From: Escherichia coli
Lineage (GTDB): Bacteria; Pseudomonadota; Gammaproteobacteria; Enterobacterales; Enterobacteriaceae
Strand: one strand, 5' to 3'
NCBI RefSeq assembly: GCF_003991155.1
Contig: NZ_CP031293.1
DNA length: 64,000 nt
Shown here: piece after piece, positions 1 to 64,000 of the stretch
Position numbering within the stretch: position 1 is the stretch's first letter
How the letters are laid out: each line of letters begins with the position of its first letter
Position numbers and translations under genes: made by a program
Notes under the pieces: generated by a model
What the model was told of the DNA's origin: nothing
Database searches by the model: none
What the model saw: the letters and a program-made list of their open reading frames with translations, nothing else

Positions 1-1
1 T

Positions 2-558
2 GTAGTGCGTAACACCAAAGAGACGCAAATTGACGTCCAGGTGTGGCTGGATCGCGAAGGTGGCAGCAAGATTAACACCGGCGTGGGATTCTTTGATCAC
101 ATGCTGGATCAGATCGCCACCCACGGCGGTTTCCGCATGGAAATCAACGTTAAAGGCGACCTCTATATCGACGATCACCACACCGTCGAAGATACCGGCC
201 TGGCGCTGGGGGAAGCATTAAAAATTGCCCTTGGCGACAAACGCGGTATTTGCCGCTTTGGTTTTGTACTGCCGATGGACGAATGCCTTGCCCGCTGCGC
301 GCTGGATATCTCTGGTCGCCCGCACCTGGAATATAAAGCTGAATTTACCTACCAGCGCGTGGGCGATCTCAGCACTGAAATGATCGAGCACTTCTTCCGT
401 TCACTCTCTTACACCATGGGCGTGACGTTGCACCTGAAAACCAAAGGTAAAAACGATCATCACCGTGTAGAGAGCCTGTTCAAAGCCTTTGGTCGCACCC
501 TGCGCCAGGCCATCCGCGTGGAAGGCGACACCCTGCCCTCGTCGAAAGGAGTGCTGTA

Positions 559-559
<1 letters not shown>
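2..559 (+). CDS. hisB: Histidine biosynthesis bifunctional imidazoleglycerol-phosphate dehydratase/histidinol-phosphatase, C-terminal part (5' end lies outside the window)
   Basis: Open frame runs from the window edge; translation matches HisB C-terminus as remembered; stop overlaps hisH start (taATG), typical of the his operon. Confidence 0.9.
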
Positions 560-2637
<2,078 letters not shown>

Positions 2638-2644
<7 letters not shown>

Positions 2645-3249
2645 CAGAACAACAACGTCGCGAACTGGACTGGGAAAAAACCGACGGACTTATGCCGGTG
2701 ATTGTGCAACACGCGGTATCCGGCGAAGTGCTAATGCTGGGCTATATGAACCCGGAAGCTTTAGACAAAACCATCGAAAGCGGCAAAGTCACCTTCTTCT
2801 CGCGCACTAAACAACGGCTGTGGACCAAAGGCGAAACGTCGGGCAATTTTCTCAATGTGGTGAGTATTGCCCCGGACTGCGACAACGACACGTTACTGGT
2901 GCTGGCGAATCCCATCGGGCCAACCTGCCACAAAGGCACCAGCAGCTGCTTCGGCGACACCGCTCACCAGTGGCTGTTCCTGTATCAACTGGAACAACTG
3001 CTCGCCGAACGTAAATCTGCCGACCCGGAAACCTCCTACACTGCCAAACTGTATGCCAGCGGCACCAAACGCATTGCGCAGAAAGTAGGCGAAGAAGGCG
3101 TGGAAACCGCGCTGGCCGCGACGGTACATGACCGCTTTGAGCTGACCAACGAGGCATCTGATTTGATGTATCACCTGCTGGTGCTGTTGCAGGATCAGGA
3201 TCTGGATTTAACAACGGTAATTGAGAACCTGCGTAAACGGCATCAGTGA
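2638..3249 (+). CDS. hisI: Bifunctional phosphoribosyl-AMP cyclohydrolase / phosphoribosyl-ATP pyrophosphatase
   Basis: 203-aa ORF, last gene of the his operon; overlaps hisF stop. Confidence 0.95.
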
Positions 3250-3377
3250 GTGGCGTGCTGAGCAGGTGTGATGTTGTTGTCACACCCGGAGCCATTACCC
3301 GATGCGCAAGCTTATCGTGCCTACACATTATCTCAACACACGTAGGCCGGATAAGATGCGCCAGCATCGCATCCGGC

Positions 3378-3418
3378 AAAAAAAACGGGCATGGTGTCAC
3401 CACCCTGCCCGTTTCTCT
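3378..3418. terminator. Putative bidirectional rho-independent terminator between convergent hisI and wzzB
   Basis: A-run, GC-rich hairpin (acgggcatggtgtcaccaccctgcccgt), then T-rich tail; read on the minus strand the hairpin is followed by TTTTTTTT. Confidence 0.6.
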
Positions 3419-3434
3419 TAAATGCACAATAATA

Positions 3435-4415
3435 TTATTTCGCGTTGTAATTACGCAGCGCGTTACGCCCAAGCACAATCCCCGCGCCAACCATGCCGCC
3501 CAGCAGCACTGCCAGAATCAAGGTAATTGCCTTTTTCGGACTATCGCGACGAATAGGTAACGTCGGTTTCATCACATAACGGTAAGCATGAATATCAAGA
3601 TCATCAACCTTTAAGCTTTCGATATCAAGCAGGTTTTGACGAGTCTGATAGTAGTTTGGTGAGAACACCAACGGACGGGTCGCCTCATGCTTAATCATCG
3701 ACTCCAGCGCTTCGCTCCCCAAAAGGAACAACGTATCTTGTGTGATATCTTCGCCAGTCTGTTGAATCTGCGGTTTTGTCACCTGCGCCTGATTCGCATA
3801 CTGCAACGCTTCCTGAATCTGACGGATACGCAGATCTTTCTGCTCCTGCGCAACCACTTCCTGCGTTCTTAAAGAGTCCTGCAAGTTTTTCCGTCCCAGA
3901 GCAATGTTGTCCTTGAGATCCTTTTCTAACTCTTGATTCACTTTATCGTCAACTTGCTGAATGTATTGGGCCAACTTCATTTGTGCGCCCTCTGCAGTTT
4001 GCCCAACATAAGAAACAGTCAATGGTAATTGCTGGTTCTTAACAGAAGGTTCGATGGTAAGTTTTTCTGGTTCTTCCTGATTATCCAGCGTTTCTGCTAA
4101 TGCAGAGAAGGCAGAACTGAAGCGACCAATTAACGTCTCCTGCAAATCCGATACTTTCGGTGCAGCCTGACCATAGATAACATTCATGGCATTGTTATAG
4201 CCAGCAATTTGCCCCACATCGGGCTGAGTGATAATTGCTGTTGACGTCCATTTCTCCTTCGCTACTGCCAAATATCCAATAGCCAGGGCAATAGCCACAA
4301 TGACGGAAATGATGATTGTCATCTTGCCACGCCACAACTGCACTAGTAAATCAATCAAATCAATCTGTTCCGGGTCATGGTTTTGCCCAGAAACATTATT
4401 ATTTTCTACTCTCAT
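3435..4415 (-). CDS. wzzB: O-antigen chain-length determinant (polysaccharide co-polymerase)
   Basis: Translation from the internal Met (MRVENNNVSGQNHDPEQIDLIDLL...) gives 326 aa with N- and C-terminal hydrophobic segments; the ORF track's 12 extra N-terminal residues are probably not translated. Confidence 0.9.
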   Translation of the reverse strand: MRVENNNVSGQNHDPEQIDLIDLLVQLWRGKMTIIISVIVAIALAIGYLAVAKEKWTSTAIITQPDVGQIAGYNNAMNVIYGQAAPKVSDLQETLIGRFSSAFSALAETLDNQEEPEKLTIEPSVKNQQLPLTVSYVGQTAEGAQMKLAQYIQQVDDKVNQELEKDLKDNIALGRKNLQDSLRTQEVVAQEQKDLRIRQIQEALQYANQAQVTKPQIQQTGEDITQDTLFLLGSEALESMIKHEATRPLVFSPNYYQTRQNLLDIESLKVDDLDIHAYRYVMKPTLPIRRDSPKKAITLILAVLLGGMVGAGIVLGRNALRNYNAK

Positions 4416-4560
4416 CATTACCCTAACTGACGGAAATTTCCAAGTCCGCATAGTTTAGCGATAATCCTCATGAATGCTATAGGATAATTGATAAAAATAA
4501 TGAATTGTTACGCAAGTAACAAAAGACAATCAGGGCGTAAATAGCCCTGATAACAGGATG

Positions 4561-5736
<1,176 letters not shown>

Positions 5737-5974
5737 TCAGAATTAACTTAACTGTGAATCATGATGTTTTTAGCATCCTGATAAGAGTTAAAAGTTTTAA
5801 CGCTACGTTGTAAGATGGTCAACGCAACGAAAAACAATTCAGAATTTCTTTATAAGAATAGCTGATATTTATTAAGTTAATATTAAGCAGTGAAATTTAG
5901 TCTATAAGATAATTGGTAAAAAAAACCCGGCATAATATACGCCGGGCCTCAATTTTATTGTTGATTAAATCAGA

Positions 5975-7381
5975 TTAATCCAGCCATTCGGTATGGAACA
6001 CACCTTCTTTATCAATACGCTTATAAGTATGCGCACCAAAATAGTCACGCTGTGCCTGGATCAGGTTCGCAGGCAGAACAGCAGCACGGTAGCTGTCGTA
6101 ATAGGCAACCGCTGCGGAGAAGGTCGGAACCGGAATACCGTTCTGTACTGCATAAGCAACGACATCACGCAGCGCCTGCTGGTAGTCATCGGCAATTTGC
6201 TTGAAGTACGGAGCCAGCAGCAGGTTAGCGATCTGCGGATTTTCGGCATAAGCATCGGTGATTTTCTGCAGGAACTGCGCACGGATGATGCAGCCAGCAC
6301 GGAAAATCTTCGCGATTTCGCCGTAGTTCAGATCCCAGTTGTACTCTTCAGACGCAGCACGCAGCTGAGAGAAGCCCTGGGCGTAAGAAACGATTTTGCC
6401 CAGATACAGCGCACGACGAACTTTTTCGATGAACTCAGCCTTGTCGCCTGCTGGCTGTGCTTGCGGACCAGAGAGAACTTTAGATGCGGCAACACGCTGA
6501 TCTTTCAGAGAAGAGATATAACGTGCAAACACAGACTCGGTAATCAGCGACAGCGGTTCGCCGAGATCCAGCGCGCTCTGGCTGGTCCATTTACCGGTAC
6601 CTTTGTTAGCCGCTTCATCCAGGATCACATCAACCAGGTAGTTACCGTCTTCATCTTTTTTGGTGAAGATATCTTTGGTGATGTCGATCAGGTAACTGCT
6701 CAGTTCACCGTTATTCCACTCGGTAAAGGTCTGCGCCAGTTCTTCGTTGGTGAGGTTCAGGCCACCTTTAAGCAGAGAATAGGCTTCAGCAATCAGTTGC
6801 ATATCACCGTATTCGATACCGTTGTGAACCATCTTCACATAATGGCCTGCGCCATCGGCACCAATATAGGTAACGCATGGCTCCCCGTCTTCAGCTACTG
6901 CGGCGATTTTGGTCAGGATTGGTGCAACCAGTTCATAGGCTTCTTTCTGCCCACCAGGCATAATAGAAGGACCTTTCAGCGCGCCTTCTTCACCACCGGA
7001 GACACCGGTACCAATGAAGTTAAAGCCTTCGGCAGAAAGTTCACGGTTACGACGAATGGTGTCCTGGAAGAAGGTATTGCCACCATCAATGATGATGTCA
7101 CCTTTATCGAGATATGGTTTGAGGGAATCAATAGCAGCATCCGTGCCTGCACCTGCTTTCACCATTAACAGGATGCGACGAGGCGTTTCCAGAGATTCAA
7201 CAAACTCTTTCACCGTATAGTAAGGAACCAGTTTCTTGCCTGGATTTTCGGCAATCACTTCTTCCGTCTTTTCACGGGAACGGTTGAAAATAGAGACGGT
7301 ATAACCACGGCTTTCGATGTTGAGCGCAAGGTTGCGCCCCATCACTGCCATACCGACGACGCCGATCTGTTGCTTTGACAT
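5975..7381 (-). CDS. gnd: 6-phosphogluconate dehydrogenase (decarboxylating)
   Basis: 468-aa [24 protein letters not shown]...; classic gnd position flanking the O-antigen locus. Confidence 0.95.
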
Positions 7382-7544
7382 TGTATACTCCTGTCAGGGG
7401 GTGTTCACCGCCGAGTGTGCGGCTTAAATGTGGTATAGATGTTAACTCACTCATAGAGATGGTGAATAGCAGTACCTTTGCTATACCACACTGAATATCT
7501 CATCTTTTCCGTCTTTTAAAACTTATTTATATGAAATTACTGAA

Positions 7545-8915
7545 TTACTTGTTCAATAACGCAAGGATAAGTTTTGTCTTTTCTTCCATCAGCGGCACAT
7601 CACCGCGCGATTCCACATTCAGGCGCACCACCGGTTCGGTGTTGGAGGAGCGCAGGTTAAAGCGCCAGTCGGCAAAGGTCATGCTGATGCCATCGGTGCG
7701 ATCCACCGCCAGCGCCTCACGGCTAAAATGCTGTTCGACGCGATTAATCGCCTCAGCGGGTTGCGCCAGTTTGCTGTTGATCTCACCGCTTGCCGGAAAC
7801 GCTGCCATCCGGTCGCGCACCAGTTCGCCCAGCGTTTTTCCTTTCAGACACACCAGTTCGGCGACCAGCAGCCACGGGATCATGCCGCTGTCGCAGTAAG
7901 CGAAATCACGGAAATAGTGGTGGGCGCTCATTTCGCCACCGTAGATGGCGTCTTCCTTGCGCATACGTTCTTTAATAAAGGCGTGTCCGGTTTTCGACAT
8001 CACCGGTGTGCCGCCCGCGGCGGTCACCACATCAACGGTATTCCAAGAGAGACGTGGATCGTGGATGATCTTCGCGCCGGGATTTTTTTCGAGGAACGCT
8101 TCTGCCAGCAGGCCGACAATGTAGTAGCCCTCGATAAACTGCCCTTTTTCGTCAAACAGGAAACAGCGGTCAAAATCGCCATCAAAGGCAATGCCCATAT
8201 CCGCGCCGTGTTTAATGACCGCATTGCGGGTGTCGTCGCGACATTCCGGCAGCAGCGGGTTAGGAATACCGTTGGGGAAATTGCCGTCCGGCGTGTTGTG
8301 CACTTTGATCAATTCCACAGGTGCGCCGAGGGCTTTAAAGCGGGCTTCGATAGCGTCCACCACCGGACCCGCTGCGCCGTTCCCGGAGTTGATCACCAGC
8401 TTGAGCGGCGTGAGGTTTTTGACATTGATATAACCGAACAGGTGATCAACGTAAGCGTCACGCAGGTTGATTTGCTGATAGCGACCGCATTTGGTTTCAT
8501 CGACGGGAGGAAAGTCGTTGGCTTCAGCCAGACGCTGGACGTCGCGCAGTCCGGTATCTCCGCTGATCGGGCGAGCCCCCTCGCGAACCAGCTTCATGCC
8601 ATTATAATCCATCGGATTATGGCTGGCGGTAACTTCGATGCCGCCATCCACGCCGAGATGGAACGTGGCGAAATAGATCTCTTCGGTGCCGGACATGCCG
8701 ATATCCAGCACATCGACGCCCGCATCCTGTAAACCTCTCGCCAGCGCCAGTTTTAAGGTTTCGCTGGTGAGGCGGACGTCACCGCCTAACACAATGGTTT
8801 TCGGTTTGAGAAATTCGCCATAGGCGCGACCAATGCGCCACGCAATATCTTCATTCAGTTCTTCGCCTAATTTCCCGCGAATATCATAGGCTTTAAAGCA
8901 GGTTAATTTTTTCAT
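7545..8915 (-). CDS. manB: Phosphomannomutase (O-antigen locus copy)
   Basis: 456-aa ORF with phosphohexomutase active-site loop (TASHNP); near-identical to cpsG at 30266..31636 except mainly at the C-terminus. Confidence 0.9.
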
Positions 8916-8939
8916 ATAAAAACCTTACCAATAATAAAA

Positions 8940-9698
8940 TTATTTATGCGCAAACAATTGCATTAGTTTTGAGATTTTTCTGATAATGATAGCAATTTTC
9001 CAATTTACATTATGGTTTTTCATAACTTCTACAATTTCCTTTGTACTTGATATCGCGTTATCAATTCTGGTACTTTCCCCACCCAATCTCATCTTTACAA
9101 ATACTTGAGGAACATAAATAACTTTAATATCATCACGTTTCAAAATCCTGACCATCTGATCATAGTCTGCAGCAATCCTATAGGATAAATCAAAATATCC
9201 ATCGTCTTTATATAATTCCCTCCTCATATAGAAAGATGGATGCGGTGGTGCCCAGCCTAATGATAGCTTAGAACGTTTAAAAGGACCACTACGCCAGTAT
9301 CGTTTGATTATATCAGTTTGGTTTTTTTCGAAAAAAACCAAATCACCGTATACAACATCCGCTTTTGTCTCATGGAAACGGCTTACAATAGTTTCAATAA
9401 TATCAGGTCTTGCTAAAAGGTCATCAGAATGAACGAATCCAATAATATCTCCCGTAGATAAATTTATACCTTTATTTAAAGCATCATAGATACCGTTATC
9501 GCTTTCTGATAGACATTTGGTTACTCTTGTTGATACTTCGTTAATTAGTTTTAACGTATTATCTGTAGAACCACCATCAATAATTATATACTCTATATCT
9601 TTATAGGTTTGCAACTCTATTGACTCTAAAGTATCCCTTAAAGTCTTTTCACTATTATAAGTCACTGTAATAATACTGACTTTCATTTTAACATCCAA
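8940..9698 (-). CDS. Family-2 glycosyltransferase (WcaE-like), O-antigen cluster
   Basis: 252-aa ORF with GT2 motifs (VTYNSE..., DGGSTDNT, DNGIYDA, SDD); visibly AT-rich; alternative start 12 nt downstream (MKVSIITV). Confidence 0.7.
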   Translation of the reverse strand: MDVKMKVSIITVTYNSEKTLRDTLESIELQTYKDIEYIIIDGGSTDNTLKLINEVSTRVTKCLSESDNGIYDALNKGINLSTGDIIGFVHSDDLLARPDIIETIVSRFHETKADVVYGDLVFFEKNQTDIIKRYWRSGPFKRSKLSLGWAPPHPSFYMRRELYKDDGYFDLSYRIAADYDQMVRILKRDDIKVIYVPQVFVKMRLGGESTRIDNAISSTKEIVEVMKNHNVNWKIAIIIRKISKLMQLFAHK

Positions 9699-9769
9699 TA
9701 ATAATCATAATTAAATAACGTCAGTACAGCATTACGAATAATAATGTTGCATTAGTATCCAGCATCATT

Positions 9770-11170
9770 TTAGATTCTAACAACATCATCTTCATCCAAG
9801 TAGACACCTGAACGTACCTCAATAATCTCCAAAGGGATCTTTCCTGGATTCTCAATAAAATGAGGTACACCTATTGGTATATAAGTTGATTCATTTTCAG
9901 AAACAAGAAATATTTCATCTTCATAATGGACTTTTGCTGTTCCAGAAACAACAATCCAATGCTCAGTACGATGGTAATGAATCTGTTTAGCAGTTTTATG
10001 TCCAGGATGAATAACGACATGTTTAACCTCAAATCGAGATCCTTCCGCTATAGAGTCATGACTGCCCCATGGCCTAAATATTTCACGATGCTGCAGATAT
10101 TCCGTACGGTTATTAACCTTAAGTTTTTCTACAATATTTTTTACCTGTTGAACTTTATCTTTATGCGCAACGAGAATAGCATCTTTAGTTTCAACAACTA
10201 CTAAATCTTTAACTCCTACTACACCAATTAATCTATGTTGTGAGTAAAGATAACTGTCAGAAGAATCATGAATTAATACATCTCCTCTAATTGCATTTCC
10301 ACTTTTATCTTTTCTGCTAATTTCCCATAATGCAGACCAAGAACCAACATCGCTCCAGTGGGCATTTAATGGAACTACCACAGCCTCTGTTGTTTTCTCC
10401 ATAACAGCGTAATCAATGGATTCTTCAGGGCAACAACTAAATGAGTCATTATCTATACGGATAAAATCAAGATCTTGTGTAGAGGACTTCAATGCTTGTT
10501 GGCATATTTTTAGTATGTCTGGTCTAAATTTATTCAACTCATCAATAAACACAGAAGCCCTAAACATGAATATTCCACTATTCCAAAGATAATCTCCATC
10601 TTCAAGATATTTTTTGGCCACATCTAGCTCAGGCTTTTCAACAAAAGCAGAAACTTTAAAACCATATTCATTTAAATTTTCTCCGGTTTTTATGTAGCCA
10701 TATCCAGTTTCGGGTTTGGTTGGCACAATACCAAAAGTTACCAGCTTACCTTCCTCTGCAAATTCTTTTGCAGCCAATATTGACGATATAAAGCGCTTTT
10801 GGTCTTGTATTTCATGATCGGCTGCTAGTACAAGCAGTATTGGATCCTCACCTGATGAAATCGCTTTAAGAGCAGCAAGCGCAACTGCGGGGGCTGTATT
10901 ACGACCTATCGGCTCTAGTAAAATGCCACTATTCGCTAAATTTACATTACGCATTTGTTCTGCAACGATAAAACGATGAACTTCATTACAAATAACCAGA
11001 GCAGGACGATGTTCAACCCCTTCAAGCCTTCTTAAGGTCTCTTGTAGCATAGTCAAACGACTAGTTAACGATAGGAATTGCTTCGGATATAGTGTTCGAG
11101 AAAGTGGCCACAATCTAGTTCCAGAACCACCGGCCATTACAACAGGAAGTAGCATATAAATAACCTTCAC
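9770..11170 (-). CDS. manC: Mannose-1-phosphate guanylyltransferase (O-antigen locus copy)
   Basis: 466-aa ORF with nucleotidyltransferase motif (MAGGSGTRLWPLSR) and C-terminal cupin region; diverged paralogue of cpsB; true start may be the Met 15 nt downstream. Confidence 0.85.
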   Translation of the reverse strand: MKVIYMLLPVVMAGGSGTRLWPLSRTLYPKQFLSLTSRLTMLQETLRRLEGVEHRPALVICNEVHRFIVAEQMRNVNLANSGILLEPIGRNTAPAVALAALKAISSGEDPILLVLAADHEIQDQKRFISSILAAKEFAEEGKLVTFGIVPTKPETGYGYIKTGENLNEYGFKVSAFVEKPELDVAKKYLEDGDYLWNSGIFMFRASVFIDELNKFRPDILKICQQALKSSTQDLDFIRIDNDSFSCCPEESIDYAVMEKTTEAVVVPLNAHWSDVGSWSALWEISRKDKSGNAIRGDVLIHDSSDSYLYSQHRLIGVVGVKDLVVVETKDAILVAHKDKVQQVKNIVEKLKVNNRTEYLQHREIFRPWGSHDSIAEGSRFEVKHVVIHPGHKTAKQIHYHRTEHWIVVSGTAKVHYEDEIFLVSENESTYIPIGVPHFIENPGKIPLEIIEVRSGVYLDEDDVVRI

Positions 11171-11622
11171 TTAAAATAATTTTTTGTGTACTGATGAACT
11201 GAGGAATTAGCTAACAATTCGGCTATATCGAACCAATTGTAAGTACTATGTTGTAGTGTTGGATAGTTAATTTGATGTGGCATCAAACTAATCTCATATC
11301 CGTGTACGACATAATGAGTTGAAAAACAAGTCCCAGAAAAATTGTCGCTGTAGAAATGTTCATAAATCCCAAGAAATTTTGCTTCATTAATGCTAATTTG
11401 AACACCCAATTCTTCTAAAGTAACTCTTTTGAATGCGTTCTCGAAAGACTCATCTTTAAGAATCCGTCCCCCCGGCACAAACCAATAATTTTGTGCTGGA
11501 CGATTAAGGCGCTGACCAAGCAGCGCCTTACCATCTTCGTTTCTTATAATAAGGTCTATCGAGATTAGTGGAGTATGTTCAACTATTGATTTAAATAACT
11601 CTGTTTCTAATCTCTTGTTCAA
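11167..11622 (-). CDS. gmm: GDP-mannose mannosyl hydrolase (Nudix), O-antigen locus copy
   Basis: 151-aa ORF, paralogue of the colanic acid gmm/wcaH (shared YWFVPGGR motif); sits between fcl and manC. Confidence 0.8.
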   Translation of the reverse strand: MNKRLETELFKSIVEHTPLISIDLIIRNEDGKALLGQRLNRPAQNYWFVPGGRILKDESFENAFKRVTLEELGVQISINEAKFLGIYEHFYSDNFSGTCFSTHYVVHGYEISLMPHQINYPTLQHSTYNWFDIAELLANSSVHQYTKNYFK

Positions 11623-11624
11623 TA

Positions 11625-12590
11625 TTAACTCCTAAATGAGTCAAGATTATTTATAAACCATTTATATGTTAATTCTAGTCCTTGTTTTAAATTATAACGA
11701 TATTTCCAACCCAAATTCTCAAGGCGTGTAACATCCATAAGTTTACGAGGCGAACCATCTGGTTTTGTTATATCAAAAACAATTTTTCCATCATAGCCAA
11801 CAACTAAAGCCATTGTTTCTGCCATTTCACGTATGGAACAATCAACACCAGTACCTACGTTAATATGAGATAACATTGGTTGAGTATTTTTTTTATAAAT
11901 TTCATCATCAAGCTCCATCACATATACTGATGCAGCGGCCATATCATCAACATATAAAAACTCGCGTTTTGGAGTTCCCGTTCCCCAGACAACCACTTCA
12001 TTTAAACCAAGTTCCTTTGCTTCATGAAAACGCCGCATAAGCGCTGGAATTACATGTGAGTTATTGGGATGAAAATTATCATTCATACCATATAAGTTAG
12101 TAGGCATTACACTGCGATAATCACATCCATATTGGCGATTATAAGATTCACATAGCTTTATACCTGCTATTTTGGAAATAGCATAAGGCTCATTAGTAGG
12201 CTCAAGAGTTCCCGTCAAAAGTGCAGATTCTTTCATTGGCTGTTCTGCAAACTTTGGATAGATACAACTTGACCCTAAGAATAATAGTTTCTTTATGCCC
12301 GCTTTGTAAGATGAGTGAATAATATTGCTTTCAATAAGAAGGTTCTGATAAATAAATTCAGCTGGAAAAGTGTTATTAGCATGAATTCCTCCTACTTTTG
12401 CTGCTGCAAGGTAAACCTGATCTATTCTCTCTTGCTCAAAAAAACATTCAACATCCTTTTGAACTGTCAAATCGAGTTCTTTGTGAGTTTTGACAATTAA
12501 CTCAACATCATTACGTGCTAATAATTGACGACAAATAGCAGAACCAACCATCCCACGATGTCCAGCCACAAAAATTCGCTTCTTGGTCAT
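11625..12590 (-). CDS. fcl: GDP-L-fucose synthase (O-antigen locus copy)
   Basis: 321-aa ORF ([19 protein letters not shown]...) clearly paralogous to the fcl at 34970..35935. Confidence 0.9.
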
Positions 12591-12593
12591 ACT

Positions 12594-13715
12594 TTAACGC
12601 TCCAAAGAGACTGCCACGTCAAAACCATGGCTTTTAAGAAGTGCATGCTGTTTAGCTTTTTCTAAATCACTAGCCACCATTTCTGCACACATTTCTTCAA
12701 CTGTAATCTCTGGCTCCCAACCCAAGACATTTTTTGCTTTTGTTGGATCACCAAGAAGAGTTTCAACTTCTGCTGGTCGAAAATAACGAGGGTCAACGCG
12801 AACAATAACATCACCAATATTAACACCAACGGCGCAATCTGATGTTTTATTTACAACAAATGCAATCTCATCAACACCAGTACCGGAAAACTCAAGTTCA
12901 AGTCCAACTTCTTTAGCAGACATACGGACAAATTCACGTACAGATATTTGTTTGCCGGTGGCAATAACAAAGTCTTCTGGCTGGTCTTGTTGAAGCATCA
13001 TCCATTGCATACGAACATAATCTTTCGCATGCCCCCAATCGCGTAAAGAATCCATGTTGCCAAGATATAAGCATTTTTCTATTCCCTGCGATATATTAGC
13101 TATAGCACGTGTGATTTTACGTGTTACAAACGTTTCCCCACGACGTGGGGATTCATGATTGAACAAAATACCGTTACATGCATACATTCCATAAGACTCA
13201 CGATAGTTTACAGTGATCCAATATGCATACAGTTTAGCTACGGCATAAGGTGAACGAGGATAGAACGGCGTTGTCTCTTTTTGTGGAACTTCCTGAACTA
13301 ATCCATACAATTCAGAGGTTGACGCCTGATAAAATCGGGTTTTTTTTTCTAATCCCAAAAAACGAATAGCTTCCAATAATCGTAAAGTACCTATAGCATC
13401 AACATCAGCTGTATATTCTGGGGATTCGAAGGAAACAGCTACGTGACTCATTGCGCCAAGATTATAAACTTCATCAGGTTGAACTTCAGATAATATCCGA
13501 GTCAAATTAGAAGTATCTGTTAAATCACCATAATGAAGTTGTAATTTTAAATTACGATGGTGTGGGTCTTGATATATATGATCAATACGGTCAGTATTAA
13601 ACAAGGAAGATCGACGTTTTATTCCATGAACCTCATAGCCTTTTTTAAGCAGAAATTCTGCCAAGTAGGAACCATCTTGCCCGGTAATTCCTGTAATTAA
13701 AGCTTTCTTACACAT
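12594..13715 (-). CDS. gmd: GDP-mannose 4,6-dehydratase (O-antigen locus copy)
   Basis: 373-aa ORF ([17 protein letters not shown]...) highly similar to the colanic acid gmd at 35938..37059. Confidence 0.95.
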
Positions 13716-13725
13716 AAATAACCTC

Positions 13726-14733
13726 TCAAAACTTAGATAGTGATTTATATAGATTATATGTTTCGGAGAAACACTTCCCCCATGAAAATTTATTAGATTG
13801 CGCTAATCCTTTATTTTTTAATTCATTAGCGTTAGCTTCTACACTTAATAAAGCTGAGAATAAACTTTCAATTGATACTTCTTCGACTAAAATCGCACTA
13901 TCCCCCACAACCTCGGGTATTGATGATCTATTTACGGCTATCACAGGACAGCCAGTTCGCATAGCCTCAAGCAAGGGAATTCCAAACCCTTCATATTCTG
14001 AAGGATAGATTAAGCAATAAGCCGAATTATATAATATATTTAGTTTTTCATTTGATACCTTCCCTAAGTACTGGAATCTTTCTGGAAGATATTCAGATAG
14101 TAACTTCATTTCTGCTTTATTTAAACCACCTCCGCCGACTATTTTAAGATTAGTATCAAAAAGTTTAGAAATGGCTTTAACTGCAAGCTCAAAATTTTTA
14201 TATCCTGAACGAGCACCGACAAAAAGCACAAAATTTTCTTTTTCTAGATTTAAGTGTCTATAATCTTCCGATACACCATTATGAATAACATGTATCTTTT
14301 TTTCATCAACCTTAAAGAAATTAATTAAATCCTTGGCTGTATTATTAGAGACACAAATGATTGCATCGCTATGTTTCACAGCCCATCTTTTTTGTAAGCT
14401 ATGAACATTGCGCCGAAGTCCTTTCATATACAATTCATATGTGAAATCGTGGACCGTGGTCACAACCGCATATTCCCCATCTTTCGGAACCCGATAATAT
14501 GTAGAATGAAATATACTGTAATCTGAATCACTTTTTAATGCTTCAAAACATCTATATCGTTCTAAAAACCGGCATGGCCGATGGAGATCATCATTGTGAT
14601 TTTCATTTTTATCATTAAATTGAATGAACTTGTATTCGTCATTTTTTAATCTCTTAATGATTTCTTCAAAGTATACAGTGATACCACCATATGATTGTAA
14701 ACTTTTCACAATCCCATCATATAATATTTTCAT
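13726..14733 (-). CDS. Family-4 (GT-B) glycosyltransferase, O-antigen cluster
   Basis: 335-aa ORF with C-terminal [13 protein letters not shown] motif typical of GT4 enzymes; AT-rich. Confidence 0.7.
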
Positions 14734-14801
14734 TTTTTGTTTTCATATATATAGATAACAATACAGTAAGCAATGAAATGGATGATTATAATTGTTTCAA
14801 T

Positions 14802-15818
14802 TTACTCTTTATATCCATTTGGATTCATTGTTTGCCATCTCCATGCATCTTCCACCATATTATTAAGAGTCCTTTTAGCAACCCAACTTAGCTGCTCGTT
14901 TGCTAAGGAAGGATCGGACCAACATTCAGCCACATCTCCATTTCGCTCAGAAACGATACGGAAAGGTATATCGCGTCCTGTTTCCAGTTTAAAAGCGTCG
15001 ATGATATCTAACACACTATAACCTTGACCAGTGCCTAAATTAAAAACTTTAAGCCCCTGGTTTCTATTGAGATTTTTTAAAGCGGCAAGATGCCCCTCAA
15101 CTAAATCGACTACATGGATATAATCTCTTACACCTGTTCCATCTTTTGTCATATATTTATTACCAAAAACATTTAGATAGGGTAATTTTCCAATTGCGAC
15201 TTGCGCAACATAGGGAAACAGGTTATTAGGAGTTCCTAAAGGATCTTCTCCAATTAATCCAGTCTCATGAGCACCTACAGGATTAAAATATCTTAGTATT
15301 GTGATATTTGCGTCGCTATTCGCGTTACAAAAATCACGCAATATATGTTCCACCATAAACTTTGAACGACCGTACGGATTGATCACCTCACCGACAGGGT
15401 GTTTTTCAGATATTGGAACATAATGAGGATTGCCATAGACAGTAGCAGACGAACTAAAAATTAGATTAGAAATATTCGCTTTCTGCATTTCATCAAGTAA
15501 TATTAGAGTCCCCAAAAGATTTGTGTCGTAATATTCTAATGGTTTTTTAATGGACTCGTTAACAGATTTTAAACCCGCAAAATGCATTACAGTAGAAACA
15601 TTATATTTTGAAAAGATATTTTTTAATATATGTCTATCTCTAATATCACCACGTAATTTTTTTATCTTAGATAAGCAAATTTCCTCTACTCGTTCTAGAG
15701 ATTTTGGAGAGGAATTGCAATAATTATCTAGCGATATAACATCATATCCATTTTGCAATAAAGTTAATATAGCATGTGAGCCAATATAGCCAGCCCCACC
15801 AGTCACAAGTATGCTCAT
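14802..15818 (-). CDS. UDP-hexose / UDP-N-acetylhexosamine 4-epimerase (GalE family)
   Basis: 338-aa ORF with N-terminal TGGAGYIGSH Rossmann motif and overall GalE-like layout; embedded in the O-antigen cluster; substrate not determinable from sequence. Confidence 0.85.
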   Translation of the reverse strand: MSILVTGGAGYIGSHAILTLLQNGYDVISLDNYCNSSPKSLERVEEICLSKIKKLRGDIRDRHILKNIFSKYNVSTVMHFAGLKSVNESIKKPLEYYDTNLLGTLILLDEMQKANISNLIFSSSATVYGNPHYVPISEKHPVGEVINPYGRSKFMVEHILRDFCNANSDANITILRYFNPVGAHETGLIGEDPLGTPNNLFPYVAQVAIGKLPYLNVFGNKYMTKDGTGVRDYIHVVDLVEGHLAALKNLNRNQGLKVFNLGTGQGYSVLDIIDAFKLETGRDIPFRIVSERNGDVAECWSDPSLANEQLSWVAKRTLNNMVEDAWRWQTMNPNGYKE

Positions 15819-15838
15819 ACTTTAATAGCTCCAATACC

Positions 15839-16906
15839 TTAATTTTCTTGACTATTGGCTCGATTGATCAAACTCATCCACTGAGCACTAACTATTTCTT
15901 CTGTATAATGTCTATTCACGAATAGGAATCCTGCATTTCCGTGTTCGGTTCGTTTAACATTATCTTCAAAGTAAGTTAGTTTTTCCTGAAATTCAATTTG
16001 AGATTGACACACAAATCCGCCACCCGATGAAGAAATCACGCTACTTGTCCCTCCAGATATATCCATTGAAATTACAGGTAATCCGTAGGACATAGCTTCA
16101 AGTATTGTAACAGGAAAACATTCAAAGTATGAACCGGATACAAAAACATCACTTTTTGCCAAAAAAACATCTGTGTTTAAACTCGGTCCATGAAAGTGTA
16201 TTTGGTTGTTATTCTTATATTTAGATTTGAGATACTCCAGCTCTTGACCACCTCCTACAATGTGTAAAACATACTTTTTTGTAGACGGGTGATTTATTAC
16301 TGCATTAATTAACCTTTCAACTCCTTTATCTTTAACAATCCGACCAATATAAATCAAATCAAGAGTTTCTTTTCCTTGATGTATGCGCTTATATTTTTGC
16401 GTTTTGATTGAATTTGGTATAATTACAACCCTTTTACAAAAAGTAAACTTATCTTTTTCCTTGTGAGAATTACAAACTACTACAGCTTTTTTATTAAGAG
16501 ACAAAAGAAATTTAAATACTTTTCTCCAAAAAATACTATTCTTGTCAAATGGATAATGTTCCCAGCAAATAATTTTATTCTTATTATACCGAAAAAAACC
16601 AATCAATAACAATAATGATGATGTAGCTATATCCGTGGAAATTATTAATTCAAGGTCTTTACTTTTGGCACTCAAAAAAAACAAATATTTAATGTAAAAC
16701 CTTAATTTGCTTTCTTCATATGCAGTATTGTCTTGGAATAAGTAGGTTTTCCGATTATCTTCTCTAACTTGTATCTCTTGTGCGTTTATTGCTGAAAAAC
16801 ATCTCACTTGTAGGCTGTTTTTAGTTAATATATCAATTAGATTTTCAACTGCTTTCTCAGTGCCACCTATTTTATTTTCATACAGCTTAAAGACTCCAAT
16901 GGACAT
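15839..16906 (-). CDS. Family-4 (GT-B) glycosyltransferase, O-antigen cluster
   Basis: 355-aa ORF with GT4-type C-terminal motif (FECFPVTILEAMSYGLPVIS). Confidence 0.7.
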   Translation of the reverse strand: MSIGVFKLYENKIGGTEKAVENLIDILTKNSLQVRCFSAINAQEIQVREDNRKTYLFQDNTAYEESKLRFYIKYLFFLSAKSKDLELIISTDIATSSLLLLIGFFRYNKNKIICWEHYPFDKNSIFWRKVFKFLLSLNKKAVVVCNSHKEKDKFTFCKRVVIIPNSIKTQKYKRIHQGKETLDLIYIGRIVKDKGVERLINAVINHPSTKKYVLHIVGGGQELEYLKSKYKNNNQIHFHGPSLNTDVFLAKSDVFVSGSYFECFPVTILEAMSYGLPVISMDISGGTSSVISSSGGGFVCQSQIEFQEKLTYFEDNVKRTEHGNAGFLFVNRHYTEEIVSAQWMSLINRANSQEN

Positions 16907-16907
16907 T

Positions 16908-18143
16908 TTATTGACTCACTCTTATATATTCTGCTGATTTAACTTCTTTATTGAATAGGAATAATGAGGGCTTATACAATATATCGCACCAAGACACATA
17001 AATAATATCTTTACCCATATTTGCCTGTGCCAAATTTATGATTGAACATGCGGTAATGAGTATTAAGAAGATCAGATGCTTACATAGTTTGCTAATTTTA
17101 TTAATATCGTAGGAGAAAAATATATAACTATATAATAACACCCAGAAAATGGAAAATCGATAAAATAAATCAGGCGATAACGATAAAAGGCATATCAGCA
17201 AAAGAAGTAAACTGCAAAAATTTTTGATTTGTGACTCTTGCCTCGTCATTTTTTTATTAAATAAAATTAAATAGATAAAAGTAAAAATAAAAAACACTGA
17301 CGGTAATATGATCTTATTCAAGATATATTCATTAGTGCTCAGCAAGCTATTGCTTATGCCTATGGTTACAGAGTCCATATATTCGGGAAAGTAAAAACCT
17401 AAGCTTTCCAATAATGGCCTAATCAATTGAAATAGCAAAGAAGATATTAACCCATCATGGTTAAGGATTAGAACTAATATTATTAAATACAATATTGTTT
17501 TGTTAAGTCTTATTAATTTGCTAACAAAAAAAACACCTAGCAATAGTATTGCGCTGGGATGAATACAACATGAAATAATTGCAGAGAATATAATTTTTTG
17601 TGACTTATACCTATTATTTTCACTGGTGAAATACTGTATAATCATATAAAGCATAATACTAAATGCAAGATATTGCCGCAATGAACTAGCTATAGCAAAA
17701 AATGGGATTACGCTTATTAGAATATATAAATATATACATCTATGAGATAATTCCGGATTGTATTTTTTAATGTAATTAACATATATATTAAAATAAAAAA
17801 TATATGATAAAAATGTTGAAAAAAAAGGTAAAAATTCTTTTTTTATTCCTAAAGATTTAAATAAATAAATAACAGTATTTATTGTAATATATCTATTGTC
17901 ACTATTTTCAAAAACTTTGTTTAGTGATGTTTGACTAACATATAAATATGTTTCATAATGCCTAGTCAAATCCCAATTTTCATAAGGTATTAACAAAAAT
18001 GCTAGTACCCCTAGCATAAATGAACATACATAAACACTCCATCTGGCCCCATTAATCATTTCAATCATTGCTAATAATAAAGCAAGAGGCAAATAAATTA
18101 TTGAAATAAATGAAGCACTAATTTTTATGTTTCTATTAATCAT
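16908..18143 (-). CDS. wzy: O-antigen polymerase
   Basis: 411-aa very hydrophobic, multi-pass, AT-rich ORF with low similarity to anything else in the window, between glycosyltransferases; typical Wzy signature. Confidence 0.65.
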   Translation of the reverse strand: MINRNIKISASFISIIYLPLALLLAMIEMINGARWSVYVCSFMLGVLAFLLIPYENWDLTRHYETYLYVSQTSLNKVFENSDNRYITINTVIYLFKSLGIKKEFLPFFSTFLSYIFYFNIYVNYIKKYNPELSHRCIYLYILISVIPFFAIASSLRQYLAFSIMLYMIIQYFTSENNRYKSQKIIFSAIISCCIHPSAILLLGVFFVSKLIRLNKTILYLIILVLILNHDGLISSLLFQLIRPLLESLGFYFPEYMDSVTIGISNSLLSTNEYILNKIILPSVFFIFTFIYLILFNKKMTRQESQIKNFCSLLLLLICLLSLSPDLFYRFSIFWVLLYSYIFFSYDINKISKLCKHLIFLILITACSIINLAQANMGKDIIYVSWCDILYKPSLFLFNKEVKSAEYIRVSQ

Positions 18144-18865
18144 CTTTTTATAACTTTTCTCATAAATAGGTAAATATCTGCTAACGCCGCATATAATTTC
18201 CCGTTTCTTTTCTTTCGGATTTGTCTCGCTTCCTCCAATGCTAATTTTACATTTTTAGCGCTAAGGCCGGCATTTCTCATCGAAGAGATATTTTTATCAA
18301 TATAATGAAAGATATAACCTTGTTTCTTCAATTTTAGCAAAAGATCATAATCAGAAGCAATTTTATAGCTAGTATTAAATAAATTTTCTCTGTGGATATC
18401 TTTTCTAATAAATGTGGCCGGATGGCTTAAATTCATATCTATATGTAGTTTCCAGTCTTTAGGCCTCCGGACCTGAATAACATCCAAGCTATCAGCCTCT
18501 ACCAAAGACATATTTCCATAAATAACATCATATTTATTTTCTTTCATTACTTTTATTACTTGACATAATACATCTTTATTATAAAAATCATCAGCGTTTA
18601 TAAATCCTATATAATTTCCAGATGCTTTTAACACACCTTTATTCATTGCATCATATATACCATTATCATTTTCAGAAATGATATATGAAATTTCATTTTT
18701 GTAAGAATTAACAATATTTAGAGTATTATCCGTTGATGCACCATCAATTATAATATATTCAATGTCATCATTGCAGTTTTGTGATAAGACACTTTTTATA
18801 GTATCTTCGATATACATTTCGCCATTGTACACAACGGTAACTATTGTTAAAGTTGGTTTATTCAT
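18140..18865 (-). CDS. Family-2 glycosyltransferase (WcaE-like), O-antigen cluster
   Basis: 241-aa ORF with GT2 motifs ([28 protein letters not shown]); paralogous to the GT2 at 8940..9698 and to wcaE. Confidence 0.7.
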   Translation of the reverse strand: MNKPTLTIVTVVYNGEMYIEDTIKSVLSQNCNDDIEYIIIDGASTDNTLNIVNSYKNEISYIISENDNGIYDAMNKGVLKASGNYIGFINADDFYNKDVLCQVIKVMKENKYDVIYGNMSLVEADSLDVIQVRRPKDWKLHIDMNLSHPATFIRKDIHRENLFNTSYKIASDYDLLLKLKKQGYIFHYIDKNISSMRNAGLSAKNVKLALEEARQIRKKRNGKLYAALADIYLFMRKVIKR

Positions 18866-18873
18866 TGTTAGCC

Positions 18874-20109
18874 CTACAATAAATTTAAATTATTTAATTT
18901 ATTTGTTTTCTTAATCAAAAAGTAAAATCTCGCCATTATTATAAACTCAGTTGAAATAACTCCTATTGCTGTACCAACTCCTGAGTATTCATTAGTCAAA
19001 TAAGTAATTATCAGTAGGCCTATTAATCCACTGGTAGTAATAATTTTTGTAAATTCTTTTTTCATACCAATAGGGATCATTACTAAAATTGCAATATAAT
19101 TACTTACCGTAACTATTGCTGGAGTAAAAGCTAAAACTTTGAGTATTTCTAAAGATTCATGATACGTTTTTCCATACATGATTAAAATTATATCGTCTGC
19201 AAAAAAGTAAAGAAATATGGAAAGTACGAACATCAGTGAAAATTGCCATCGAAACACTTTCCTGGCTAATAATAGTCCATCGTCATGATTATCCTTCATT
19301 ATATAAGTTACTCTAGGAAAAACAGCTTGGGTTATAGGACCAATAACGCCTTGTAGTGCAAGCCTAATTTTATCTGCAGCGATAAAATATCCCACTGCAG
19401 TTGTTCCTGATAATGCACCTAATATTATTGTTGAACTAGTAGTATAAAGGCTTATTGCTGCAGAGGAAATGAAGTAATGCCATCCATCATAAATTAACTC
19501 TTTCATTTTGGATAAGGATGGTGGTACCCATATTATTTTTTTAAGAGAAAATAAAAAATATGTAGATATTATACCTGCAATAACTGTTATTGATGATTGT
19601 ATTGTTATCGCTATACCAAGATCCTTTTCACTTTTAACCAATAAAAATGTTAAACATAGTGTAAGTAAGCGTGCGGAAAACATACTTATCGCTATTCCTA
19701 ACATTTTTTCCAGCCCTTGAAAAAACCATACTGGATATATTAAATTTCCTACGACAGATATGTATGCAAGAATGATAAATTTAATTTGGTAATCAATGAT
19801 ATTCAATTCCGAAATTAAATAAATAATTAACAAACCAAGAGATGCTGCAATTATTTTGATAAACGTTACATTCCAAAAAACTTTACTTATGGAATCAGTA
19901 TTTTCCCTTGATATTGATATGATTTTGGGCGCTGAGTAGTTAAATCCGTAATCAATAAATAATATAAAATATTGGACCACAGCAAAACTATACCCATATA
20001 TCCCGTATCCTGTAGGTTCAAGGATCCTGACAAGATAAGGCAGTGTGACCAATGGAAATATATAATTGCCACCTTGAACGCTTAATAAATAGATGATGTT
20101 TTTTAACAT
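18874..20109 (-). CDS. wzx: O-antigen flippase
   Basis: 411-aa polytopic membrane ORF with Wzx/MOP-family-like N-terminus; first gene downstream of the JUMPstart/ops element. Confidence 0.7.
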   Translation of the reverse strand: MLKNIIYLLSVQGGNYIFPLVTLPYLVRILEPTGYGIYGYSFAVVQYFILFIDYGFNYSAPKIISISRENTDSISKVFWNVTFIKIIAASLGLLIIYLISELNIIDYQIKFIILAYISVVGNLIYPVWFFQGLEKMLGIAISMFSARLLTLCLTFLLVKSEKDLGIAITIQSSITVIAGIISTYFLFSLKKIIWVPPSLSKMKELIYDGWHYFISSAAISLYTTSSTIILGALSGTTAVGYFIAADKIRLALQGVIGPITQAVFPRVTYIMKDNHDDGLLLARKVFRWQFSLMFVLSIFLYFFADDIILIMYGKTYHESLEILKVLAFTPAIVTVSNYIAILVMIPIGMKKEFTKIITTSGLIGLLIITYLTNEYSGVGTAIGVISTEFIIMARFYFLIKKTNKLNNLNLL

Positions 20110-20189
20110 AACGAGCCTACGTACTTAACAAGTCTTATTTTGCACGATAGTTTACAATTTGTTAAGTAATATGGGATAAACATTTAATT

Positions 20190-20201
20190 CACGCTACCGC
20201 C
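20190..20201 (-). promoter_or_regulatory. ops element (GGCGGTAGCGTG on the coding strand) within a JUMPstart-like leader of the O-antigen operon
   Basis: Exact reverse complement cacgctaccgcc seen on the + strand in the galF-wzx intergenic region. Confidence 0.8.
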
Positions 20202-20481
20202 CCTGGCTCAACAGCTACCAGCGTACTGCATGCATGTCCTAGTTGTACCTAGCATTAACCGTTATGGTTAGTTCGAAAAGCTTAACTCTGAACGTTTTAC
20301 CAAATCGCTTCAGAGATGGAGAAAATCTCAGCCTCCCACAATAAATGCCTATTGAAAAGTTATTGTTACTCATATTTAGAACGGTATAAAGAAAGAATGA
20401 GGCAATGAGTACAATTAGCCCCACGAATCCTCACCGCCGTTATAATTTTCTTATCAACCGTTACATCCGGTCAGATTTTCA

Positions 20482-21375
20482 TTATTCGCTTAACAGCTTT
20501 TCAATACCTTTACGGAACTTCGCCCCTTCTTTCAGGTTGCGCAGTCCATACTTCACAAACGCCTGCATATAGCCCATTTTCTTGCCACAATCGTAACTGT
20601 CACCGGTCATCAGCATTGCATCAACGGACTGTTTTTTCGCCAGTTCAGCAATGGCATCAGTCAGCTGAATACGCCCCCATGCACCAGGTTGAGTGCGTTC
20701 AAGTTCCGGCCAAATATCGGCAGAAAGCACATAGCGACCAACGGCCATGATGTCTGAGTCCAGCGTCTGCGGCTGATCCGGTTTTTCGATAAATTCAACA
20801 ATGCGGCTGACTTTGCCTTCACGATCCAGCGGCTCTTTGGTCTGAATAACGGAGTATTCAGAAAGGTCACCCGGCATACGTTTTGCCAGCACCAGGCTAC
20901 GGCCCGTTTCATTGAAGCGCGCAATCATGGCAGCAAGGTTGTAGCGCAGCGGGTCGGCGCTGGCGTCGTCGATCACTACGTCTGGCAGTACCACGACAAA
21001 TGGGTTGTCGCCAATGGCGGGTCGTGCACATAAAATGGAGTGGCCTAAACCTAAAGGTTCGCCCTGACGCACGTTCATAATGGTCACGCCAGGCGGACAG
21101 ATAGACTGCACTTCCGCCAGCAGTTGACGCTTCACGCGCTGTTCAAGGAGAGATTCTAATTCATAAGAGGTGTCGAAGTGGTTTTCGACCGCGTTCTTGG
21201 ACGCGTGAGTTACCAGGAGGATTTCTTTGATCCCTGCAGCCACAATCTCGTCAACAATGTACTGAATCATTGGCTTGTCGACGATCGGTAGCATCTCTTT
21301 GGGTATCGCCTTAGTGGCAGGCAACATATGCATCCCAAGACCCGCTACCGGTATAACTGCTTTTAAATTCGTCAT
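20482..21375 (-). CDS. galF: UTP-glucose-1-phosphate uridylyltransferase-like regulatory subunit
   Basis: 297-aa ORF ([43 protein letters not shown]...); canonical position upstream of the O-antigen cluster. Confidence 0.9.
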
Positions 21376-21617
21376 TATTTTCCTACCTCTAAGTGACTGA
21401 TAGTGCGTAAATTATTGCCATAGATTAGCCAAACGGTATGGCTATATACCAAAGCTTAGTTCCGCATAACTTTGATTAAACCTTGCGATAACACTACACA
21501 CCATCAGCATCTGGGTTACTCGGATTACTCGGAATTCCGCATACTGATAATTTAATCAGTACCTCTTTCCGAATAATCGTAGTCCAACCTGGTCCTTTTT
21601 TCTCTGACTCGTCTGCA

Positions 21618-22613
21618 TTACTCAGAAACAAACGTTATGTCGTCTTTTTTGGCATGGACGAATTCATACTGCAGAGTTCGATCCAGACCTTGCGACAGCG
21701 TATACGGTGCCACAAAACCTGAAGAATGCACTTTCGTTGCGTCAAACTGTGTTGTTGCGCAGAATTTTTTCACGCGCACTGAGCTGACAGCGTATTTTTT
21801 GCCCGTAATTTTGCTCAGGATATCAAAACAATATCCCCCCAGCATTCCTAGTGGGTAAGGCAAGTGCATAGAAGGGATCTTTTTGTTCAGGCTTTGTTCA
21901 ACTTCAGCAACCAACTGGTTCATGTTCAGGTCTGGCTTATCAACGTAGTTATAAACCTCATAACCTGCGGCAACATTCTTCAGTTTGTACTTGATAAACT
22001 CAACAATGTTTCCAACATAAGCCATGGACTTATAGTTAGTCCCTGCGCCCACCATCATAAACTTGCCGCCAGCGATCTGTTTCAGCAAGTTATAGACGTT
22101 ACCGCGGTTGCGTTCACCGAAGATAACGGTAGGACGGATGATGGTTAATGAACGTTCTGTTGGTGCTTTGTTATACCATTCACGCAGCACTTCCTCTGCC
22201 TGCCACTTACTTTTGCCGTAGTGGTTGAAAGGGTCGTGTGGATGGTTTTCGTCAGGGTTGTGTTTGTTCAAACCATAAACAGCAACGGAACTGGTAAAGA
22301 TGATATTTTTAACGCCATTTTTTTCCATGGCAGCCAACACATTGCGGGTACCCTGAACGTTGACATCATAATAGAGAGAAGTAGGGCTGACGTCATCGCG
22401 GTGTTCCGCTGCCAGTAGCACAACAGTGTCAAAACCGGCTAACGCCTGGTCGAGTGCCTGTTGATCACGAACATCGCCAATCTGTGTGATTTCTGGATAA
22501 AAGTGGCTCTGCTGTTTGTCCAGGTTCTTGATATTAAAGTCAGCAATTGCCGTTTCAAGTAGTCGGGTTCCTACGAATCCGGAAGCTCCTATGAGCAAAA
22601 CGTTATCGTTCAT
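21618..22613 (-). CDS. gnu: NAD-dependent epimerase of the Z3206 type (annotated as Gne or Gnu in other E. coli), between wcaM and galF
   Basis: 331-aa ORF with N-terminal GASGFVGTRL Rossmann motif; size and position match the epimerase found at this site in several non-K-12 serogroups; identity from memory, not searched. Confidence 0.65.
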   Translation of the reverse strand: MNDNVLLIGASGFVGTRLLETAIADFNIKNLDKQQSHFYPEITQIGDVRDQQALDQALAGFDTVVLLAAEHRDDVSPTSLYYDVNVQGTRNVLAAMEKNGVKNIIFTSSVAVYGLNKHNPDENHPHDPFNHYGKSKWQAEEVLREWYNKAPTERSLTIIRPTVIFGERNRGNVYNLLKQIAGGKFMMVGAGTNYKSMAYVGNIVEFIKYKLKNVAAGYEVYNYVDKPDLNMNQLVAEVEQSLNKKIPSMHLPYPLGMLGGYCFDILSKITGKKYAVSSVRVKKFCATTQFDATKVHSSGFVAPYTLSQGLDRTLQYEFVHAKKDDITFVSE

Positions 22614-22770
22614 AAATCACTTTAGTCTGGTTGTTACGTAAGAAACACAAGATAAAGATGAGTACCTTCTCTGAGTAGTCAATGCTGCCCAGCCCCAGCT
22701 TTAACAGTTAGTGTGAGGATTATAATCTTTTAGAACATTATATCCAGTAAGTTTATGAATGGTCGCAAAT

Positions 22771-24165
22771 CTACTCCCTCCGTTCCGGCAATCTAAAGTT
22801 AATCTTCTCCACATTAACAATATGGTGATTAATCCTGTCGATATCGACGGAGCTTTGCCCTTTTTCATTCACTGCATGAATATTCGTGAGTGAAAGCAGC
22901 GTTTTACGCTTTGCCATAAAAACGCCTCGAACGTCTTTGCGCATGTCAAAGTTCATGCTCAATGCGGGTCCAACTGAGGATTCCTGCATCACATTGATAT
23001 TTCGCATAAAAAGATGTTGCGGTTTGTTGTGTAACTCCAGCGACGCACGCTTCATCTCAATGTTAGTCAGCGCCACAAAGGAGACAGCATTCCCGGCGGA
23101 GATTTGAATGCCGCGCAATTTATAAGCAAGATGAGTATTATCCAGTTGAATATCATTCACTCGGAAATTCTGCGGTATCGAGAGATATTTGCCTTTAATT
23201 ACCCCATAGCCGATTAACATCCCGGCACTATTAATCATTTCAATATTATCAATCACAAAGTTGTCACAACCATAAATAGCAACTGTGGCGTTATCAATAC
23301 CTGCTTTCTTACTGAAATCCGGCGTGATATTACGAGCTTTGATATTACGGATAACAAAATGTTTACCATTTTCAACATGGATCAGTTGCCGACAATCCGA
23401 TCCCGTGATATTCGCCACGACAAAGTTTTTCACTGCCTGGTTTTCCGGATAATTATTATCGTAGGTACTTCCCGCAAGGCCTATGCCGATGCCCCAGTTG
23501 ATTTTGCCGTTGGTACAGTTAATGCGCTCAATGAGATGGTCGGATATCAAAATATCACTGTCGTTAATCGCCACGTTCCATTCAATAGCGTCGCCCTGTA
23601 AGTCGCTGAACTTACAGTTGGTGATGTTGGCACCGATTATCTGGTTATGAAATCCCTGGCGTAAGATGGCGTAATTAGCGTGGCTAACGGTCAGGTTATC
23701 GATGGTCAGGTTGTGCATGACCCGTTTGTTTTTGCCGCCGATATAAATCTGCGTTACCGGACCAAAGCCGCTCATCGCCAGCCCTTTGATGGTGCAGTCA
23801 GAACCACGCACATCCAGGGTGATGTTATGCATACTGCCGCCCTCCTCCCCTGTCACCTGGCTGCCGTCCTGTAAGACAAATCGCCCTCTGCCGTTGCCGC
23901 GCAGGCTTCCAAGGATGTGTAACGTTTTACCTGCAGGAATGAAGATGCCGGTGTTGATATTGTCACAAACCAATCCGGCAGGCACGACGACCGTTTGCCC
24001 TTCGCTGAAGGCTTGTTTAAATGAGGCGATCCAGTCGTGAGGGTTGTAGTCGTTAATGTTAACGCTTTGTTGAGCGGGAAGTGCGCGGGCGAAAGGCGTA
24101 TGGAGGAAGGCAAGCACAGAGCTTGCCGTCAGGAAGGTGCGTCGGGAGAGTTTTTTAAATGGCAT
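22771..24165 (-). CDS. wcaM: Colanic acid biosynthesis protein WcaM
   Basis: 464-aa ORF with Tat-like signal ([15 protein letters not shown]) and repeat-rich body; last gene of the colanic acid cluster. Confidence 0.9.
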
Positions 24166-24175
24166 GCGTTCTCCT

Positions 24176-25396
24176 CTATAAAGCCTGCAGCAAGCTGGCG
24201 AGTTCTCGATTGATCACCTGCTGGTTAAAATCGTGTTCGACTTTTTCGCGAGCACGTTTGATAACCGGAGCCAGTTCGTCGGTGTCCAGTTGGCTAAACG
24301 CCGCCAGTCGTTGCGCCAGTGCGCGAGCATCGTTCTCAGGCACCAACCAGCCGGATTTATCGGCCTCCACCAGTTCAGGAATTCCGCTATGCAGAGTAGA
24401 AACCACCGGAATGCCGACCGCCATCGCTTCCATTAGCGCCACCGGAATGCCTTCCATATCGCCGTCCGCACCCGTTACCGAAGGCAGCAGGAAAACATCC
24501 GCGTCGTCTAGCATCGCTTTCACTTCGTGGCTCGGTTTAAAGCCCGGCATCTCTACCACATCTTCCAGTTGATATTGTTCGATGAGGGTGCGCAGGCGTC
24601 GTTCCCACGGGCCAATGCCGAGGATGCGATAGCGAAATGCCACGCCCTGCTCTTTCAACTGACGGCAGGCTTCGATCGCCACATGCAGGCCTTTTTTCTC
24701 GGTTAAGCGTGCGACGGAAATGATTTCCAGCGGTGTTGCGGGCGCTTTCACCGGACGCGGGCTAAAGCGCGTCATGTCCACGCCCATGCGCGATACGGCG
24801 ATTTTTTCCCTCGGGCATCCCATTTTTTGCAGCCTTCCGGCCCACAGATCGCTGATCGGTAGCATCAGGTCGCCACGGCGGAACAGTTGCTGATATTCGG
24901 GAGTGTAGTGGTTGAGCACTTCCCGACTGGAGATATCAATGCCGTGGAAGATAGTAGCGATTTTGCCGCGAATGATACCCAGTTCCCGTAGTTTTGCTGC
25001 GATTACCCCCGCAGGGCCAAAATGAGCGATAAAGACATCGGCATAAAATGGTGTTGCGACCTGGCCGCAAATGGCAGACAAAATCAGGTTCCGCGACTCA
25101 GCACCATAGCGTTTGAGGTTGAGCGCCTGCCAGGTATTTTTACGATGAATGCCGCGTAAGGTCTGGCTGGCGCGGTGGCGCAGTTTCGCCACTTTGCCCG
25201 TAGGTTCGTCCTGTAACCAGCGGGTTCTGGCGGCAAGGTTATATTTTGTCCATGCCGCGTGGGTGTTTTGTGTGTCGCCTTTTTGCAGCGCGACAATCTC
25301 CACCTCAAAGCCCATATCAATAAACGCGGTAATTTGATTGAGGACGAAGGTTTCCGACGACAGTGGAAATTTCAGTAAAAAGAAGCCGACCTTCAT
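24176..25396 (-). CDS. wcaL: Colanic acid glycosyltransferase WcaL
   Basis: 406-aa GT4-type ORF in conserved order. Confidence 0.9.
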
Positions 25397-26673
25397 TTCG
25401 CCTCCCCGATGCGTTCAAGCACAGATTTCACCATCTGCATTCCCGTCTGACGTTCGCGACTGACGGCTTCGTTAAGTCGCGTGTTCAGTGCCGGAAGCTG
25501 GCCTAAGGTATCCGCAACCATCGCTTGCAGGCTGCCGTCTAATAAATGACGGATATCAATTGCCATCTCTGGTAGCCCCAGTTGTTGCATAATCCCGGCG
25601 GATTTATGTTCATAGTTGATGGCAATCGCCGGAGTGGCAAAGTTCATCGAGATAATGGCAGAGTGCAGGCGCGTACCGACGGTGAGTTCACAGGCCCCCA
25701 GAATTTTGCCCATTTCCAGATCGTTGAGTTCATCCATCACCACGTGGTAACGGGCAGGATCGCTGATGTGCTGGCGAAGATTGAGCGCCACCATGCGGTC
25801 GTCTTTGTTATAGCTGTCGATGCCCGTACAGGTGGAAAGCGCAATCACCTGATACCCTTCGTCGAGAATGCGATTGACCACCCCGGCAAAGGCTTTTTCA
25901 TACGCTTGCTGAGTGGTGCCGAGACGTTTGTCGAACGGTGCCAGTTCGCGCAGGGTAATTGCTACCGTTTTCTGTTGTGCGGCAACGTCCAGCCAGTGTT
26001 GAACGGCATAGCTGGCGGTGAAGTCTTCTGTGTGGTGATCGACCAGCCACGCAGTATCGACGCCATGTTCGACTTTTGCGGTGGTGATATTGCTGCGTTT
26101 CATCAGTTCAAGGCTGACCGATTCGCGCAGGATCAGCGCGTCGCAGTGACCAAAAACGTAGTTCGCCAGTTGGTTAAATTGCTCATCCTGGAATGGACCA
26201 ACGCTGTGACCAATCATAAATAGCGGCTTTTTCGCCATGAAAGTGCAAAGCGCGTGTTCAAACTGCGGCACGCCGTAGAGATCGACAAAAAACGATCCGC
26301 CGACCTGAATAATGGCGTCGTAACCTGACAGCAGGCGCACGAAGTCAGTGAATCCCTGAGCGATGGCGATATTACGCAGCTTGCCAGTGTCGGTGACGCG
26401 TGAGAGCAATACCTGATGCTGATAGCGGCGACGGAGGACTTTTTTAACGCGCCCGACAACGCCCGCCGCGCTGTTGTGTTTTTTCATTTGCAGGAACAGC
26501 GGATCGCCCATTACCGGGCGGTTGAGCAGCCAGGAAGAACTGACCGGATAGCGGCTCATCACGTCCACTTCGGCATGTGGATTGAGGATATTGATGGCAT
26601 CAAGTAAGCCACGCAGGATGGCGCTATCGCCACGATTGCCGCAAGTGTGGTTGCCCAGAATAAGTAATTTCAT
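25393..26673 (-). CDS. wcaK: Colanic acid pyruvyl transferase WcaK
   Basis: 426-aa ORF (MKLLILGNHTCGNRGDSAIL...), polysaccharide pyruvyl transferase-like. Confidence 0.9.
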   Translation of the reverse strand: MKLLILGNHTCGNRGDSAILRGLLDAINILNPHAEVDVMSRYPVSSSWLLNRPVMGDPLFLQMKKHNSAAGVVGRVKKVLRRRYQHQVLLSRVTDTGKLRNIAIAQGFTDFVRLLSGYDAIIQVGGSFFVDLYGVPQFEHALCTFMAKKPLFMIGHSVGPFQDEQFNQLANYVFGHCDALILRESVSLELMKRSNITTAKVEHGVDTAWLVDHHTEDFTASYAVQHWLDVAAQQKTVAITLRELAPFDKRLGTTQQAYEKAFAGVVNRILDEGYQVIALSTCTGIDSYNKDDRMVALNLRQHISDPARYHVVMDELNDLEMGKILGACELTVGTRLHSAIISMNFATPAIAINYEHKSAGIMQQLGLPEMAIDIRHLLDGSLQAMVADTLGQLPALNTRLNEAVSRERQTGMQMVKSVLERIGEAK

Positions 26674-26734
26674 TTTTTCCTCATAAATTTGATGCCAGGT
26701 GAGGCTGTGTTTGTTGTGTTCGTTGCCGTTTTTT

Positions 26735-27312
26735 GCCTGATGCGACGCTAACGCGTCTTATCAGACCTACAAGATCCGAGCACAGAACCGTAGGACGGAT
26801 AAGGCGTTCACGCCGCATCCGGCATTCAGTGCCTGATGCGACGCTGACGCGTCTTATCAGGCCTACAAGACCCGAGCACAGAGCCGTAGGACGGATAAGG
26901 CGTTTTACGCCGCATCCGGCATTCAGTGCCTGATGCGACGCTGACGCGTCTTATCAGGCCTACAAGATCCGAGCACAGAACCGTAGGCCGGATAAGGCGT
27001 TTTACGCCGCATCCGGCATTCAGTGCCTGATGCGACGCTGGCGCGTCTTATCAGGCCTACAAGACCCGAGCACAGCCCCCCAGGACGGATAAGGCGTTTT
27101 ACGCCGCATCCGGCATTCAGTGCCTGATGCGACGCTGACGCGTCTTATCAAGCCTACAAGATCCGAGCACAGAACCGTAGGCCGGATAAGGCGTTTTACG
27201 CCGCATCCGGCATTCAGTGCCTGATGCGACGCTGGCGCGTCTTATCAGGCCTACAAGACCCGAGCACAGCCCCCCAGGACGGATAAGGCGTTTTACGCCG
27301 CATCCGGCAACC
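26735..27312. repeat. Tandem array of about six REP/BIME-like palindromic units (~100 bp each)
   Basis: Repeated gcctgatgcgacgctgacgcgtcttatcaggcctacaag...ccgtaggacggataaggcgtt[tc]acgccgcatccggcattcagt with small variations, between wcaK and wzxC. Confidence 0.9.
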
Positions 27313-27336
27313 GTTGCCGGAACCGAAAACAGCCAT

Positions 27337-28815
27337 TCACCCCGCCCGTAAAAGCATTTTCATTTTTTCGCTGCGACAAAACTGACGCTTCACTTCCACT
27401 ACCAGCGGATGGCGTGACAGCACAATCATCACCACAAACGCCAGCACGCCCGCGGCTATTTGCACCGCCAGCAGCATGCCCAGAGCCATTTGCCCTTTCA
27501 GTACAATGCCCAGCGCATAACTGACCACCAGCGTCGGCAGCGAGAGATAAAACGGCAGCCATAAACTGAGGATGTACTGGCGATAACTGGAACCAAGAAC
27601 CGGTTTAATCATCACGAAGTAACTCAGAATGGTGTTGATAATCTGCACCAGCAGGAAACCGAGCGTGACGCCGATTGCGCCCGCCATCTGCCCACCAATA
27701 ACAATCGCCGGAATAAACAGAAAGGTTTTGAATACGTTGAATTTAAAGCTGATATCGACCCGCGCTTTCGCCATCAGCAGCGAACCAATCGGGTTCCCTA
27801 CTGAGCGCAGCAGCCCCACCACACACAGCAATTGCAGCACCGGAATAATGCTGCTCCACTTCTCACCAAAGACCAGCGGTACAAAGTTATTCGACACCAC
27901 CATCAGCCCCAGCAGCGCCGGAAAGTTGATAATCCCCACCACCGACAGCAGCTTGTAGAAGTTGATGCGCAGCTTTTCGGTGTCGTCCTGAATTTTGGCA
28001 AATGCCGGAAACAACACGCGGGTGATGATCGGATTCAGCTTCATCGGCGGCACAACGGCCACGTTGTACGCCAGGTTGTATCCCCCTGCCACGCCCGCAC
28101 CGAGAATACGCGCCAGCACCAGCGTTGAAAGGTTGGTGTTGAGATAGTTGATGATGCTGTCCGCCGTCAGCCAGGCACCAAAGCGTAAGTTCGGTGCCAC
28201 CGACGCCAGCGAGAAGTGCAGACCGGGGCGATAAATTTTGCGGCCAAAGTAGCCAAACAGCAGCGTTCTTACCGCACTATTGACCAGATAACCGAGGATC
28301 GCGGTCATCGCCAGTGGCCAGAAATGGGCGCTAACCACCGTAAAAGTGAAGCCCGCCAGCACCGCGCTGGTTTCGATCATGCCGATTTTGTTGAACTCCA
28401 GCTCTTTTTGCATCAACGCGCGGAACTGCTGCCCGTGGGGGATCACCACAAACGCCAGCGACAATGTTTTAATCAACGGTGCCAGGTCTGGGTTGTTCAG
28501 CACGTCACCAATGAGATCACTCAACAAAAACACCGCCACGCACACCACAAGCCCCAGCCCGACGTTCAGCCAGTACAACGTGGTAAGTTCCAGGTGACTG
28601 ATTTCTTTTCGCTGAATAATCGAGTTAGCGATACCGAAGTCAGAAAGCGTATCTGCCAGCGCGATGATCACCAGCGACACGGTAAGCAAACCGAACTGGT
28701 GGTTGTCGATAATCCGCGCCAGCACGGTCATCTGCACCAGCCCGAGGCCGATGATGATCACCGTGGCAATCGCCGACCACTTCGCGCCGCTGATGGTTTT
28801 TTCACGTAAGCTCAT
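27337..28815 (-). CDS. wzxC: Colanic acid repeat-unit flippase
   Basis: 492-aa polytopic membrane ORF in conserved position. Confidence 0.9.
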   Translation of the reverse strand: MSLREKTISGAKWSAIATVIIIGLGLVQMTVLARIIDNHQFGLLTVSLVIIALADTLSDFGIANSIIQRKEISHLELTTLYWLNVGLGLVVCVAVFLLSDLIGDVLNNPDLAPLIKTLSLAFVVIPHGQQFRALMQKELEFNKIGMIETSAVLAGFTFTVVSAHFWPLAMTAILGYLVNSAVRTLLFGYFGRKIYRPGLHFSLASVAPNLRFGAWLTADSIINYLNTNLSTLVLARILGAGVAGGYNLAYNVAVVPPMKLNPIITRVLFPAFAKIQDDTEKLRINFYKLLSVVGIINFPALLGLMVVSNNFVPLVFGEKWSSIIPVLQLLCVVGLLRSVGNPIGSLLMAKARVDISFKFNVFKTFLFIPAIVIGGQMAGAIGVTLGFLLVQIINTILSYFVMIKPVLGSSYRQYILSLWLPFYLSLPTLVVSYALGIVLKGQMALGMLLAVQIAAGVLAFVVMIVLSRHPLVVEVKRQFCRSEKMKMLLRAG

Positions 28816-28816
28816 A

Positions 28817-30211
28817 TCAATATGCCGCTTTGTTAACGAAGCCCTTGAATACCGTCAGGAAAACGATTTTGATATCGAACCAGACGCTCCATTCGCGGAT
28901 GTACTCAAGGTCGAACTCGACGCGTTTTTCCATTTTCTCCAGCGTGTCGGTTTCGCCGCGCCAGCCGTTAATCTGCGCCCAACCGGTAATGCCCGGTTTC
29001 ACTTTATGGCGCAGCATGTAGCCTTCAATGAGCTGGCGATACTGTTCGTTATGCGCCACCGCGTGCGGACGTGGACCGACAATCGACATCCCCCCGGTCA
29101 GCACATTGATAAACTGCGGCAATTCATCCAGCGAGGTGCGGCGCAGAAAGTTCCCCACTTTGGTGACGCGCGGATCGTTCTGCGTCGCCTGGGTCACCAC
29201 TTTGTCGTTCTCCATCACTTTCATGGAACGGAACTTCCACACTTTGATCGGCTTGCCATCCATGCCGTAGCGAGTCTGGCGAAAAATAACCGGCCCTGGT
29301 GAACTGAGTTTTACCGCCAGCGCAATACAGCACAGCACCGGGGAGATCAGCAGCAGAATAAGCGTTGCCAGCACAATATCTTCCGCACGTTTGAGCAGGC
29401 GGTTTACCCCGGAAAGTGGCGTGTCATACAGCGGCACCACCGGAACGCCGTTCATCTCTTCGAGACGTGAATGGAGAATGTTGAAGGTAAAGACATCGGG
29501 GATCAGCAGCACCGAACAGGTGGTGTCCGCCAGTTGATGGACCAGTTTTTTTACTCGTGCGCCGTCGCACATCTGCATCGCGATATAGACGTTATGAATC
29601 TTGCCCGCTTTCGCATCCTCGACCAGCTGTTGCAGATTGCCCGCCCAGTCGTTAGAAACGCCGCCCGGTTTTGGGTCGTGGTAAACGCCCACCACTTCAA
29701 ACCCTAACCACGGCTGATTACGGAAGCTCTCAAGCAGCATTTGTCCGGCGGCTAAATCCCCCGCCACCGCGACCATGCGCTTGTTATAGCCATGATTACG
29801 CAGCCAGCCCGCCCCAATGCGAATACATGAACGGCAAACCACCAGTCCGATACTGGTCAGCCCATACCACGCCAGCCAGATTTTCAGTTGCGTGTCGAAA
29901 TCATTGTTGAACGCCACCAGTCCAGCGCTGAAAATCACGCTTAAGGTCCAGTTTTGTAGCAACAGGGCAAATTCTGTCGCTGCCCGAACACCGCGCCATG
30001 AGCGATAAAAATCGGTGATGCCGCCCAGCATCTGGAACACCACCAGCGTAATCAGTGCCACCAACAGGTGCATGTAGAGGAATGACAGTCCGCTGACTTC
30101 GCAAACCAGCCATAGTCCGGCAAACATGATGGTGATATCTGAAAAGCGTTGCACCATAGAGATTAACGATGCATTGGTTTTCGCTCGCTCGCGCTTTTTT
30201 AGATTTGTCAT
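28817..30211 (-). CDS. wcaJ: Undecaprenyl-phosphate glucose-1-phosphate transferase (colanic acid initiating transferase)
   Basis: 464-aa ORF with N-terminal TM segments and C-terminal sugar-transferase domain (PGITGWAQ). Confidence 0.9.
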   Translation of the reverse strand: MTNLKKRERAKTNASLISMVQRFSDITIMFAGLWLVCEVSGLSFLYMHLLVALITLVVFQMLGGITDFYRSWRGVRAATEFALLLQNWTLSVIFSAGLVAFNNDFDTQLKIWLAWYGLTSIGLVVCRSCIRIGAGWLRNHGYNKRMVAVAGDLAAGQMLLESFRNQPWLGFEVVGVYHDPKPGGVSNDWAGNLQQLVEDAKAGKIHNVYIAMQMCDGARVKKLVHQLADTTCSVLLIPDVFTFNILHSRLEEMNGVPVVPLYDTPLSGVNRLLKRAEDIVLATLILLLISPVLCCIALAVKLSSPGPVIFRQTRYGMDGKPIKVWKFRSMKVMENDKVVTQATQNDPRVTKVGNFLRRTSLDELPQFINVLTGGMSIVGPRPHAVAHNEQYRQLIEGYMLRHKVKPGITGWAQINGWRGETDTLEKMEKRVEFDLEYIREWSVWFDIKIVFLTVFKGFVNKAAY

Positions 30212-30265
30212 CGTTGTTCCTGTTATTAGCCCCTTACCCGCAGTGTGGTAAGGGAAGATCCGACA

Positions 30266-31636
30266 TTACTCGTTCAGCAACGTCAGCAGAGTTCGCGTTC
30301 GCGCTTCCATCAGCGGCACATCACCGCGCGATTCCACATTCAACCGCACCACCGGTTCGGTGTTGGAGGAGCGCAGGTTAAAGCGCCAGTCGGCAAAGGT
30401 CATGCTGATGCCATCGGTGCGATCCACCGCCAGCGCCTCACGGCTAAAATGCTGTTCCACGCGGTTAATCGCCTCAACGGGTTGCGCCAGTTTGCTGTTG
30501 ATCTCACCGCTTGCCGGAAACGCGGCCATCCGGTCGCGCACCAGTTCGCCCAGCGTTTTTCCTTTCAGGCACACCAGTTCGGCGACCAGCAGCCACGGGA
30601 TCATGCCGCTGTCGCAGTAAGCGAAATCACGGAAATAGTGGTGGGCGCTCATTTCGCCACCGTAGATGGCGTCTTCCTTGCGCATCCGTTCTTTAATAAA
30701 GGCGTGTCCGGTTTTCGACATTACCGGCGTACCGCCTGCGGCAGTCACCACATCAACGGTGTTCCAGGAGAGACGTGGATCGTGGATGATCTTCGCGCCG
30801 GGATTTTTTTCGAGGAACGCTTCTGCCAGCAAACCGACAATGTAGTAACCCTCGATAAACTGCCCTTTTTCGTCAAACAGGAAACAGCGGTCAAAATCGC
30901 CATCAAAGGCAATGCCCATATCCGCGCCGTGTTTGATGACCGCATTGCGGGTGTCGTCGCGACATTCTGGCAGCAGCGGGTTAGGAATACCGTTGGGGAA
31001 ATTGCCGTCCGGCGTGTTGTGCACTTTGATCAATTCCACAGGTGCGCCGAGGGCGTTAAAGCGGGCTTCGATGGCGTCCACCACCGGACCCGCCGCTCCG
31101 TTCCCGGAGTTAATCACCAGCTTGAGCGGCGTGAGGTTTTTGACGTTGATATAACCGAACAGGTGATCAACGTAAGCGTCACGCAGATTGATTTGCTGAT
31201 AGCGACCGCGTTTGGTTTCATCGACGGGAGGGAAGTCGTTGGCTTCTGCCAGACGCTGGACATCGCGCAGTCCGGTATCACCGCTGATCGGGCGGGCCCC
31301 CTCGCGCACCAGCTTCATGCCGTTATAATCCATCGGGTTATGGCTGGCAGTAACTTCAATGCCACCATCCACACCAAGATGGAACGTGGCGAAATAGATC
31401 TCTTCGGTGCCGGACATACCAATATCCAGCACGTCGACGCCCGCATCCTGTAAACCTTTCGCCAGCGCCAGTTTTAAGGTTTCGCTGGTGAGGCGGACAT
31501 CACCGCCTAACACAATGGTTTTCGGTTTGAGAAATTCGCCATAAGCGCGACCAATGCGCCAGGCAATATCCTCATTCAGTTCTTCGCCTAATTTCCCGCG
31601 AATATCATAGGCTTTAAAGCAGGTTAATTTTTTCAT
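30266..31636 (-). CDS. cpsG: Phosphomannomutase (colanic acid locus copy)
   Basis: 456 aa from MKKLTCF (ORF track extends 16 codons further upstream); near-identical to manB at 7545..8915. Confidence 0.9.
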
Positions 31637-31726
31637 ATCGTTACCCTTTTTCAGGCAATAGTTGGCCCTGACCGAAACGGCCAATTTTGTTTTTGTCGTT
31701 ATTTACATCGCGGTTTCGCATTCATT

Positions 31727-31828
<102 letters not shown>

Positions 31829-31830
<2 letters not shown>

Positions 31831-33265
31831 ACACCCGTCCGTAGCGATCCGCGAAGCGCACCACATCATCCTCTTCGAGATAAGAGCCGGAGCGCACTTC
31901 AATTAAATCGAGCGGAATTTTCCCCGGGTTTTCCAGGCAGTGCGTCGCCCCCAGCGGAATATAAATGGACTCGTTTTCACCAAGCAGCTTGATATCACCG
32001 TCGATGGTGACTTTTGCCGTTCCTGCGACCACTACCCAGTGTTCCGCGCGGTGATGGTGCATCTGTACCGACAAACCTTCGCCCGGTTTCACGGTGATGC
32101 GTTTCACCTGATAGCGGTCGCCCGCGTCGATAGAGTCATATTTGCCCCACGGACGATACACTTCGCGATGCACCCGATGCTCATGGCGACCATCAGCTTT
32201 GATCTGCTCGACCACTTTTTTCACATCCTGCACCGCATTACGGTCGGCAATCAGCACCGCATCTTTGGTCTGCACTACCACCAAATCTTTCACCCCGACG
32301 GTGGTGACCAGGCCAGATTCGGCATACACATAGCTGTTTTCAGTTTTGTGATTAATCACATCGCCATGGCAAACGTTGCCCTCGGCGGTGTGGGCGCTGA
32401 TCTCCCATAAAGAGGACCAGGAGCCGACATCGCTCCAGCCTGCATCCATCGGCACCACAACGGCATCTGCCGTGCGTTCCATGACCGCGTAATCCACCGA
32501 CTCTTCCGGGCAGGCCAGAAACGCTTCTTCATCCACACGAATAAAATCGAGATCCGGATCGACGGCGCTCATCGCTTTTTCGCAGGCATCGAGAATATCC
32601 GGGCGATATTTTTTCAGTTCTTCGAGATAGCGTCCGGCACGGAACAGGAACATACCGCTGTTCCAGTAATATTCGCCACTTGCCACATAGGCCTGGGCGG
32701 TTTCCAGATTCGGTTTTTCGACAAACTGCGCCACTTCAAAGGCCACCGCATCCTGCTCACCCGCCGACACTTCACCGCGACGAATATAGCCATATCCGGT
32801 TTCAGGTAGATCCGGCACAATGCCGAAGGTCACCAGCTTGCCCGCTTCGGCATACGGCATGGCATTACGCACGGCGGCACGGAACGCGTCTTCATCGGCA
32901 ATCACATGATCCGCCGCCAGCACCAGCATTAATGGGTCGTTCTCCGGGCTATGACGTTTTGCCGCCAGCGCCGCCAGCGCAATGGCCGGTGCAGTGTTAC
33001 GCCCTGCCGGTTCGAGAATAATGTTCTCGGTGAGTTTGTTCAGTTGACGCAGCTGTTCCGCGACAATAAAGCGGTGCTGCTCATTGCAAATCACCACCGG
33101 GCTTTCGCACTCCACGCCGTTCAGGCGGCAGATGGTGGTTTGCAGCATGGTGAGATCGCCTTTCAGGCATAAAAACTGCTTGGGGTAAAGTACGCGGGAA
33201 AGCGGCCATAAGCGGCTACCGGAGCCACCTGCCATCACAACTGGATAGAGTTTCGACTGCGCCAT
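31829..33265 (-). CDS. cpsB: Mannose-1-phosphate guanylyltransferase (colanic acid locus copy)
   Basis: 478-aa [27 protein letters not shown]... Confidence 0.95.
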
Positions 33266-33267
33266 AA

Positions 33268-34491
33268 TTATCCCCGAATATCATTTATAAATTGACGTAA
33301 CACGTTCTCTTTATCGAGCGTGCGTTCGGCATATTCACGTGCCACCGTGTTGTGTTTGGGCAGCAGGAGCGCCTGACGAATCCCCGCCACCAGCGCCTCG
33401 ACCGATTCCGGTTCCACGCAAACCGCAATGCCCGGAAAGGTTTCGCAAAGCTGTCCCAGTTCTGTGTGGGCTTCAGCAGTAATCACCGCGTTACCGCCTA
33501 CCGCCAGAATATTGGTCAGTTTCGACGGCAATACGGCATCTGCCGCGCCGCGTTTTTGCACCACCAGATGGCAATCCCCCATCTTCAGCAGTGCGGGTAA
33601 AGCGTCATATGATTGCAGCGGAAAAAATTGCATGTTGCGCAGTCCACGCTGCTGCGCCATTTTTTCCAGCCGCGCTTTGCCGCCGCCCTGCCCGACAATG
33701 GCAAAAATAAGCGGTTCATCGCGCAGGCGATCGGCAGCTTCAATAACGTTTTCCAGCCCCTGCTTTTCACCAATATTGCCGGAGTAAAGAACGATTTTTT
33801 TGTTATCCGGCAGGGCAAGCTGGTTACGAAGGTCGTCAACATCGGCGTCTGCAACATGTTGAAAACGGGCGATTTCCGACCAGTTGGGGAAGAAGATGAC
33901 GTTTTCCGCCGCCACGCCTTTTTCGATAGCTTTATTCATCATCGAGCGCGAAATCGTGGAGACGTTATCGACGTTATGCAGTCCGCTACGTTCGAACGCC
34001 GTCGCCAGCTGTGCCACTTTGCCGCCTTTACTTTTTCCGGCAAGGCCCAGCCCCAGCATGGCGTCCACTTCGTAATCCTGAATATGCAGCACCGTGCGCG
34101 CACCAGACAGTTTCGCCAGCAGGCGCATTCCCGGCGTGCAAAACAGCGTTGGCACCACGCCGATAATGCGATCCGGCTTCCAGCGACGTTGCGCCATCAG
34201 CGGAAAGAAACTGCTGGCGGCAAAACTGCCGAGATGCAACAGGCGTTTCAGGGTGCTCGGCTGTTTTGGCACGTACAGCGGGCAGCGCCACACCGTGGCG
34301 GCCCCCTCTTCTCGTTTGTACCGCCAGGCGGAATAGTTCTCGCCCACCTGCCATTGCGGGTAGTAAGGCGGTGCGGTAATAACCCGCACCTCATGACCTT
34401 GTGCCGCCAGCCATTCCACCATCTCGCCGGTGTACTTGCCGATGCCGGTTAACTCCGGCGAGTAGTTAATGCCGTAGACCAGTATTTTCAT
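33268..34491 (-). CDS. wcaI: Colanic acid glycosyltransferase WcaI
   Basis: 407-aa GT4-type ORF. Confidence 0.9.
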
Positions 34492-34970
34492 AATCCGGGT
34501 ACTCCGGCACGCTTCTCAGCGAGAAAATAGGCGCGGCTGTTAGCGTGAACATTGTCACTGGCGAGCAACGCGTCCGGCGTCAGCCAGCGGTAATCGTCAT
34601 GCTGCTCATCCGGCAGTAACAGATCTTCTTCAGCGACTCTGAAGCGAAAACCGAGCACCACATAGTGAGTGGTGAAATCCGTGTCGGAGAAGTTATCGTC
34701 ATAAAAGTGCTGCCAGACACCGTAAAACTGGCCTACTGTTATCGGCAGACGCAGCCCCAGTTCCTCCATCGTCAGCCGCTCAAATGCGGCTTCCAGCGTT
34801 TCGTCTTTCTGCACGCGCCCTCCCGGCACAAACCAGTAACCCTGCGCCGGGCGGTTGGTTCTTTTGCCAAGCAGAAACTCGCCGCGACTGTTCTCGACAA
34901 TAAAGTCGAGAGAGACAAGCGGAGTAGAGCGCACTACCGTGGCAAAGTCTTCCTGACGTAAAAACATCAT
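34488..34970 (-). CDS. gmm: GDP-mannose mannosyl hydrolase (Nudix), colanic acid locus
   Basis: 160-aa ORF with Nudix-like features; overlaps wcaI start and fcl stop. Confidence 0.9.
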
Positions 34971-35935
34971 TACCCCCGAAAGCGGTCTTGATTCTCAAGG
35001 AACCACTGGTAAGTGCTGGCGAGCCCCGCTTCCAGTGAGATTTCGTGATACCAGCCAAGCTGATGCAGGCGTGTCACATCCAGCAGTTTGCGCGGTGTAC
35101 CATCCGGTTTACTGGCATCAAAAACCACCCGACCTTTGTAACCCACCACTTTGGCGATGGTTTGCGCCAGCTCGCGGATAGTGCAGTCAACGCCCGTGCC
35201 GACGTTAATGTGCGACAGCATCGGTTGGGTGTTCTCCAGCCAGACTTCGTGCGCCAGCTCCATCACATGAATGCTCGCCGCCGCCATATCATCGACGTGC
35301 AGAAATTCGCGCATCGGTGTACCGCTGCCCCACACCACCACGTCCGGTGCATTCTGTGCCGTCGCCTCGTGGAAGCGACGCAGCAATGCAGGGATCACAT
35401 GCGAATTACTCGGGTGGAAGTTGTCATGCGGGCCATACAGGTTGGTCGGCATGACCGAGCGATAATCGCGTCCATACTGGCGGTTGTAAGATTCGCACAG
35501 TTTGATCCCGGCGATTTTGGCAATAGCATAAGGCTCGTTAGTCGGCTCCAGCGTACCCTGCAATAACTCGCTTTCTGCCATCGGCTGTTTTGCCAGTTTC
35601 GGGTAGATACAGGACGATCCGAGAAACAGCAGTTTGTTCACGTCGTTCTGATGCGCGGCGTGAATGATGTTGCTCTCAATCATCATGTTCTGGTAGATGA
35701 AATCTGCCGGATAGGTGTTGTTGGCAACAATGCCGCCCACTTTCGCCGCCGCCAGATAGACCTGGTCAATACGTTCGCTGGCAAAGAAATCATGCACCGC
35801 GCGGCTGTCCAGCAGGTTCAGCTCGTCGCGGGTGCGTAATACCAGTTCCACATCACCGCGCTGTTCGAGCTGCCGCCTGATGGCGGAACCGACCATCCCG
35901 CGATGGCCAGCGATAAAAATGCGTTGTTTACTCAT
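34970..35935 (-). CDS. fcl: GDP-L-fucose synthase, colanic acid locus
   Basis: 321-aa [22 protein letters not shown]... Confidence 0.95.
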
Positions 35936-35937
35936 GC

Positions 35938-37059
35938 TTATGACTCCAGCGCGATCGCCACGTCGTAGCCGTGAGATTTCAGCAGAGAGTGTTTTTTCGC
36001 CGCTTCAAGGTCATTAGCCACCATTTCAGACACCATCTCTCTGAGGGTGATTTCCGGTTTCCAGCCCAGTTTTTCGTGCGCTTTGGTCGGGTCGCCGAGC
36101 AGCGTTTCAACTTCAGCCGGACGGAAGTAACGCGGATCAACGGCGATAATCACATCACCCGGTTTAACGCCCGGCGCGTCATGCCCGGTGACGGAAACCA
36201 CAATGCCCTTCTCTTCAACGCCCGTACCTTCAAAGCGCAGTTTGATGCCCAGTTGTGCTGCCGCCATTTCCACGAACTGACGCACGGAGTACTGAACGCC
36301 GGTGGCAATAACGAAATCTTCCGGTTGTTCCTGTTGCAGCATCATCCACTGCATTTTTACGTAGTCTTTGGCATGGCCCCAGTCACGCAGGGAATCCATA
36401 TTGCCGAGGTACAGGCACGATTCCAGCCCCTGGGCGATGTTGGCGATTGCGCGGGTGATTTTGCGGGTAACGAAGGTTTCGCCGCGGCGCGGGGATTCAT
36501 GGTTGAAGAGAATACCGTTACAGGCGTACATGCCGTAGGATTCGCGGTAGTTAACGGTGATCCAGTAGGCGTACAGTTTGGCGACCGCATACGGAGAGCG
36601 TGGATAGAACGGCGTGGTTTCTTTCTGCGGAATTTCCTGCACCAGACCATACAGTTCAGAGGTGGAAGCCTGATAGAAACGGGTTTTCTTTTCCAGACCG
36701 AGGAAGCGGATCGCCTCCAGCAGACGCAGCGTACCCATCGCGTCGACGTCAGCGGTATATTCCGGTGACTCAAAAGAAACCGCAACGTGGCTCATTGCGC
36801 CCAGGTTGTACACTTCATCCGGCTGCACTTCACGCAAAATGCGCGTCAGGTTGGAGGTATCACTCAGGTCGCCATAATGCAGATGGAATTTCGGGTTGCA
36901 GGTGTGCGGATCCTGATAAATGTGATCCACGCGCTCGGTGTTGAATGACGATGCGCGACGCTTAATACCATGCACCTCGTAACCTTTTTCCAGCAGAAAC
37001 TCTGCCAGGTAAGAACCGTCTTGTCCGGTTACGCCGGTGATGAGAGCGACTTTTGACAT
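35938..37059 (-). CDS. gmd: GDP-mannose 4,6-dehydratase, colanic acid locus
   Basis: 373-aa [26 protein letters not shown]... Confidence 0.95.
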
Positions 37060-37085
37060 GTCTTATTCCTCTGTATTTTTTGAAT

Positions 37086-37634
37086 TTATTCAGTTTCAAC
37101 GCGTTTGCGTATCACCACTGCGGGGTTCCCCCGGCAAACCACATTTGCCGGAAGCGATTTAAAAACACTGCTTCGCGCACCCACGACGGTGCCGTTGCCG
37201 ATCGTGACGCCAGGGGCAACAAAAACATCTGTCGCCAGCCAGCATTTCTCGCCAATCACAATAGGCGTGGCGTTAATGGTGAAATGTTGACTTGCATGGT
37301 CGTGGCTCCCGGTGCATAAATAACTTTTTTGCGATATCACCGAATGTGCGCCAATGGTTATTTCACCGAGGGTATATAAATTGACCTCATCGCCGACCCA
37401 CGCGTAATCACCTAAGGTTAATTTCCACGGATAGGTAATTTTTACTGACGGACGAATAACTACGTTTTTTCCTATTTTTGCGCCGAATAAACGTAATAAA
37501 AATGCCCGCCAGCGATACAATACTTGTGGCGACCAGGCAAATATTGTTGCCTGTACCGCCCACCATAATTGCACTTTAATAGCATTGCTGCCCCGGAACC
37601 CTTTCGGCACCGAGAACCCACTTAAATCCTGCAT
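37086..37634 (-). CDS. wcaF: Colanic acid acetyltransferase WcaF
   Basis: 182-aa ORF with hexapeptide-repeat acyltransferase features. Confidence 0.9.
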   Translation of the reverse strand: MQDLSGFSVPKGFRGSNAIKVQLWWAVQATIFAWSPQVLYRWRAFLLRLFGAKIGKNVVIRPSVKITYPWKLTLGDYAWVGDEVNLYTLGEITIGAHSVISQKSYLCTGSHDHASQHFTINATPIVIGEKCWLATDVFVAPGVTIGNGTVVGARSSVFKSLPANVVCRGNPAVVIRKRVETE

Positions 37635-37649
37635 CGTTTTCCCTTATAT

Positions 37650-38396
37650 TCAGCTTTTGTTATATAAGGCTTTCGTCTTTGAGGTAGTACGCTGGCGTAA
37701 ATGCCAGGATAATTCTGCCCAGAAGCCAGGCACATGTAATATTTGCCGTTGGACTTTTTTGGCATCAGCACACAATTCCATATTATTGGTGGTAGATACC
37801 CCACCCATGGAAAATTCAGACACCAGGCCATTGAGTTTTTTAAATGCATAACCGGCTTTATACATTTTGGCCGCCAGCGCGTAGTCGGAAGAAACTTTAT
37901 ATTCCAGGTCATAACGCCATTTCTTCAAGCCGGACACCGGGAAAAATATCGCCTGATGACTGGCGGGCAGGCTGTGGTAAATATACCAGCCCGGTTTGGC
38001 GCTACGTTTAATTTTATGCCCGTCGCCAAAATCCAGCAGCGCATCGCCGGTGATCATCACGTTATCTTTTTGCACTTTTAACTTACGGACAAAATTTGCG
38101 GCATCCTGATGAAAAATATCGCCCGAGTTGAGAAACAACGCGAACTTGCCTTGTGCCATCGCAATGCCCTTGTTCATGGCGTCGTAGATACCGTTATCTG
38201 GCTCGCTGACAAAGCGTAGGTTATAGATACCCTTGAGATTTTCCAGATACTCACGGGTACCGTCGTTGGAACCGCCATCGACAACAATCCATTCGAAGCT
38301 GATATCGTCCACCTGCGCTAGATGCGCCAGCGAGGCATGTGTTTTGACTATCCCTTCGAGGTTACGAAACGCGACAGTGATTATGCTAAGCAACAT
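37650..38396 (-). CDS. wcaE: Colanic acid family-2 glycosyltransferase WcaE
   Basis: 248-aa ORF with GT2 motifs ([19 protein letters not shown]). Confidence 0.9.
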
Positions 38397-38406
38397 GTTC
38401 TTATTC

Positions 38407-39624
38407 TTACCTCGTAATATTTAACGCTTTTCGCAAAATAAACGGACAGACGATTAAAAATGCATATTCCGGGCTAAATATCGAACCGGTAAAAAACAGC
38501 GATACCGGAGTAAAAAGATATAATTGCACGCGAAAATTGCGGTTATCACCAAAAGCGTTGATCATCATTTTTATCACTTTCCCCATGTACCACAGCGATA
38601 AAAACACTGCGAACCAGGAAAAATAAATAATCAGCAGATACAAACCATTGTCTATGGTTTTTCCGACATCCGCACCGTTAAATATTCCGAATGATGCGAC
38701 ATATTCATAAAGTGAGCCAAATCTGACTACACCGTCAATATGGGTCAAAGAATAACCGACCATCACCAGCGGACCGACAATACGATAATACGATGACGAA
38801 CCTTCCGTGCCTAAATCACCCAGACGGGTGGAAATATAAGGAAACGCGATTACCACACCAACCAGGAATACAGCCAGAGAAACCAATGCTAACGGTAACT
38901 TTTTCTTAATCGCCTCTTTATTCAGATATTGAAATGCCCACTCCAGCAAATAAAAAAGGATAAAGGTCATAACCCCTGAAAACGATCCGGATAATATTAT
39001 CCCTGCGAGAATCATAGCATCGGTTTTAGGCGTTTTGATACCAAACTGTTTGATGCTGAGCCAAATTGAGATTAATGCCAGAGCGAAAAATGCCGGTTCG
39101 AAATAAAGTGCTGTCGTGCGCTTGCCGCCGAATTTAATGAAATTCAGCACATAGCTGTTGCTGTAAATCAGATATTTCGAAATCGACTCCATAATACTGC
39201 TACCGCCGGTGAGGATAATTTGCGCCATCTCCACCGCCGCCAGCGCCACCACCAGCCCGACCACCAGATAAAAGAAACGTAATATCTTGCGATGGTTGTG
39301 TGGCGAAATTGTTTTAAAACGAATACTCCACACCATGCCAATAATGATCACAATATAGACAAACAGCATGGTTGAAGTGACGTATTTACTGGCATCCAAC
39401 GACTGACCAAACAGGTAGTTAAACGCCGTGAGTCCCGCACCAACCCCTAAGGCAATCATCAATTTTTTAACGTTGATGCGCTCTAAAAACAGCAGTAACA
39501 AGACGGGTAAAAAAGTGACGATGGTAATGGGGAAACTTTCGCCAAGCTGGGCGATTTTGACGTTAACCAGCAGGTAAATCAGCGGCAGCAGTAGGTAGCT
39601 ACAGATTCTGATAGAAGTTGACAT
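38407..39624 (-). CDS. wcaD: Colanic acid polymerase WcaD
   Basis: 405 aa from the internal Met [12 protein letters not shown]; polytopic membrane protein; 5' end overlaps the wcaC 3' end. Confidence 0.85.
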
Positions 39625-40816
39625 ACTCCTCCAGCATCTGTTGTCCACTGTAGGCGGCGCGGCTGCGTTGGCTAAACCCAGCCAGCGTGGTACCAAATAT
39701 CGCCTGCGCGATTTCCGGTTTGCTTAACTGCACCAGTTGCAGCACGTCTTCTTCGCTGACGGTTTTACCGCCGGATTTTTGCAGAACTTCCCGCGCCGCG
39801 TCGCTATGGGTGGCAATCACCGGCACGCCAATCGATAGCGCCTCACACAAAATCAGCGGGTAGTTATCGACGCGAGAACTGAATACCAGCGCATCCATCT
39901 GATTGAGCGCGCTCATCAACTTGCGCTTGTCAGTTTCAAAGCCGTGATTAACCACGTTGCCAGCGGTGAACGGCGAGAACTTACCAAAGGTATGCAGTTC
40001 AATTTTGTCGCCCAGCGCCATCATCTCACGTACCAGTTGCTGGTTAGTTTTGCCGTCGTAACGCAGATCATGCGCCACCACCGCGATTTTCGGCTTGTCC
40101 TGGGTTTCGCGCACCGGAGGCAAGTCCGCCAGAATCGCTTCGGTTGCCATATCAATACCGTTATTGATAATCCGGCAACGCCCTGGACCGTACAGACTAT
40201 TGAAAGCATCAGCCACATGCTGGCTGGGGGAAATAAACTGACAGCCCAGTGCCAGCATCTCGCGGAATAACTGGCGTTTACCCGCCACCAGCTGGTGCGC
40301 GCGATCAATCTTCACCGGTGGATAGTTATTTAAGGTCGGGCATTTCTGGCAGCCCGTTTTCCAGCCTTCGCAACCGTCGGTAAAGGCGCAGCGTCCGGTA
40401 ACGCTCCAGTGATCGTGTAACGTCCAGACCAGAGTGATATCCGGTTTATGGTTTTTCACTTTTTCGCAAAAGCGCACCACGCTCTTAAGATTCAACCAGT
40501 AGCTGTGCAGCACATGAAAATGCAGGACCACCGGACCCGGTGTGCGAGTAATGGTGCGATATAACTCATTGAAATTGCCGAACAGATCGCGATTAAACAG
40601 ACGAAACAACGCAATGTTCGCCATCGCGGTCATCCGCGGCGTATGTTTGATGACCTGCGGATAGTTTTGATGACTGACGCTCTCTTTGCCGCCTTTGCCG
40701 TAGCCGTAGACAAAATGTGACGCCAGCCCCTGTTGCAGCGCGCGCTGGTGGAGATCTAACGCCACACCTGCTGCCCCGCCTTCCGCCAGTCGCACATTGA
40801 ATTGCAGAATATTCAT
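39599..40816 (-). CDS. wcaC: Colanic acid glycosyltransferase WcaC
   Basis: 405-aa GT4-type ORF. Confidence 0.9.
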   Translation of the reverse strand: MNILQFNVRLAEGGAAGVALDLHQRALQQGLASHFVYGYGKGGKESVSHQNYPQVIKHTPRMTAMANIALFRLFNRDLFGNFNELYRTITRTPGPVVLHFHVLHSYWLNLKSVVRFCEKVKNHKPDITLVWTLHDHWSVTGRCAFTDGCEGWKTGCQKCPTLNNYPPVKIDRAHQLVAGKRQLFREMLALGCQFISPSQHVADAFNSLYGPGRCRIINNGIDMATEAILADLPPVRETQDKPKIAVVAHDLRYDGKTNQQLVREMMALGDKIELHTFGKFSPFTAGNVVNHGFETDKRKLMSALNQMDALVFSSRVDNYPLILCEALSIGVPVIATHSDAAREVLQKSGGKTVSEEDVLQLVQLSKPEIAQAIFGTTLAGFSQRSRAAYSGQQMLEEYVNFYQNL

Positions 40817-41301
40817 TTAATTACCTTCACTCGCGCTTTTTCTCCCACCACCAGCGCGTTGTCCGGGACAGAGTCGAGCACCACGCTGCCCGCGCCCACG
40901 GTGACGTTGTTACCAAGCGTGATATCACCAAGAATAATGACGTTGGCACCGAGTTCGACGCCGTTGCCAATGTGTGGACATGCCATGTTATCGGCACCAC
41001 GATTGCCGATAGTGACGCCGTGACGAATGGTGAAATCATCCCCCGCGACCACGTTTTTATTGATCACCACGGCGTAACCGTGATGGATAGTGAAACGGCG
41101 GCCAATGGTCGCGGCGGCCTGGATTTCATAACCGAAAAAGCATTCGGTGATAATGCGATACAGCACCAGCAGCGGGGCCGCCCACAGATTGTTGAGGACG
41201 TTCTTTTTGCGCCACACCGAACAAAAATGAGCGACGCGATAGGCAAGAACCATGCAGCACGGACGTAAACTCCAGCTGTTGGCGCGCAGATCTTCCAGCA
41301 T
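40813..41301 (-). CDS. wcaB: Colanic acid acetyltransferase WcaB
   Basis: 162-aa serine-acetyltransferase-like hexapeptide ORF. Confidence 0.9.
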   Translation of the reverse strand: MLEDLRANSWSLRPCCMVLAYRVAHFCSVWRKKNVLNNLWAAPLLVLYRIITECFFGYEIQAAATIGRRFTIHHGYAVVINKNVVAGDDFTIRHGVTIGNRGADNMACPHIGNGVELGANVIILGDITLGNNVTVGAGSVVLDSVPDNALVVGEKARVKVIK

Positions 41302-41303
41302 CT

Positions 41304-42143
41304 TTAGCGCCCCCGAATACCATCAGCCAGACGTTTGCCGTTACGCACCGACAGCAGCGTCAGCAAAGTGCGCCAGGTCATGCGTTTATTGCGGATCTGG
41401 TAGAGGGTAAACAGCTGATATTTTTTGCTGGCGCGGTCGAATTTGTCTTTGTGCTTGCGGTAAAAGTGGAAGTATCCGGAGAATTTTTTCGGTGACGATG
41501 TGATCTGCATTTCACCATGATTGATATGCAGGATCTGCGTCGCCTCTTCCACTTTCCACGGTTCGCCGTACTCCACCACCATCCGCAGGAAGATGTCGTA
41601 ATCCTGTGCCGCTTTCAGTTTGGTATCGAACAAGCACTCTTTGAAACGCCACGCCCAGGTAAAGACCTGATTGCCAATAATATTGCGTTTGTAGAACAGG
41701 CGGCGTGAATACGGCGATTTGGGATACAGCGGCAAGCTTGCCGGTTGGGAATAGACTTCGCCCTGGCAAACGTAGTCGTTAGCGTACAAAAAGGCGTGAG
41801 TGACCAGTTGCTGTTTATGGGCGAGGAAGACGCTCAGGCGGTTGGGTGTCCATTCATCATCATCATCGATCCCGGTGATGTATTCCCCTTGCGCCAGCAT
41901 AATCGCCTGGTTACGTACCGCGCACGCCCCGCTGTTAATGTCGTTGTGAATGTAGGTAATACGCGGATCGTTGAGGGCGGTGACGTATTGTTGTAGTTGT
42001 TCCCAGGAGGTGGAGCAATCATCCACGATAATCATCTCCCAGTTGTTGTAGTCCTGGCGCAGGACCGATTTTATCGCCCGAATAGCCAGTTGTTGGCGGT
42101 TCCAGGTCGGCATATAGATTGAAATCAGCGGATTGTCTTTCAT
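41304..42143 (-). CDS. wcaA: Colanic acid family-2 glycosyltransferase WcaA
   Basis: 279-aa ORF with GT2 motifs (IVDDCS, DDDDEW). Confidence 0.9.
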   Translation of the reverse strand: MKDNPLISIYMPTWNRQQLAIRAIKSVLRQDYNNWEMIIVDDCSTSWEQLQQYVTALNDPRITYIHNDINSGACAVRNQAIMLAQGEYITGIDDDDEWTPNRLSVFLAHKQQLVTHAFLYANDYVCQGEVYSQPASLPLYPKSPYSRRLFYKRNIIGNQVFTWAWRFKECLFDTKLKAAQDYDIFLRMVVEYGEPWKVEEATQILHINHGEMQITSSPKKFSGYFHFYRKHKDKFDRASKKYQLFTLYQIRNKRMTWRTLLTLLSVRNGKRLADGIRGR

Positions 42144-42174
42144 AGGTTGTTCTCCCGGCTTATGAGCTGGTTTG

Positions 42175-42250
42175 CTTGCCGGATGCGGCGTGAACGCCTT
42201 ATCCGGCCTACGGGGCGGTGCGAATGCAGGCGTCGTTATTTCGCATCCGA
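42175..42250. repeat. REP-like palindromic unit between wcaA and wzc
   Basis: gccggatgcggcgtgaacgccttatccggcctacg motif. Confidence 0.75.
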
Positions 42251-44398
42251 CTTATATTCGTATTCGTAATAGCCATAATCCTGATACGCGCTGGCGCGGC
42301 GGAAGATGGAGTTCAAAATCACCCCTTTCACCGGAATACCGTTTTGCTCAAAGCGGCTCAGACTGGTTTCCACTTCTTTCAAGGTGTTGACCGCATAACG
42401 CGCCACCATTAACGTGGTTTCGACATGACGACCAACAATTGCCGCATCGGTCACTGCCAGAATCGGCGGCGTATCAATCAACACCAGGTCATAGTTTTTA
42501 CTCGCCCACTTCACCAGTTCGGCAAAGCGTTCGCTCATTAACAGTTCTGAAGGATTTGGCGGCACCTGACCGCGCGGGATCAGGTCAAATTTGGCAATAG
42601 AGGTCGGTTTAGCAGCGGTAGTAATATCGCCCTGTCCAATCAGAATTTCCGACAGGCCATTAACGTTATTAGTGCCCAACAGCTCGTGGGTGTAGCCTTT
42701 GCGCATATCGCAGTCGATCAACAACACCCGTTTATTGGTCTGGCTAATCACCGCCGCCAGGTTGGCGCAGACAAAGGTTTTACCGATTGACGGGCTAACC
42801 CCGGTCATCATCAACACATTGTTCTGCGCCTGCATCATCGCGAAGTGCAGACTGGTACGCAGACTGCGGATGGCTTCAATCGCCAGATCGGTTGGATTCC
42901 CCACCGCCAGTAGCTGGCTCTGTTTATAGCGTTTAATCCCTTTGATGGTTTTGACGCTATCGCGCGCTTTCTGCCATTCCGACAACGGGATGCTGGCATA
43001 GACACTGATACCGTGTTCTTCCAGCACCTGCGGGCTTTCGATGCCGCGATTAAACAACGAGCGCAGCAGCACACCCACGATAGAGAGCATCAGGCCAAGG
43101 ATAATCGCGCCGAGGATAATCAGCCCTTTCTTCGGTTTTAGCACGCCAGGCTGGGTGATTGCCGGGTCAACAATGCGCACATCGCCGACGGTGCTGGCTT
43201 CGGTGATTTTCAGCTCCTGCTCTTTATTCAGCAGTTGCATATAGACCTGTTGACCAGACTCGACATCGCGGGTCAGACGGACAATTTCCTGCTGGGTTTT
43301 CGGCATCGCCGTTACGCGACCGTTAAGTTTGGCTTTCTCTTCTTCCAGCGCCTGCCGTTTCTCCAGCAGCGTGCGATACGCCGGGTGAACTTTGGTGTAC
43401 AGCTTGGAGATTTCCGCTTCTTTAAAGGTCAGTTCGTTCAACTGCGCGTCGATGTTCACCATCGAATCGAGCACCGCTTTTGCTTCCAGCGGCAGATCAA
43501 CAGAATCTTTATCCTGACGGAAGGCATTCAGTTTGTTTTCGGCAACATCGAGGCGGCTACGTACTTCCGGTAACTGTTGCGCGAGGAAAGCGAGGCTTTT
43601 CGACGCTTCCGCCGATTTGCGCTCAATATTTTGTTCCTGATAGTTACGGGCGATGCTGTTAAGAATGTCGCGGATCTGTTCGCGATCTTCACCGGTATAA
43701 GTCAGGCTCAGTACGCCTGCGTCTTTGCCGTTCTCCGTTACCGTCAGGCTGTTTTGCAGTTGGTTGATCATCCCCAGCGTGGAGTATTTGGTGACGGTAA
43801 ACTCACTGCCCGGGCTGGCGTGAATGGCTTCAACCATCAGCGTGACGCCTTCTTTTTTCAGCATCTGGCCCGCTTGCCCACGGGCGCTAAAGCCGCCGTC
43901 GCTGCTCAGAGTGTAGTTTTTATCGTCCAGCACATTAAGCGTAAACACCTGATCCGCCATCTCTTTCGGGCGGTTAAAGGTGGTCACTTTTACCGTCTCG
44001 TTCTGGCGTCCCATCAGGCGATCCCAGCCCGCACCGAAAATAGGGAACGTGTTTTTGCTCACTGCAATATCGAGGTCGAGATCGTCCACCGTTTTACCAA
44101 GCACCAGACGCGAACGAATCAACTGGATCTCGGCGTCCGATGCTGGCGGTTTGTTGGCTAATGCCGAACCAATGTCCTGCACTAACGAATTGCCGCTGTT
44201 TTGCTCGATTTGTACCAGTGCGTCGGCACTATAAATCGGCGTGGCTAAGAAGGTGTAAACCACGGCACAGAGGGCAAATACGGCGGTGATGCCAATTACC
44301 CACCAGCGCGCTTCAATGACGGTGCCGACCAGGCGACCAATATCGATTTCATCACTGCCCGTTACCGGAGCGGCATGTTGTTTTACTTTTTCTGTCAT
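42236..44398 (-). CDS. wzc: Tyrosine autokinase / polysaccharide co-polymerase
   Basis: 720 aa from MTEKVKQHAAP; Walker A (SPSIGKT), C-terminal Tyr-rich tail (YQDYGYYEYEYKSDAK). Confidence 0.95.
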   Translation of the reverse strand: MTEKVKQHAAPVTGSDEIDIGRLVGTVIEARWWVIGITAVFALCAVVYTFLATPIYSADALVQIEQNSGNSLVQDIGSALANKPPASDAEIQLIRSRLVLGKTVDDLDLDIAVSKNTFPIFGAGWDRLMGRQNETVKVTTFNRPKEMADQVFTLNVLDDKNYTLSSDGGFSARGQAGQMLKKEGVTLMVEAIHASPGSEFTVTKYSTLGMINQLQNSLTVTENGKDAGVLSLTYTGEDREQIRDILNSIARNYQEQNIERKSAEASKSLAFLAQQLPEVRSRLDVAENKLNAFRQDKDSVDLPLEAKAVLDSMVNIDAQLNELTFKEAEISKLYTKVHPAYRTLLEKRQALEEEKAKLNGRVTAMPKTQQEIVRLTRDVESGQQVYMQLLNKEQELKITEASTVGDVRIVDPAITQPGVLKPKKGLIILGAIILGLMLSIVGVLLRSLFNRGIESPQVLEEHGISVYASIPLSEWQKARDSVKTIKGIKRYKQSQLLAVGNPTDLAIEAIRSLRTSLHFAMMQAQNNVLMMTGVSPSIGKTFVCANLAAVISQTNKRVLLIDCDMRKGYTHELLGTNNVNGLSEILIGQGDITTAAKPTSIAKFDLIPRGQVPPNPSELLMSERFAELVKWASKNYDLVLIDTPPILAVTDAAIVGRHVETTLMVARYAVNTLKEVETSLSRFEQNGIPVKGVILNSIFRRASAYQDYGYYEYEYKSDAK

Positions 44399-44400
44399 TC

Positions 44401-44844
44401 TTATACCTGCTCTGCGTTCAATGCCTGCGCCCACTGGCGGGCAGACCGTTCAAGTAATGTGTACACCGCTGCAAACGTTTCCCGGCTTTTGCGATACGGA
44501 TCGGGGATTTCACATTCGTTATCCCAGTGACCAAACAGCATCACTTTGCCGCGCATCTCAGGTGCCATCTCGCATAAGCGTTCGATATGGCGCTTTTCCA
44601 TGGTCAAAATCAGGTCGTAGTTGCGACACAGACGGCGGCTGATTTGCCGTGCACAGTGACCTTCCAGAGACAGTTGATGTTCTGCGGCGACGCTGATAGC
44701 AGTAGGGTCAGCGCCCTTACCGACCAGCGCGCCGAGTCCAGCGGACTCCACTTTCAGCTCCGGGTGATAACGTTGCAGTAAGCGTTCCGCCGTCGGGGAG
44801 CGGCAAATATTGCCGACACAGACAACTAAGATGTTGTTAAACAT
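44401..44844 (-). CDS. wzb: Low-molecular-weight protein-tyrosine phosphatase
   Basis: 147-aa ORF with CVGNICRS active-site motif. Confidence 0.95.
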   Translation of the reverse strand: MFNNILVVCVGNICRSPTAERLLQRYHPELKVESAGLGALVGKGADPTAISVAAEHQLSLEGHCARQISRRLCRNYDLILTMEKRHIERLCEMAPEMRGKVMLFGHWDNECEIPDPYRKSRETFAAVYTLLERSARQWAQALNAEQV

Positions 44845-44849
44845 GACGA

Positions 44850-45989
44850 TTACCAGTTATGAATGTCGCTGGCTGTATCCGTCATGTAACGGACACCGCT
44901 AATAGTTGGCAGCAACTGATTGATCAGACGGTTCCAGCGGGAAACCGGGGCGGTGGTGACATACACCACGTCATAAGGTTGCAGGCGGAATTCTGTCGCC
45001 ATCACCAGCGACGTGGCATCGGACATATCCAGCTGGTAGATATTGGCAATCTTGCCGTTACGCCCGCCCTCGCCTTTCAGCGGACGAATGACAAAGATGC
45101 CGCTGGCGTTGGAGGTGGTCATGTCGATGCCTTCAGCATTGCCCAGGGCTTCAGTCAGGGTCATGCCGCTAAAGTCCATTTTCAGGGTGCTCTGTTTCTT
45201 CACTTCACCCATCACAAACACTTTCAGATCATCATTACGTGGCACGTAAAGAATATCGCCGGGGTAAAGCAGTCGGTTCTGATTGAGGTCGCCGTTTTGC
45301 ATCAGCGCCTGCAAAGAAATGCGTTCTTCACGACCATTGTGTGTTAGCACTACGTTGCGCCAGTCAGCGGTGTCGGTCAGGCCACCTGCGGCGTTGATGG
45401 CGTCGAGAATGGTCAGTGGCACGTTGGTGATCGCCTGTTGACCGGATTTATTCACCTGACCGGAGATATAGGCTTTTTGCGAGCGGAAGGCGGCGATATT
45501 AACGTCCACCTGCGGGTCAGCGATGTACGTCGCTAAGCGCCCGGTAATATCACTGCGGATTTCAGCGAGCGTTTTCCCCACGACGTGAACCTTGCCGATA
45601 TACGGGTAGAACATGGTGCCGTCAGGCTGTACCCAGTTGCCGGTGTCGCTGGAGCTGCGGTACTGACCGGCTGGCGTGGTGAGTTCCGGGTGATCCCAGA
45701 CGGTGACATTAAGAACGTCCCCCGGCCCGACGCGATACTGATAATTCGCGATCTCACTTTCCAGCGTCATATTGGGGCGCGCTACATTCGGGCGTGGGCG
45801 TAATTGATCAATCAGGCGCGGGGTCAACGGATAAACATTCACCATTTTGTCGAGATCGAAATCAGCGTCCTGCTGTTTGATGACGTCTTTCCCCATCGTC
45901 GACATATTGCTGCCCGGAAGTACTGTGCAACCGCTTATCAAGGTTACTGACACCAATAATGGCATCAATTTCATTTTGGATTTCATCAT
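44850..45989 (-). CDS. wza: Outer-membrane polysaccharide export lipoprotein
   Basis: 379-aa ORF with lipoprotein signal (LISGC) in conserved position. Confidence 0.95.
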
Positions 45990-46167
45990 TGTTTATTTAT
46001 CACTTTGGCAGAGTAATTATCCTGTGCACTATTAATAGCAATGTCGCCATGCACATTTACCTTGCAGTTAATTGAATAAAAATTTAACTGGCATCAGTCC
46101 TAAAAAAATTGATTTCATCCGCAAGCTATTGACAGAATAATTCAGACTGGTCTTTCAGGCATCCAGA

Positions 46168-46179
46168 CACGCTACCGCC
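46168..46179 (-). promoter_or_regulatory. ops element (GGCGGTAGCGTG on the coding strand) in the JUMPstart leader of the colanic acid operon
   Basis: Exact reverse complement cacgctaccgcc on the + strand, ~180 nt upstream of the wza start. Confidence 0.8.
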
Positions 46180-46647
46180 CCTGGCTTTTTAGCTACCAAT
46201 ACACTGATTTAGCTTAATTTTTAAAACCCTCTCAACATACAGTCGTTGATGAGAAAGGGTTATTGCGGAAATTAACTTCCGAATATAAGGTGACATTATG
46301 GTAATTGAATATTGGCTCTCCAATAATGCAGGAGGAAGTGTTACAGCTAACGGAATAGCAGGCAAGGTAACAATTCGGCAATTGGCTATTTTTAAGAATT
46401 ATATTAAGTGTCATTCAATATGGTTTTTAGGAGTTTCTTTAGGTTGACAATATTTAATATAGTGTCTCCACATGCGATATTTCTTAAATAATGTTTTATT
46501 ATTACCACTTTTAATTCAGGGATAATGTGAGGTTATAACCCTCAAATAATATGAGATAAATAGTGCTGCAACATTGCATTTTTGCCCCGATTTATCCATG
46601 ATCGAATTGTGACATTTGTCATACAACGAATAGGTTTTGTACTTACT

Positions 46648-48231
46648 ATGGAATGGATTGCCGATCCGTCTATCTGGGCTGGATTAATCACGCTGATTGT
46701 GATCGAACTGGTCCTCGGCATTGATAACCTGGTCTTTATTGCCATCCTCGCCGAAAAACTACCGCCGAAGCAGCGCGACCGCGCACGGGTTACCGGGCTG
46801 CTGCTGGCGATGTTAATGCGCCTGTTACTGCTGGCGTCAATCTCCTGGCTGGTCACCCTGACTCAACCGCTGTTCAGCTTCCGCTCGTTTACCTTTAGCG
46901 CCCGCGACTTAATCATGCTGTTTGGTGGTTTCTTCCTGCTGTTCAAAGCCACGATGGAGCTGAACGAACGGCTGGAAGGGAAAGACAGCAATAACCCCAC
47001 GCAACGCAAAGGTGCGAAGTTCTGGGGGGTGGTGACACAAATTGTGGTACTGGACGCCATCTTCTCACTCGACTCGGTGATTACCGCCGTCGGGATGGTC
47101 GACCATTTACTGGTCATGATGGCCGCCGTCGTTATCGCTATCAGCCTGATGTTGATGGCCAGCAAGCCGTTAACGCAATTTGTTAACAGTCACCCGACGA
47201 TCGTTATTCTCTGCTTAAGCTTCCTGTTGATGATTGGCTTTAGCCTGGTGGCAGAAGGTTTCGGCTTCGTCATTCCGAAAGGCTACCTGTACGCTGCTAT
47301 TGGTTTCTCGGTGATGATCGAGGCGCTCAATCAGTTGGCTATCTTTAACCGGCGACGTTTTCTTTCCGCTAACCAGACGCTGCGCCAGCGAACTACCGAA
47401 GCGGTAATGCGCCTGTTAAGCGGGCAAAAAGAAGATGCGGAACTGGATGCCGAAACCGCGTCTATGCTGGTGGATCATGATAATCAGCAAATCTTTAATC
47501 CGCAGGAACGGCGGATGATTGAGCGGGTACTTAATCTTAACCAGCGTACCGTCAGCAGCATTATGACGTCGCGCCACGATATTGAGCATATCGATCTCAA
47601 CGCACCGGAAGAAGAAATCCGCCAGTTGCTGGAGCGAAATCAGCACACGCGACTGGTGGTTACTGATGGCGATGACGCGGAAGATTTGCTCGGTGTTGTT
47701 CACGTTATCGACCTGTTACAACAGTCACTGCGCGGCGAACCGCTCAACCTGCGGGTGTTGATTCGCCAGCCGCTGGTGTTCCCGGAAACCTTGCCGTTGT
47801 TACCTGCCCTGGAGCAGTTCCGTAATGCCCGCACACACTTTGCTTTTGTAGTGGATGAGTTTGGCTCGGTGGAAGGGATTGTGACATTAAGTGACGTCAC
47901 AGAAACCATTGCCGGTAACTTACCGAATGAAGTGGAAGAGATCGACGCCCGCCATGATATTCAGAAGAATGCCGACGGTTCCTGGACGGCGAATGGTCAT
48001 ATGCCGCTGGAAGATCTGGTGCAATATGTGCCGCTGCCGCTGGATGAAAAACGTGAATATCACACCATTGCCGGGCTATTGATGGAATATTTGCAGCGTA
48101 TTCCAAAACCTGGCGAAGAAGTTCAGGTGGGGGATTATTTGCTTAAAACGTTGCAGGTGGAAAGCCATCGCGTGCAGAAGGTGCAAATTATTCCGCTACG
48201 TAAGGATGGCGAGATGGAGTACGAAGTGTGA
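46648..48231 (+). CDS. yegH: Inner-membrane TerC-family protein with C-terminal CBS pair and CorC/HlyC transporter-associated domain
   Basis: 527 aa from [10 protein letters not shown]; hydrophobic N-terminal half, CBS-like C-terminal half. Confidence 0.9.
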
Positions 48232-48305
48232 TAAAACATCAAATGCGCAGGTTCAAACTGCGCATTTGATTTATACAAAATTTAGTATAATCTAAGGATG
48301 GAGTA

Positions 48306-48644
48306 ATGAGAAAAAAGCTGGCTTTTCTTGATACCAGTCTTGACGATTTACGCGCATTTCCAGAATCGTCTCGACAGGAAATTGGCTATCAACTCGACAG
48401 GATCCAACAAGGGTTAAACCCATACGACTGGAAACCTTTTTCAACTATCGGCCCTGGTGTGCGAGAGATTCGTACTCGCGATGCTGATGGGATCTATCGC
48501 GTCATGTATATCGCAAAATTTGAAGAAGCGGTTTACGTATTGCATTGTTTTCAAAAGAAAACACAGACTACCAGTCAATCGGATGTTGATTTAGCCAAAC
48601 GACGCTATAAAGAACTTGTTCAGGAGCGGAAAAATGAAAATTGA
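48306..48644 (+). CDS. Putative type II toxin, RelE/ParE superfamily (HigB / Gp49-like killer protein)
   Basis: 112-aa ORF with characteristic ...GxGVxExRxRxxxGxYRVxY...VYVLHCFQKKTQTTSQSDVDLAKRR... signature; preceded by -10-like tataat and Shine-Dalgarno aaggatgg; overlaps the downstream HTH gene. Confidence 0.7.
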   Translation: MRKKLAFLDTSLDDLRAFPESSRQEIGYQLDRIQQGLNPYDWKPFSTIGPGVREIRTRDADGIYRVMYIAKFEEAVYVLHCFQKKTQTTSQSDVDLAKRRYKELVQERKNEN

Positions 48645-48924
48645 AACCTTTGATAGTGTGTGGGATGCGGTGAGTGACACCCCTGAACAAGCGGAAAATA
48701 TGCGGATCCGTGCCGAACTTGTAACGATCATTAATAACTGGATTGAACAACAAGGGTTTAGCCAGGCTCAGGCAGCGTCTGCTTTAGGGGTCACTCAACC
48801 TCGCATATCTGAACTTGCCAGAGGTAAGATCCAGATCTTTAGTATCGATAAATTGATCACCATGATGGCTCATGCAGGATTGCATATTCAACGTATTGAA
48901 ATTCAATATCCACATGCTGCTTAG
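48634..48924 (+). CDS. Putative HTH (XRE-family) antitoxin, HigA-like
   Basis: ~96-aa ORF from MKIETFD (alternative start at 48616); helix-turn-helix core (QAQAASALGVTQPRISELARGK); start overlaps the toxin stop (aaATGAaaattga). Confidence 0.7.
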   Translation: MKIETFDSVWDAVSDTPEQAENMRIRAELVTIINNWIEQQGFSQAQAASALGVTQPRISELARGKIQIFSIDKLITMMAHAGLHIQRIEIQYPHAA

Positions 48925-48935
48925 TGCTATAAACA

Positions 48936-48965
48936 CAGATGGCGACAAATTGACGCCGCCATCTG
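48936..48965. terminator. Possible shared hairpin terminator between the antitoxin gene and convergent asmA
   Basis: Inverted repeat cagatggcg...cgccatctg; flanking T/A runs are weak. Confidence 0.35.
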
Positions 48966-48976
48966 CATAACTTGTC

Positions 48977-50830
48977 TTACATCTTCTCCAGCAACTTCTT
49001 CACATCTTTGCCATTGCGGGAATCTTTATTCCGCTCGGCCCAGTCATTCAGGCGACGTTTCGCTTCATCCTGTAGATGTTTGCGCAGTAACTGATCCACT
49101 TGCAGGCTGTAATTGAGTTGCTGCCAGTTGCCATAAACCCGCAGCGGTACTGGCGTTTCTTTGAGGAAATCAATCAGTTTGCTTTCTCCGTTCCAGCCAC
49201 CAATCACACGAATGTCAAACTGGGTGTCGCAGGTTTGATCTGCCAGATTCAACATGCCTTCCCCTGTCAGCGCCAGCACTGGCGATTGACCTTGCATGTC
49301 GTTTAACGTCACGACGCCATCCTTCAACGTCAAATCGGTGGTAAAGCGGTCAAGACGCGTTACGTTATCGAAGTTTTCAGCGGCCTTCACATCACCACCA
49401 TTACGTTCTACCGCTTGCTGAATCATCTGCTGGAAGTTCATCCCTTCCATGCGCGTGTCGGTCATTTCGACATGTGCCTGTCCTTGCCAGTTATGGCGGA
49501 ATGCGTCGGCATCTATGTCAGCACCGGAGAAATCACCAGCCAGTGACATCTTTCCGGTCAACGAAATCGGATAGTTAAACGCCTTCAGAATGGTACCAAT
49601 CTCAACGTTTTCCAGCCGTGGCTGGAAGTTTATCCGCGGATTTATTGATGTCGCGTCCAGCGTGCCCGGCAGCGAAACCTGTCCACCGTTAAGCTTGCCC
49701 TGCAGTTGAGTAATTTCCAGCAAACCCGACTTGTTGGTCATTTGCGTGGCAACGTCTGTAAAATTCATTCCGCGCCAGCGCACGTTACTGGCCTGCAACA
49801 AAATATCAGCCGTAAAGCCATGCAATCCCTGATAGGCCGGTTCATCAATACGCGAAGAAATGACCGGGCGCGGCAACGTGGATTGGCTCTGCCCTTGCTG
49901 CGCGGCACCGTTTTCACCGTTCGCTGTTTCTTTAAGCGGGATGAGGTTGTCAAGATTCAGTTGCGGGAATTGCAGTCTCAACTGCCATTCCGGTTTCTCT
50001 GTCAACGTGACCTGTGCTTGCCCGCTCAGCGTACTGTCATTGGCGGTCAAACTAATTTGGTTAAATGAAAGGCGTTTATGTGACTCCTGCCACTGGGCCT
50101 GGAAACTCCCCTGCCCCTGAATACCTTGTTTTGGTAAATCGGCACCCTGCAACTGCCAGTTAATTTGTTCAATAGCCGCCGTTAAATCATGCGGATAATC
50201 AGAAGCATCTACCGTACCGTTAAGGGATATCGTGAGGTCGCGCTGATCGCGATTAACCCGCCCGGAGAACTCAAATGAGCCACGATGTTGGGGATCTTGT
50301 TCCATTTGCAGGCGGATATTGCGGATTGTCACCTGCTCGTCATCTTCATGCTGGAACACCAGCACGCTGTCCGCCATCTTAAGACTGGATATATCAAACG
50401 ACCATCCGCGATCGTCTGACAGATCCGGCAAGGTATTGTCGCGCGGTGCAACCGGAGCGTCTTCACTGCGCACCGCTTCCGTCTGCGGCGTCAGTTGGAT
50501 CACAGCCCCTTTTAGCATCACCTGCTTAACGCTCAGTTGATGACTCAGTAGTGGTAAAAGCGCCACGTCCAGACGCATGTTGTCGGCGCGAACCAGTGGC
50601 TGGCTCGCGCCCTGGGCGGTGAGAGACATTCGCCCGGAGAGGATACTAAGCTGCGGCCAGACGTGCCAACGCAGTGGCCCGTCGAGCTGCAATTGATAAC
50701 CGCTACGTGCAGCAACTTGCTTGACCATATAGTCGCGGAAATCATTCGGATTCACCAGCAACACTAACGCAGATAACCCGGCCACCAGCACGACCAGGAG
50801 TATCATCAGCGTCGTCAGAAATCGTCTCAT
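48977..50830 (-). CDS. asmA: Outer-membrane assembly / AsmA-family protein
   Basis: 617-aa ORF with N-terminal signal anchor (MRRFLTTLMILLVVLVAGLSALVL). Confidence 0.9.
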   Translation of the reverse strand: MRRFLTTLMILLVVLVAGLSALVLLVNPNDFRDYMVKQVAARSGYQLQLDGPLRWHVWPQLSILSGRMSLTAQGASQPLVRADNMRLDVALLPLLSHQLSVKQVMLKGAVIQLTPQTEAVRSEDAPVAPRDNTLPDLSDDRGWSFDISSLKMADSVLVFQHEDDEQVTIRNIRLQMEQDPQHRGSFEFSGRVNRDQRDLTISLNGTVDASDYPHDLTAAIEQINWQLQGADLPKQGIQGQGSFQAQWQESHKRLSFNQISLTANDSTLSGQAQVTLTEKPEWQLRLQFPQLNLDNLIPLKETANGENGAAQQGQSQSTLPRPVISSRIDEPAYQGLHGFTADILLQASNVRWRGMNFTDVATQMTNKSGLLEITQLQGKLNGGQVSLPGTLDATSINPRINFQPRLENVEIGTILKAFNYPISLTGKMSLAGDFSGADIDADAFRHNWQGQAHVEMTDTRMEGMNFQQMIQQAVERNGGDVKAAENFDNVTRLDRFTTDLTLKDGVVTLNDMQGQSPVLALTGEGMLNLADQTCDTQFDIRVIGGWNGESKLIDFLKETPVPLRVYGNWQQLNYSLQVDQLLRKHLQDEAKRRLNDWAERNKDSRNGKDVKKLLEKM

Positions 50831-50851
50831 GGTATCCTCAATGGGCCTGAA

Positions 50852-51433
50852 TTAGTCTTTATCGATTCGGCTGGCTACCGCGCCCTGCTGGTTGCGATAT
50901 TTCGCATCTTCACGGCGGTTGTAAGGTCGCGCCGCCGGGCCGGAAAGCGGCTCAAAGCTCAGCGCACCAATTAACATGCCCGGACGCAGCGCCAGCGGCA
51001 GCTTACCGGAGTTGTAGAACTCCAGCACAATGCAGCCAGACCAGCCCGGATCGATGCGGTGCGCGGTGACGTGCACCATCAGCCCCAGACGCGCCAATGA
51101 GGAACGCCCGTCCAGCCAGCCCACCAGATCGGCTGGCAGCGTCACCGACTCCAGCGTCACCGCCAGCGCCAGCTCTCCTGGGTGAAGATAGAACGCCTCG
51201 CTTTCATCGAGAACGATCTCATCGCTCATCACGCGGTCAAGCGCGGCGCTCACTTCATCTTTGGGACCGCTCAGATCGATAAACGCTGCCGTGTGACCAC
51301 GGAAGGTACGAAATTTATTGCCCAGGCGCACATCCACCGTCGCGCCGTTAATACGCTCCACTGGCGGACGTGGGTTGATCGACAAACGGCCTTCATCAAG
51401 CCAGGCTTCAATATCTCGGTCACACAGACGCAT
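50852..51433 (-). CDS. dcd: dCTP deaminase
   Basis: 193-aa [22 protein letters not shown]... Confidence 0.95.
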
Positions 51434-51524
51434 GGCATTTTCTCCTTTCGAGCATCACTCCCTTAACGCCAATTACGTCAAGGGCATACCAGGTTATCAC
51501 TGAACGGTACACAATTTATCAAGC

Positions 51525-52166
51525 TTATTCAAAGAACTGACTTATTTTCGCTTTCAATATATCGATCGCGATGCGGTTTTTCCCGCCGCGCGGCACGATA
51601 ATGTCCGCATATTGTTTAGAAGGCTCAATGAATTGCAGGAACATCGGGCGCACGGTTTTTTGATATTGCGCCATCACTGAATCCATTGAACGCCCACGCT
51701 CGTTAACGTCACGCTTGATGCGGCGCATCAGGCAGATATCCAGCGGGGTATCAACGAAAATGGAGAAGTTAAGTTCGTCACGCAAACGCGCATCCGTTAG
51801 CAGCAAAATGCCTTCGAGAATGATGACTTTCTTCGGCTCAACCGTCACCGTTTCTTTCATACGCGTATGTTCAACATAGCTGTAAACCGGCAGGTCAATG
51901 GCCGAGCCGCGTTTCAACGCTTGTAAATGCTCAAGCAACAGGCTGTGATCCATCGCGCTGGGATGGTCGTAGTTGGTCTTAACGCGTTCTTCCATCGACA
52001 GATGGCTTTGATCTTTGTAATAGCAGTCTTCGGGAATTACGCCGATGTGTTCATCACCGACTTGCTCACGTAATTCACGATAAAGGGTACTGGCAATAAG
52101 ACTCTTGCCGGAAGCCGATGCGCCAGCGATACCGATAATGACGCACTGATGAGACTGATCAGTCAT
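51525..52166 (-). CDS. udk: Uridine/cytidine kinase
   Basis: 213 aa from [22 protein letters not shown] (P-loop); the ORF track's 21-codon upstream extension is probably not translated. Confidence 0.95.
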
Positions 52167-52483
52167 ATATTTAGCGACCTGATTAACCTGGATGTTAGGA
52201 AGGGGGCGACGAAGCGCCAAACGCGGCAATTATAGGGATTTCATCCGCCTGATACCAGTCGAATAGCGTTGCCGCGCGCTCAGAGTTAATTGTTGACGAA
52301 GAATTCCCGGTGGCAAATTACGTTGATCAGTTTTATACAAGGTAAAAATTGTTATACGCAGTTGCGCAAATTATCCGCCTTTACGTCACTTTATGAGCAA
52401 TTCGCATATAAAATGTAAAACTTTTGTACTAGCATAAACACAGAAACGAATACTGGCGACCTGGTCTTGCGGATAAAGCGGTA

Positions 52484-55400
52484 ATGAGCAAACAATCACA
52501 GCATGTATTAATTGCCCTGCCCCACCCGCTGCTTCACCTGGTCAGTTTAGGTTTAGTCTCGTTTATCTTTACCCTTTTCTCGCTTGAGTTTTCGCAGTTT
52601 GGCACCCAACTCGCCCCACTGTGGTTCCCGACGTCCATCATGATGGTGGCGTTTTATCGCCATGCCGGGCGCATGTGGCCGGGGATTGCGCTGAGCTGCT
52701 CGCTGGGAAATATCGCCGCATCCATCCTGCTTTTTTCCACCAGCTCGCTGAACATGACCTGGACGACCATCAATATTGTTGAAGCCGTGGTCGGGGCAGT
52801 GCTACTGCGTAAATTGCTGCCGTGGTATAACCCATTGCAAAATCTGGCTGACTGGCTGCGTCTGGCACTCGGCAGCGCCATTGTTCCACCTCTGTTAGGG
52901 GGTGTTCTGGTTATCCTGCTGACGCCCGGAGACGATCCTCTCAGGGCATTTTTGATATGGGTACTGTCAGAATCCATCGGCGCACTGGCACTGGTGCCGC
53001 TGGGATTGTTATTTAAACCACACTATCTGCTGCGCCATCGCAACCCACGGTTGCTTTTTGAGTCGCTGCTCACGTTAGCCATCACACTGACGTTAAGCTG
53101 GCTTTCGATGCTGTATCTGCCGTGGCCTTTTACTTTCATTATTGTGCTGTTGATGTGGAGCGCCGTGCGCCTGCCACGAATGGAAGCCTTTTTGATCTTC
53201 CTTACCACGGTGATGATGGTGTCACTGATGATGGCCGCGGATCCCTCCCTGCTTGCTACGCCGCGTACATACCTGATGAGCCATATGCCGTGGCTACCGT
53301 TTTTGCTGATCCTGCTGCCCGCCAACATCATGACCATGGTGATGTATGCCTTTCGTGCGGAACGCAAACACATTTCCGAAAGCGAAACCCGTTTTCGTAA
53401 TGCCATGGAATATTCCGCCATCGGCATGGCATTAGTGGGCACCGAGGGACAATGGCTGCAATCCAACAAAGCGCTCTGCCAGTTTCTCGGTTACAGTCAG
53501 GAAGAACTGCGCGGACTCACCTTTCAGCAACTGACCTGGCCGGAGGATCTCAATAAAGATCTGCAACAGGTTGAAAAGCTGATCAGCGGTGAAATAAACA
53601 CCTATTCAATGGAAAAACGCTACTACAACCGCAATGGCGATGTTGTCTGGGCGTTGCTTGCCGTCTCACTGGTGCGCCACACGGATGGCACGCCGCTCTA
53701 TTTTATCGCTCAGATTGAAGACATTAACGAGCTAAAACGCACCGAACAGGTGAACAAGCAACTGATGGAGCGCATCACGCTGGCTAACGAAGCGGGCGGG
53801 ATTGGCATCTGGGAGTGGGAGCTAAAGCCGAATATTTTTAGCTGGGATAAGCGGATGTTCGAGCTGTATGAAATTCCTCCGCATATCAAACCGAACTGGC
53901 AGGTGTGGTACGAGTGCGTGCTGCCGGAAGATCGCCAGCACGCCGAAAAAGTGATTCGCGATTCATTGCAATCACGCTCGCCCTTTAAGCTGGAATTTCG
54001 CATTGCCGTGAAAGATGGCATCCGCCATATCCGCGCCCTCGCCAACCGGGTACTGAATAAAGAAGGCGAAGTCGAACGTCTGCTCGGCATTAATATGGAT
54101 ATGACCGAGGTTAAACAGCTTAACGAGGCATTGTTTCAGGAAAAAGAGCGCCTGCACATTACGCTGGATTCCATCGGTGAAGCCGTGGTCTGTATTGATA
54201 TGGCGATGAAAATTACCTTTATGAATCCGGTGGCGGAGAAGATGAGCGGCTGGACGCAGGAAGAAGCGTTAGGTGTTCCACTCCTGACGGTGTTGCATAT
54301 TACTTTTGGCGACAACGGACCATTAATGGAGAACATTTACAGTGCCGACACCTCACGTTCCGCGATTGAACAAGATGTGGTGTTGCACTGCCGAAGCGGC
54401 GGCAGCTACGACGTGCATTACAGTATTACGCCGTTAAGTACTCTGGACGGCAGCAATATAGGCTCGGTTCTGGTGATTCAGGACGTCACCGAATCGCGCA
54501 AAATGCTGCGCCAGCTGAGCTACAGCGCCTCCCATGATGCACTGACGCATCTCGCCAATCGCGCCAGTTTTGAGAAGCAACTGCGTATCCTGCTGCAAAC
54601 GGTAAACAGTACACATCAGCGACATGCACTGGTGTTTATCGATCTTGATCGCTTTAAAGCGGTGAATGACAGCGCCGGGCACGCCGCTGGCGACGCTTTA
54701 CTGCGCGAACTGGCGTCATTGATGCTGAGTATGCTGCGCTCCAGCGACGTGCTGGCGCGACTCGGTGGCGATGAATTTGGTCTGCTGCTGCCAGATTGTA
54801 ATGTCGAAAGTGCGCGTTTTATCGCTACACGCATTATCAGCGCCGTGAATGACTATCACTTTATCTGGGAAGGACGAGTACATCGGGTAGGTGCCAGTGC
54901 CGGGATTACCTTGATTGATGACAACAATCATCAGGCGGCTGAAGTGATGTCGCAGGCTGATATCGCCTGTTATGCCTCCAAAAATGGTGGCCGGGGCCGG
55001 GTGACGGTTTACGAACCGCAGCAAGCTGCCGCACATAGCGAACGGGCGGCGATATCGCTTGATGAACAGAGGCGGATGATTAAAGAGAATCAGTTGATGA
55101 TGATCGCCCACGGTGTCGCTTCGCCGCGGATCCCGCAAGCGCGTAATTTGTGGCTGATTTCACTTAAGCTCTGGAGTTGCGAAGGCGAGATTATTGATGA
55201 ACAAACATTTCGTCGTAGCTTCAGCGATCCGGCACTTAGCCATGCTCTTGACCGACGGGTATTCCACGATTTTTTCCAGCAGGCCGCAAAAGCGATTGCC
55301 AGTAAAGGCTTAAGCATCGCCCTCCCCCTTTCCGTTGCCGGTTTGAGTAGCGCCACGCTGGTGAATGAACTAATTGAGCAGCTGGAAAATAGCCCTCTAC

Positions 55401-55801
55401 CACCACGGTTATTACATCTGATTATTCCGGCAGACGCGATTTTAGATCACGCAGCAAGCGTGCAAAAACTGCGGCTGGCGGGATGTCGGATCGTATTCAG
55501 TCAGGTGGGCCGCGATCTGCAAATCTTCAACTCGCTGAAAGCAAATATGGCAGATTACCTGCTACTTGATGGTGAGTTATGCGCCAGCGTGCAGGGTAAT
55601 TTGATGGATGAGATGCTGATTACGATTATTCAGGGGCATGCTCAGCGACTCGGGATGAAAACCATCGCCGGGCCAGTCGTTTTACCCTTAGTGATGGATA
55701 CGCTTTCGGGCATCGGCGTCGATCTGATTTATGGTGATGTGATTGCCGATGCCCAACCGCTGGATTTGCTGGTGAATAGCAGTTATTTCGCGATTAACTA
55801 A
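52484..55801 (+). CDS. dgcE: Membrane-anchored diguanylate cyclase with MASE1-like N-terminus, PAS repeats, GGDEF domain and C-terminal EAL-like domain
   Basis: 1105-aa ORF; hydrophobic first ~300 aa, PAS-like repeats, GGDEF motif (RLGGDEFGLL), long C-terminal region. Confidence 0.9.
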   Translation: MSKQSQHVLIALPHPLLHLVSLGLVSFIFTLFSLEFSQFGTQLAPLWFPTSIMMVAFYRHAGRMWPGIALSCSLGNIAASILLFSTSSLNMTWTTINIVEAVVGAVLLRKLLPWYNPLQNLADWLRLALGSAIVPPLLGGVLVILLTPGDDPLRAFLIWVLSESIGALALVPLGLLFKPHYLLRHRNPRLLFESLLTLAITLTLSWLSMLYLPWPFTFIIVLLMWSAVRLPRMEAFLIFLTTVMMVSLMMAADPSLLATPRTYLMSHMPWLPFLLILLPANIMTMVMYAFRAERKHISESETRFRNAMEYSAIGMALVGTEGQWLQSNKALCQFLGYSQEELRGLTFQQLTWPEDLNKDLQQVEKLISGEINTYSMEKRYYNRNGDVVWALLAVSLVRHTDGTPLYFIAQIEDINELKRTEQVNKQLMERITLANEAGGIGIWEWELKPNIFSWDKRMFELYEIPPHIKPNWQVWYECVLPEDRQHAEKVIRDSLQSRSPFKLEFRIAVKDGIRHIRALANRVLNKEGEVERLLGINMDMTEVKQLNEALFQEKERLHITLDSIGEAVVCIDMAMKITFMNPVAEKMSGWTQEEALGVPLLTVLHITFGDNGPLMENIYSADTSRSAIEQDVVLHCRSGGSYDVHYSITPLSTLDGSNIGSVLVIQDVTESRKMLRQLSYSASHDALTHLANRASFEKQLRILLQTVNSTHQRHALVFIDLDRFKAVNDSAGHAAGDALLRELASLMLSMLRSSDVLARLGGDEFGLLLPDCNVESARFIATRIISAVNDYHFIWEGRVHRVGASAGITLIDDNNHQAAEVMSQADIACYASKNGGRGRVTVYEPQQAAAHSERAAISLDEQRRMIKENQLMMIAHGVASPRIPQARNLWLISLKLWSCEGEIIDEQTFRRSFSDPALSHALDRRVFHDFFQQAAKAIASKGLSIALPLSVAGLSSATLVNELIEQLENSPLPPRLLHLIIPADAILDHAASVQKLRLAGCRIVFSQVGRDLQIFNSLKANMADYLLLDGELCASVQGNLMDEMLITIIQGHAQRLGMKTIAGPVVLPLVMDTLSGIGVDLIYGDVIADAQPLDLLVNSSYFAIN

Positions 55802-55838
55802 GGCGTGCTTCCCCATCGACTGATGCGGCGTATCAGGC

Positions 55839-56696
55839 CTACAATTCGTCCGTTCCGTCTGGTTGCCAGCCTTCCGTATACCAGATATGCAACAGCGCAT
55901 AAGAACGCCAGGGCTTCCAGCGTTCGGCATAACGGCGGATTTGTGCCGGTGTCATTCCCGGAAATCGCTGTTTAATCAGATAATCATCCGGCAGGAAAAC
56001 ATCTTTCGCCTGCCAGCCACGTAAGGCGAAATAATTCGCCGTCCAGCGCCCGATACCCGGAAAAGTTTGCAGCGTTTTCATCGCTTGTTCTACGTCGCTC
56101 GGTATTGTCATTGGTAAGGTGCCCTCCAGCGCCGCATTTGCCAGATGAATCAGTGCCTCTGCCCGTTTCAACGGCATACCTAACGCTTTTAATGCCTGCG
56201 GGTCGGCTGCAGCCAGCCGCTGAGGCGTGGGGAAGCAGACATAATCCGGAAAATCATCCAACCGTTCGCCATAAAGCTGTGCCACTCTGGCGGTCAATTT
56301 TGCCGCCATCGCCACGCTCACCAGTTGGCCTAAAATCGCCCGCACGCCCTGCTCAAAAGCATCAACACTGCCGGGTAAACGCAATCCGGGCCGCGCCGCG
56401 CCTAACTTGCCCAACGCACCGTTAACAATCTGCGGGTTACATTGCAGATCAAACAGGCGGCTCATTTTCGCCAGACACTCTGCGGCAACAGGTTCTAAAC
56501 CTGCACTTAAATTTATGTGCAGAGTATGGCGGGCTATATCCGGAATAGCAGTCACCACGCCGCGATATTCGCCCATCGCCAGACTACGGGCATAATAATC
56601 GTCAGCGACCGTTTCCACACCGTTCACCGCACGGGCGGCGAGAAATCCCAACATCCACGACCAGTCATACGGCGGCTGCCAGTTCAGGGTATACAT
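55839..56696 (-). CDS. alkA: DNA-3-methyladenine glycosylase II
   Basis: 285-aa ORF MYTLNWQPPYDWSWMLGFLAARAV... with HhH-GPD region. Confidence 0.9.
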   Translation of the reverse strand: MYTLNWQPPYDWSWMLGFLAARAVNGVETVADDYYARSLAMGEYRGVVTAIPDIARHTLHINLSAGLEPVAAECLAKMSRLFDLQCNPQIVNGALGKLGAARPGLRLPGSVDAFEQGVRAILGQLVSVAMAAKLTARVAQLYGERLDDFPDYVCFPTPQRLAAADPQALKALGMPLKRAEALIHLANAALEGTLPMTIPSDVEQAMKTLQTFPGIGRWTANYFALRGWQAKDVFLPDDYLIKQRFPGMTPAQIRRYAERWKPWRSYALLHIWYTEGWQPDGTDEL

Positions 56697-56829
56697 CGCA
56701 TCTCCTTGTTAATCCGCTTTCAGCATAAACGTTATTCAGACGCTGCGCTTTGCTTTCATATTCCGGTTGTCGCGACGGCAACATTTCGCTAAAGTCACGC
56801 CCCTTCTTCACCGGCATGGGGATTATTTC

Positions 56830-58182
56830 GTGTTTATTGGTTTTGATTACGGTACAGCAAACTGTTCAGTGGCGGTCATGCGCGACGGTAAACCGCATTT
56901 GCTAAAAATGGAAAACGACAGCACGCTGCTGCCTTCAATGCTTTGCGCGCCAACGCGTGAAGCGGTAAGCGAATGGCTGTACCGCCATCATGACGTTCCG
57001 GCAGACGACGATGAAACGCAGGCGCTGCTGCGTCGGGCGATTCGTTATAACCGCGAAGAAGATATCGATGTTACGGCGAAAAGCGTGCAGTTCGGTCTTT
57101 CCTCACTGGCACAGTACATTGATGATCCAGAAGAGGTGTGGTTTGTGAAATCACCAAAATCGTTCCTCGGTGCCAGCGGCTTAAAACCGCAGCAGGTAGC
57201 GCTGTTTGAGGATCTGGTCTGCGCAATGATGCTGCACATTCGCCAGCAGGCGCAGGCGCAATTGCCAGAAGCGATTACCCAGGCGGTGATTGGTCGCCCG
57301 ATCAACTTCCAGGGGCTGGGCGGCGATGAAGCAAACGCCCAGGCACAAGGGATTCTGGAGCGCGCAGCGAAGCGTGCCGGGTTTAAGGACGTGGTATTCC
57401 AGTACGAGCCGGTGGCGGCTGGGCTGGATTACGAAGCCACCTTGCAGGAAGAAAAACGGGTGCTGGTGGTGGATATTGGTGGTGGTACGACTGACTGTTC
57501 ATTGCTGCTGATGGGGCCGCAGTGGCGTTCGCGTCTCGATCGTGAAGCCAGCCTGCTGGGTCACAGTGGTTGCCGTATTGGCGGTAACGATCTGGATATC
57601 GCACTGGCGTTTAAAAACCTGATGCCGTTACTGGGCATGGGTGGCGAAACCGAAAAAGGCATCGCCCTGCCGATTCTGCCGTGGTGGAATGCGGTTGCCA
57701 TCAACGACGTCCCTGCGCAAAGTGATTTCTACAGTAGTGCCAACGGTCGTCTGCTTAACGATCTGGTACGCGATGCCCGCGAACCGGAAAAAGTGGCCCT
57801 GTTACAGAAAGTCTGGCGTCAGCGTTTAAGCTATCGCCTGGTACGTAGCGCAGAAGAGAGCAAAATTGCGCTTTCAAGCGTAGCGGAAACCCGCGCCTCA
57901 CTGCCGTTTATCAGCGATGAACTGGCTACGCTGATTAGCCAGCAAGGGCTGGAAAGCGCCCTCAACCAGCCACTGGCGCGGATTCTGGAACAGGTGCAAC
58001 TGGCGCTGGATAACGCCCAGGAAAAACCGGATGTCATCTATCTGACTGGTGGTAGCGCCCGATCGCCGCTGATTAAAAAAGCGCTGGCAGAACAGTTGCC
58101 GGGCATTCCGATTGCAGGCGGCGATGACTTTGGCTCCGTCACCGCCGGGCTGGCACGCTGGGCGGAAGTGGTGTTTCGTTAA
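56830..58182 (+). CDS. yegD: Hsp70-family (actin-like ATPase) protein YegD
   Basis: Hsp70-like motifs (IGFDYGTANCSVA, VDIGGGTTDCSLL); most plausible start is the in-frame GTG at 56830 (VFIGFDYG), since there is no ATG right before the conserved N-terminus. Confidence 0.85.
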   Translation: MFIGFDYGTANCSVAVMRDGKPHLLKMENDSTLLPSMLCAPTREAVSEWLYRHHDVPADDDETQALLRRAIRYNREEDIDVTAKSVQFGLSSLAQYIDDPEEVWFVKSPKSFLGASGLKPQQVALFEDLVCAMMLHIRQQAQAQLPEAITQAVIGRPINFQGLGGDEANAQAQGILERAAKRAGFKDVVFQYEPVAAGLDYEATLQEEKRVLVVDIGGGTTDCSLLLMGPQWRSRLDREASLLGHSGCRIGGNDLDIALAFKNLMPLLGMGGETEKGIALPILPWWNAVAINDVPAQSDFYSSANGRLLNDLVRDAREPEKVALLQKVWRQRLSYRLVRSAEESKIALSSVAETRASLPFISDELATLISQQGLESALNQPLARILEQVQLALDNAQEKPDVIYLTGGSARSPLIKKALAEQLPGIPIAGGDDFGSVTAGLARWAEVVFR

Positions 58183-58194
58183 TTGAAAAATGGC

Positions 58195-60144
58195 TCAGTA
58201 GCGGCTTAAATCAGCCTTCGCCTGAGCCAGTTTTTCTGCCGCCTGACGTAGCTGCTCCATCAACGGCATGGTCCGTGCTGGAGCATGAAGGCGGAATCGC
58301 TGCAACTCTGTCGCACCGACAGTCAACGCCGATTCCAGCCGATGTCGTTTGGCGGTCATTTTCGCCATTACCGCTTGTCTGTCTGCTGGCGTTACCGCTT
58401 CATTCGGCCTGAAAACAAAACGGCGTTCGCAACTCGCTTTCCAGTCGATAACCGCCTGGGTCAGATGATCACCAAAACCTTTTACTTGCTTAACGCTCCG
58501 TCGGGTAACATCTGCGGCGGTTTCAATACCAAAGGACCGTAACGCCGCTTTACGCGCAGGGCCAACGCCGGGAATAGAGGCAACATCAATAAAAAATCCC
58601 TCCAGAAACTTCTGCTTCTGCCGTTCCCTTGCGGTGTCCTGAAGTGCTGCCAGATCGCGCTTTTCTTCTTCCGGTAACCCAAGAATTTCGTCCTTCATTT
58701 TTTCGAGCATCGTCCGTTTGGCGATAAAACCTTCCAGCCCGCCCAACTGTTGGATCTGGCTGACTAAATGGTCATAGTCCATTTTTGCGCGATTAAAAGC
58801 CTCTCTTTGTCGCTGGACTTCTGCTTTGTACGCTTTGCTTGTCAGGCTGCCAATAATCCAGATAGCCGCCAGCACGGGAACCAAAATGATATAACGCGGT
58901 TCTACCTGAAGGCCGCAAAGCAGCAGCGATAACGCTGACAGTGCGATCTCAATCAGAATGATGTATTCACGCCTTAACAGGCCTAAAGGAAGCGGCCTGC
59001 CAGTCGGTTGGAAATGATCGGGTAATGGCAGTTGCAATGCTGGTGGTGCTACTGACGCCATCACCATCGCCCAGACTTTCGCCAGCACAAAATCACCGCT
59101 GGTGGTAATGACCTCTTCGCCGAGATCAATAAAATAGATAACGCCTTGATTATCCAGCGCACACCACGGGCAGTCAGTCAAATGACCGGGGTAAACATGC
59201 ATTGCCGAAACGGTACATTTCTTTAACTGTTGGCGTAGTAAATCAAGTGCCGCAACCCACGCTTTTGCCGTCGGACGCCCGGTTGCCACGCCACTTTCCG
59301 TGAATGCCTGCTGAAACATGGCTTCAACATCACCTGGTAACATCGACAGCGGAATAGATCGTGGCGGCGGTTTTAAACCACGTCGCTGATTATCTGACGC
59401 GTAGGCATAACGGAAATGGGCAATATCCGTCTCCAGCGCATTACCCGCATCAGAGATAAGCGGTACACCGGAATAAGGATGCCGACCACCAAACAAGACG
59501 TGAAAAATCAGCAACGCAAGGCCAAAATTATCGTGATTCGCGGTGCGTTCAAAGCCAACAAATGACGACAAGGTTTGTAGCTCTGGCGGCGTAAAATGCG
59601 ACACGCCAACTTCGCATAAATGCAACGTGCCATTAGCGTTAATCTGAAAGGAGTCGCTATCAATCAACACCACTTTGCTGTCGCGACCTACCATAAAGCT
59701 GTTCTGGTTTACGTCACCCACGACGTGCCCGTGCTCGTGAATCGTAGCAAAAGATGAAGCAATATTGCGCGCAACATAGAGTAGAAAATCCCACGCACAA
59801 TGAGGGTAACTCTGGCGACGATGTGCCGGGCTATAGATCATATGAATCGGTTCTTTACCTGAAACCTTCGGCATCATAAAACCGATAACCTTTCCGCCTC
59901 GTCCACCGTGAAGCGTTGCCTGCGGCCAGGCGACATAATTCAACAATTGCGCGTCAGCTGTCGCAGCCATAAAGGCAAGTTTGTCCTGTTTTAAGGCGGG
60001 TGGCGGCGTGTGATAAATCTTGGCAACGCTATCGGCAAACTCCTCGATATCATAAACCGCACCTTCACCGCCTTTGCCCAGTTCACGGCCTGGCGTAACG
60101 CACTCACCAGTAGCAGTATATAAAGTGGGTTTCATGGTAACCAC
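58195..60144 (-). CDS. yegI: Eukaryotic-like Ser/Thr protein kinase with central TM segment and C-terminal extension
   Basis: 649-aa ORF with kinase-like N-terminus (GKGGEGAVY...AKIY; HGHVVGDVNQNSF; DSDSF); start could be the Met 9 nt downstream. Confidence 0.85.
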   Translation of the reverse strand: MVTMKPTLYTATGECVTPGRELGKGGEGAVYDIEEFADSVAKIYHTPPPALKQDKLAFMAATADAQLLNYVAWPQATLHGGRGGKVIGFMMPKVSGKEPIHMIYSPAHRRQSYPHCAWDFLLYVARNIASSFATIHEHGHVVGDVNQNSFMVGRDSKVVLIDSDSFQINANGTLHLCEVGVSHFTPPELQTLSSFVGFERTANHDNFGLALLIFHVLFGGRHPYSGVPLISDAGNALETDIAHFRYAYASDNQRRGLKPPPRSIPLSMLPGDVEAMFQQAFTESGVATGRPTAKAWVAALDLLRQQLKKCTVSAMHVYPGHLTDCPWCALDNQGVIYFIDLGEEVITTSGDFVLAKVWAMVMASVAPPALQLPLPDHFQPTGRPLPLGLLRREYIILIEIALSALSLLLCGLQVEPRYIILVPVLAAIWIIGSLTSKAYKAEVQRQREAFNRAKMDYDHLVSQIQQLGGLEGFIAKRTMLEKMKDEILGLPEEEKRDLAALQDTARERQKQKFLEGFFIDVASIPGVGPARKAALRSFGIETAADVTRRSVKQVKGFGDHLTQAVIDWKASCERRFVFRPNEAVTPADRQAVMAKMTAKRHRLESALTVGATELQRFRLHAPARTMPLMEQLRQAAEKLAQAKADLSRY

Positions 60145-60893
60145 ATAGCCAGTGCCAACGTTTTATCATCATCCGTACGCTCGTTTACCGCCGGGCTGGA
60201 CAAAAACTGCTTTAACAATTCAGGTAATAAATCGAGTTGTTCCTGCGTTGCTGACGCCAGTCCATTGAAAAACGGGGTAAAGAAAGGCACATGCGGAGAA
60301 TTATCCAGCATATTTAACGCCAGTCTCTGAATACCATCCGTAAATGCTGCAACTCTATGCGCACGCTCAGTGCTGGTGAAAGTTTCCAGTCTGGAAACGG
60401 CATCTTCATCGGTAATGAAATGCGTCATGTTGGCATATTCACCCACCATCGGCGTGAGAGGCAATTGCAGACCGTGACCCAAATCTACCACCACGCCGCC
60501 ATCGCCAATCTGCATAATCAAGGTGCCGTCAGGCGATGAAATCAGTCCCAGAAATGTGCAGGCAAAATCGCGAACCGCTAATTCTTTGGCTTCCGCCTCG
60601 GCAAAAAGTCGCTGACGAACGGTCAGCACAATATCCGTTGCGAGGACATCATTAAGCCCCAATTCCCCGCCCTGCACTTTTTGCATCATATAAGCCATCG
60701 CTTCATTGACGGCAAGCGTCGCACCTTCGCCACCCTGCGAAACGCTGCCTGCGCCATCAGCGACAAATACCGTCAATAATGGCTGCTGGTCTTCTAGCCA
60801 GGCAACCTGCATCTGGCAGGCATCCTGGCAAGGCAAGTCCGCGCTGATGTGCGACGTTCCAACGGTTGATGCATAGACCAGACGCCAGCTCAC
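60132..60893 (-). CDS. yegK: PP2C-family Ser/Thr protein phosphatase
   Basis: 253-aa ORF with PP2C-like metal-binding motifs (VADGAGS, TDG); overlaps yegI start and yegL stop. Confidence 0.85.
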
Positions 60894-61549
60894 ACTGACG
60901 TCCAGCCTTTTGGCGCTTCCAGCACAACTTCCGTTCCCGGCGTGGAGCGGGAAACCGAACGCAGCGAACTGGATAACCAGCTAAACAGTTCACGGAATTG
61001 TAATCCCTGCAGTGGCAAAGGCTGACGAACGCTGATTTGTGCCAAAGTCTTCATATCCGCCCCCTGAACACCGATGGAAAAGAAGGCAAACTTCTTATCT
61101 TCTTCCCCCTGAAACACTTTGTTGGCGGCAGCCTGCCACTCATCGGTTGGAGCGCCATCAGTGATCAGGAAAATCCACGGGCGATAATACGAAATACCAT
61201 TGGCACGATACTCACGTTTGCGCTCCTCAACCATATTCAGGGCTTTGGTAATGGCAGCGCCCATTGGTGTATCGCCCTGGGCAAACAGGATGGGCGGGAA
61301 AAAATTAGCGGCGCTGGTAAAGGGTTGTTCCACATGCACCGGGCCGAACGTCACAATACCGAGTTCCACTCTTTTTAAGGCCAGCGAATCGGCAAGCAGC
61401 TCATCGCGAAAGGTAACCAATCCGGCGTTAAGTTCATTAATGGGTCTACCGTTCATAGAACCAGAAACATCCAGCAGCAAAATGCAGGGGCAACGTGGTT
61501 CCGGGTTACTGGCAAAATCGCTGGTGGCAAACGTGATTTGTTCGCTCAT
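60890..61549 (-). CDS. yegL: von Willebrand factor type A (VWA) domain protein
   Basis: 219-aa ORF with MIDAS-like DVSGSM motif near the N-terminus. Confidence 0.85.
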
Positions 61550-61730
61550 AAGAAATCCTTTCTTAGAGAATTATTGAGGTCCGGTATCATACCGATTGCA
61601 ATAATGAAATAAGAGCAAACGAAGAAACTTTCAGAATTAGGCCCGGCGGCGCAGAAAATTTTGCTATTCGCCTCGCAAGAACGGAGAGCCGTCGATTGAC
61701 ACTAAGGGCGGAGTGACATAATTTCAGGAG

Positions 61731-61858
61731 TGAGGGTTAGGGAGAGGTTTCCCCCTCCCCCTGGTGTTCTTAGTAAGCCTGGAAGCTAATCACTAAGAGT
61801 ATCACCAGTATGATGACGTGCTTCATCATAACCCTTTCCTTATTAAAAGTCCTCTTCT
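61731..61858 (+). ncRNA. Sib-family antisense sRNA, copy 1 (approximate ends)
   Basis: -35 ttgaca (61696..61701), 17-nt spacer, -10 taattt; transcript fully overlaps the ibs ORF on the opposite strand; ends at GC hairpin plus tttcccgttt. Confidence 0.5.
61770..61829 (-). CDS. ibsA: Ibs-family type I toxin peptide, copy 1 (MMKHVIILVILLVISFQAY)
   Basis: 19-codon hydrophobic ORF antisense to the repeat unit; closely resembles IbsA as remembered. Confidence 0.7.
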   Translation of the reverse strand: MMKHVIILVILLVISFQAY

Positions 61859-62064
61859 CCGGGAGAGGGTTTCCCGTTTCAGCGTCCCGCTGAAATCGTC
61901 GGCTTACCTCCTTTCGCCCTGAATGCAGTCTATCGCTAACGCGTGAACAAAATAGTTTCCTCTGTGATTATTGCGTAACGTCTCGCAAAGAATATTTGCT
62001 GGCAGGATCGCAGACTACAAAGCCTGCGGATTGACAATCTGATTGTGAAGGCATACTTTCAGGA

Positions 62065-62207
62065 GTGAGGGTAGAGCGGGGTTTCCCCCGCCCTGGTAGT
62101 CTTAGTAAGCGGGGAAGCTTATGACTAAGAGCACCACGATGATGAGTATCTTCATCATGACCCTTTCCTTATTTAAGGCCCCTTCCTCGGGAGGGGCTTT
62201 CCCGTTT
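62065..62207 (+). ncRNA. Sib-family antisense sRNA, copy 2 (approximate ends)
   Basis: ttgaca -35 at 62031..62036, tacttt -10; terminator hairpin gccccttcctcgggaggggc plus tttcccgttt. Confidence 0.5.
62102..62158 (-). CDS. Ibs-family type I toxin peptide, copy 2 (MMKILIIVVLLVISFPAY)
   Basis: 18-codon hydrophobic ORF at the equivalent place in repeat unit 2. Confidence 0.7.
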   Translation of the reverse strand: MMKILIIVVLLVISFPAY

Positions 62208-62392
62208 CAGCGTCCCGCTGAAATCGTCGGCCTACCTCCTTTTGCCCTGAATACAGTCTATCGCTAACGCGTGAACAAAATAGTTTCCTCTGTGATTATT
62301 GCGTAACGTCTCGCAAAGAATATTTGCTGGCAGGATCGCAGACTACAAAGCCTGCGGATTGACAATCTGATTGTGAAGGCATACTTTCAGGA

Positions 62393-62535
62393 GTGAGGGT
62401 AGAGCGGGGTTTCCCCCGCCCTGGTAGTCTTAGTAAGCGGGGAAGCTTATGACTAAGAGCACCACGATGATGAGTATCTTCATCATGACCCTTTCCTTAT
62501 TTAAGGCCCCTTCCTCGGGAGGGGCTTTCCCGTTT
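62393..62535 (+). ncRNA. Sib-family antisense sRNA, copy 3 (approximate ends)
   Basis: Same promoter and terminator architecture as copy 2. Confidence 0.5.
62430..62486 (-). CDS. Ibs-family type I toxin peptide, copy 3 (MMKILIIVVLLVISFPAY)
   Basis: 18-codon ORF identical in protein to copy 2. Confidence 0.7.
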   Translation of the reverse strand: MMKILIIVVLLVISFPAY

Positions 62536-62720
62536 CAGCGTCCCGCTGAAATCGTCGGCCTACCTCCTTTTGCCCTGAATACAGTCTATCGCTAACGCGT
62601 GAACAAAATAGTTTCCCCTGTGATTATTGCGTAACGACTCGCAAAGAATATTTGCTGGCAGGATCGCAGACTACAAAGCCTGCGGATTGACAATCTGATT
62701 GTGAAGGCATACTTTCAGGA

Positions 62721-62863
62721 GTGAGGGTAGAGCGGGGTTTCCCCCGCCCTGGTAGTCTTAGTAAGCCGGGAAGCTTATGACTAAGAGCACCACGATGATG
62801 ATCCACTTCATCATGACCCTTTCCTTATTTAAGGCCCCTTCCTCGGGAGGGGCTTTCCCGTTT
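62721..62863 (+). ncRNA. Sib-family antisense sRNA, copy 4 (approximate ends)
   Basis: Same promoter and terminator architecture. Confidence 0.5.
62758..62814 (-). CDS. Ibs-family type I toxin peptide, copy 4 (MMKWIIIVVLLVISFPAY)
   Basis: 18-codon ORF; differs from copies 2 and 3 at positions 4-5. Confidence 0.65.
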   Translation of the reverse strand: MMKWIIIVVLLVISFPAY

Positions 62864-63048
62864 CAGCGTCCCGCTGAAATCATCGGCTTACCTCCTTTCG
62901 CCCTGAATGCAGTCTATCGCTGACTTGCGGATAAAATAGTTTCACATGTGATTATTGCGTGACGTCTCGCAAAGAATATTTGCTGGCAGGATCGCAGACT
63001 GCAAAGCCTGCGGATTGACAATCGGACCGTGAAGGCATACTTTCAGGA

Positions 63049-63191
63049 GTGAGGGTAGAGCGGGGTTTCCCCCGCCCTGGTAGTCTTAGTATGCTGGGTA
63101 GCTAATCACTAAGAGCACCACGATGATGAGTAGCTTCATCATGACCCTTTCCTTATTTAAGGCCCCTTCCTCGGGAGGGGCTTTCCCGTTT
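63049..63191 (+). ncRNA. Sib-family antisense sRNA, copy 5 (approximate ends)
   Basis: ttgaca at 63015..63020; terminator plus tttcccgttt near 63183. Confidence 0.5.
63086..63142 (-). CDS. Ibs-family type I toxin peptide, copy 5 (MMKLLIIVVLLVISYPAY)
   Basis: 18-codon ORF; variant C-terminal region. Confidence 0.65.
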   Translation of the reverse strand: MMKLLIIVVLLVISYPAY

Positions 63192-63420
63192 CAGCGTCCC
63201 GCTGAAATCATCGGCTTACCTCCTTTCGCCCTGAATGCAGTCTATCGCTAACGCGTAGATAAAATAGTTTCCTGTGTTATTACTGGATGCGTGCTCGCAA
63301 AAGTGCCTGCCATTCAGACGATTCCCGACAGTGTTTCATAATTCCTCCATTTTTCTCCCTTATTGGCTGGCTACACTAGTATCATTCCGCGAAACGTTTC
63401 AGGAAGAGAAACTCTTAACG

Positions 63421-64000
63421 ATGAAAGGCAGTTATAAATCCCGTTGGGTAATCGTAATCGTGGTGGTTATCGCCGCCATCGCCGCATTCTGGTTCTGGCA
63501 AGGCCGCAATGACTCCCGGAGTGCAGCCTCAGGGGCGACGAAACAAGCGCAGCAATCGCCAGCGGGTGGTCGCCGTGGTATGCGTGCCGGTCCATTAGCC
63601 CCGGTTCAGGCAGCGACCGCCGTAGAACAAGCTGTGCCACGTTATCTCACCGGGCTTGGCACCATTACCGCCGCTAATACTGTTACGGTGCGCAGCCGCG
63701 TGGACGGTCAACTGATGGCGTTGCATTTCCAGGAAGGCCAGCAGGTCAAAGCTGGCGATTTACTGGCAGAAATTGACCCCAGCCAGTTCAAAGTTGCATT
63801 AGCACAAGCCCAGGGCCAACTGGCAAAAGATAAAGCCACGCTTGCCAACGCCCGCCGTGACCTGGCGCGTTATCAACAACTGGTAAAAACCAATCTCGTA
63901 TCTCGTCAGGAACTGGATGCCCAACAAGCGCTGGTCAGTGAAACCGAAGGTACCATTAAGGCTGATGAAGCAAGCGTCGCCAGCGCGCAATTGCAACTCG
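63421..64000 (+). CDS. mdtA: Multidrug efflux RND membrane-fusion protein, N-terminal part (3' end lies outside the window)
   Basis: ATG at 63421 followed by [30 protein letters not shown]...; open to the window end; not in the ORF track because no stop is reached. Confidence 0.85.

Follow-up and report, generated by a model that had tools for sequence, protein, structure and literature searches.

The manB gene of the Escherichia coli O11 antigen cluster: a chimera probably shaped by old, recurrent recombination with colanic acid cpsG

How does a gene of colanic acid type come to lie within an O-antigen cluster of very different base composition, and is its presence there the outcome of a recent event? 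This question is raised by the window, i.e. the whole stretch of 64,000 nucleotides analysed here, which, in an O11 strain of E. coli, extends across the region his-gnd-O antigen-galF-colanic acid and contains two phosphomannomutase genes, manB in the O-antigen cluster and cpsG in the colanic acid cluster. Our data show that manB is a chimera, in which a body from the cpsG allele pool is joined to a locus-specific tail, and suggest that it very probably owes this structure to old and recurrent ectopic recombination with cpsG which has not been recent in O11.

Anatomy of the two gene copies

The features concerned are the following:

7545..8915, minus strand: O-antigen manB of serogroup O11, chimeric in structure, with an intact ORF for a 456-aa phosphomannomutase
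7583..8915, minus strand: cpsG-type body of manB (CDS nt 1-1333, ~55% GC), with 49 mismatches to the resident cpsG
7545..7582, minus strand: 3' tail of manB, specific to the O-antigen locus (CDS nt 1334-1371, a 12-residue peptide, 29% GC)
7382..7544, no strand: AT-rich manB-gnd spacer, kept together with the tail across serogroups
8940..20109, minus strand: low-GC (26-39%) serogroup O11 genes including the O11-family wzx and wzy (GC by gene; PGAP names)
30266..31636, minus strand: cpsG of the colanic acid cluster, an ORF between cpsB and wcaJ (NF011943; annotation of an identical genome)
8916..31636: deletable interval of 22,721 bp, made up of one copy of the repeat and the sequence that separates the two

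The two genes, offset by 22,721 bp, can be aligned with no gap and differ at 66 of 1371 nucleotides (95.2% identity), and their products at 11 of 456 residues (97.6% identity), namely R60K, C143R, K194N and A387V plus seven within the last 12 residues (445-456). An initial annotation had described two 456-residue genes on the minus strand at exactly these coordinates, with about ten residue differences mostly in the last 12 or so, and it was accurate on both points as well as in the C-terminal peptides that it quoted. Within the first 1333 nt, i.e. the body, manB is 96.3% identical to the resident cpsG, and 44 of the 49 differences are at third codon positions (dS 0.16, dN 0.004, dN/dS 0.024). 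Identity begins 2 nt 5' of the ATG and drops sharply past CDS nt 1333. In the tail, 17 of 38 positions are mismatched (55% identity) with a GC content of 29% in manB versus 55% in cpsG, and the flanks of the two genes are unrelated (~25% ungapped identity). Thus, manB ends in locus-specific sequence that is not of cpsG type, and the junction that had been predicted near its 3' end is sharp and lies at CDS nt 1333/1334. The 5' junction of O11 manB is confined to the range from -3 to +65, and manB 5' ends vary by serogroup within the first ~15 nt. The claim of near-identity up to the start codon holds for its extent, which even includes 2 nt upstream, but the term is too strong for a body with 49 differences.

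In its composition, manB fits the colanic acid cluster rather than the O-antigen genes around it: its GC content of 54.9% is close to that of cpsG (55.4%), whereas that of its O-antigen neighbours is 26-39%, and its GC3 is 0.64 versus 0.23-0.30 in these co-transcribed genes. The body of manB is of cpsG type inside a cluster of 26-39% GC. The other paralogue pairs are AT-rich on the O-antigen side and clearly diverged, as the initial annotation had stated, with nucleotide identities of 61% for manC/cpsB, 54% for gmm/wcaH, 65% for fcl and 70% for gmd, and GC3 values of 0.23-0.30 (O-antigen) versus 0.61-0.67 (colanic acid) for these four pairs. The pairwise alignment that it had proposed as a check, with 95.2% identity and a breakpoint at nt 1333/1334, thus sets manB/cpsG apart from this 54-70% range. 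In the O11 cluster, manB is the only colanic-acid-like gene, manC being just 61% identical to cpsB.

Both proteins match the family model NF011943 ('phosphomannomutase CpsG') over residues 1-456 of 456, with 1049 bits for ManB and 1056 bits for CpsG at a cut-off of 801. Four motifs are intact at the same positions in both, i.e. TASHNP (96) and DGDFDR (245), the catalytic phosphoserine loop and the metal-binding loop of the alpha-D-phosphohexomutase superfamily, as well as GEMSAHH (327) and RSSNTEP (422), its sugar-binding and phosphate-binding loops. By its sequence, the chimera should be functional, and 97.6% identity to CpsG together with a dN/dS of 0.024 suggests that ManB converts mannose-6-P to mannose-1-P.

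Exchange between the loci within and beyond E. coli

Do manB and cpsG then represent separate lineages or a common allele pool? In a population sample of seven manB/cpsG pairs (O11, O62/O68, O6 with two strains, O7, O157 and one further serogroup), the 7+7 alleles had 170 segregating sites, of which 53 are polymorphic at both loci and none is a fixed difference between them, i.e. in this small sample of seven pairs they show the pattern of continuing exchange. With an Snn of 0.61 (p = 0.17), the two loci are thus not differentiated.

Salmonella (L010) and Citrobacter freundii (L011) have clusters orthologous to that of O11 (gmd-fcl-gmm-manC-GT2-manB-gnd). As cpsG comparators from a confirmed colanic acid context, two read-archive contigs were used, whose genus is assigned by similarity only, L015 grouping with CpsG of Salmonella and L014 with that of Citrobacter. 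With genus so assigned, the manB body goes with the cpsG of its own species and not with the orthologous manB of other species: nucleotide identity to same-genus cpsG is 96.2% in E. coli, 92.6% in Salmonella (L015) and 93.6% in Citrobacter (L014), whereas either E. coli gene, manB or cpsG, matches the Salmonella and Citrobacter bodies at only ~80-82%. For the proteins, identity to CpsG of the same genus is 97.5% (Salmonella) and 96.6% (Citrobacter). The cpsG tails group together at 84-87%, the manB tails of all three genera read MEEKT(K/Q)..IL.LL.K, and the Citrobacter junction also lies at nt 1333/1334. Taken together, 0 fixed differences, 53 shared polymorphisms and genus-matched bodies point to an exchange between the loci that would be both old and recurrent, and genus-specific bodies with a conserved junction are a clean illustration of concerted evolution—though of no new principle.

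The same 3' junction occurs in at least four other serogroup clusters (O6, O7, O62/O68 and one more) and in C. freundii, and therefore long predates the O11 lineage. The O11 tail is likewise found in O62/O68, O6, O7 and one further serogroup cluster, and the first 80 nt past the manB stop codon are near-identical in five serogroups. Such a common junction, along with the substantial divergence of the O11 pair, could also mean that cpsG was captured by, or duplicated into, the O-antigen locus just once and long ago, after which the copies diverged independently without further exchange. This seems unlikely, however, since such copies would not be expected to have 53 polymorphisms in common and no fixed difference, and since a capture before the split of the genera would group the manB bodies across genera, which instead are genus-specific.

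A low-GC native manB with an EEKTK tail was sought in the orthologous Salmonella and C. freundii clusters and not recovered, as their manB bodies are already high in GC and of own-genus type. With no low-GC 'native' manB of an O11-type cluster found in any of the three genera, it is the tail and the neighbouring genes which suggest that such a gene once occupied the position of O11 manB and was replaced.

The initial annotation had interpreted the mosaic as conversion of manB by cpsG, and the cpsG-type body agrees with this; what finds no support in our comparisons is a recent conversion by the cpsG of the same genome. That the O11 strain's or lineage's own cpsG overwrote manB shortly before sampling would fit the high similarity of the two genes beside the other paralogue pairs, and also a marginal tendency of same-strain pairs to be closer than random pairs (46.7 versus 49.1 mismatches, p = 0.03), with each copy being the other's closest partner in an O6 pair (32 mismatches) and in the O62 pair (39). 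Yet the O11 pair, with its 49 mismatches and a dS of 0.16, is at the mean (the O157 pair has 50 body mismatches), and its resident cpsG is no closer than cpsG from unrelated strains: the cpsG genes of 4677 E. coli genomes are 95.2-97.7% identical to the O11 manB body, a range which includes the resident gene at 96.3%. The closest relative of the body is instead the manB of E. coli W (serogroup O6) with 99.0% identity (13 mismatches). Between these two strains, the tail is identical and the spacer has 1 mismatch in 163 nt, while gnd has 51 differing sites. The O11 allele is common to the O6 strain as a ~1.7 kb block that extends from the manB body through tail and spacer into the beginning of gnd. 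Moreover, the O11 genomes listed do not differ in manB, except for 2 private SNPs in the window. Recent conversion by the resident gene is therefore very unlikely. The comparison of manB alleles across serogroups that had been suggested thus revealed a junction and a tail common to several clusters, but placed the nearest allele in O6 manB and not in the resident cpsG.

In the O11 lineage, the last exchange is accordingly not recent, nor is the resident cpsG identifiable as the donor. As no cpsG with more than 97.7% identity to O11 manB was found among 5426 complete genomes, no donor can be named. Because the O11 pair is at the mean and the same-strain excess is marginal, intragenomic conversion is not separable from exchange via DNA of other strains. 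Mismatches in the O11 pair were not significantly clustered (maximum chi-square over segments with third-position-aware permutation; 67/500), and this pair thus shows no internal mosaic.

As the enzyme is essential, the genes might be thought to owe their similarity to purifying selection and codon usage without any recombination, and a dN/dS of 0.024 does indicate strong constraint. This is scarcely credible, however, as ~90% of third positions in the body still match cpsG although most differences lie at such positions, as manB departs in GC3 from its co-transcribed neighbours and as the transition is sharp at either end of the gene. An assembly artefact, i.e. a collapsed or copied repeat, can be excluded for the window, since the two-copy arrangement recurs in 65 independent complete O11-type genomes that cover at least 80% of the O-antigen stretch, 15 of the 15 records listed match this stretch at full length with 100% identity, and 66 sites distinguish the copies. 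For the deletion genomes described below, a 1.3-kb repeat might in principle have collapsed, but these come from independent assemblies and their O157 hybrid has a clean single crossover; an artefact has next to no probability overall. Chance is ruled out by 1.3 kb at 95% identity.

The most likely mechanism would thus be ectopic homologous recombination (gene conversion) between colanic acid cpsG and O-antigen manB, presumably of the RecA type. In the Enterobacteriaceae, this exchange would be old and recurrent, keeping the manB body homogenized with the cpsG of the resident species, and conversion tracts would stop where homology ends, i.e. at the tail and the first few codons. GC content suggests transfer from cpsG to manB, with the reverse direction also possible.

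Deletion between the copies

As the initial annotation had pointed out, manB and cpsG are direct repeats ~22.7 kb apart and as such a deletion substrate. Both are on the minus strand and share 16 identical runs of at least 30 nt, the longest comprising 116, 113, 86 and 86 nt. Unequal recombination between them would remove 22.7 kb in one step and abolish both O antigen and colanic acid, as the interval contains the genes for GT2, manC, gmm, fcl, gmd, GT4, galE, GT, wzy, GT2, wzx, galF, gne, wcaM, wcaL, wcaK, wzxC and wcaJ (annotation of an identical genome). In the window, both copies and the entire interval are present, which makes it a substrate for the deletion and not an instance of it.

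Deletions were sought with a synthetic junction query in 5426 complete genomes and counted only at a coverage of at least 95%. A gnd-hybrid-cpsB product was found in eight of these, at a single place each, and was confirmed in the six that were opened; these genomes are independent complete assemblies from four backgrounds. In O157:H7 strain 7.1_Anguil, the hybrid is a clean single crossover, i.e. equal to O157 cpsG up to nt 1122 and to O157 manB from nt 1123, without a mismatch on either side. A wider set of 78 genomes with at least 80% coverage of the junction query was rejected, since ~70 of them have normal O75 clusters with a cpsB-like manC. No deletion derivative with an O11 background was seen among the 5426 genomes, and none of the deletion products examined has the O11-type tail.

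It is tempting to think of the repeat as being maintained as a contingency deletion, which, under pressure from phages or immunity, would allow O antigen and colanic acid to be lost together in one moderately frequent step, with nt 1333/1334 as a selected boundary, e.g. protecting the gnd promoter region or a locus-specific C-terminal helix. We regard this as quite improbable. Deletions in four natural backgrounds and in seven lines of the long-term evolution experiment (LTEE), as well as a junction conserved from E. coli to Citrobacter, are in line with it, but none of them demonstrates selection for the repeat itself.

Known systems and significance

In Salmonella enterica, O-antigen clusters reportedly contain a colanic-acid-like manB and sometimes also such a manC. 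O11 is similar in that a high-GC, cpsG-like manB lies in a low-GC cluster, which in Salmonella is put down to colanic acid genes having been captured or having recombined with it. Exactly this pattern is seen in the orthologous cluster of Salmonella that we compared with O11. Unlike in some S. enterica clusters, the O11 manC is not colanic-acid-like, and O11 also differs in this respect from E. coli O75, where manC is cpsB-like too.

For O157, replacement of manB by the colanic acid gene has been described and gene conversion invoked (Samuel et al. 2004, cited and extended in Iguchi et al. 2011, PMC3158064), and by the latter's account of the gene, O157 manB is >95% identical to cpsG and varies more than the other parts of the cluster, with no positive selection (PMC3158064). 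With 50 versus 49 body mismatches, the O157 and O11 pairs are alike. O157 manB, however, ends in a different tail (EKKTKALLKLLSE), with an ISAs1 remnant and perB lying 3' of the gene, whereas O11 manB adjoins gnd directly and has a tail and spacer in common with the O6, O7 and O62/O68 clusters.

The deletion has precedents as well. According to a summary in PMC7685785, the O14 type strain lost its O-antigen cluster via recombination between two manB genes (Jensen and Reeves 2004), and in the LTEE with E. coli B, seven manB-cpsG recombination deletions (delta-4) of ~23 kb were observed (Raeside et al. 2014, PMC4173774). As in the window, with its spacing of 22,721 bp, these involve direct repeats of ~96% identity at a distance of ~23 kb. 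What they leave is gnd-hybrid gene-cpsB without the O-antigen genes and wcaJ to wcaM, and our eight genomes are further natural examples. In contrast to these strains, the deletion has not happened in the O11 window.

Overall, a cpsG-like manB generated by inter-locus recombination and the deletion that can result from it are thus already well documented (Salmonella, O157, O14, E. coli B), and the O11 manB leaves current understanding unchanged. For O11, the chimeric anatomy of manB accounts for the two 'cpsG' labels that annotation pipelines assign in this serogroup and in roughly one in five E. coli genomes (PGAP names manB 'cpsG' in an identical O11 genome) and for the poor value of manB as a serogroup or phylogeny marker. 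It also explains how a single 22.7-kb deletion can give rise to rough, colanic-acid-negative variants, and it predicts the exact deletion junction that would be expected in untypeable (O-rough) isolates of O11.

Two phosphomannomutase genes in an O11 strain

Matches covering 80% or more of the stretch 7400–21400 occur in 65 complete E. coli genomes; the match is full-length at 100% in 15 of the 15 records listed, and the PGAP label for wzx and wzy in the matching records listed is 'O11 family'. This match and the order of genes in an annotated copy therefore show that our finding concerns an O11 strain, at its loci for O antigen and colanic acid.

Gene order in the annotated copy NZ_CP029747
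First part: hisIE, wzzB, ugd, gnd
O-antigen part: manB (labelled cpsG), GT2, manC, gmm, fcl, gmd, GT4, galE, GT, wzy, GT2, wzx
Colanic acid part: galF, gne, wcaM, wcaL, wcaK, wzxC, wcaJ, cpsG, cpsB, wcaI, gmm, fcl, gmd, onward

Features in the window
7545–8915, minus strand: manB, O-antigen phosphomannomutase gene
30266–31636, minus strand: cpsG, its colanic acid paralogue
26710–27423: wcaK–wzxC spacer, array of about seven REP/BIME-like units with a 97-bp period
31718–31832: cpsG–cpsB spacer, one unit related to that array
61696–63157, plus strand: five SIB RNA antitoxin copies in tandem, 328 bp apart (Rfam RF00113, 139–150 bits)

On the strand opposite the SIB copies there are Ibs-like toxin ORFs (MMK...). 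As K-12 has two SIB copies here (sibA and sibB), the locus looks like an expanded type I toxin–antitoxin array. Variable REP insertions have been described at exactly the wcaK–wzxC and cpsG–cpsB spacers (Iguchi 2011, PMC3158064).

Both phosphomannomutase ORFs are intact, encode 456 residues as the initial annotation had read them, and give a gap-free alignment at a distance of 22,721 bp. With 66 of 1371 nt mismatched (95.2% identity), the strong similarity that it reported is confirmed, but 95–96% is too low for its term 'near-identical'. Its estimate of about ten residue differences, mostly C-terminal, comes close to the 11 counted, of which the last 12 residues hold 7, and the C-terminal peptides that it quoted match the translations exactly. 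Identity begins 2 nt 5' of the ATG and stops after CDS nt 1333, in keeping with the proposed junction near the 3' end. Of the 49 differences within the 1333-nt body, 44 fall at third codon positions (dN 0.004, dS 0.16), and the last 38 nt, here termed the tail, carry 17 more, with a GC content of 29% in manB versus 55% in cpsG. Overall, manB has 54.9% GC versus 26–39% in its neighbours, and the other O-antigen genes are indeed AT-rich and diverged, the four fucose-pathway paralogue pairs sharing only 54–70% nucleotide identity. ManB and CpsG both score far above the cut-off of NCBIfam NF011943 (CpsG) and keep all four phosphohexomutase loops.

Age and recurrence of the probable exchange

Of the proposed conversion of manB by cpsG, the cpsG-type origin and the 3' junction stand, but a recent event within this genome does not. 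Compared with the manB body, the cpsG genes of 4677 E. coli genomes show 95.2–97.7% identity, a range in which the resident cpsG (96.3%) is unremarkable, i.e. no closer than the cpsG of unrelated strains. The body is instead closest, with 13 mismatches, to the manB that E. coli W and strains derived from it carry in an O6-family cluster; the E. coli W tail is identical, the 163-nt manB–gnd spacer has one mismatch, and 51 sites differ in the neighbouring gnd. Window 7256–8915 thus forms a block of about 1.7 kb, 99% identical to E. coli W and comprising the manB body, tail, spacer and first approximately 125 nt of gnd, beyond which gnd differs by 3.6%. This pattern argues that the block has moved between serogroups as a unit, and that manB acts like a piece of the flank at which the O-antigen locus recombines. 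Judged against the O11 reference NZ_CP029747 and all 13 other alleles compared, the window manB also has two private C-to-T changes, at 8489 and 8601 (CDS nt 427 and 315), the former resulting in R143C. Because of the cpsG range, the closeness to E. coli W, the block transfer and the private changes, we reject recent conversion by the resident cpsG. Between E. coli W and another O6 strain, divergence is about 2% in wzx and wzy, drops to 0.76% in manC and then rises abruptly to 3.5% in manB and 3.7% in gnd, with the step at the manC/manB border.

For a population comparison, manB and cpsG were taken from seven genomes (O11, O62/O68, one further serogroup, two O6, O7 (E. coli B) and O157).

Mean body mismatches, first six pairs of the seven-genome set
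manB to manB: 48.6
cpsG to cpsG: 46.3
manB to cpsG of different strains: 50.2

The distance is just marginally smaller within strains than between random pairs (46.7 versus 49.1 mismatches, p = 0.03). Among the 7+7 alleles there are 170 segregating sites, no fixed differences and 53 shared polymorphisms, and Snn is 0.61 (p = 0.17), i.e. the loci are not differentiated. These values argue that manB and cpsG draw on a single allele pool, which requires repeated exchange between the loci. One capture of cpsG by the O-antigen locus, followed by independent divergence, is very improbable in view of the absence of fixed differences and the 53 polymorphisms shared between loci. Tail and downstream spacer are common to O11, O62/O68, the further serogroup, O6 and O7, and O157 manB has a tail of its own. 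The first four to five manB codons vary by serogroup (MKK, VND, MQK, MSS, ML, MKS).

Repeated exchange would also account for what is seen across genera. Colanic-acid-like manB was reportedly found in many Salmonella O-antigen clusters by Jensen and Reeves in 2001. In Salmonella enterica and Citrobacter freundii the GT2 gene immediately 5' of manB has orthologues with 63% and 73% amino-acid identity, respectively, and both species keep the order gmd-fcl-gmm-manC-GT2-manB-gnd. There, manB has 60% (Salmonella) and 56.5% (Citrobacter) GC next to a GT2 of 31–32%. The manB bodies are 92.6% (Salmonella) and 93.6% (Citrobacter) identical in nucleotides to cpsG on read-archive contigs assigned to genus by similarity only, on which cpsG lies in colanic context, between cpsB and wcaJ-wzxC-wcaK; to E. 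coli manB/cpsG they are only 80–82% identical. Salmonella ManB is 97.5% identical in amino acids to the main Salmonella CpsG cluster. The manB tails of all three genera read MEEKT(K/Q)..IL.LL.K and are 40–55% identical to cpsG tails, which are themselves 84–87% identical between genera, and Citrobacter and E. coli share the position of the junction, nt 1333/1334. A low-GC native manB body was not recovered in E. coli, Salmonella or Citrobacter. Bodies that track the host genus and ends that track the locus point to concerted evolution, in which ectopic recombination between the loci would leave the junction fixed where homology ends.

The repeats as a deletion substrate

Between the window copies, identical runs reach 116, 113, 86 and 86 nt, well above the length generally held to be needed for RecA-dependent recombination. 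A junction query (gnd, spacer, manB tail, hybrid body, cpsG upstream region, cpsB) was found in one place at a coverage of at least 95% in 8 of 5426 complete genomes; the loss product predicted by the initial annotation thus exists in other E. coli, and none from an O11 background was seen among these 5426. All six genomes opened (NZ_LR536431, NZ_HG994851, NZ_CP128888, NZ_CP069459, O157:H7 7.1_Anguil and JNEC-KY173 of O75 background) have the order gnd-(perB or wzx where applicable)-hybrid gene-cpsB-wcaI and lack the O-antigen genes, galF and wcaM to wcaJ. In 7.1_Anguil the hybrid is a clean single crossover, with no mismatch to O157 cpsG through nt 1122 or to O157 manB from nt 1123 onward.

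Another approximately 70 matches at a coverage of at least 80% were rejected as deletions, being ordinary O75 clusters whose manC is cpsB-like as well. In the O75 cluster, e.g. of E. coli MCJCHV-1 (contig L019, 17070–21601), manC (cpsB-like by megablast) and manB are both of colanic acid type, and wzx sits between manB and gnd; JNEC-KY173 and SCU-176, of O75 background, carry the manB/cpsG deletion with only wzx kept. In NZ_LR536431 (contig L007, 2900–5327), ugd is split by IS3 and wcaE has an internal stop, which suggests that surface-polysaccharide genes went on decaying once the deletion had occurred.

Precedents

In O157, manB shares more than 95% identity with cpsG, compared with 95.2% in O11, and varies more than the rest of its cluster, with gene conversion given as the best explanation (Iguchi et al. 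2011, PMC3158064); for the replacement of this manB by the colanic acid copy, Samuel et al. 2004 is cited there. In the long-term evolution experiment with E. coli B, seven independent manB–cpsG recombination deletions of about 23.3 kb arose between genes 96% identical (Raeside et al. 2014, PMC4173774), compared with an offset of 22,721 bp and 95.2% in O11. The initial annotation was correct in its cpsG-type origin, 3' junction and deletion potential. The manB–cpsG exchange, however, is most likely old and repeated, not a conversion that took place recently in this genome, and O11 adds a further example of a phenomenon that is already known and documented.

Follow-up and report, generated by a model that had tools for sequence, protein, structure and literature searches.

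A probable serogroup O11 O-antigen gene cluster between galF and gnd of Escherichia coli

Serogroup O11 is reportedly prevalent among porcine extraintestinal pathogenic Escherichia coli in China, and the O-antigen cluster of strain PCN033, which is O11 by serology, has been compared with the GenBank record HQ388393 (PMC4578781). The clusters of O11 and OX19 are 98-99.9% identical, yet the two serogroups reportedly do not cross-react (DebRoy et al., PMC4732683), so that sequence alone cannot separate these near-identical but serologically distinct loci. For the first sugar of an O unit, prediction rules built on gne and gnu have been set out (PMC3682973), and the role of gnu is described in that work and in PMC7685785. 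Here we analyse a window of 64,000 nucleotides of E. coli DNA, the whole stretch under study, and place its galF-gnd region among these and related loci.

We find that the galF-gnd stretch is very probably a Wzx/Wzy-dependent O-antigen biosynthesis operon of E. coli serogroup O11, judging by its gene families and its matches to typed and annotated genomes; the O11 cluster is an already catalogued serogroup locus, and nothing in it is new. Between galF and gnd lie 12 intact open reading frames (ORFs) on the minus strand, whose order and families match the annotation of an identical cluster and which run, in the direction of transcription, wzx, GT2, wzy, a GT4-type glycosyltransferase, a GalE-family epimerase, GT4, gmd, fcl, gmm, manC, GT2 and manB. 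This is the gene list and order that the first-pass annotation had proposed between gnd and galF, and both our ORF map and the RefSeq annotation agree with it. The features of the region are as follows:

3435..4415, minus strand: wzzB, O-antigen chain-length determinant; annotation mapped from a near-identical record (2 mismatches to the window over 28.2 kb)
5975-7381: gnd, flank; above the NCBIfam cut-off
7545..8915, minus strand: manB, phosphomannomutase; NCBIfam NF011943 (CpsG), 1049 bits against a cut-off of 801
8940..9686, minus strand: distal GT2-family glycosyltransferase; annotated family 2, NCBIfam GT2 matches sub-threshold
9770..11155, minus strand: manC, mannose-1-phosphate guanylyltransferase/mannose-6-phosphate isomerase; NCBIfam TIGR01479, 740 bits against a cut-off of 373
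11167..11622, minus strand: gmm, GDP-mannose mannosyl hydrolase (Nudix); NCBIfam NF011963, 195 bits against a cut-off of 146
11625..12590, minus strand: fcl, GDP-L-fucose synthase; NCBIfam NF047922, 538 bits against a cut-off of 500
12594..13715, minus strand: gmd; NCBIfam TIGR01472, 585 bits against a cut-off of 415
13726..14733, minus strand: GT4-family glycosyltransferase, 335 aa; annotated family 4, NCBIfam matches sub-threshold
14802..15818, minus strand: GalE-family 4-epimerase, 338 aa; NCBIfam GalE, 428 bits against a cut-off of 262
15839..16906, minus strand: GT4-type (Glycos_transf_1) glycosyltransferase, 355 aa; sub-threshold NCBIfam matches to GT4-type enzymes
16908..18143, minus strand: wzy, predicted O-antigen polymerase, 411 aa; Pfam EpsG PF14897, 3.3e-12
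18140..18865, minus strand: GT2-family glycosyltransferase, 241 aa; assigned at family level only
18874..20109, minus strand: wzx, O-unit flippase, 411 aa; Pfam Polysacc_synt PF01943, 4.7e-57
20190..20228, minus strand: JUMPstart, 39 nt; Rfam RF01707, 57.0 bits against a gathering score of 35, E = 1.9e-10
20482-21375: galF, flank; above the NCBIfam cut-off
21618..22613, minus strand: gnu-type epimerase (Und-PP-GlcNAc 4-epimerase), upstream of galF and outside the cluster proper

Two annotated starts lie inside the longest ORF, at 11155 rather than 11170 for manC and at 9686 rather than 9698 for the distal GT2 gene. For both GT2 and both GT4-type proteins, the only NCBIfam matches are to general glycosyltransferase models; the best match of the product of 18140..18865 is WcaE-like, at 100 bits far under the 369-bit cut-off, and we therefore assign it to the GT2 family only. 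The Salmonella orthologues of three of these enzymes carry Pfam Glycos_transf_2 (18140..18865), Glycos_transf_1 (15839..16906), and Glyco_transf_4 with Glycos_transf_1 (13726..14733).

The serogroup can be approached through the distribution of the cluster and its allele identities. A full-length match to 7545-20201 (12.66 kb), with identity of up to 100%, occurs in 65 of 5,426 complete E. coli genomes, and exactly 65 of the 5,426, PCN033 included, carry wzy at an identity of at least 99.2%. The wzy-GT2-wzx block is found at full length only in those 65, with at most 8% of its length matched elsewhere among the 5,426. Taking at least 98% identity of wzx and wzy to O11 alleles as the mark of the serogroup, we found 100% identity to the genes that the RefSeq annotation of matching E. 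coli genomes names 'O11 family'. The O11 label is based on this gene naming and on strain PCN033, which shares 99.8% wzy identity with the window. It had been stated earlier that the exact serogroup could not be assigned by reading the sequence alone; this did not hold, as the wzx and wzy matches allow O11 or OX19 to be named, and in silico typing of the window strain gives O11 (or OX19), a result whose value is one of annotation only.

The same near-identity of the O11 and OX19 clusters leaves room for a source strain that is serologically OX19 and carries this very cluster, its epitope being altered by an unlinked factor, a modification gene for example. The wzy alleles of the 65 genomes, which form groups at 100%, about 99.8% and about 99.5% identity, could reflect such differing antigenic forms, but O11 is far commoner than OX19 in a reference-centre collection (527 compared to 28 cultures; PMC4732683) and the wzy of O11-typed PCN033 differs from that of the window by 0.2% only, and we regard an OX19 strain as decidedly unlikely. 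We give slightly more credit, though still little, to the broader idea that an unlinked modification locus decides between the O11 and OX19 antigens and that the wzy allele groups might track that locus.

Under the favoured O11 assignment, the operon appears intact, with no pseudogene flags on the 12 genes in identical annotated RefSeq records. Among the other O11 genomes, two (H106 and H107) have an IS1 inside wzy. A cell may nevertheless carry the cluster and make no O antigen (rough or semi-rough) if wecA, waaL, rfaH, core genes or regulation are defective: complete yet unexpressed clusters are found in some serogroups (review PMC7685785), and these candidate genes lie outside the window, which is silent on them. 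Against this, none of the 12 genes is damaged and dozens of independent isolates carry them in identical form, the JUMPstart is intact and wzy is without IS1, unlike in H106 and H107, which makes a rough phenotype very improbable in our judgement.

For the O11 operon, the gene content outlines a fucose-containing unit processed by Wzx and Wzy. The first-pass annotation had proposed a full GDP-L-fucose pathway, and manB, manC, gmd, fcl and gmm each score above their curated NCBIfam cut-offs; ManB, ManC, Gmd and Fcl would lead from mannose-6-phosphate to GDP-L-fucose, with Gmm acting as a predicted GDP-mannose hydrolase. Its proposal of Wzx/Wzy processing is likewise upheld by Pfam matches to both proteins, Pfam being used because neither Wzx nor Wzy has an NCBIfam match at E <= 1e-5. 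Both are polytopic membrane proteins with at least eight hydrophobic segments each (strongly so in Wzx), and the product of 16908..18143 is taken to be the Wzy polymerase from its EpsG match, its polytopic character and its serogroup-restricted distribution. Neither an ABC transporter (wzm/wzt) nor an initiating transferase is present among the 12 ORFs, which agrees with the earlier suggestion of four glycosyltransferases acting on an initial HexNAc; with four such enzymes and no initiating transferase, initiation by WecA on HexNAc is to be expected.

In the pathway that we propose, WecA, encoded elsewhere, would start the unit as Und-PP-GlcNAc, which the gnu product probably converts to Und-PP-GalNAc. 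The gnu gene is annotated as N-acetyl-alpha-D-glucosaminyl-diphospho-undecaprenol 4-epimerase and probably decides the first sugar of the unit; its product and the one from the Salmonella O:16 locus share 94% identity, and no gnu is found upstream of galF in K-12. Four more sugars, including one or more L-fucose residues, would then be added by the two inverting GT2 and the two retaining GT4-type enzymes, giving a predicted repeat unit of five sugars. Wzx would flip this unit and Wzy polymerise it to a chain length governed by WzzB, and WaaL would finally attach the polymer to lipid A-core. Our literature search found no text giving a repeat-unit structure for O11 or Salmonella O16, and PMC6712391 mentions neither; the sugar composition (a five-sugar, fucose-containing unit with a GalNAc start) and the glycosyltransferase assignments therefore stay predictions.

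The epimerase within the cluster (14802..15818) is 51% identical to K-12 GalE and carries that name in NCBIfam. The residue at the position of E. coli GalE Tyr299 gates N-acetylated substrates, where a small residue would mark an active site that admits them, and a Cys aligns with it both here and in the Salmonella O:16 orthologue. Given a Cys at this gate, the enzyme probably supplies UDP-GalNAc, perhaps UDP-Gal as well, and we infer that it is probably of the Gne type (UDP-GlcNAc/UDP-GalNAc), possibly also acting on UDP-Glc/UDP-Gal.

Upstream of wzx, the JUMPstart is 35/39 identical to that of K-12 and forms a conserved island amid a diverged spacer, with the ops octamer GGCGGTAG at 20201-20194 on the coding strand. 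A JUMPstart/ops element had been placed ahead of the genes before, and the Rfam match supports this, but the end coordinate then given for the cluster, 20201, keeps only the ops part: the operon 5' region extends to at least 20228. The element sits in the 5' untranslated region of the operon. A single transcript starting in the galF-wzx spacer would span all 12 genes, and recruitment of RfaH at ops would let RNA polymerase read through 12.6 kb of AT-rich DNA. Scans for promoters and terminators were uninformative: promoter-like sites numbered 48, with 58.4 expected, and terminator-like sites 7, with 8.8 expected. We therefore name no promoter or terminator.

The cluster had been described as AT-rich relative to its flanks, and this is true of 8916-20201, where the GC content is 0.33 compared to 0.495 in the left flank and 0.517 in the right, but not of manB (7545-8915), whose GC content is 0.55. 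At third codon positions, GC is 0.23-0.30 in the cluster genes and 0.52-0.55 in gnd and galF, and wzy has the lowest overall GC content of the cluster (0.26). The manB gene is 96.3% identical in DNA to the colanic-acid cpsG of the same window (30266-31636) over 1,335 bp, a likeness limited to the coding sequence, and this CDS-confined identity together with its GC content rules it out as part of an imported low-GC block. The algC RNA motif is found upstream of cpsG, but ahead of the O-antigen manB no match reaches its gathering score. The five functions of manB, manC, gmm, fcl and gmd recur in the colanic-acid genes cpsG, cpsB, gmm/wcaH, fcl and gmd, which belong to a separate operon with its own JUMPstart; the last four are old paralogues of native GC content, with 58%, 49%, 71% and 83% protein identity, respectively.

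The first-pass annotation had set the cluster apart from the K-12 rfb cluster, and gene content, Wzx and Wzy all confirm the distinction. K-12 O16 occupies the same galF-gnd locus, uses the same Wzx/Wzy pathway type and retains the JUMPstart, but it has rmlBDAC and glf instead of manB, manC, gmd, fcl, gmm and the epimerase, contains wbbH-L with wbbL interrupted by IS5, and lacks gnu upstream of galF. We rejected K-12 O16 as the identity of the cluster: its Wzy is unrelated (WbbH, E = 0.88) and its Wzx (RfbX) is 38% identical. The two observations that had been named beforehand as speaking against the earlier reading, a wzx or wzy match to K-12 and the lack of a GC difference, were both looked for and neither was seen.

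Parts of the cluster recur in a surface-polysaccharide locus of Vibrio parahaemolyticus. There, GT2-wzy-GT4 (47%, 34% and 38% identity) and GT4-gmd-fcl-gmm-manC (47%, 79%, 69%, 51% and 61%) keep the order that they have in O11, and the specific genes are low in GC in both. The context differs, with a Wza-like exporter and Wzz upstream and with extra genes; the Vibrio Wzx has no detectable similarity to that of O11, and the locus is without a GalE-family epimerase or an equivalent of the second GT2. Shared with Salmonella O:16 as well, these two modules may reflect a fucose-containing substructure that the loci have in common and that passes from genus to genus in one piece.

Much closer is Salmonella enterica O:16 (group I). 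The closest foreign Wzy, at 56% identity, is that of serovars Saphra, Hull and Hvittingfoss, which we take to be O:16 serovars. The Salmonella locus is collinear with O11 throughout (gnu, galF, wzx, GT2, wzy, GT, epimerase, GT4, gmd, fcl, gmm, manC, GT2, manB, gnd) and likewise has a JUMPstart with ops, low GC content (0.28-0.39) and a GC-rich manB. Li et al. (2011, PMID 21205000) reportedly described a relationship between O11 and Salmonella O16, with which the collinear loci agree. The two clusters are 66-78% identical at the DNA level; at the protein level the figure is 50-85% (Wzy 56%, Wzx 67%, Gmd 85%), against 94% for the flanking GalF and Gnu.

This likeness bears on the earlier suggestion of horizontal acquisition. 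The dip in GC content is real, but as the Salmonella O:16 cluster is collinear and equally AT-rich, import is only one reading of it. The low-GC block might not be a recent import but an old galF-gnd polymorphism predating the split of E. coli and Salmonella, or something acquired long ago, as would fit the sharing of all 12 genes, their order, their locus and their low GC content, and the spread of the O11 cluster through E. coli isolates of many hosts and countries with a wzy divergence of at most 0.8%. The gap between cluster proteins and flanking GalF and Gnu is compatible either with two independent acquisitions, the donors being related, or with much more rapid evolution, and the two modules shared with Vibrio parahaemolyticus point to movement between genera; on balance, we hold an old origin of the block to be a serious possibility that stops somewhat short of being probable.

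Whatever its age, the cluster finds its nearest relatives within E. coli O11 itself. In the RefSeq genomes of PCN033 and 2016C-3878, as presumably in the O11 reference (strain G1207, GenBank HQ388393; Li et al. 2011), the locus, the 12 genes and their order are the same, and the cluster of 2016C-3878 is 100% identical in DNA to that of the window, with no detectable difference. The O11 locus thereby illustrates textbook features of such clusters: an AT-rich, serogroup-specific block with conserved DNA on either side, predicted RfaH/JUMPstart control, a manB that is rich in GC and homogenised with cpsG, and a collinear counterpart in Salmonella.

By its sequence, the O-antigen gene cluster at 7545-20201 is that of serogroup O11 or OX19, and is thereby an already known, catalogued serogroup cluster. 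We found the interval at 100% identity over 100% of its length in 65 of 5,426 complete E. coli genomes, where PGAP names two of its products 'O11 family O-antigen flippase' and 'O11 family O-antigen polymerase', and the window differs from strain 2016C-3878, which carries the O11 cluster, by 2 bases in 28.2 kb. Whereas a sensitive search recovered the wzy-GT2-wzx block at full length and at least 99.5% identity in these same 65 genomes, in every other genome it reached at most 8% of the length at about 70% identity. Searched alone, wzy occurs in exactly 65 genomes at 99.2% identity or more, including (at 99.8%) PCN033, which is O11 by serology and for which a cluster comparison against HQ388393, the O11 reference, has been published (PMC4578781). 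For OX19, a cluster sharing 98-99.9% identity with that of O11 has been reported, without serological cross-reaction (DebRoy et al., PMC4732683), so that sequence narrows the serogroup to O11 or OX19. Two O11-cluster genomes from bullfrog isolates, NZ_CM184330.1 and NZ_CM184333.1 (RefSeq matches H106 and H107), have an IS1 inside wzy and are thus probably semi-rough variants.

The ORF map places 12 consecutive minus-strand ORFs in the interval, flanked by gnd (5975-7381) and galF (20482-21375), and recovers the same genes that the first-pass annotation had listed there.

Genes of the cluster, in order of transcription
18874-20109, minus strand, wzx
18140-18865, minus strand, GT2 glycosyltransferase
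16908-18143, minus strand, wzy
15839-16906, minus strand, GT4-type glycosyltransferase
14802-15818, minus strand, GalE-family epimerase
13726-14733, minus strand, GT4 glycosyltransferase
12594-13715, minus strand, gmd
11625-12590, minus strand, fcl
11167-11622, minus strand, gmm
9770-11155, minus strand, manC
8940-9686, minus strand, GT2 glycosyltransferase
7545-8915, minus strand, manB

The products of manB, manC, gmm, fcl, gmd, the epimerase gene, galF and gnd score above curated NCBIfam cut-offs. The four glycosyltransferases match general GT2/GT4 models only, far under any equivalog cut-off, and are therefore assigned at the family level. The profile search of the cluster proteins gave no NCBIfam match for Wzx or Wzy; in Pfam they fall into Polysacc_synt (4.7e-57) and EpsG (3.3e-12), respectively, and each has at least eight strongly hydrophobic segments. 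At the gene-family level, the full GDP-L-fucose route proposed earlier is present (ManB, ManC, Gmd and Fcl, plus Gmm), as is the proposed Wzx/Wzy processing, with a flippase, a polymerase and four transferases, and the 12 genes include neither an ABC transporter nor an initiating transferase. A wzzB gene lies nearby, at about 3435-4415.

At this locus, K-12 MG1655 carries rmlBDAC, rfbX, glf, wbbH-K and an IS5-interrupted wbbL, and homology to K-12 picks up again roughly 25 nt upstream of gnd and roughly 50 nt beyond the galF stop codon. Over its entire length, the O11 Wzx (18874-20109, minus strand) shares 38% identity with RfbX, the flippase of K-12 O16 (10338-11585 in L002, the K-12 comparison locus), whereas the polymerases (Wzy against WbbH, no significant similarity, E = 0.88) and the remainder of the two clusters are unrelated. 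These values and the different gene content rule out the K-12 O16 cluster as the identity of this one. Neither wzx nor wzy is a K-12 match and the GC difference from the flanks is large, the two points on which the first-pass annotation had staked its reading; its observation is confirmed and its interpretation supported, with small corrections.

One of these concerns base composition. The reported AT-richness holds for 8916-20201 (GC 0.33, compared to 0.495 for 1-7544 and 0.517 for 20202-64000) and does not hold for manB (GC 0.55). Likewise, GC3 is 0.23-0.30 in eleven cluster genes compared to 0.52-0.55 in gnd and galF, with manB the exception at 0.64. Over 1,335 bp, from the start codon to 38 nt before the stop, manB is 96.3% identical to the colanic-acid cpsG of the same window (30266-31636), with no similarity beyond the coding sequence, whereas the other four GDP-fucose genes share only 49-83% protein identity with their colanic-acid paralogues. 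The AT-rich block is thus real but ends at the manB start codon. The O-antigen manB and cpsG form a direct repeat with copies about 22.7 kb apart, and deletion of the O-antigen cluster in the O14 type strain has been ascribed to manB-cpsG recombination (PMC7685785). The colanic-acid cluster thus gives the window another complete GDP-L-fucose gene set, made up of cpsG, cpsB, gmm, fcl and gmd (30266-37059, minus strand; compare 7545-13715, minus strand). Directly upstream of cpsG, Rfam detects an algC RNA motif (78 bits, 31641-31690, minus strand); none reaches threshold upstream of the O-antigen manB, consistent with an identity tract that ends at the start codon.

The ops/JUMPstart element placed ahead of the cluster was also recovered: CAGTACGCTGGTAGCTGTTGAGCCAGGGGCGGTAGCGTG (20228-20190, minus strand), in the galF-wzx spacer, scores 57 bits as JUMPstart in Rfam (gathering score 35) and includes ops GGCGGTAG at 20201-20194. 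It is conserved at 35 of 39 positions relative to K-12, an island amid an otherwise diverged spacer. Given this extent, the end coordinate 20201 cuts the element and retains the ops part alone. A second JUMPstart (57.3 bits, 46168-46206, minus strand) lies upstream of wza, the head of the colanic-acid operon.

Following established knowledge of Wzx/Wzy-dependent synthesis (PMC7685785, PMC3682973), WecA would make Und-PP-GlcNAc, the four transferases would complete a predicted five-sugar, fucose-containing unit, and Wzx would flip it for polymerization by Wzy, length control by WzzB and ligation by WaaL; the composition of the O11 repeat unit is a prediction. Between galF and wcaM lies a gnu-type Und-PP-GlcNAc 4-epimerase gene (21618-22613, minus strand), shared with the Salmonella O:16 locus (94% identical) and absent from K-12; its product probably turns the Und-PP-GlcNAc made by WecA into Und-PP-GalNAc, which makes GalNAc the predicted first sugar. 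In the cluster epimerase, a Cys aligns with Tyr299 of E. coli GalE, which we take from the structural literature to be the gate against N-acetylated substrates, so that this enzyme probably acts as Gne, supplying UDP-GalNAc for a later residue.

Elsewhere in the window, five tandem copies of SIB RNA/ibs toxin (type I toxin-antitoxin; Rfam 139-150 bits) lie at 61696-63157 (plus strand) with a spacing of about 328 bp, in the yegL-mdtA spacer; the same spacer in K-12 has two SIB copies only, sibA and sibB. Five tandem naRNA4 (REP/BIME-type) repeats occupy the wcaK-wzxC spacer (26793-27251, plus strand). Mapping from the annotation of the matching strain NZ_CP029747.1 places genes for a RelE/ParE-family toxin and for a helix-turn-helix protein between asmA and yegH (about 48306-48924). 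At about 57-61 kb, where K-12 yegJ sits between yegI and pphC, the window-matching strain has these two adjacent on the same strand, with no yegJ annotated.

A search of 5.8 billion protein clusters yielded just four relatives for Wzy, one of them the O11 protein itself; the others are from Salmonella enterica (56% identity), Vibrio (34%) and, as a weak match, Vibrio splendidus. Named members of the Salmonella cluster belong to serovars Saphra, Hull and Hvittingfoss, which we take to be O:16 serovars in the Kauffmann-White scheme. A Salmonella contig runs wcaM, gnu, galF, then the 12 O11 genes in identical order, then gnd, with protein identities from 50% (Gmm) and 56% (Wzy) up to 85% (Gmd), 94% each for GalF and Gnu, a cluster GC of 0.28-0.39 as in O11 and a manB that is GC-rich too (0.61). 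This correspondence reproduces the relationship between E. coli O11 and S. enterica O16 that Li et al. 2011 state in their title. A foreign origin would fit the low GC. However, because the Salmonella cluster is collinear, equally AT-rich and at the same locus, we tentatively suggest, at somewhat short of an even chance, that the block may be old and not recently imported; as the cluster proteins (50-85% identity) are far less conserved than the flanking genes (94%), separate acquisitions from related donors are also possible. A Vibrio parahaemolyticus surface-polysaccharide locus (contig L008, 8271-18780) has GT2-wzy-GT4 (47%, 34% and 38% identity) and GT4-gmd-fcl-gmm-manC (47%, 79%, 69%, 51% and 61%) in the same order as O11, its specific genes likewise low in GC.

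Follow-up and report, generated by a model that had tools for sequence, protein, structure and literature searches.

The two GT2 glycosyltransferases encoded in the O11 O-antigen gene cluster of Escherichia coli, here called GT2a and GT2b, are predicted to belong to the WcaE/WbdO/WrtF subfamily of GT-A enzymes and to act with inversion, and most likely each uses GDP-beta-L-fucose to form an alpha-L-fucoside, a reading to which we give a probability of about 75%. As a prediction from sequence, the assignment as a fucosyltransferase is firm for GT2a and less firm for GT2b. The first-pass annotation had proposed that one or both may be fucosyltransferases; this is still the best reading, and the prediction now extends most likely to both. 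Gene content, family membership, conserved residues and synteny were observed, and the donor and acceptor of each enzyme are inferred. The cluster is the galF-to-gnd interval of the window, by which we mean the whole stretch of 64,000 nucleotides analysed; it has a 100% match in 65 complete E. coli genomes, and PGAP named both wzx and wzy "O11 family". The O11 structure and gene cluster were reportedly published by Li et al. in 2011, and the two GT2 genes are ordinary, already known members of a cluster that was published earlier. The genes discussed here are the following.

7545..8915, minus strand: manB (phosphomannomutase), cpsG-like and of high GC (NF011943, 1049 bits)
8940..9686, minus strand: GT2a, a GT2 of the WbyL/WbyQ/WdaG type, predicted GDP-L-Fuc:GalNAc-PP-Und alpha-1,3-fucosyltransferase for the first glycosyltransferase step (PF00535, WrtF match, synteny)
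9770..11155, minus strand: manC (mannose-1-phosphate guanylyltransferase), GC 37% (PGAP)
11167..11622, minus strand: gmm (GDP-mannose mannosyl hydrolase; PGAP)
11625..12590, minus strand: fcl (GDP-L-fucose synthase; PGAP)
12594..13715, minus strand: the gene between fcl and the first GT4 (PGAP)
13726..14733, minus strand: GT4 of the WbyK/WdaF type, predicted to catalyse the second step as an alpha-mannosyltransferase with Fuc as acceptor (Pfam GT4 and Glycos_transf_1)
14802..15818, minus strand: galE/gne-type 4-epimerase, probably the UDP-GalNAc supplier in a putative Gne role (NF007956, 449 bits)
15839..16906, minus strand: GT4 of the WdaE type, judged by position, and predicted to catalyse the third step by adding alpha-HexNAc to Man (Pfam Glycos_transf_1; function from the linkage count)
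16908..18143, minus strand: wzy (O11 O-antigen polymerase; PGAP "O11 family O-antigen polymerase"; Pfam EpsG)
18140..18865, minus strand: GT2b, the second WcaE/WrtF-like GT2, WdaD-type by position, predicted alpha-L-fucosyltransferase placing the distal Fuc onto HexNAc (PF00535; function from linkage and enzyme count)
18874..20109, minus strand: wzx (O11 O-antigen flippase; PGAP; Pfam Polysacc_synt)
21618..22613, minus strand: gnu (Und-PP-GlcNAc 4-epimerase), making the first sugar GalNAc (PGAP product name)
37650..38396, minus strand: wcaE of the colanic acid cluster, the comparator (TIGR04009, 511.5 bits vs the cut-off of 369.2)

Both GT2 open reading frames first annotated are real; they lie on the minus strand. 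GT2a had been listed with a TTG start (8940..9698), whereas PGAP and all close homologues use an ATG four codons downstream (MKVSIIT), from which the protein has 248 aa; GT2b has 241 aa. Both matched the Pfam family PF00535 (Glycos_transf_2), with 104 bits for GT2a and 101 bits for GT2b (E 1e-29 and 8e-29; cut-off 23.3), and they are 36% identical to each other in pairwise BLASTP (E 3e-44). The motifs D-G-[GA]-S-[TN]-D-[NG]-T and [EN]-[PSN]-D-N-G-I-Y-D-A-[ML]-N-K-G are common to GT2a, GT2b and WcaE, as had been noticed earlier, and a six-frame regex scan of the 64 kb found both motifs in exactly three places, namely these three genes. A profile search of the O11 cluster proteins also agrees with the earlier remark that no GT11 fucosyltransferase is evident: the seven non-pathway proteins gave no match to a GT11 or GT10 Pfam family, the five remaining cluster genes are GDP-sugar pathway genes according to PGAP, and there is no room for another gene because the intergenic gaps are at most 83 bp. 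GT11 enzymes (WbsJ, FutC type) have the donor and product anomer (alpha-L-Fuc) that are proposed here for the O11 GT2s, but their family, of the GT-B type, is unrelated, and the cluster has no gene for a member of it.

By their sequences, GT2a and GT2b are members of the GT-A/GT2 subfamily of the WrtF, WbdO and WcaE alpha-L-fucosyltransferases. The best solved-structure match of both is WrtF (PDB 9omh series), with E 5.4e-25 over residues 5-216 of GT2a (next GT2 hit 1e-16) and E 6.5e-22 over residues 6-217 of GT2b (next GT2 hit 1e-14), so that the whole catalytic domain is aligned and WrtF is ahead of the next GT2 by about eight orders of magnitude. WrtF, from Rhizobium tropici, is a GT-A alpha-1,4-fucosyltransferase that has been grouped with WbdO (assayed), WcaE, Bf4306 and GtfD; its guanine/fucose contacts are Asp66, Gly68, Ile69 and Tyr70, and its general base is Asp167 (PMC12595478). 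The four contact residues (D-x-G-I-Y) are kept in GT2a, GT2b and all 19 aligned relatives, whereas in three other GT2s position 66 is Asn and positions 69 and 70 also differ; His142 and Asp167 are kept in GT2a, GT2b and every sampled member of both clades. WrtF is about 30% identical to GT2a and GT2b over the full length, and its D91-D92 is retained in both. WbdO (the assayed alpha-1,4-Fuc-transferase of E. coli O157) and WcaE have the subfamily motifs DxGIYDAxNKG and DG[GA]S in proteins of about 245 aa, and likewise occur in Wzx/Wzy-dependent clusters with gmd and fcl; they are 25-32% identical to the O11 GT2s and have N-[AS]-G-D where the latter have [HN]-[SA]-D-D.

The likeness to WcaE exceeds generic GT2 motifs, since the proteins align from end to end, with the catalytic Asp and the C-terminal His included. 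The first-pass annotation had considered the two enzymes as possible WcaE-derived recruits. The common subfamily motifs and the presence of wcaE in the window, at a distance of about 20 kb, would fit duplicates of the resident wcaE recruited into the O-antigen cluster, but we regard this origin as scarcely credible. WcaE is 29% identical to GT2a (E 4e-16) and 31% identical to GT2b (E 3e-29) in pairwise BLASTP, which is no closer than WbdO or WrtF; the WcaE equivalog model TIGR04009 gave 65.4 bits for GT2a and 100.1 bits for GT2b, far below its curated cut-off of 369.2; and the GC content of the two GT2 genes is 29-32%, against 47% for wcaE. Citrobacter, Salmonella, Yersinia and Vibrio have their nearest relatives, with the gene order unchanged. 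In a neighbour-joining tree, GT2a and GT2b fell into two separate clades, each shared with proteins of other genera (92% and 100% bootstrap, respectively), with WcaE, WbdO and WrtF grouping apart. Duplication of wcaE was rejected, being contradicted by identity, TIGR04009 score, GC and tree.

The relatives of GT2a point to a known group instead. GT2a is 73% identical to a Citrobacter protein, 63% to a Salmonella protein (P0019) and 53% to a protein whose gene occupies the wbyL position in Y. mollaretii and which also falls in the GT2a clade. This protein is probably WbyL, and wbyL has been reported for Y. mollaretii ATCC 43969 (PMC5399914). In Yersinia, the order is gmd-fcl-manC-wbyL-manB, with wbyQ at the wbyL position in GalNAc-primed types, and WbyL and WbyQ are predicted to form alpha-L-Fuc-(1->3)-GlcNAc and -GalNAc (PMC5399914). 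By position, GT2a corresponds to wdaG of Salmonella O16. We found no substantial difference between GT2a and the group of WbyL/WbyQ (Y. pseudotuberculosis) and WdaG (Salmonella O16/O39): the 53% identity to the Y. mollaretii member is full-length, the gene order gmd-fcl-(gmm)-manC-GT2-manB is that at O11, a reducing-end Fuc-alpha-(1->3)-HexNAc occurs as in the O11 unit, and gnu is present in the WbyQ/GalNAc types, as in O11. GT2a would be the E. coli O11 allele of this group, whose function as a whole is predicted. The first GT4 (13726..14733) is likewise 53% identical to a Y. mollaretii GT4 in the same place upstream of gmd, and the linkage predicted for WbyK is alpha-Man-(1->3)-L-Fuc (PMC5399914).

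GT2a does lie between manC and manB, but the earlier view that this position is unusual was not borne out, as the same order occurs in several genera and in the literature. The order manC-GT2-manB was found in Citrobacter, Pectobacterium, Vibrio parahaemolyticus, Yersinia mollaretii, E. coli O184 and E. coli strain EC25 (loci L003, L005, L006, L007, L012 and L013), and in the first four of these the gene directly between manC and manB, with gmd-fcl upstream, encodes a GT2a homologue of 52-73% identity. A secondary insertion of GT2a into a once contiguous manC-manB pair in the O11 lineage seems highly improbable to us, although manC and manB are adjacent in some clusters, such as that of E. coli O157, and the GC content at O11 steps sharply from 32% in GT2a to 55% in manB. 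These orthologous GT2 genes hold the same order in four other genera and two other E. coli clusters, and a fifth genus, Salmonella, shows GT2-manB-gnd on a contig (L002) that begins at the GT2. The GC break can be attributed to manB, because it is 96.3% nucleotide-identical to the resident cpsG (30266..31636), which indicates that manB was homogenised or replaced and not that GT2a was inserted. The insertion was rejected as contradicted by synteny; GT2a would owe its position to descent, as part of a gmd-fcl-(gmm)-manC-GT2-manB block present in several genera.

The chemistry of the O11 unit bears on the number of fucosyltransferases. Of the linkages in the synthetic O11 pentasaccharide, four are alpha and one is beta. 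Its residues are beta-GalNAc, alpha-L-Fuc at O-3 of this GalNAc, alpha-Man, an alpha-linked 2-azido sugar (leading to HexNAc) and a fifth alpha residue; the Fuc was coupled alpha to the sole free hydroxyl (O-3) of a 4,6-benzylidene GalN3 acceptor (synthesis paper). For the donor of the fifth residue, a 1985 paper by Lonn on alpha-L-fucopyranosyl oligosaccharides is cited. This donor citation and near-identical NMR values suggest that the fifth residue is fucose, and the unit would comprise two alpha-L-Fuc, one alpha-Man, one alpha-HexNAc (GalNAc or GlcNAc) and the GalNAc primer. Such a unit needs two inverting and two retaining transfers, which matches the two GT2 and two GT4 genes of the cluster.

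GT2b is less constrained by its relatives. Among the matches listed, its closest homologue (68%) is from Salmonella O16 serovars, to which such close relatives are restricted, and the rest are at most 55% identical; its specificity is thus not readable from conserved synteny. In the Salmonella O16 cluster, the GT2 gene listed right after wzx is wdaD. In two clusters that encode GT2b relatives of 42-55% identity, L009 and L011 (the latter from Francisella), neither gmd nor fcl lies within 10 kb, indicating that the clade is not tied to GDP-fucose and that the donor of GT2b rests mainly on the linkage count. These two observations would also suit a reading in which GT2a is the sole GT2 fucosyltransferase, GT2b is an inverting enzyme for another sugar (e.g. 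from a UDP-sugar, giving a beta linkage) and another enzyme adds the second Fuc. We consider this unlikely: the only beta linkage of the synthesised unit is that of the primer GalNAc, made by Wzy; the transferases left are two GT4, which are retaining and would give beta-L-Fuc from GDP-beta-L-Fuc; and GT2b keeps all four guanine/fucose contacts.

With two fucosyltransferases, assembly of the O11 unit might proceed as follows. WecA and Gnu, whose role has been described (PMC7685785; PMC5399914) and whose gene is located upstream of galF, would provide GalNAc-PP-Und, and GT2a would then put alpha-L-Fuc on O-3 of GalNAc. The gmd-adjacent GT4 would put alpha-Man on that Fuc, the second GT4 would add alpha-HexNAc, probably GalNAc from the in-cluster epimerase, and GT2b would add the second alpha-L-Fuc. 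Wzx would flip the unit, and Wzy would polymerise it via the beta-GalNAc linkage.

We also observed that the four glycosyltransferase genes, starting from gnd, stand in their presumed order of use, each beside the pathway genes of its donor.

Several residues set the O11 enzymes apart from WrtF. All five known enzymes reportedly keep Asn143, next to His142, and Phe/Tyr191, and WrtF N143A retains only 5% activity (PMC12595478). In place of WrtF Asn143 and Phe191, GT2a, GT2b and both of their clades have Pro and Met, respectively (with one Val at 191); at the aligned position 143, WcaE has Gln and WbdO has Gln or Ser. At the position of WrtF Gly89, GT2a has His and GT2b has Asn, a type of change that has been argued to block a non-productive donor pose of WrtF (PMC12595478). 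The C-terminal acceptor domain of WrtF diverges from those of the O11 GT2s, and the acceptors differ. We tentatively speculate that the GT2a and GT2b clades, with His-Pro, Met at 191 and a full x-D-D, might be a mechanistically distinct branch of GT-A fucosyltransferases, perhaps metal-dependent, or that the donor of GT2b might not be GDP-Fuc; either is rather doubtful at present. If the clades are distinct, O11 would offer a natural pair of enzymes, one acting on GalNAc-PP-Und and the other on a tetrasaccharide, for work on acceptor specificity.

Over its first 46 kb, the window covers the chromosomal stretch his – wzz – ugd – gnd – O-antigen cluster – galF – gnu – colanic acid (wca) cluster, with the cluster genes on the minus strand. 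From the gnd end, the O-antigen cluster runs manB, GT2a, manC-gmm-fcl-gmd, GT4, gne, GT4, wzy, GT2b, wzx, with intergenic gaps of at most 83 bp; the two GT2 genes and the genes discussed with them are listed here.

Genes referred to in the text
7545-8915, minus strand, manB
8940-9686, minus strand, GT2a, family 2 glycosyltransferase gene
9770-11155, minus strand, manC
18140-18865, minus strand, GT2b, family 2 glycosyltransferase gene (241 aa)
21618-22613, minus strand, gnu, upstream of galF; PGAP product Und-PP-GlcNAc 4-epimerase
37650-38396, minus strand, wcaE of the colanic acid cluster

At 8900-20200, 65 complete E. coli genomes match the window with 100% identity, and PGAP labels their flippase and polymerase "O11 family". 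GC content across 8940-20109 is 25-39% against about 50-55% in the flanks. In 2011, Li, Perepelov et al. reportedly described both the structure of the O11 O-antigen and its genes, alongside those of Salmonella O16. Cluster and structure are already published, and there is nothing out of the ordinary in the feature, whose GT2s belong to a known enzyme class. In strain STLEFF_29 (NZ_CP058879.1), an otherwise identical O11 cluster aligns as two pieces spanning about 777 bp more than the query, and probably carries an insertion. The ops core GGCGGTAG occurs on the minus strand of the window in 5 copies, against 1.27 expected by chance.

Copies of the ops core GGCGGTAG
20194-20201, minus strand, in the gap of 372 bp between wzx and galF, head of the O-antigen operon
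33498-33505, minus strand
39200-39207, minus strand
46172-46179, minus strand, head of the colanic acid operon, upstream of wza
46759-46766, minus strand, within a plus-strand ORF beyond the preceding copy

The copies at the operon heads are consistent with JUMPstart/RfaH control.

Both GT2 genes are real, each product matching Pfam GT2 with E of about 1e-29. For GT2a, the ORF finder takes a TTG at 9698 as the start (252 aa); in PGAP and in all close homologues, translation begins at the ATG at 9686, which gives 248 aa with the N-terminus MKVSIIT. The first-pass annotation had read two motifs, D-G-[GA]-S-[TN]-D-[NG]-T and [EN]-[PSN]-D-N-G-I-Y-D-A-[ML]-N-K-G, as common to GT2a, GT2b and WcaE, and the six-frame translation of the window indeed holds exactly three occurrences, in these three proteins. 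Pairwise identities are 36% between GT2a and GT2b, 29% between GT2a and WcaE and 31% between GT2b and WcaE, all highly significant. For both O11 proteins, the best solved relative is the 9omh series (E 5e-25 for GT2a and 6e-22 for GT2b), aligned over the whole catalytic domain; matches to the next GT2 structures are weaker by about 8 orders of magnitude. The 9omh chain was identified as Rhizobium tropici WrtF by its length (279 aa) and the GADD motif in it. This GT-A fold enzyme, a GDP-Fuc alpha-1,4-fucosyltransferase, forms one GT2 fucosyltransferase lineage with the assayed WbdO of E. coli O157, Bf4306, WcaE (backed by knockout evidence) and GtfD (PMC12595478). GT2-family fucosyltransferases are an established class, with the WbdO assay dating from 2023 and the WrtF structure from 2025. 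In WrtF, Asp66 binds the guanine, Ile69 and Tyr70 pack on the fucose, His142 and Asn143 position the sugar, and Asp167 is the general base (PMC12595478); the 9omh chain numbering is one higher than in that paper, which was corrected for in our alignment. Asp66, Gly68, Ile69, Tyr70, His142 and Asp167 are kept in GT2a, GT2b, WcaE, WbdO and all 16 clade relatives sampled, whereas three unrelated GT2s (WbdN, WcaA and a Yersinia protein) have Asn at 66 and differ at 69 and 70. Thus, D-N-G-I-Y-D-A-x-N-K-G is not a generic GT2 motif; it is the nucleotide- and fucose-contact loop of the subfamily. Unlike the reported conserved features of the five known enzymes, however, the O11 proteins and their whole clades have Pro at 143 and Met at 191, both of which are differences from WrtF, and GT2a and GT2b carry a full [HN]-[SA]-D-D where WcaE and WbdO have N-[AS]-G-D.

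Forming an alpha-L-fucoside from GDP-beta-L-Fuc is an inversion, which fits GT2, and forming alpha-Man and alpha-HexNAc is retention, which fits GT4. By Pfam, the cluster has exactly two GT2 and two GT4 genes. The composition of the O11 unit was reconstructed from a synthesis paper on the repeat and its donor citations. According to that paper, the linkages are four alpha and one beta; the residues include a beta-GalNAc, an alpha-L-Fuc placed on the only free hydroxyl (O-3) of a GalN3 acceptor, an alpha-Man on this fucose, and a disaccharide donor in which a 2-azido sugar, the later HexNAc, carries a fifth alpha residue. For the thioglycoside that supplies the fifth residue, the paper cites Lonn 1985, and the anomeric signals of residues B and E are almost identical. 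Because of this donor citation and the near-identical signals, we infer that the unit holds two alpha-L-Fuc residues. The 1985 study by Lonn is said to have had alpha-L-fucopyranosyl oligosaccharides as its subject. We also considered an alpha-HexNAc primer with a beta-GalNAc added by a GT2, and rejected it because it needs three inverting enzymes and one retaining enzyme, and the cluster has two and two. A GT4 acting as the alpha-fucosyltransferase was likewise rejected, as a retaining GT4 would make beta-L-Fuc from GDP-beta-L-Fuc. The gnu gene marks a GalNAc-primed O-unit, and its place upstream of galF fits a GalNAc primer. The suggestion in the first-pass annotation that one or both GT2s may be the fucosyltransferases is upheld, and GT2a and GT2b are both probable alpha-L-fucosyltransferases. 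No cluster protein matches the GT11 or GT10 family in the Pfam search, so the first-pass observation that a GT11 enzyme is missing was correct, but with the GT2s readable in this way its absence is not a gap. The donor is less secure for GT2b. Its close relatives occur only in Salmonella O16 serovars (68% identity), and linkage of its relatives to gmd and fcl is not constant: neither gene lies within 10 kb at two loci of distant clade members (L009 and L011, the latter from Francisella), which lowers our confidence in the donor, and one Vibrio locus has a gmd-like gene at its edge. For GT2b, then, the predicted donor is based on the linkage count together with the conserved contact residues.

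The place of GT2a between manC and manB had been considered unusual, but this order is conserved across genera and has been described for Yersinia. The GT2a family is large, with more than 7,800 database proteins at E<=1e-10, many of them about 50-73% identical, and among 5,426 complete E. coli genomes, 228 have a recognisable relative. In every gene context opened, the homologue adjoins manB, and in all but the truncated Salmonella locus manC is its immediate neighbour on the other side and gmd-fcl lies upstream, with gmm present in most cases.

Gene order around GT2a homologues
L002, Salmonella, GT2-manB-gnd (contig begins at GT2)
L003 and L004, Citrobacter freundii, manC-GT2-manB
L005, Pectobacterium carotovorum, manC-GT2-manB
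L006, Vibrio parahaemolyticus, manC-GT2-manB
L007, Yersinia mollaretii, manC-GT2-manB
L012, E. coli O184, manC-GT2-manB
L013, E. coli strain EC25, a further E. coli type, manC-GT2-manB

A secondary insertion of GT2a into the manC-manB pair was rejected on this conserved synteny. A review of Yersinia pseudotuberculosis explicitly states the order gmd, fcl, manC, wbyL, manB, predicts WbyL to be an alpha-L-Fuc-(1->3)-GlcNAc transferase and WbyQ, used where gnu is present, to be an alpha-L-Fuc-(1->3)-GalNAc transferase, and accounts for the mixing of glycosyltransferase genes with pathway genes by a "function order". On this Yersinia model, the four transferases of O11 would be encoded in the order in which they act, with the genes that make each donor in front of the transferase that uses it. 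Salmonella O16 has four glycosyltransferase genes, wdaD, wdaE, wdaF and wdaG, ordered as in O11, and wdaF and wdaG recur in Salmonella O39. The C. freundii cluster at L003 (CP199763.1) parallels O11, with putative wzx, GT2, acetyltransferase, GT4, putative wzy, GT4, gmd, fcl, gmm, manC, GT2 and manB; its two WcaE-like GT2s (1420-2163 and 10001-10747) are 45% identical to GT2b and 73% to GT2a, respectively, which suggests a related unit with two fucoses.

The manB gene itself has 55% GC and is 96.3% nucleotide-identical to the colanic acid cpsG (30266-31636), whereas identity to the colanic acid paralogues is only about 70% for manC, gmd and fcl, and GT2a and manC have 32-37% GC. The edge of the foreign low-GC block therefore falls in the 24 bp that separate GT2a from manB. 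This suggests that manB, not GT2a, was replaced by or homogenised with the resident cpsG through recombination or gene conversion. The O184 manB is also named "CpsG" by PGAP.

The further idea that the two genes are WcaE-derived recruits, or wcaE duplicates, is ruled out by identity, model score, GC content and tree. GT2a and GT2b are 25-32% identical to WcaE, WbdO and the rhizobial WrtF alike, with WcaE no closer than the others; they score 65 and 100 bits with the WcaE equivalog model, against a cut-off of 369 and 511 for true WcaE, and they have 29-32% GC where wcaE has 47%. In a bootstrapped neighbour-joining tree, GT2a falls in a clade (92% support) with proteins of Citrobacter, Salmonella, Edwardsiella, Yersinia, Photorhabdus, Pectobacterium and Vibrio, GT2b falls in another (100% support), and a weak grouping of WcaE, WbdO and WrtF lies elsewhere. 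In E. coli O157 Sakai, ECs_2843 (34733-35479 of the locus opened, L008) is WbdO, an assayed alpha-1,4-fucosyltransferase, and bears the gene name "wcaE", which shows that the subfamily resemblance has spread into annotation.

These results have little importance beyond correct annotation. Probable alpha-L-fucosyltransferase is a suitable reading of the two O11 products that PGAP names "glycosyltransferase family 2 protein", and by implication of their Salmonella O16 counterparts and of the GT2a-type gene of E. coli O184. The predicted O11 enzymes could also be candidates for chemo-enzymatic fucosylation.

Follow-up and report, generated by a model that had tools for sequence, protein, structure and literature searches.

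Two 4-epimerases at the Escherichia coli O11 locus: Gnu between wcaM and galF and a probable Gne inside the O-antigen cluster

The O11 locus of Escherichia coli most likely uses the standard two-epimerase solution, Gnu plus a GalE-family Gne, to supply GalNAc for two positions of its O unit. The window analyzed here, a 64,000-nt stretch of E. coli DNA, differed from E. coli 2016C-3878 at 3 bases, and its O-antigen cluster is that of E. coli O11, which has already been described. The pairing of gnu with an in-cluster gne is an ordinary, published arrangement and nothing new. Gene identities, residues, context, and distribution were obtained directly. The database matches were at E < 1e-100 or the genes were identical to annotated ones, so chance was not an issue.

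Two distinct 4-epimerase genes had been proposed in a first-pass annotation of this DNA, and two ORFs were found, exactly at 14802..15818 (338 aa, 36% GC) and 21618..22613 (331 aa, 45% GC). Both are on the minus strand, as are all other features described below. The two proteins shared only 27% identity over 260 residues, indicating that they are distinct enzymes.

The 331-aa protein was identical at 331/331 residues to the O157:H7 protein from the wcaM–galF locus (Z3206/Gnu, WP_000999466.1), whose NCBI/PGAP name is Und-PP-GlcNAc 4-epimerase. The earlier call of a Z3206-type gene between wcaM and galF was therefore correct. The O11 and O157:H7 genes differed at 11 nucleotides, all of them synonymous. 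The calculated mass (37142 Da) matches the 37141 Da given in an O157 proteome paper for Z3206/gne, encoded beside Z3205/galF. The protein is an extended SDR (Pfam Epimerase, 8.5e-31; 3Beta_HSD, 3.1e-27), and it scored only 71 bits on the TIGR01179 galE model, far under the cutoff of 262. Its motifs are intact: GASGFVG at residues 9–15, Ser109, which aligns to GalE Ser124, and Tyr132-x3-Lys136. No transmembrane segment was found in Gnu (the top 19-residue Kyte–Doolittle mean was 1.45, at a Rossmann strand), so any membrane association must be peripheral.

The gnu gene lies between wcaM (22771..24165; NF007517, 1016 bits, cutoff 808) and galF (20482..21375; TIGR01105, 685 bits, cutoff 659, and annotation). 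The upstream neighbour, wcaM, ends the colanic acid cluster, and galF is the conserved flank that separates gnu from the O-antigen operon. The first-pass annotation had suggested that K-12 lacks a gene here; MG1655 indeed has only a 174-bp spacer between wcaM and galF. Alignment with K-12 indicated that the whole spacer was simply replaced at the gnu site. Neither repeats nor scars of mobile elements were found on either side of the gnu segment; the repeat scan of this segment gave one 13-nt inverted repeat, inside gnu. The JUMPstart/ops element (20190..20228; Rfam RF01707, 57 bits, gathering score 35), with ops GGCGGTAG at 20194..20201, marks the head of the O-antigen operon. As it lies downstream of galF, gnu is outside the JUMPstart-controlled transcription unit. 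A position directly upstream of galF and outside the O-antigen operon is that of gnu in E. coli, Shigella, and Salmonella. The wcaM–gnu spacer (22614..22770) holds a promoter-like site at 22746..22719 (10/12 matches in a consensus scan only), which is a possible candidate for gnu's own promoter. Of the 5426 complete E. coli genomes searched, 1314 carried gnu. At least 80% of a wzx–galF–gnu query was present in 65 genomes and at least 80% of the O11 cluster also in 65, indicating that gnu accompanies the O11 cluster in apparently all of those genomes.

The 338-aa protein scored 428 bits on TIGR01179 galE (cutoff 262) and 449 bits on NF007956 (cutoff 394). It is, from its sequence, a true GalE-family enzyme of clade A encoded inside the O-antigen cluster, as first annotated, and it is a paralogue rather than the housekeeping galE product. 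It has the family, the length (338 aa), and the catalytic Ser124, Tyr149, and Lys153 of K-12 GalE, whereas the two share only 51% identity, have Cys299 (O11) and a bulky Tyr299 (K-12), and are encoded in the O-antigen cluster and the gal operon, respectively. The best solved-structure relative was human GALE (1e-127, 55% identity); E. coli GalE gave 1e-115. In a six-sequence alignment, S124, Y149, K153, N179, N199, R231, R292, and D295 were invariant. The gatekeeper column held Cys in the O11, O103, and human proteins, Ser in O86 Gne2 and O128, and Tyr in K-12 GalE; O11 Cys299 aligned with human GALE Cys307 and with the Cys of the O103 in-cluster homologue, which a review names gne. The 338-aa gene is specific to O11 genomes and was intact at no less than 99% identity in 65 complete genomes. 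Of the 5426 complete E. coli genomes, 5389 had the housekeeping galE (about 99%, a species-wide count).

When galE lies elsewhere in the genome, an O-antigen cluster gene of clade A is taken as gne (PMC3682973). The O11 gene is located mid-cluster, and the gal-operon galE is near-universal in the species. Pocket size decides UDP-GlcNAc use, a rule derived from Y. enterocolitica Gne and E. coli GalE, and K-12 GalE is reported to be unable to use UDP-GlcNAc (PMC3682973). Human GALE and Y. enterocolitica O:8 Gne are dual UDP-Glc/UDP-GlcNAc 4-epimerases. O11 Gne shares the small Cys gatekeeper with human GALE and differs from it in organism and in role, which here would be O-antigen precursor supply. 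Together, the 51% identity to K-12 GalE, the 36% GC, and Cys299 suggested that the 338-aa enzyme probably makes UDP-GalNAc. The first-pass annotation held that specificity cannot be read from sequence. This is true in part, and Cunneen et al. state that sequence alone cannot yet separate GalE from Gne (PMC3682973), but the residue at the gatekeeper position does offer some guidance.

The O11 unit is a pentasaccharide; four of its linkages are α and one is β. It contains β-D-GalNAc, drawn at the reducing end, α-L-Fuc, α-D-Man, and a second, α-linked 2-acetamido sugar; the fifth sugar is unnamed (PMC4906483). The β-D-GalNAc would be the biological first sugar of the unit. Cunneen et al. do not list O11 among the 115 serogroups of their Table S2 (PMC3682973).

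Downstream of JUMPstart lie wzx (18874..20109; Pfam Polysacc_synt; PGAP 'O11 family O-antigen flippase'), a GT2 (inverting) glycosyltransferase gene (18140..18865; PF00535, 8e-29) whose product is a putative α-L-fucosyltransferase, and wzy (16908..18143; EpsG family; PGAP 'O11 family O-antigen polymerase'). The gne gene is flanked directly upstream by a GT1/GT4-type (retaining) glycosyltransferase gene (15839..16906; PF00534, 3e-26) and directly downstream by a GT4 (retaining) one (13726..14733; PF00534/PF13439). They are followed by gmd, fcl, gmm, and manC (9770..13715; ORFs and annotation) for GDP-L-fucose and GDP-mannose supply, a second GT2 (inverting) gene (8940..9698; PF00535, 1e-29), and the phosphomannomutase gene manB (7545..8915; 55% GC), 98% identical to colanic-acid cpsG. 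The cluster content is four glycosyltransferases (two GT2 and two GT1/GT4), the GDP-Fuc/GDP-Man genes, and the epimerase. No Bac_transf or WecA-type initiating transferase gene was found in the O11 cluster by domains and annotation. The second HexNAc is probably GalNAc and the fifth sugar probably Fuc, in line with the building-block references of the synthesis paper and with the count of two inverting and two retaining glycosyltransferases. The need for Gal or GalNAc, expected from the paired epimerases, was supported and can be narrowed: the in-cluster enzyme most likely serves GalNAc, not Gal, because of the gatekeeper Cys299, the presence of galE in 99% of E. coli, and the two HexNAc residues of the unit.

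From these data, we infer the enzymatic specificities and glycosyltransferase assignments of a four-step pathway. As the cluster has no initiating transferase, WecA would initiate O11 synthesis by forming Und-PP-GlcNAc, as is general for E. coli. Gnu would epimerize C4 of this lipid-linked sugar, and the resulting Und-PP-GalNAc would provide the initiating residue, which would be the single β-linked GalNAc once Wzy has polymerized the units. The 338-aa Cys299 enzyme would interconvert UDP-GlcNAc and UDP-GalNAc, which the housekeeping GalE (Tyr299) would be unable to do. UDP-GalNAc would be the donor for the internal α-GalNAc, added by one of the two retaining GT4-type transferases. The two inverting GT2 enzymes and the remaining retaining one would add two α-L-Fuc and one α-Man from GDP-sugars supplied by gmd, fcl, manC, and manB. 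The two enzymes are expected to follow the usual SDR chemistry, in which NAD+ stays tightly bound, a 4-keto intermediate forms transiently, and Tyr-x3-Lys acts together with Ser. Thus, Gnu and the in-cluster Gne are the most likely suppliers of the two GalNAc residues. It had also been suggested that an initiating HexNAc may be epimerized at the lipid-linked stage, with Gal or GalNAc needed in addition; this agrees with the published Gnu/Gne model, in which one enzyme serves the lipid-linked initiating HexNAc and the other a nucleotide sugar (PMC3682973, PMC7685785).

Three other explanations were weighed. The in-cluster enzyme could be an ordinary GalE giving UDP-Gal for an O-unit galactose, with Gnu alone handling GalNAc, since PGAP and TIGR01179 both say GalE and the fifth O11 sugar is unnamed in the synthesis paper (PMC4906483). 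However, a UDP-Gal supplier in the cluster would be redundant with a nearly universal housekeeping galE. An α-Gal would also need a third retaining glycosyltransferase in a cluster of two GT2 and two GT1/GT4 enzymes. Enzymes with a Cys gatekeeper, such as human GALE, do use UDP-Glc/UDP-Gal as well, but Cys299 would open the pocket for an N-acetyl group, and the O11 unit has a second 2-acetamido sugar. We therefore consider an ordinary GalE unlikely. It is less likely still that the gene is a redundant passenger of a laterally acquired cluster and dispensable for O11 synthesis. Its low GC (36%) resembles that of the remainder of the imported cluster, and there are about 10 cases of gnu or gne being present though the structure does not predict them (PMC3682973). 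The ORF, however, is intact, with all catalytic residues, at 99% identity or more in 65 independent complete genomes. Moreover, no further source of UDP-GalNAc is known in E. coli.

The third explanation concerns the Z3206-type enzyme, which would be a UDP-GlcNAc 4-epimerase, with WecA transferring GalNAc-1-P directly and the functions of the two epimerases overlapping. This was the original assignment of the wcaM–galF gene (Wang 2002), and the title of Guo 2007 refers to 'overlapping substrate specificity' of three O86 epimerases. There is also no structure of a Gnu enzyme; the best PDB match to Gnu had E = 2e-17. As summarized in PMC3682973, however, Rush 2010 found direct conversion of Und-PP-GlcNAc by O157 Gnu and no activity on UDP-GlcNAc. 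In O86, LPS is altered when either gene is knocked out, showing that their functions differ, and gnu occurs in step with GalNAc as the first sugar in 104 of the 115 serogroups and without exception in Y. pseudotuberculosis (PMC3682973). On this explanation, a second, in-cluster epimerase would be pointless. This explanation is thus very improbable. We give slightly less credence still to the proposal that the Z3206-type and Cys299 enzymes both use UDP-sugars and overlap in specificity, as earlier biochemical work on O55 and O86 suggested, or that the Cys299 enzyme has a role beyond UDP-GalNAc supply; if true, either would reopen the question of how GalNAc-initiated O units start.

The preferred reading, Gnu plus Gne, has close parallels in known systems. 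O157:H7 Z3206/Gnu, described by Rush et al. 2010 and placed in clade D by Cunneen et al. 2013, is the same in protein sequence, wcaM–galF locus, and predicted mass; its adjoining O-antigen cluster is O157 rather than O11. O86 gne1 (gnu) is upstream of galF, like O11 gnu, and its product differs by 1 aa. The O86 cluster also contains fucose genes and, like O11, has a GalE-family gene, then a GT4 gene, then gmd–fcl–gmm–manC. The O86 unit has two GalNAc residues, and both gne1 and gne2 are needed (PMC3682973). O11 Gne and O86 Gne2 share 56% identity and differ in the gatekeeper (Cys in O11, Ser in O86) and in gene position (mid-cluster in O11, first after galF in O86). The GT4 next to O11 gne was also considered as an orthologue of the O86 GalNAc transferase WbnH, and this was rejected because identity was 30% and covered the C-terminal half only. 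In O125 and Y. pseudotuberculosis O6/O7, GalNAc is both initiating and internal, which was explained by gnu plus gne (Cunneen et al. 2013); here, the likeness is at the module level. The O125ac unit also has an α-Man-(1→3)-α-L-Fuc-(1→3)-GalNAc motif. In Yersinia O6/O7, gnu and gne are both inside the cluster, unlike in O11. The O11 pairing repeats the published pattern of O86, O125, and Y. pseudotuberculosis O6/O7.

The significance of these results is mainly correct annotation. The PGAP label 'galE' is probably not specific enough for the 338-aa in-cluster gene, for which 'gne' is the better name. A Gnu/Gne pair is useful in glycoengineering, giving Und-PP-GalNAc primers and a UDP-GalNAc supply to K-12 hosts that have neither gene, a use already exploited with the identical O157 gene. 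Read as Gnu plus Gne, the O11 locus is a textbook case of how E. coli makes O units in which GalNAc is both the first sugar and an internal one.

The minus-strand genes formed a single run across the region in the ORF listing. As transcribed, their order was wcaM, gnu, galF, JUMPstart, wzx, GT2, wzy, GT1/GT4, a GalE-family gene, GT4, gmd, fcl, gmm, manC, GT2, manB and gnd. The 11.6-kb manB–galF interval matched 65 complete E. coli genomes at 100% identity; NCBI labels their wzx and wzy "O11 family". E. coli 2016C-3878 (NZ_CP029747.1) differed from the whole window by 3 bases. The O11 feature is known from earlier work and has been annotated. A JUMPstart element (20190..20228; Rfam RF01707, 57 bits against a gathering score of 35) and an ops motif (20194..20201) were located. 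Annotation and domain search found no initiating sugar-phosphate transferase among the O11 cluster genes, so O11 initiation must rely on WecA, the usual route in Enterobacteriaceae (PMC3682973). Mean GC content was 33% for the O11 cluster, 36% for its epimerase gene and 45% for gnu.

The first-pass annotation had proposed two distinct 4-epimerase genes, and both were found on the minus strand with the ends it gave: a 338-aa gene inside the cluster (14802..15818) and the 331-aa gnu (21618..22613). The two proteins shared 27% identity across 260 residues. The Z3206-type assignment of gnu, between wcaM (22771..24165) and galF (20482..21375), was borne out. Both neighbors scored far over their curated cutoffs, and the wcaM–galF protein of E. 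coli O157:H7 was identical to Gnu at 331/331 residues. Both carry RefSeq WP_000999466.1, named [quoted passage not shown]; the two genes differed by 11 nucleotides, every one synonymous. The calculated mass of Gnu, 37142 Da, agreed with an O157:H7 proteome study that gives 37141 Da for Z3206 (gne), listed beside Z3205 (galF), and reports enrichment of this protein in insoluble, membrane-associated fractions (PMC3210124).

Gnu is an extended short-chain dehydrogenase/epimerase (Pfam Epimerase, 8.5e-31; 3Beta_HSD, 3.1e-27) that scored just 71 bits on the GalE model TIGR01179 (cutoff 262). It kept the GASGFVG, Ser109 and Tyr132-x3-Lys136 motifs. No transmembrane segment was found in its sequence, and a PDB search returned no closely related structure; the best matches (~2e-17) were an archaeal-type SDR and the sterol enzyme NSDHL. 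In K-12 MG1655, the wcaM–galF interval held a 174-bp spacer alone, as the first-pass annotation had stated. The alignment with K-12 indicated that this entire spacer was replaced, and neither it nor a repeat search revealed flanking repeats around the gnu segment. A promoter-like site in the wcaM–gnu spacer matched the consensus at 10/12 positions; this predicted site, together with the placement of JUMPstart, points to possible transcription of gnu apart from the O-antigen operon. The gnu gene and its spacers were present in 1314/5426 complete E. coli genomes. At least 80% of a wzx–galF–gnu query was found in 65 genomes, the same number as carry the O11 cluster (65).

The 338-aa protein gave a full-length match to the GalE equivalog TIGR01179 (428 bits; cutoff 262) and also matched NF007956 (449 bits; cutoff 394). 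Its identity was 51% to K-12 GalE, 55% to human GALE, 59% to the O103 in-cluster epimerase and 56% to O86 Gne2, the GalE-family enzyme of the O86 cluster. The best solved relative was human GALE (1e-127), compared with 1e-115 for E. coli GalE, whose Y299C mutant structure outscored the wild type. In alignment with these relatives, catalytic and nucleotide-binding residues were all invariant. Cys299 aligned with Tyr299 of E. coli GalE; this residue is Cys in human GALE and the O103 enzyme, and Ser in O86 Gne2 and the O128 enzyme. According to Cunneen et al., pocket size at this position governs UDP-GlcNAc use, E. coli GalE cannot use UDP-GlcNAc, and a clade A gene that lies within an O-antigen cluster, when galE is present at another site, can well be taken as gne (PMC3682973). 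Housekeeping galE was present in 5389/5426 genomes. By sequence, the 338-aa gene is a genuine GalE/Gne clade member, distinct from the housekeeping gene.

In the O11 unit, a pentasaccharide, four linkages are alpha and one is beta (PMC4906483). The synthetic unit has a reducing-end beta-D-GalNAc bearing alpha-L-Fuc at O-3, and also holds alpha-D-Man and a fifth residue in alpha linkage; its second amino sugar was made from a 2-azido precursor converted to the acetamido sugar (PMC4906483). Precursor genes in the cluster were the GDP-Man/GDP-Fuc set and the epimerase, with no others. The cited building-block references reportedly describe a benzylated thio-L-fucoside (Lonn 1985) and a tolyl 2-azido-thiogalactoside (Zhang et al. 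1999). On that basis, the second amino sugar is probably alpha-D-GalNAc and the fifth residue alpha-L-Fuc. The gene content served as an independent check and appears consistent with this assignment. GT2 enzymes are inverting, and GT1/GT4 enzymes are retaining. The two GT2 enzymes would fit two alpha-L-Fuc from GDP-beta-L-Fuc, and alpha-Man and alpha-HexNAc would fit the two GT1/GT4 enzymes; the sole beta linkage would then be left to Wzy. An alpha-Gal in the unit would require a third retaining enzyme. The first-pass annotation had suggested a need for additional Gal or GalNAc; this reading is supported and can be narrowed, since the glycosyltransferase count and Cys299 favor GalNAc over Gal.

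Cunneen et al. 2013 defined Gne (clade A), Gnu (clade D) and GnaB, and found that gnu presence agreed with structure in 104/115 serogroups (PMC3682973). In O86, gne1 (upstream of galF, its product described as identical to the O157 protein) and in-cluster gne2 are both required; Y. pseudotuberculosis O6/O7 is a further case described there (PMC3682973). A 2020 E. coli O-antigen review applies the gnu/gne rule routinely, and an O125 structure paper calls on the same pair. The O11 epimerase pair is this published pattern. Similarly, the O86 and O128 loci have gnu and galF, and within their clusters a GalE-family gene precedes GT4–gmd–fcl–gmm–manC; their Gnu alleles were each 1 residue away from the window protein. 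The O11 GT4 was also considered as an orthologue of O86 WbnH and rejected by sequence comparison.

The in-cluster enzyme might instead supply UDP-Gal, which is improbable: this role would be redundant beside galE and sits badly with the glycosyltransferase count and Cys299. The in-cluster gene is very unlikely to be a passenger that O11 synthesis could do without, given its conservation: it was intact with at least 99% identity in the O11 genomes. It was found in no others. Equally unlikely is the original 2002 proposal that the Z3206-type enzyme epimerizes UDP-GlcNAc, which is contradicted by the Rush data in their summarised form, by the O86 requirement for both genes and by the serogroup statistics.

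Several other features were observed. The O-antigen manB (7545..8915, minus strand) shared 98% protein identity with the colanic-acid cpsG of the matching genome, and its GC content was 55% against 33% in the remaining cluster, suggesting that these copies may have undergone gene conversion or recombination. In the window, cpsG lies at ~30266..31636 (the ORF, 30266..31684, begins at an upstream TTG), preceded by an algC RNA motif (31641..31690, minus strand). Unlike manB/cpsG, the two gmd copies were just 83% identical. A second JUMPstart (46168..46206, minus strand), upstream of wza, heads the colanic acid operon. The wzxC–wcaK spacer (26674..27336) differs by strain (180 bp in CP52E, 564 bp in the O86 strain and 663 bp here) and contains five tandem naRNA4/CssrE (REP-type) elements (26793..27251, plus strand). 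A RelE/ParE toxin and HTH antitoxin pair, mapped from the matching-genome annotation, lies between asmA and yegH (~48306..48924). Between mdtA and yegL, five tandem SIB antitoxin RNA matches (61696..63157, plus strand; 139–150 bits each; period ~328 nt) overlap five Ibs type I toxin ORFs annotated in the matching genome. DebRoy et al. 2016 reported OX19 and O11 clusters 98–99.9% identical in strains without serological cross-reaction and offered no cause; none was visible in the window's O11 cluster (7545..20109).

For the gnu–gne pair, the analysis establishes which genes are present, their residues, context and distribution; the epimerase specificities and glycosyltransferase roles in the following proposed division of labor are inferred. 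On the cytoplasmic side of the inner membrane, Gnu would turn the Und-PP-GlcNAc formed by WecA into Und-PP-GalNAc. In-cluster Gne would equilibrate UDP-GlcNAc and UDP-GalNAc, supplying the internal alpha-GalNAc; both epimerases would act by transient NAD+-dependent oxidation at C4. The four glycosyltransferases would complete the O unit, which Wzx would flip and Wzy would polymerize via the beta-GalNAc linkage.

What the first reader, a model, noticed from the sequence alone, without database searches (positions are those of the whole stretch)
20110..20481. ops/JUMPstart leaders present upstream of both polysaccharide operons
The 12-nt ops sequence (GGCGGTAGCGTG on the coding strand) occurs at 20190..20201 upstream of wzx and at 46168..46179 upstream of wza. 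Both contexts share the extended motif cacgctaccgcccctggc, consistent with RfaH-dependent antitermination of both long operons.
Basis: partly seen in the sequence, partly recalled or inferred. Interest (0 to 1): 0.3.

Follow-up and report, generated by a model that had tools for sequence, protein, structure and literature searches.

The report
Known RfaH-loading leaders before two sugar operons

Summary
GGCGGTAGCGTG occurs exactly twice in 64 kb, at 20190-20201 and 46168-46179. Both copies lie on the minus strand, which is the coding (non-template) strand, 80 nt upstream of wzx and 178 nt upstream of wza.

Each copy is the 3' end of a full 39-nt JUMPstart element (20190-20228 and 46168-46206). 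Rfam RF01707 scores them at 57.0 and 57.3 bits against a gathering score of 35. The two elements are 31/39 identical, with a shared 19-nt 3' block.

The window is essentially identical to E. coli strain 2016C-3878 (O11-type O-antigen cluster). In seven different galF-to-first-O-antigen-gene spacers, the JUMPstart is the only invariant block. The colanic acid copy is identical in the K-12-type strain C600. An intact rfaH gene is present in that near-identical genome.

Published ChIP-seq in E. coli CFT073 shows RfaH at both the wzx and wza leaders, and RNA polymerase occupancy collapses along the wzx unit in a ΔrfaH strain.

RfaH dependence was not tested in this strain, and the promoters upstream of the two elements are only inferred. 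Novelty: already known. Interest: low.

The parts
20190..20228 (-). JUMPstart element of the O11 O-antigen operon leader (CAGTACGCTGGTAGCTGTTGAGCCAGGGGCGGTAGCGTG)
   Evidence: Rfam RF01707, 57.0 bits against a gathering score of 35, full model 1-38. It is the only invariant block in an alignment of 7 different galF-to-first-O-antigen-gene spacers.
20190..20201 (-). ops element GGCGGTAGCGTG on the non-template strand, 80 nt upstream of the wzx ATG
   Evidence: Exact match. Perfect match to RGGCGGTAGYNT. Distance to wzx.
20203..20221 (-). 5-bp stem (CUGGU / GCCAG) and 9-nt loop of the JUMPstart consensus structure
   Evidence: The Rfam alignment shows no non-canonical pairs. The stem also appears in the single-sequence fold, but the z-score is not significant (-0.69).
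20110..20481 (-). galF-wzx intergenic region, which should hold the O-antigen promoter and leader. About 60 nt next to galF (about 20421-20481) is conserved in thousands of E. coli genomes; the rest varies with serogroup.
   Evidence: 3033 genomes match, mostly query positions 1-70 only, and 65 match the full length. Supported by the alignment. Only weak promoter-like matches were found. The transcription start is not mapped.
7545..20109 (-). O11-type O-antigen operon, 12 genes from wzx to manB, 35.4% G+C (30.7% in the wzx-to-GT4 part)
   Evidence: ORFs, RefSeq annotation of the near-identical record, composition.
46168..46206 (-). JUMPstart element of the colanic acid (wza-wcaM) operon leader (CAGTGTATTGGTAGCTAAAAAGCCAGGGGCGGTAGCGTG)
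   Evidence: Rfam RF01707, 57.3 bits against 35. Identical in K-12-type strain C600. The surrounding 611 nt is present at 90% identity or more (at least 95% in all but 15 genomes) in 4818 of 5426 E. coli genomes.
46168..46179 (-). ops element GGCGGTAGCGTG on the non-template strand, 178 nt upstream of the wza ATG
46181..46199 (-). 5-bp stem (UUGGU / GCCAG) and loop of the JUMPstart consensus structure
   Evidence: Rfam alignment. The first pair is U-G here and C-G in the O-antigen copy. This stem is not in the single-sequence minimum-free-energy fold.
46295..46322 (-). Candidate sigma-70 promoter for the colanic acid operon (TGGAGA-16-CATAAT), about 90 nt upstream of the JUMPstart. Inferred only.
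   Evidence: It is the only promoter-like site in 45950-46650, which is fewer than the 3.3 expected from shuffles, so it is a weak lead and not evidence.
22771..45989 (-). Colanic acid operon wza-wcaM, 23.2 kb, 52.8% G+C

Best explanation
Two canonical JUMPstart/ops leader elements are present, one ahead of the O11 O-antigen operon and one ahead of the colanic acid operon.

The mechanism below comes from published work and is inferred here by homology. Transcription starts at a promoter upstream of each element. When RNA polymerase transcribes the ops sequence it pauses at U11, and the exposed non-template strand GGCGGTAG folds into a small hairpin. RfaH's N-terminal domain reads that hairpin. 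RfaH is released from autoinhibition, its C-terminal domain refolds, and it stays on the polymerase for the whole transcription unit. There it excludes NusG, suppresses pausing and Rho- or H-NS-assisted termination, and couples the polymerase to the ribosome. The distal genes (manB, wcaM) are therefore expressed.

What is shown here: the sequence, strand, position, family membership and conservation of both elements, and the presence of rfaH in the near-identical genome.

What is inferred: that both elements lie downstream of a promoter, and that RfaH actually acts on them in this strain.
For: 1. The exact 12-nt ops occurs only twice in the window, both times on the coding strand in the operon leaders. 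About 0.006 matches are expected by chance.
2. Rfam RF01707 scores both elements about 22 bits above the gathering score, with no other hit in 64 kb.
3. The two copies are 31/39 identical and share a 19-nt 3' block.
4. The JUMPstart is the single invariant island in otherwise divergent galF-to-first-gene spacers of seven E. coli O-antigen loci. Similarity ends immediately after ...GCGTG. Some genomes match the query only over the 39-nt element (H23-H25).
5. The colanic acid copy is identical in K-12-type C600.
6. rfaH is intact (162 aa) in NZ_CP029747.1. That record differs from the window at 3 of 28,391 and 0 of 6,611 compared bases.
7. From the literature: RfaH ChIP signal at the wzx and wza leaders of CFT073, lost in ΔrfaH; RNA polymerase traveling ratio for wzx reduced to 0.1-0.34 of wild type (PMC9765446). 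The wild-type ops sequence and base-by-base requirements are in PMC5995543.
8. wza has no Shine-Dalgarno-like sequence and wzx only a weak AGG. This fits RfaH-assisted ribosome recruitment.
9. The serotype-specific part of the O-antigen operon is 30.7% G+C, the kind of DNA on which H-NS impedes elongation.
Against: Nothing contradicts this explanation. The remaining gaps are these:
- No transcription start site is mapped. Promoter-like matches are at or below chance level.
- No RfaH dependence data exist for this strain.
- In CFT073, RfaH was seen at wza only in a Δhns ΔstpA background, because the promoter is silent in rich medium. The colanic acid ops therefore matters only when the Rcs system switches the operon on.
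- Intrinsic-terminator-like sites inside both operons are no more frequent than in shuffled sequence. The sequence alone therefore does not show what is being antiterminated. Rho-dependent sites cannot be predicted with these tools.
Confidence: 0.93

Rival explanations
1. The two 12-mers are chance matches with no function.
For: At one mismatch or fewer, 3 of 100 shuffles gave at least 2 matches. The 8-nt core GGCGGTAG also occurs at three other places in the window.
Against: Both matches are exact and are embedded in 39-nt elements that are 31/39 identical to each other. Both score 57 bits on an independent curated model. Both are on the coding strand directly upstream of the first gene of a polysaccharide operon. 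The element is invariant across divergent loci. The expected number of exact matches is about 0.006.
Confidence: 0.005
2. The JUMPstart is conserved mainly as a recombination junction for exchanging O-antigen cassettes, and is not a transcription signal.
For: It lies exactly at the 5' boundary where O-antigen loci of different serogroups stop being alignable. Some genomes match only over its 39 nt.
Against: An equally well conserved copy precedes the colanic acid operon, which is not a variable cassette: it is present in 4818 of 5426 genomes. Published ChIP and ΔrfaH data show a transcriptional role at both loci. A junction role could exist alongside the regulatory role but cannot replace it.
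Confidence: 0.03
3. The element acts chiefly as a structured RNA (the Rfam 'JUMPstart RNA' hairpin) that binds some factor or changes leader folding independently of RfaH.
For: The 5' half (CAGT....TGGTAGCT) is conserved although it lies outside ops. The consensus 5-bp stem can form in both copies, with a C-G to U-G change between them.
Against: Single-sequence folds are not better than shuffles (z = -0.69 and -1.53), and the colanic acid copy does not adopt the consensus stem in its minimum-free-energy fold. Two copies with one wobble change give no real covariation. The RfaH-ops mechanism already explains the 3' half.
Confidence: 0.04

Closest known systems
JUMPstart/ops leader of E. coli O-antigen (rfb) clusters, for example K-12 galF-rfbB and the O6 (CFT073-type) galF-wzx leader
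   Same: Same position (between galF and the first O-antigen gene), same strand, identical ops 12-mer, and an identical 19-nt 3' block. The whole 39-mer differs from K-12 at about 5 positions, all in the variable 5' and loop positions. RfaH is bound at the O6-type wzx leader in CFT073.
   Different: The flanks are specific to this (O11-type) intergenic region; only 65 of 5426 genomes share at least 80% of it. The distance from ops to the start codon is 80 nt here, against 40-67 nt quoted for wzx, kps and rfa in CFT073.
JUMPstart of the colanic acid (cps/wca) operon of E. coli K-12 (Stout 1996, cited in PMC9976346)
   Same: The 39-nt element is identical to that of K-12-type C600. The whole 611-nt wza upstream region is 98.2% identical.
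   Different: There are only 11 substitutions, none in the element. Six of them cluster in a hairpin just upstream of it.
ops elements of other RfaH operons (rfaQ/waaQ, hlyCABD, kps, F tra)
   Same: The same core GGCGGTAG plus the T11-G12 pause signal on the non-template strand of a leader (PMC5995543).
   Different: According to the literature, those loci may carry ops with or without the full 39-nt JUMPstart context. This was not examined here.

Membership tests
JUMPstart element (Hobbs & Reeves 39-bp element; Rfam RF01707) | Sequence and structure profile match at or above the curated gathering score | tested here: met
   57.0 and 57.3 bits against a gathering score of 35, full-length model matches.
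JUMPstart element (Hobbs & Reeves 39-bp element; Rfam RF01707) | Located just upstream of the first gene of a polysaccharide gene cluster, on its coding strand | tested here: met
   80 nt upstream of wzx and 178 nt upstream of wza, both on the minus strand like the genes.
JUMPstart element (Hobbs & Reeves 39-bp element; Rfam RF01707) | Consensus 5-bp stem in the 5' half | tested here: inconclusive
   All five pairs are standard in both copies. However, the folds are not better than shuffles, and the stem is absent from the minimum-free-energy fold of the colanic acid copy.
ops / RfaH-dependent operon | 12-nt ops (RGGCGGTAGYNT; G5, T6, A7, G8 and the T11-G12 pause) on the non-template strand | tested here: met
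   Perfect at both sites and nowhere else in the window. Identical to the wild-type ops12 of PMC5995543.
ops / RfaH-dependent operon | ops lies in the transcribed leader, downstream of the operon promoter | tested here: inconclusive
   Only consensus-level promoter-like sites were found, at or below chance frequency. A conserved galF-proximal block exists upstream. No transcription-start data were available. In CFT073, sigma-70 peaks lie upstream of ops at wzx and wza.
ops / RfaH-dependent operon | rfaH gene present in the genome | tested here: met
   Intact 162-aa rfaH at NZ_CP029747.1 4680401-4680889 (translated). That record differs from the window at 3 of 28,391 and 0 of 6,611 bases. This is met by proxy, because the window itself does not contain rfaH.
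ops / RfaH-dependent operon | RfaH recruitment at ops, and RfaH-dependent expression of distal genes | not testable with these tools
   Published only for the corresponding leaders in CFT073 (PMC9765446), with general statements for colanic acid.
ops / RfaH-dependent operon | First gene lacks a canonical Shine-Dalgarno sequence (a typical feature, not strictly defining) | tested here: inconclusive
   The wza upstream sequence AAAGTGATAAATAAACA-ATG has none. wzx has only GTAGGCTCGTT-ATG. No quantitative ribosome-binding-site model was run.

The most novel reading that the evidence does not exclude
The conserved 5' half of the JUMPstart (CAGT....TGGTAGCT plus stem) lies outside the RfaH-contacted ops. 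So do the extra GGCGGTAG cores on the same strand: inside wca genes at 33498 and 39200, and antisense within yegH at 46759. Together with the two leader sites that makes 5 cores against 1.27 expected. These sequences might form an additional, undescribed layer, such as a second factor binding the leader RNA or DNA, or secondary RfaH re-loading or pause sites within or upstream of the colanic acid operon.
Probability: 0.03. Interest if true: 0.35.

Novelty: already known. Interest (0 to 1): 0.07.

Why it matters
The result mainly serves as correct annotation. It marks where RfaH-dependent transcription units begin in this O11 strain, and it explains how two long polysaccharide operons (the O-antigen one AT-rich) can be expressed to their distal ends. 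It is useful for engineering O-antigen or colanic acid expression and for defining the 5' boundary of the O-antigen cassette. It opens no new question, because the same elements at the same loci have been described since 1994-1996 and RfaH binding there has been shown by ChIP-seq.

Tried and rejected
- **RcsAB box.** I searched for an RcsAB-box consensus recalled from memory (TAAGAATATTCCTA, up to 3 mismatches) to anchor the colanic acid promoter. There was no hit upstream of wza, and the 4 hits elsewhere were at chance level. I make no RcsAB-box claim. Two papers that mention the box gave no coordinates.
- **Stout 1996.** This paper on the cps promoter is not held in the library, so the mapped transcription start could not be compared.
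- **Intrinsic terminators.** Scans across both operons and the wcaM-gne-galF segment found counts equal to shuffled sequence. They give no sequence-level evidence for or against internal terminators.
- **RNA folding.** Folds of both JUMPstart regions were not significantly more stable than shuffles.
- **Small ORF in the O-antigen leader.** A 44-codon ORF (20373 to 20239, minus strand, read) is rejected as a gene. Its ATG is absent from the K-12-type and O6-type leaders (ATCAGA instead of ATGAGT), and nothing else supports it.
- **Hairpin upstream of the colanic acid JUMPstart.** I considered the hairpin plus T-run at 46268-46212(-) as a leader attenuator (z = -2.63). It is not conserved: six of the 11 differences from C600 fall in it and two break the T-run. 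It also fails the terminator scan.
- **Extra GGCGGTAG cores.** The cores at 33498, 39200 and 46759 lack the full consensus, so I do not count them as ops sites.

Full report
**What the window is.** The ORF map and a megablast against complete E. coli genomes place the window in the his / O-antigen / colanic acid region of an E. coli chromosome. Two long stretches compared directly with NZ_CP029747.1 (strain 2016C-3878) differ at 3 of 28,391 bases and 0 of 6,611 bases. RefSeq annotation of that record gives the following genes, all on the window's minus strand:
- wza (start 45989) through wcaM (end 22771), the colanic acid operon
- a GlcNAc-P-P-undecaprenol 4-epimerase gene (22613-21618)
- galF (21375-20482)
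- a 12-gene O11-family O-antigen cluster from wzx (start 20109) to manB (end 7545)
- then gnd, ugd and wzz

The finding's span 20110-20481 is exactly the galF-wzx intergenic region.

**Checking the observation.** GGCGGTAGCGTG occurs at 20190-20201 and 46168-46179, both on the minus strand. These are the only matches even with one mismatch allowed. Base composition predicts about 0.006 exact matches. The published consensus RGGCGGTAGYNT (quoted in PMC3101779) matches perfectly only at these two sites. On the coding strand the two contexts read:
- CAGTACGCTGGTAGCTGTTGAGCCAGGGGCGGTAGCGTG (O-antigen)
- CAGTGTATTGGTAGCTAAAAAGCCAGGGGCGGTAGCGTG (colanic acid)

They are 31/39 identical, and the last 19 bases are the same in both. 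Rfam's curated JUMPstart model (RF01707) hits exactly these two 39-nt stretches at 57.0 and 57.3 bits, against a gathering score of 35, and hits nothing else in the window.

**Comparative evidence.** I aligned the galF-to-first-gene spacer of the window with six other E. coli loci whose first O-antigen gene differs: rfbB in three strains, O6 wzx, galE and a hypothetical gene. The JUMPstart is the only block that is invariant in all seven, and similarity ends immediately after ...GCGTG. Consistent with that, the megablast of this spacer found three kinds of match:
- 65 of 5426 genomes share most of the spacer.
- Thousands share only the roughly 70 nt at the galF end.
- Some share only query positions 263-301, which are exactly the 39-nt element.

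The wza upstream region behaves differently. It is part of the conserved genome: 4818 of 5426 genomes carry it at 90% identity or more, and all but 15 of those at 95% or more. Its JUMPstart is identical in the K-12-type strain C600.

**Anatomy and mechanism.** Both ops elements lie on the non-template strand of their operons, 80 nt (wzx) and 178 nt (wza) upstream of the start codon. The sequence is identical to the wild-type ops12 oligonucleotide used for the RfaH:ops structure and for mutagenesis. In that work G4, G5, A7 and G8 were essential for RfaH recruitment, T6 and C3 were important, and T11/G12 set the pause (PMC5995543). wza has no Shine-Dalgarno-like sequence and wzx only a weak one, as is typical of RfaH targets. 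The serotype-specific half of the O-antigen operon is 30.7% G+C and the colanic acid operon is 52.8%.

In E. coli CFT073, RfaH ChIP-seq signal starts at the ops of the wzx leader in wild type, and at the wza leader once H-NS/StpA silencing of the promoter is removed. It disappears in ΔrfaH. RNA polymerase occupancy along wzx drops to 0.1-0.34 of wild type without RfaH (PMC9765446). Other papers describe colanic acid transcription as JUMPstart/RfaH-controlled (PMC9976346; PMC3101779) and place the galF-JUMPstart unit upstream of the O-antigen in colanic acid producers (PMC6128206). An intact rfaH gene is present in the near-identical genome.

The best explanation is therefore the established one. 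RNA polymerase pauses at ops, RfaH loads onto it through the non-template-strand hairpin, and the modified complex resists pausing and Rho/H-NS-assisted termination along the 12.6-kb and 23.2-kb operons.

**What is not shown.** Promoters upstream of the elements are only inferred. The consensus scans give weak sites at or below chance frequency, my recalled RcsAB-box consensus found nothing upstream of wza, and the paper that mapped the cps promoter is not in the library. Intrinsic-terminator-like sites inside the operons are no more frequent than in shuffles; Rho-dependent sites cannot be predicted here. The 5-bp stem of the Rfam consensus can form in both copies, but single-sequence folding is not significant. 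The role of the 5' half of the JUMPstart therefore remains a matter of the literature and was not tested here.

**Rivals.**
- Chance is excluded.
- A pure recombination-junction role fits the position at the edge of the variable cassette. It does not explain the copy in front of the invariant colanic acid operon, nor the ChIP data.
- An RfaH-independent RNA-structure role is not supported by folding or covariation.

**Novelty and verdict.** This is a correct recognition of a well-known feature at its two classical loci. The only strain-specific details are the O11-type flanks and the 80-nt distance from ops to the start codon. Novelty: already known. Interest: about 0.07. The most novel reading not excluded is an extra function for the conserved 5' half, or for the three additional GGCGGTAG cores on the same strand. 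I give it about 3%.

Noticed in passing
window 61696-63157: Five tandem SIB RNA genes (+ strand; 139-150 bits on Rfam RF00113), spaced 328-335 bp apart. Each lies opposite an 18- or 19-codon Ibs-type hydrophobic toxin ORF on the minus strand (for example MMKHVIILVILLVISFQAY, MMKILIIVVLLVISFPAY). From memory, K-12 has two modules at this locus, so this looks like an expanded type I toxin-antitoxin array.
   Followed up: partly
window 26793-27251: Five tandem naRNA4 / REP-type repeats (Rfam RF02564, 63-78 bits, + strand). They fill the 663-nt gap between wzxC and wcaK inside the colanic acid operon, so the RfaH-modified polymerase has to pass through a structured, untranslated stretch.
   Followed up: no
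window 31641-31690 (-): An algC RNA motif (Rfam RF02929, 78.2 bits against a gathering score of 33.8) in the cpsB-cpsG gap, just upstream of the colanic acid phosphomannomutase gene.
   Followed up: no
window 7583-8917 and 30304-31638: The O11 cluster's manB is 96.3% identical over 1335 nt to the colanic acid cpsG, and the two are direct repeats 22.7 kb apart. The other duplicated GDP-fucose genes (gmd, fcl, gmm, manC) give no blastn match. This suggests gene conversion or recombination between the two loci, and provides a substrate for deletion.
   Followed up: partly
window 48306-48924 (+): A RelE/ParE-family toxin gene (48306-48644) and an HTH antitoxin gene (48634-48924) sit between yegH and asmA, according to the annotation of the near-identical record.
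   Followed up: no
window 33498-33505, 39200-39207, 46759-46766 (all minus strand): Three further copies of the 8-nt ops core GGCGGTAG, all on the same strand as the operons. With the two leader sites that makes 5 in the window against 1.27 expected, and 0 of 100 shuffles reached 5. Two lie inside colanic acid genes on the non-template strand and one is antisense within yegH. None has the full 12-nt consensus with the TG pause.
   Followed up: partly
window 46212-46268 (-): A hairpin followed by UUUUAAAAA lies immediately 5' of the colanic acid JUMPstart (fold z = -2.63). Six of the 11 substitutions relative to K-12-type C600 fall inside it, and two of them break the T-run, so it is not a conserved attenuator.
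   Followed up: partly
window 46298-46447 (+): RefSeq annotates a 49-aa 'hypothetical protein' on the opposite strand within the wza promoter/leader region. It is probably a spurious call that overlaps the regulatory region.
   Followed up: no
window 21618-22613 (-): A GlcNAc-P-P-undecaprenol 4-epimerase (gne/gnu-like) gene lies between wcaM and galF. That puts it outside, and upstream of, the JUMPstart-led O-antigen unit, although it probably serves O-antigen synthesis.
   Followed up: no
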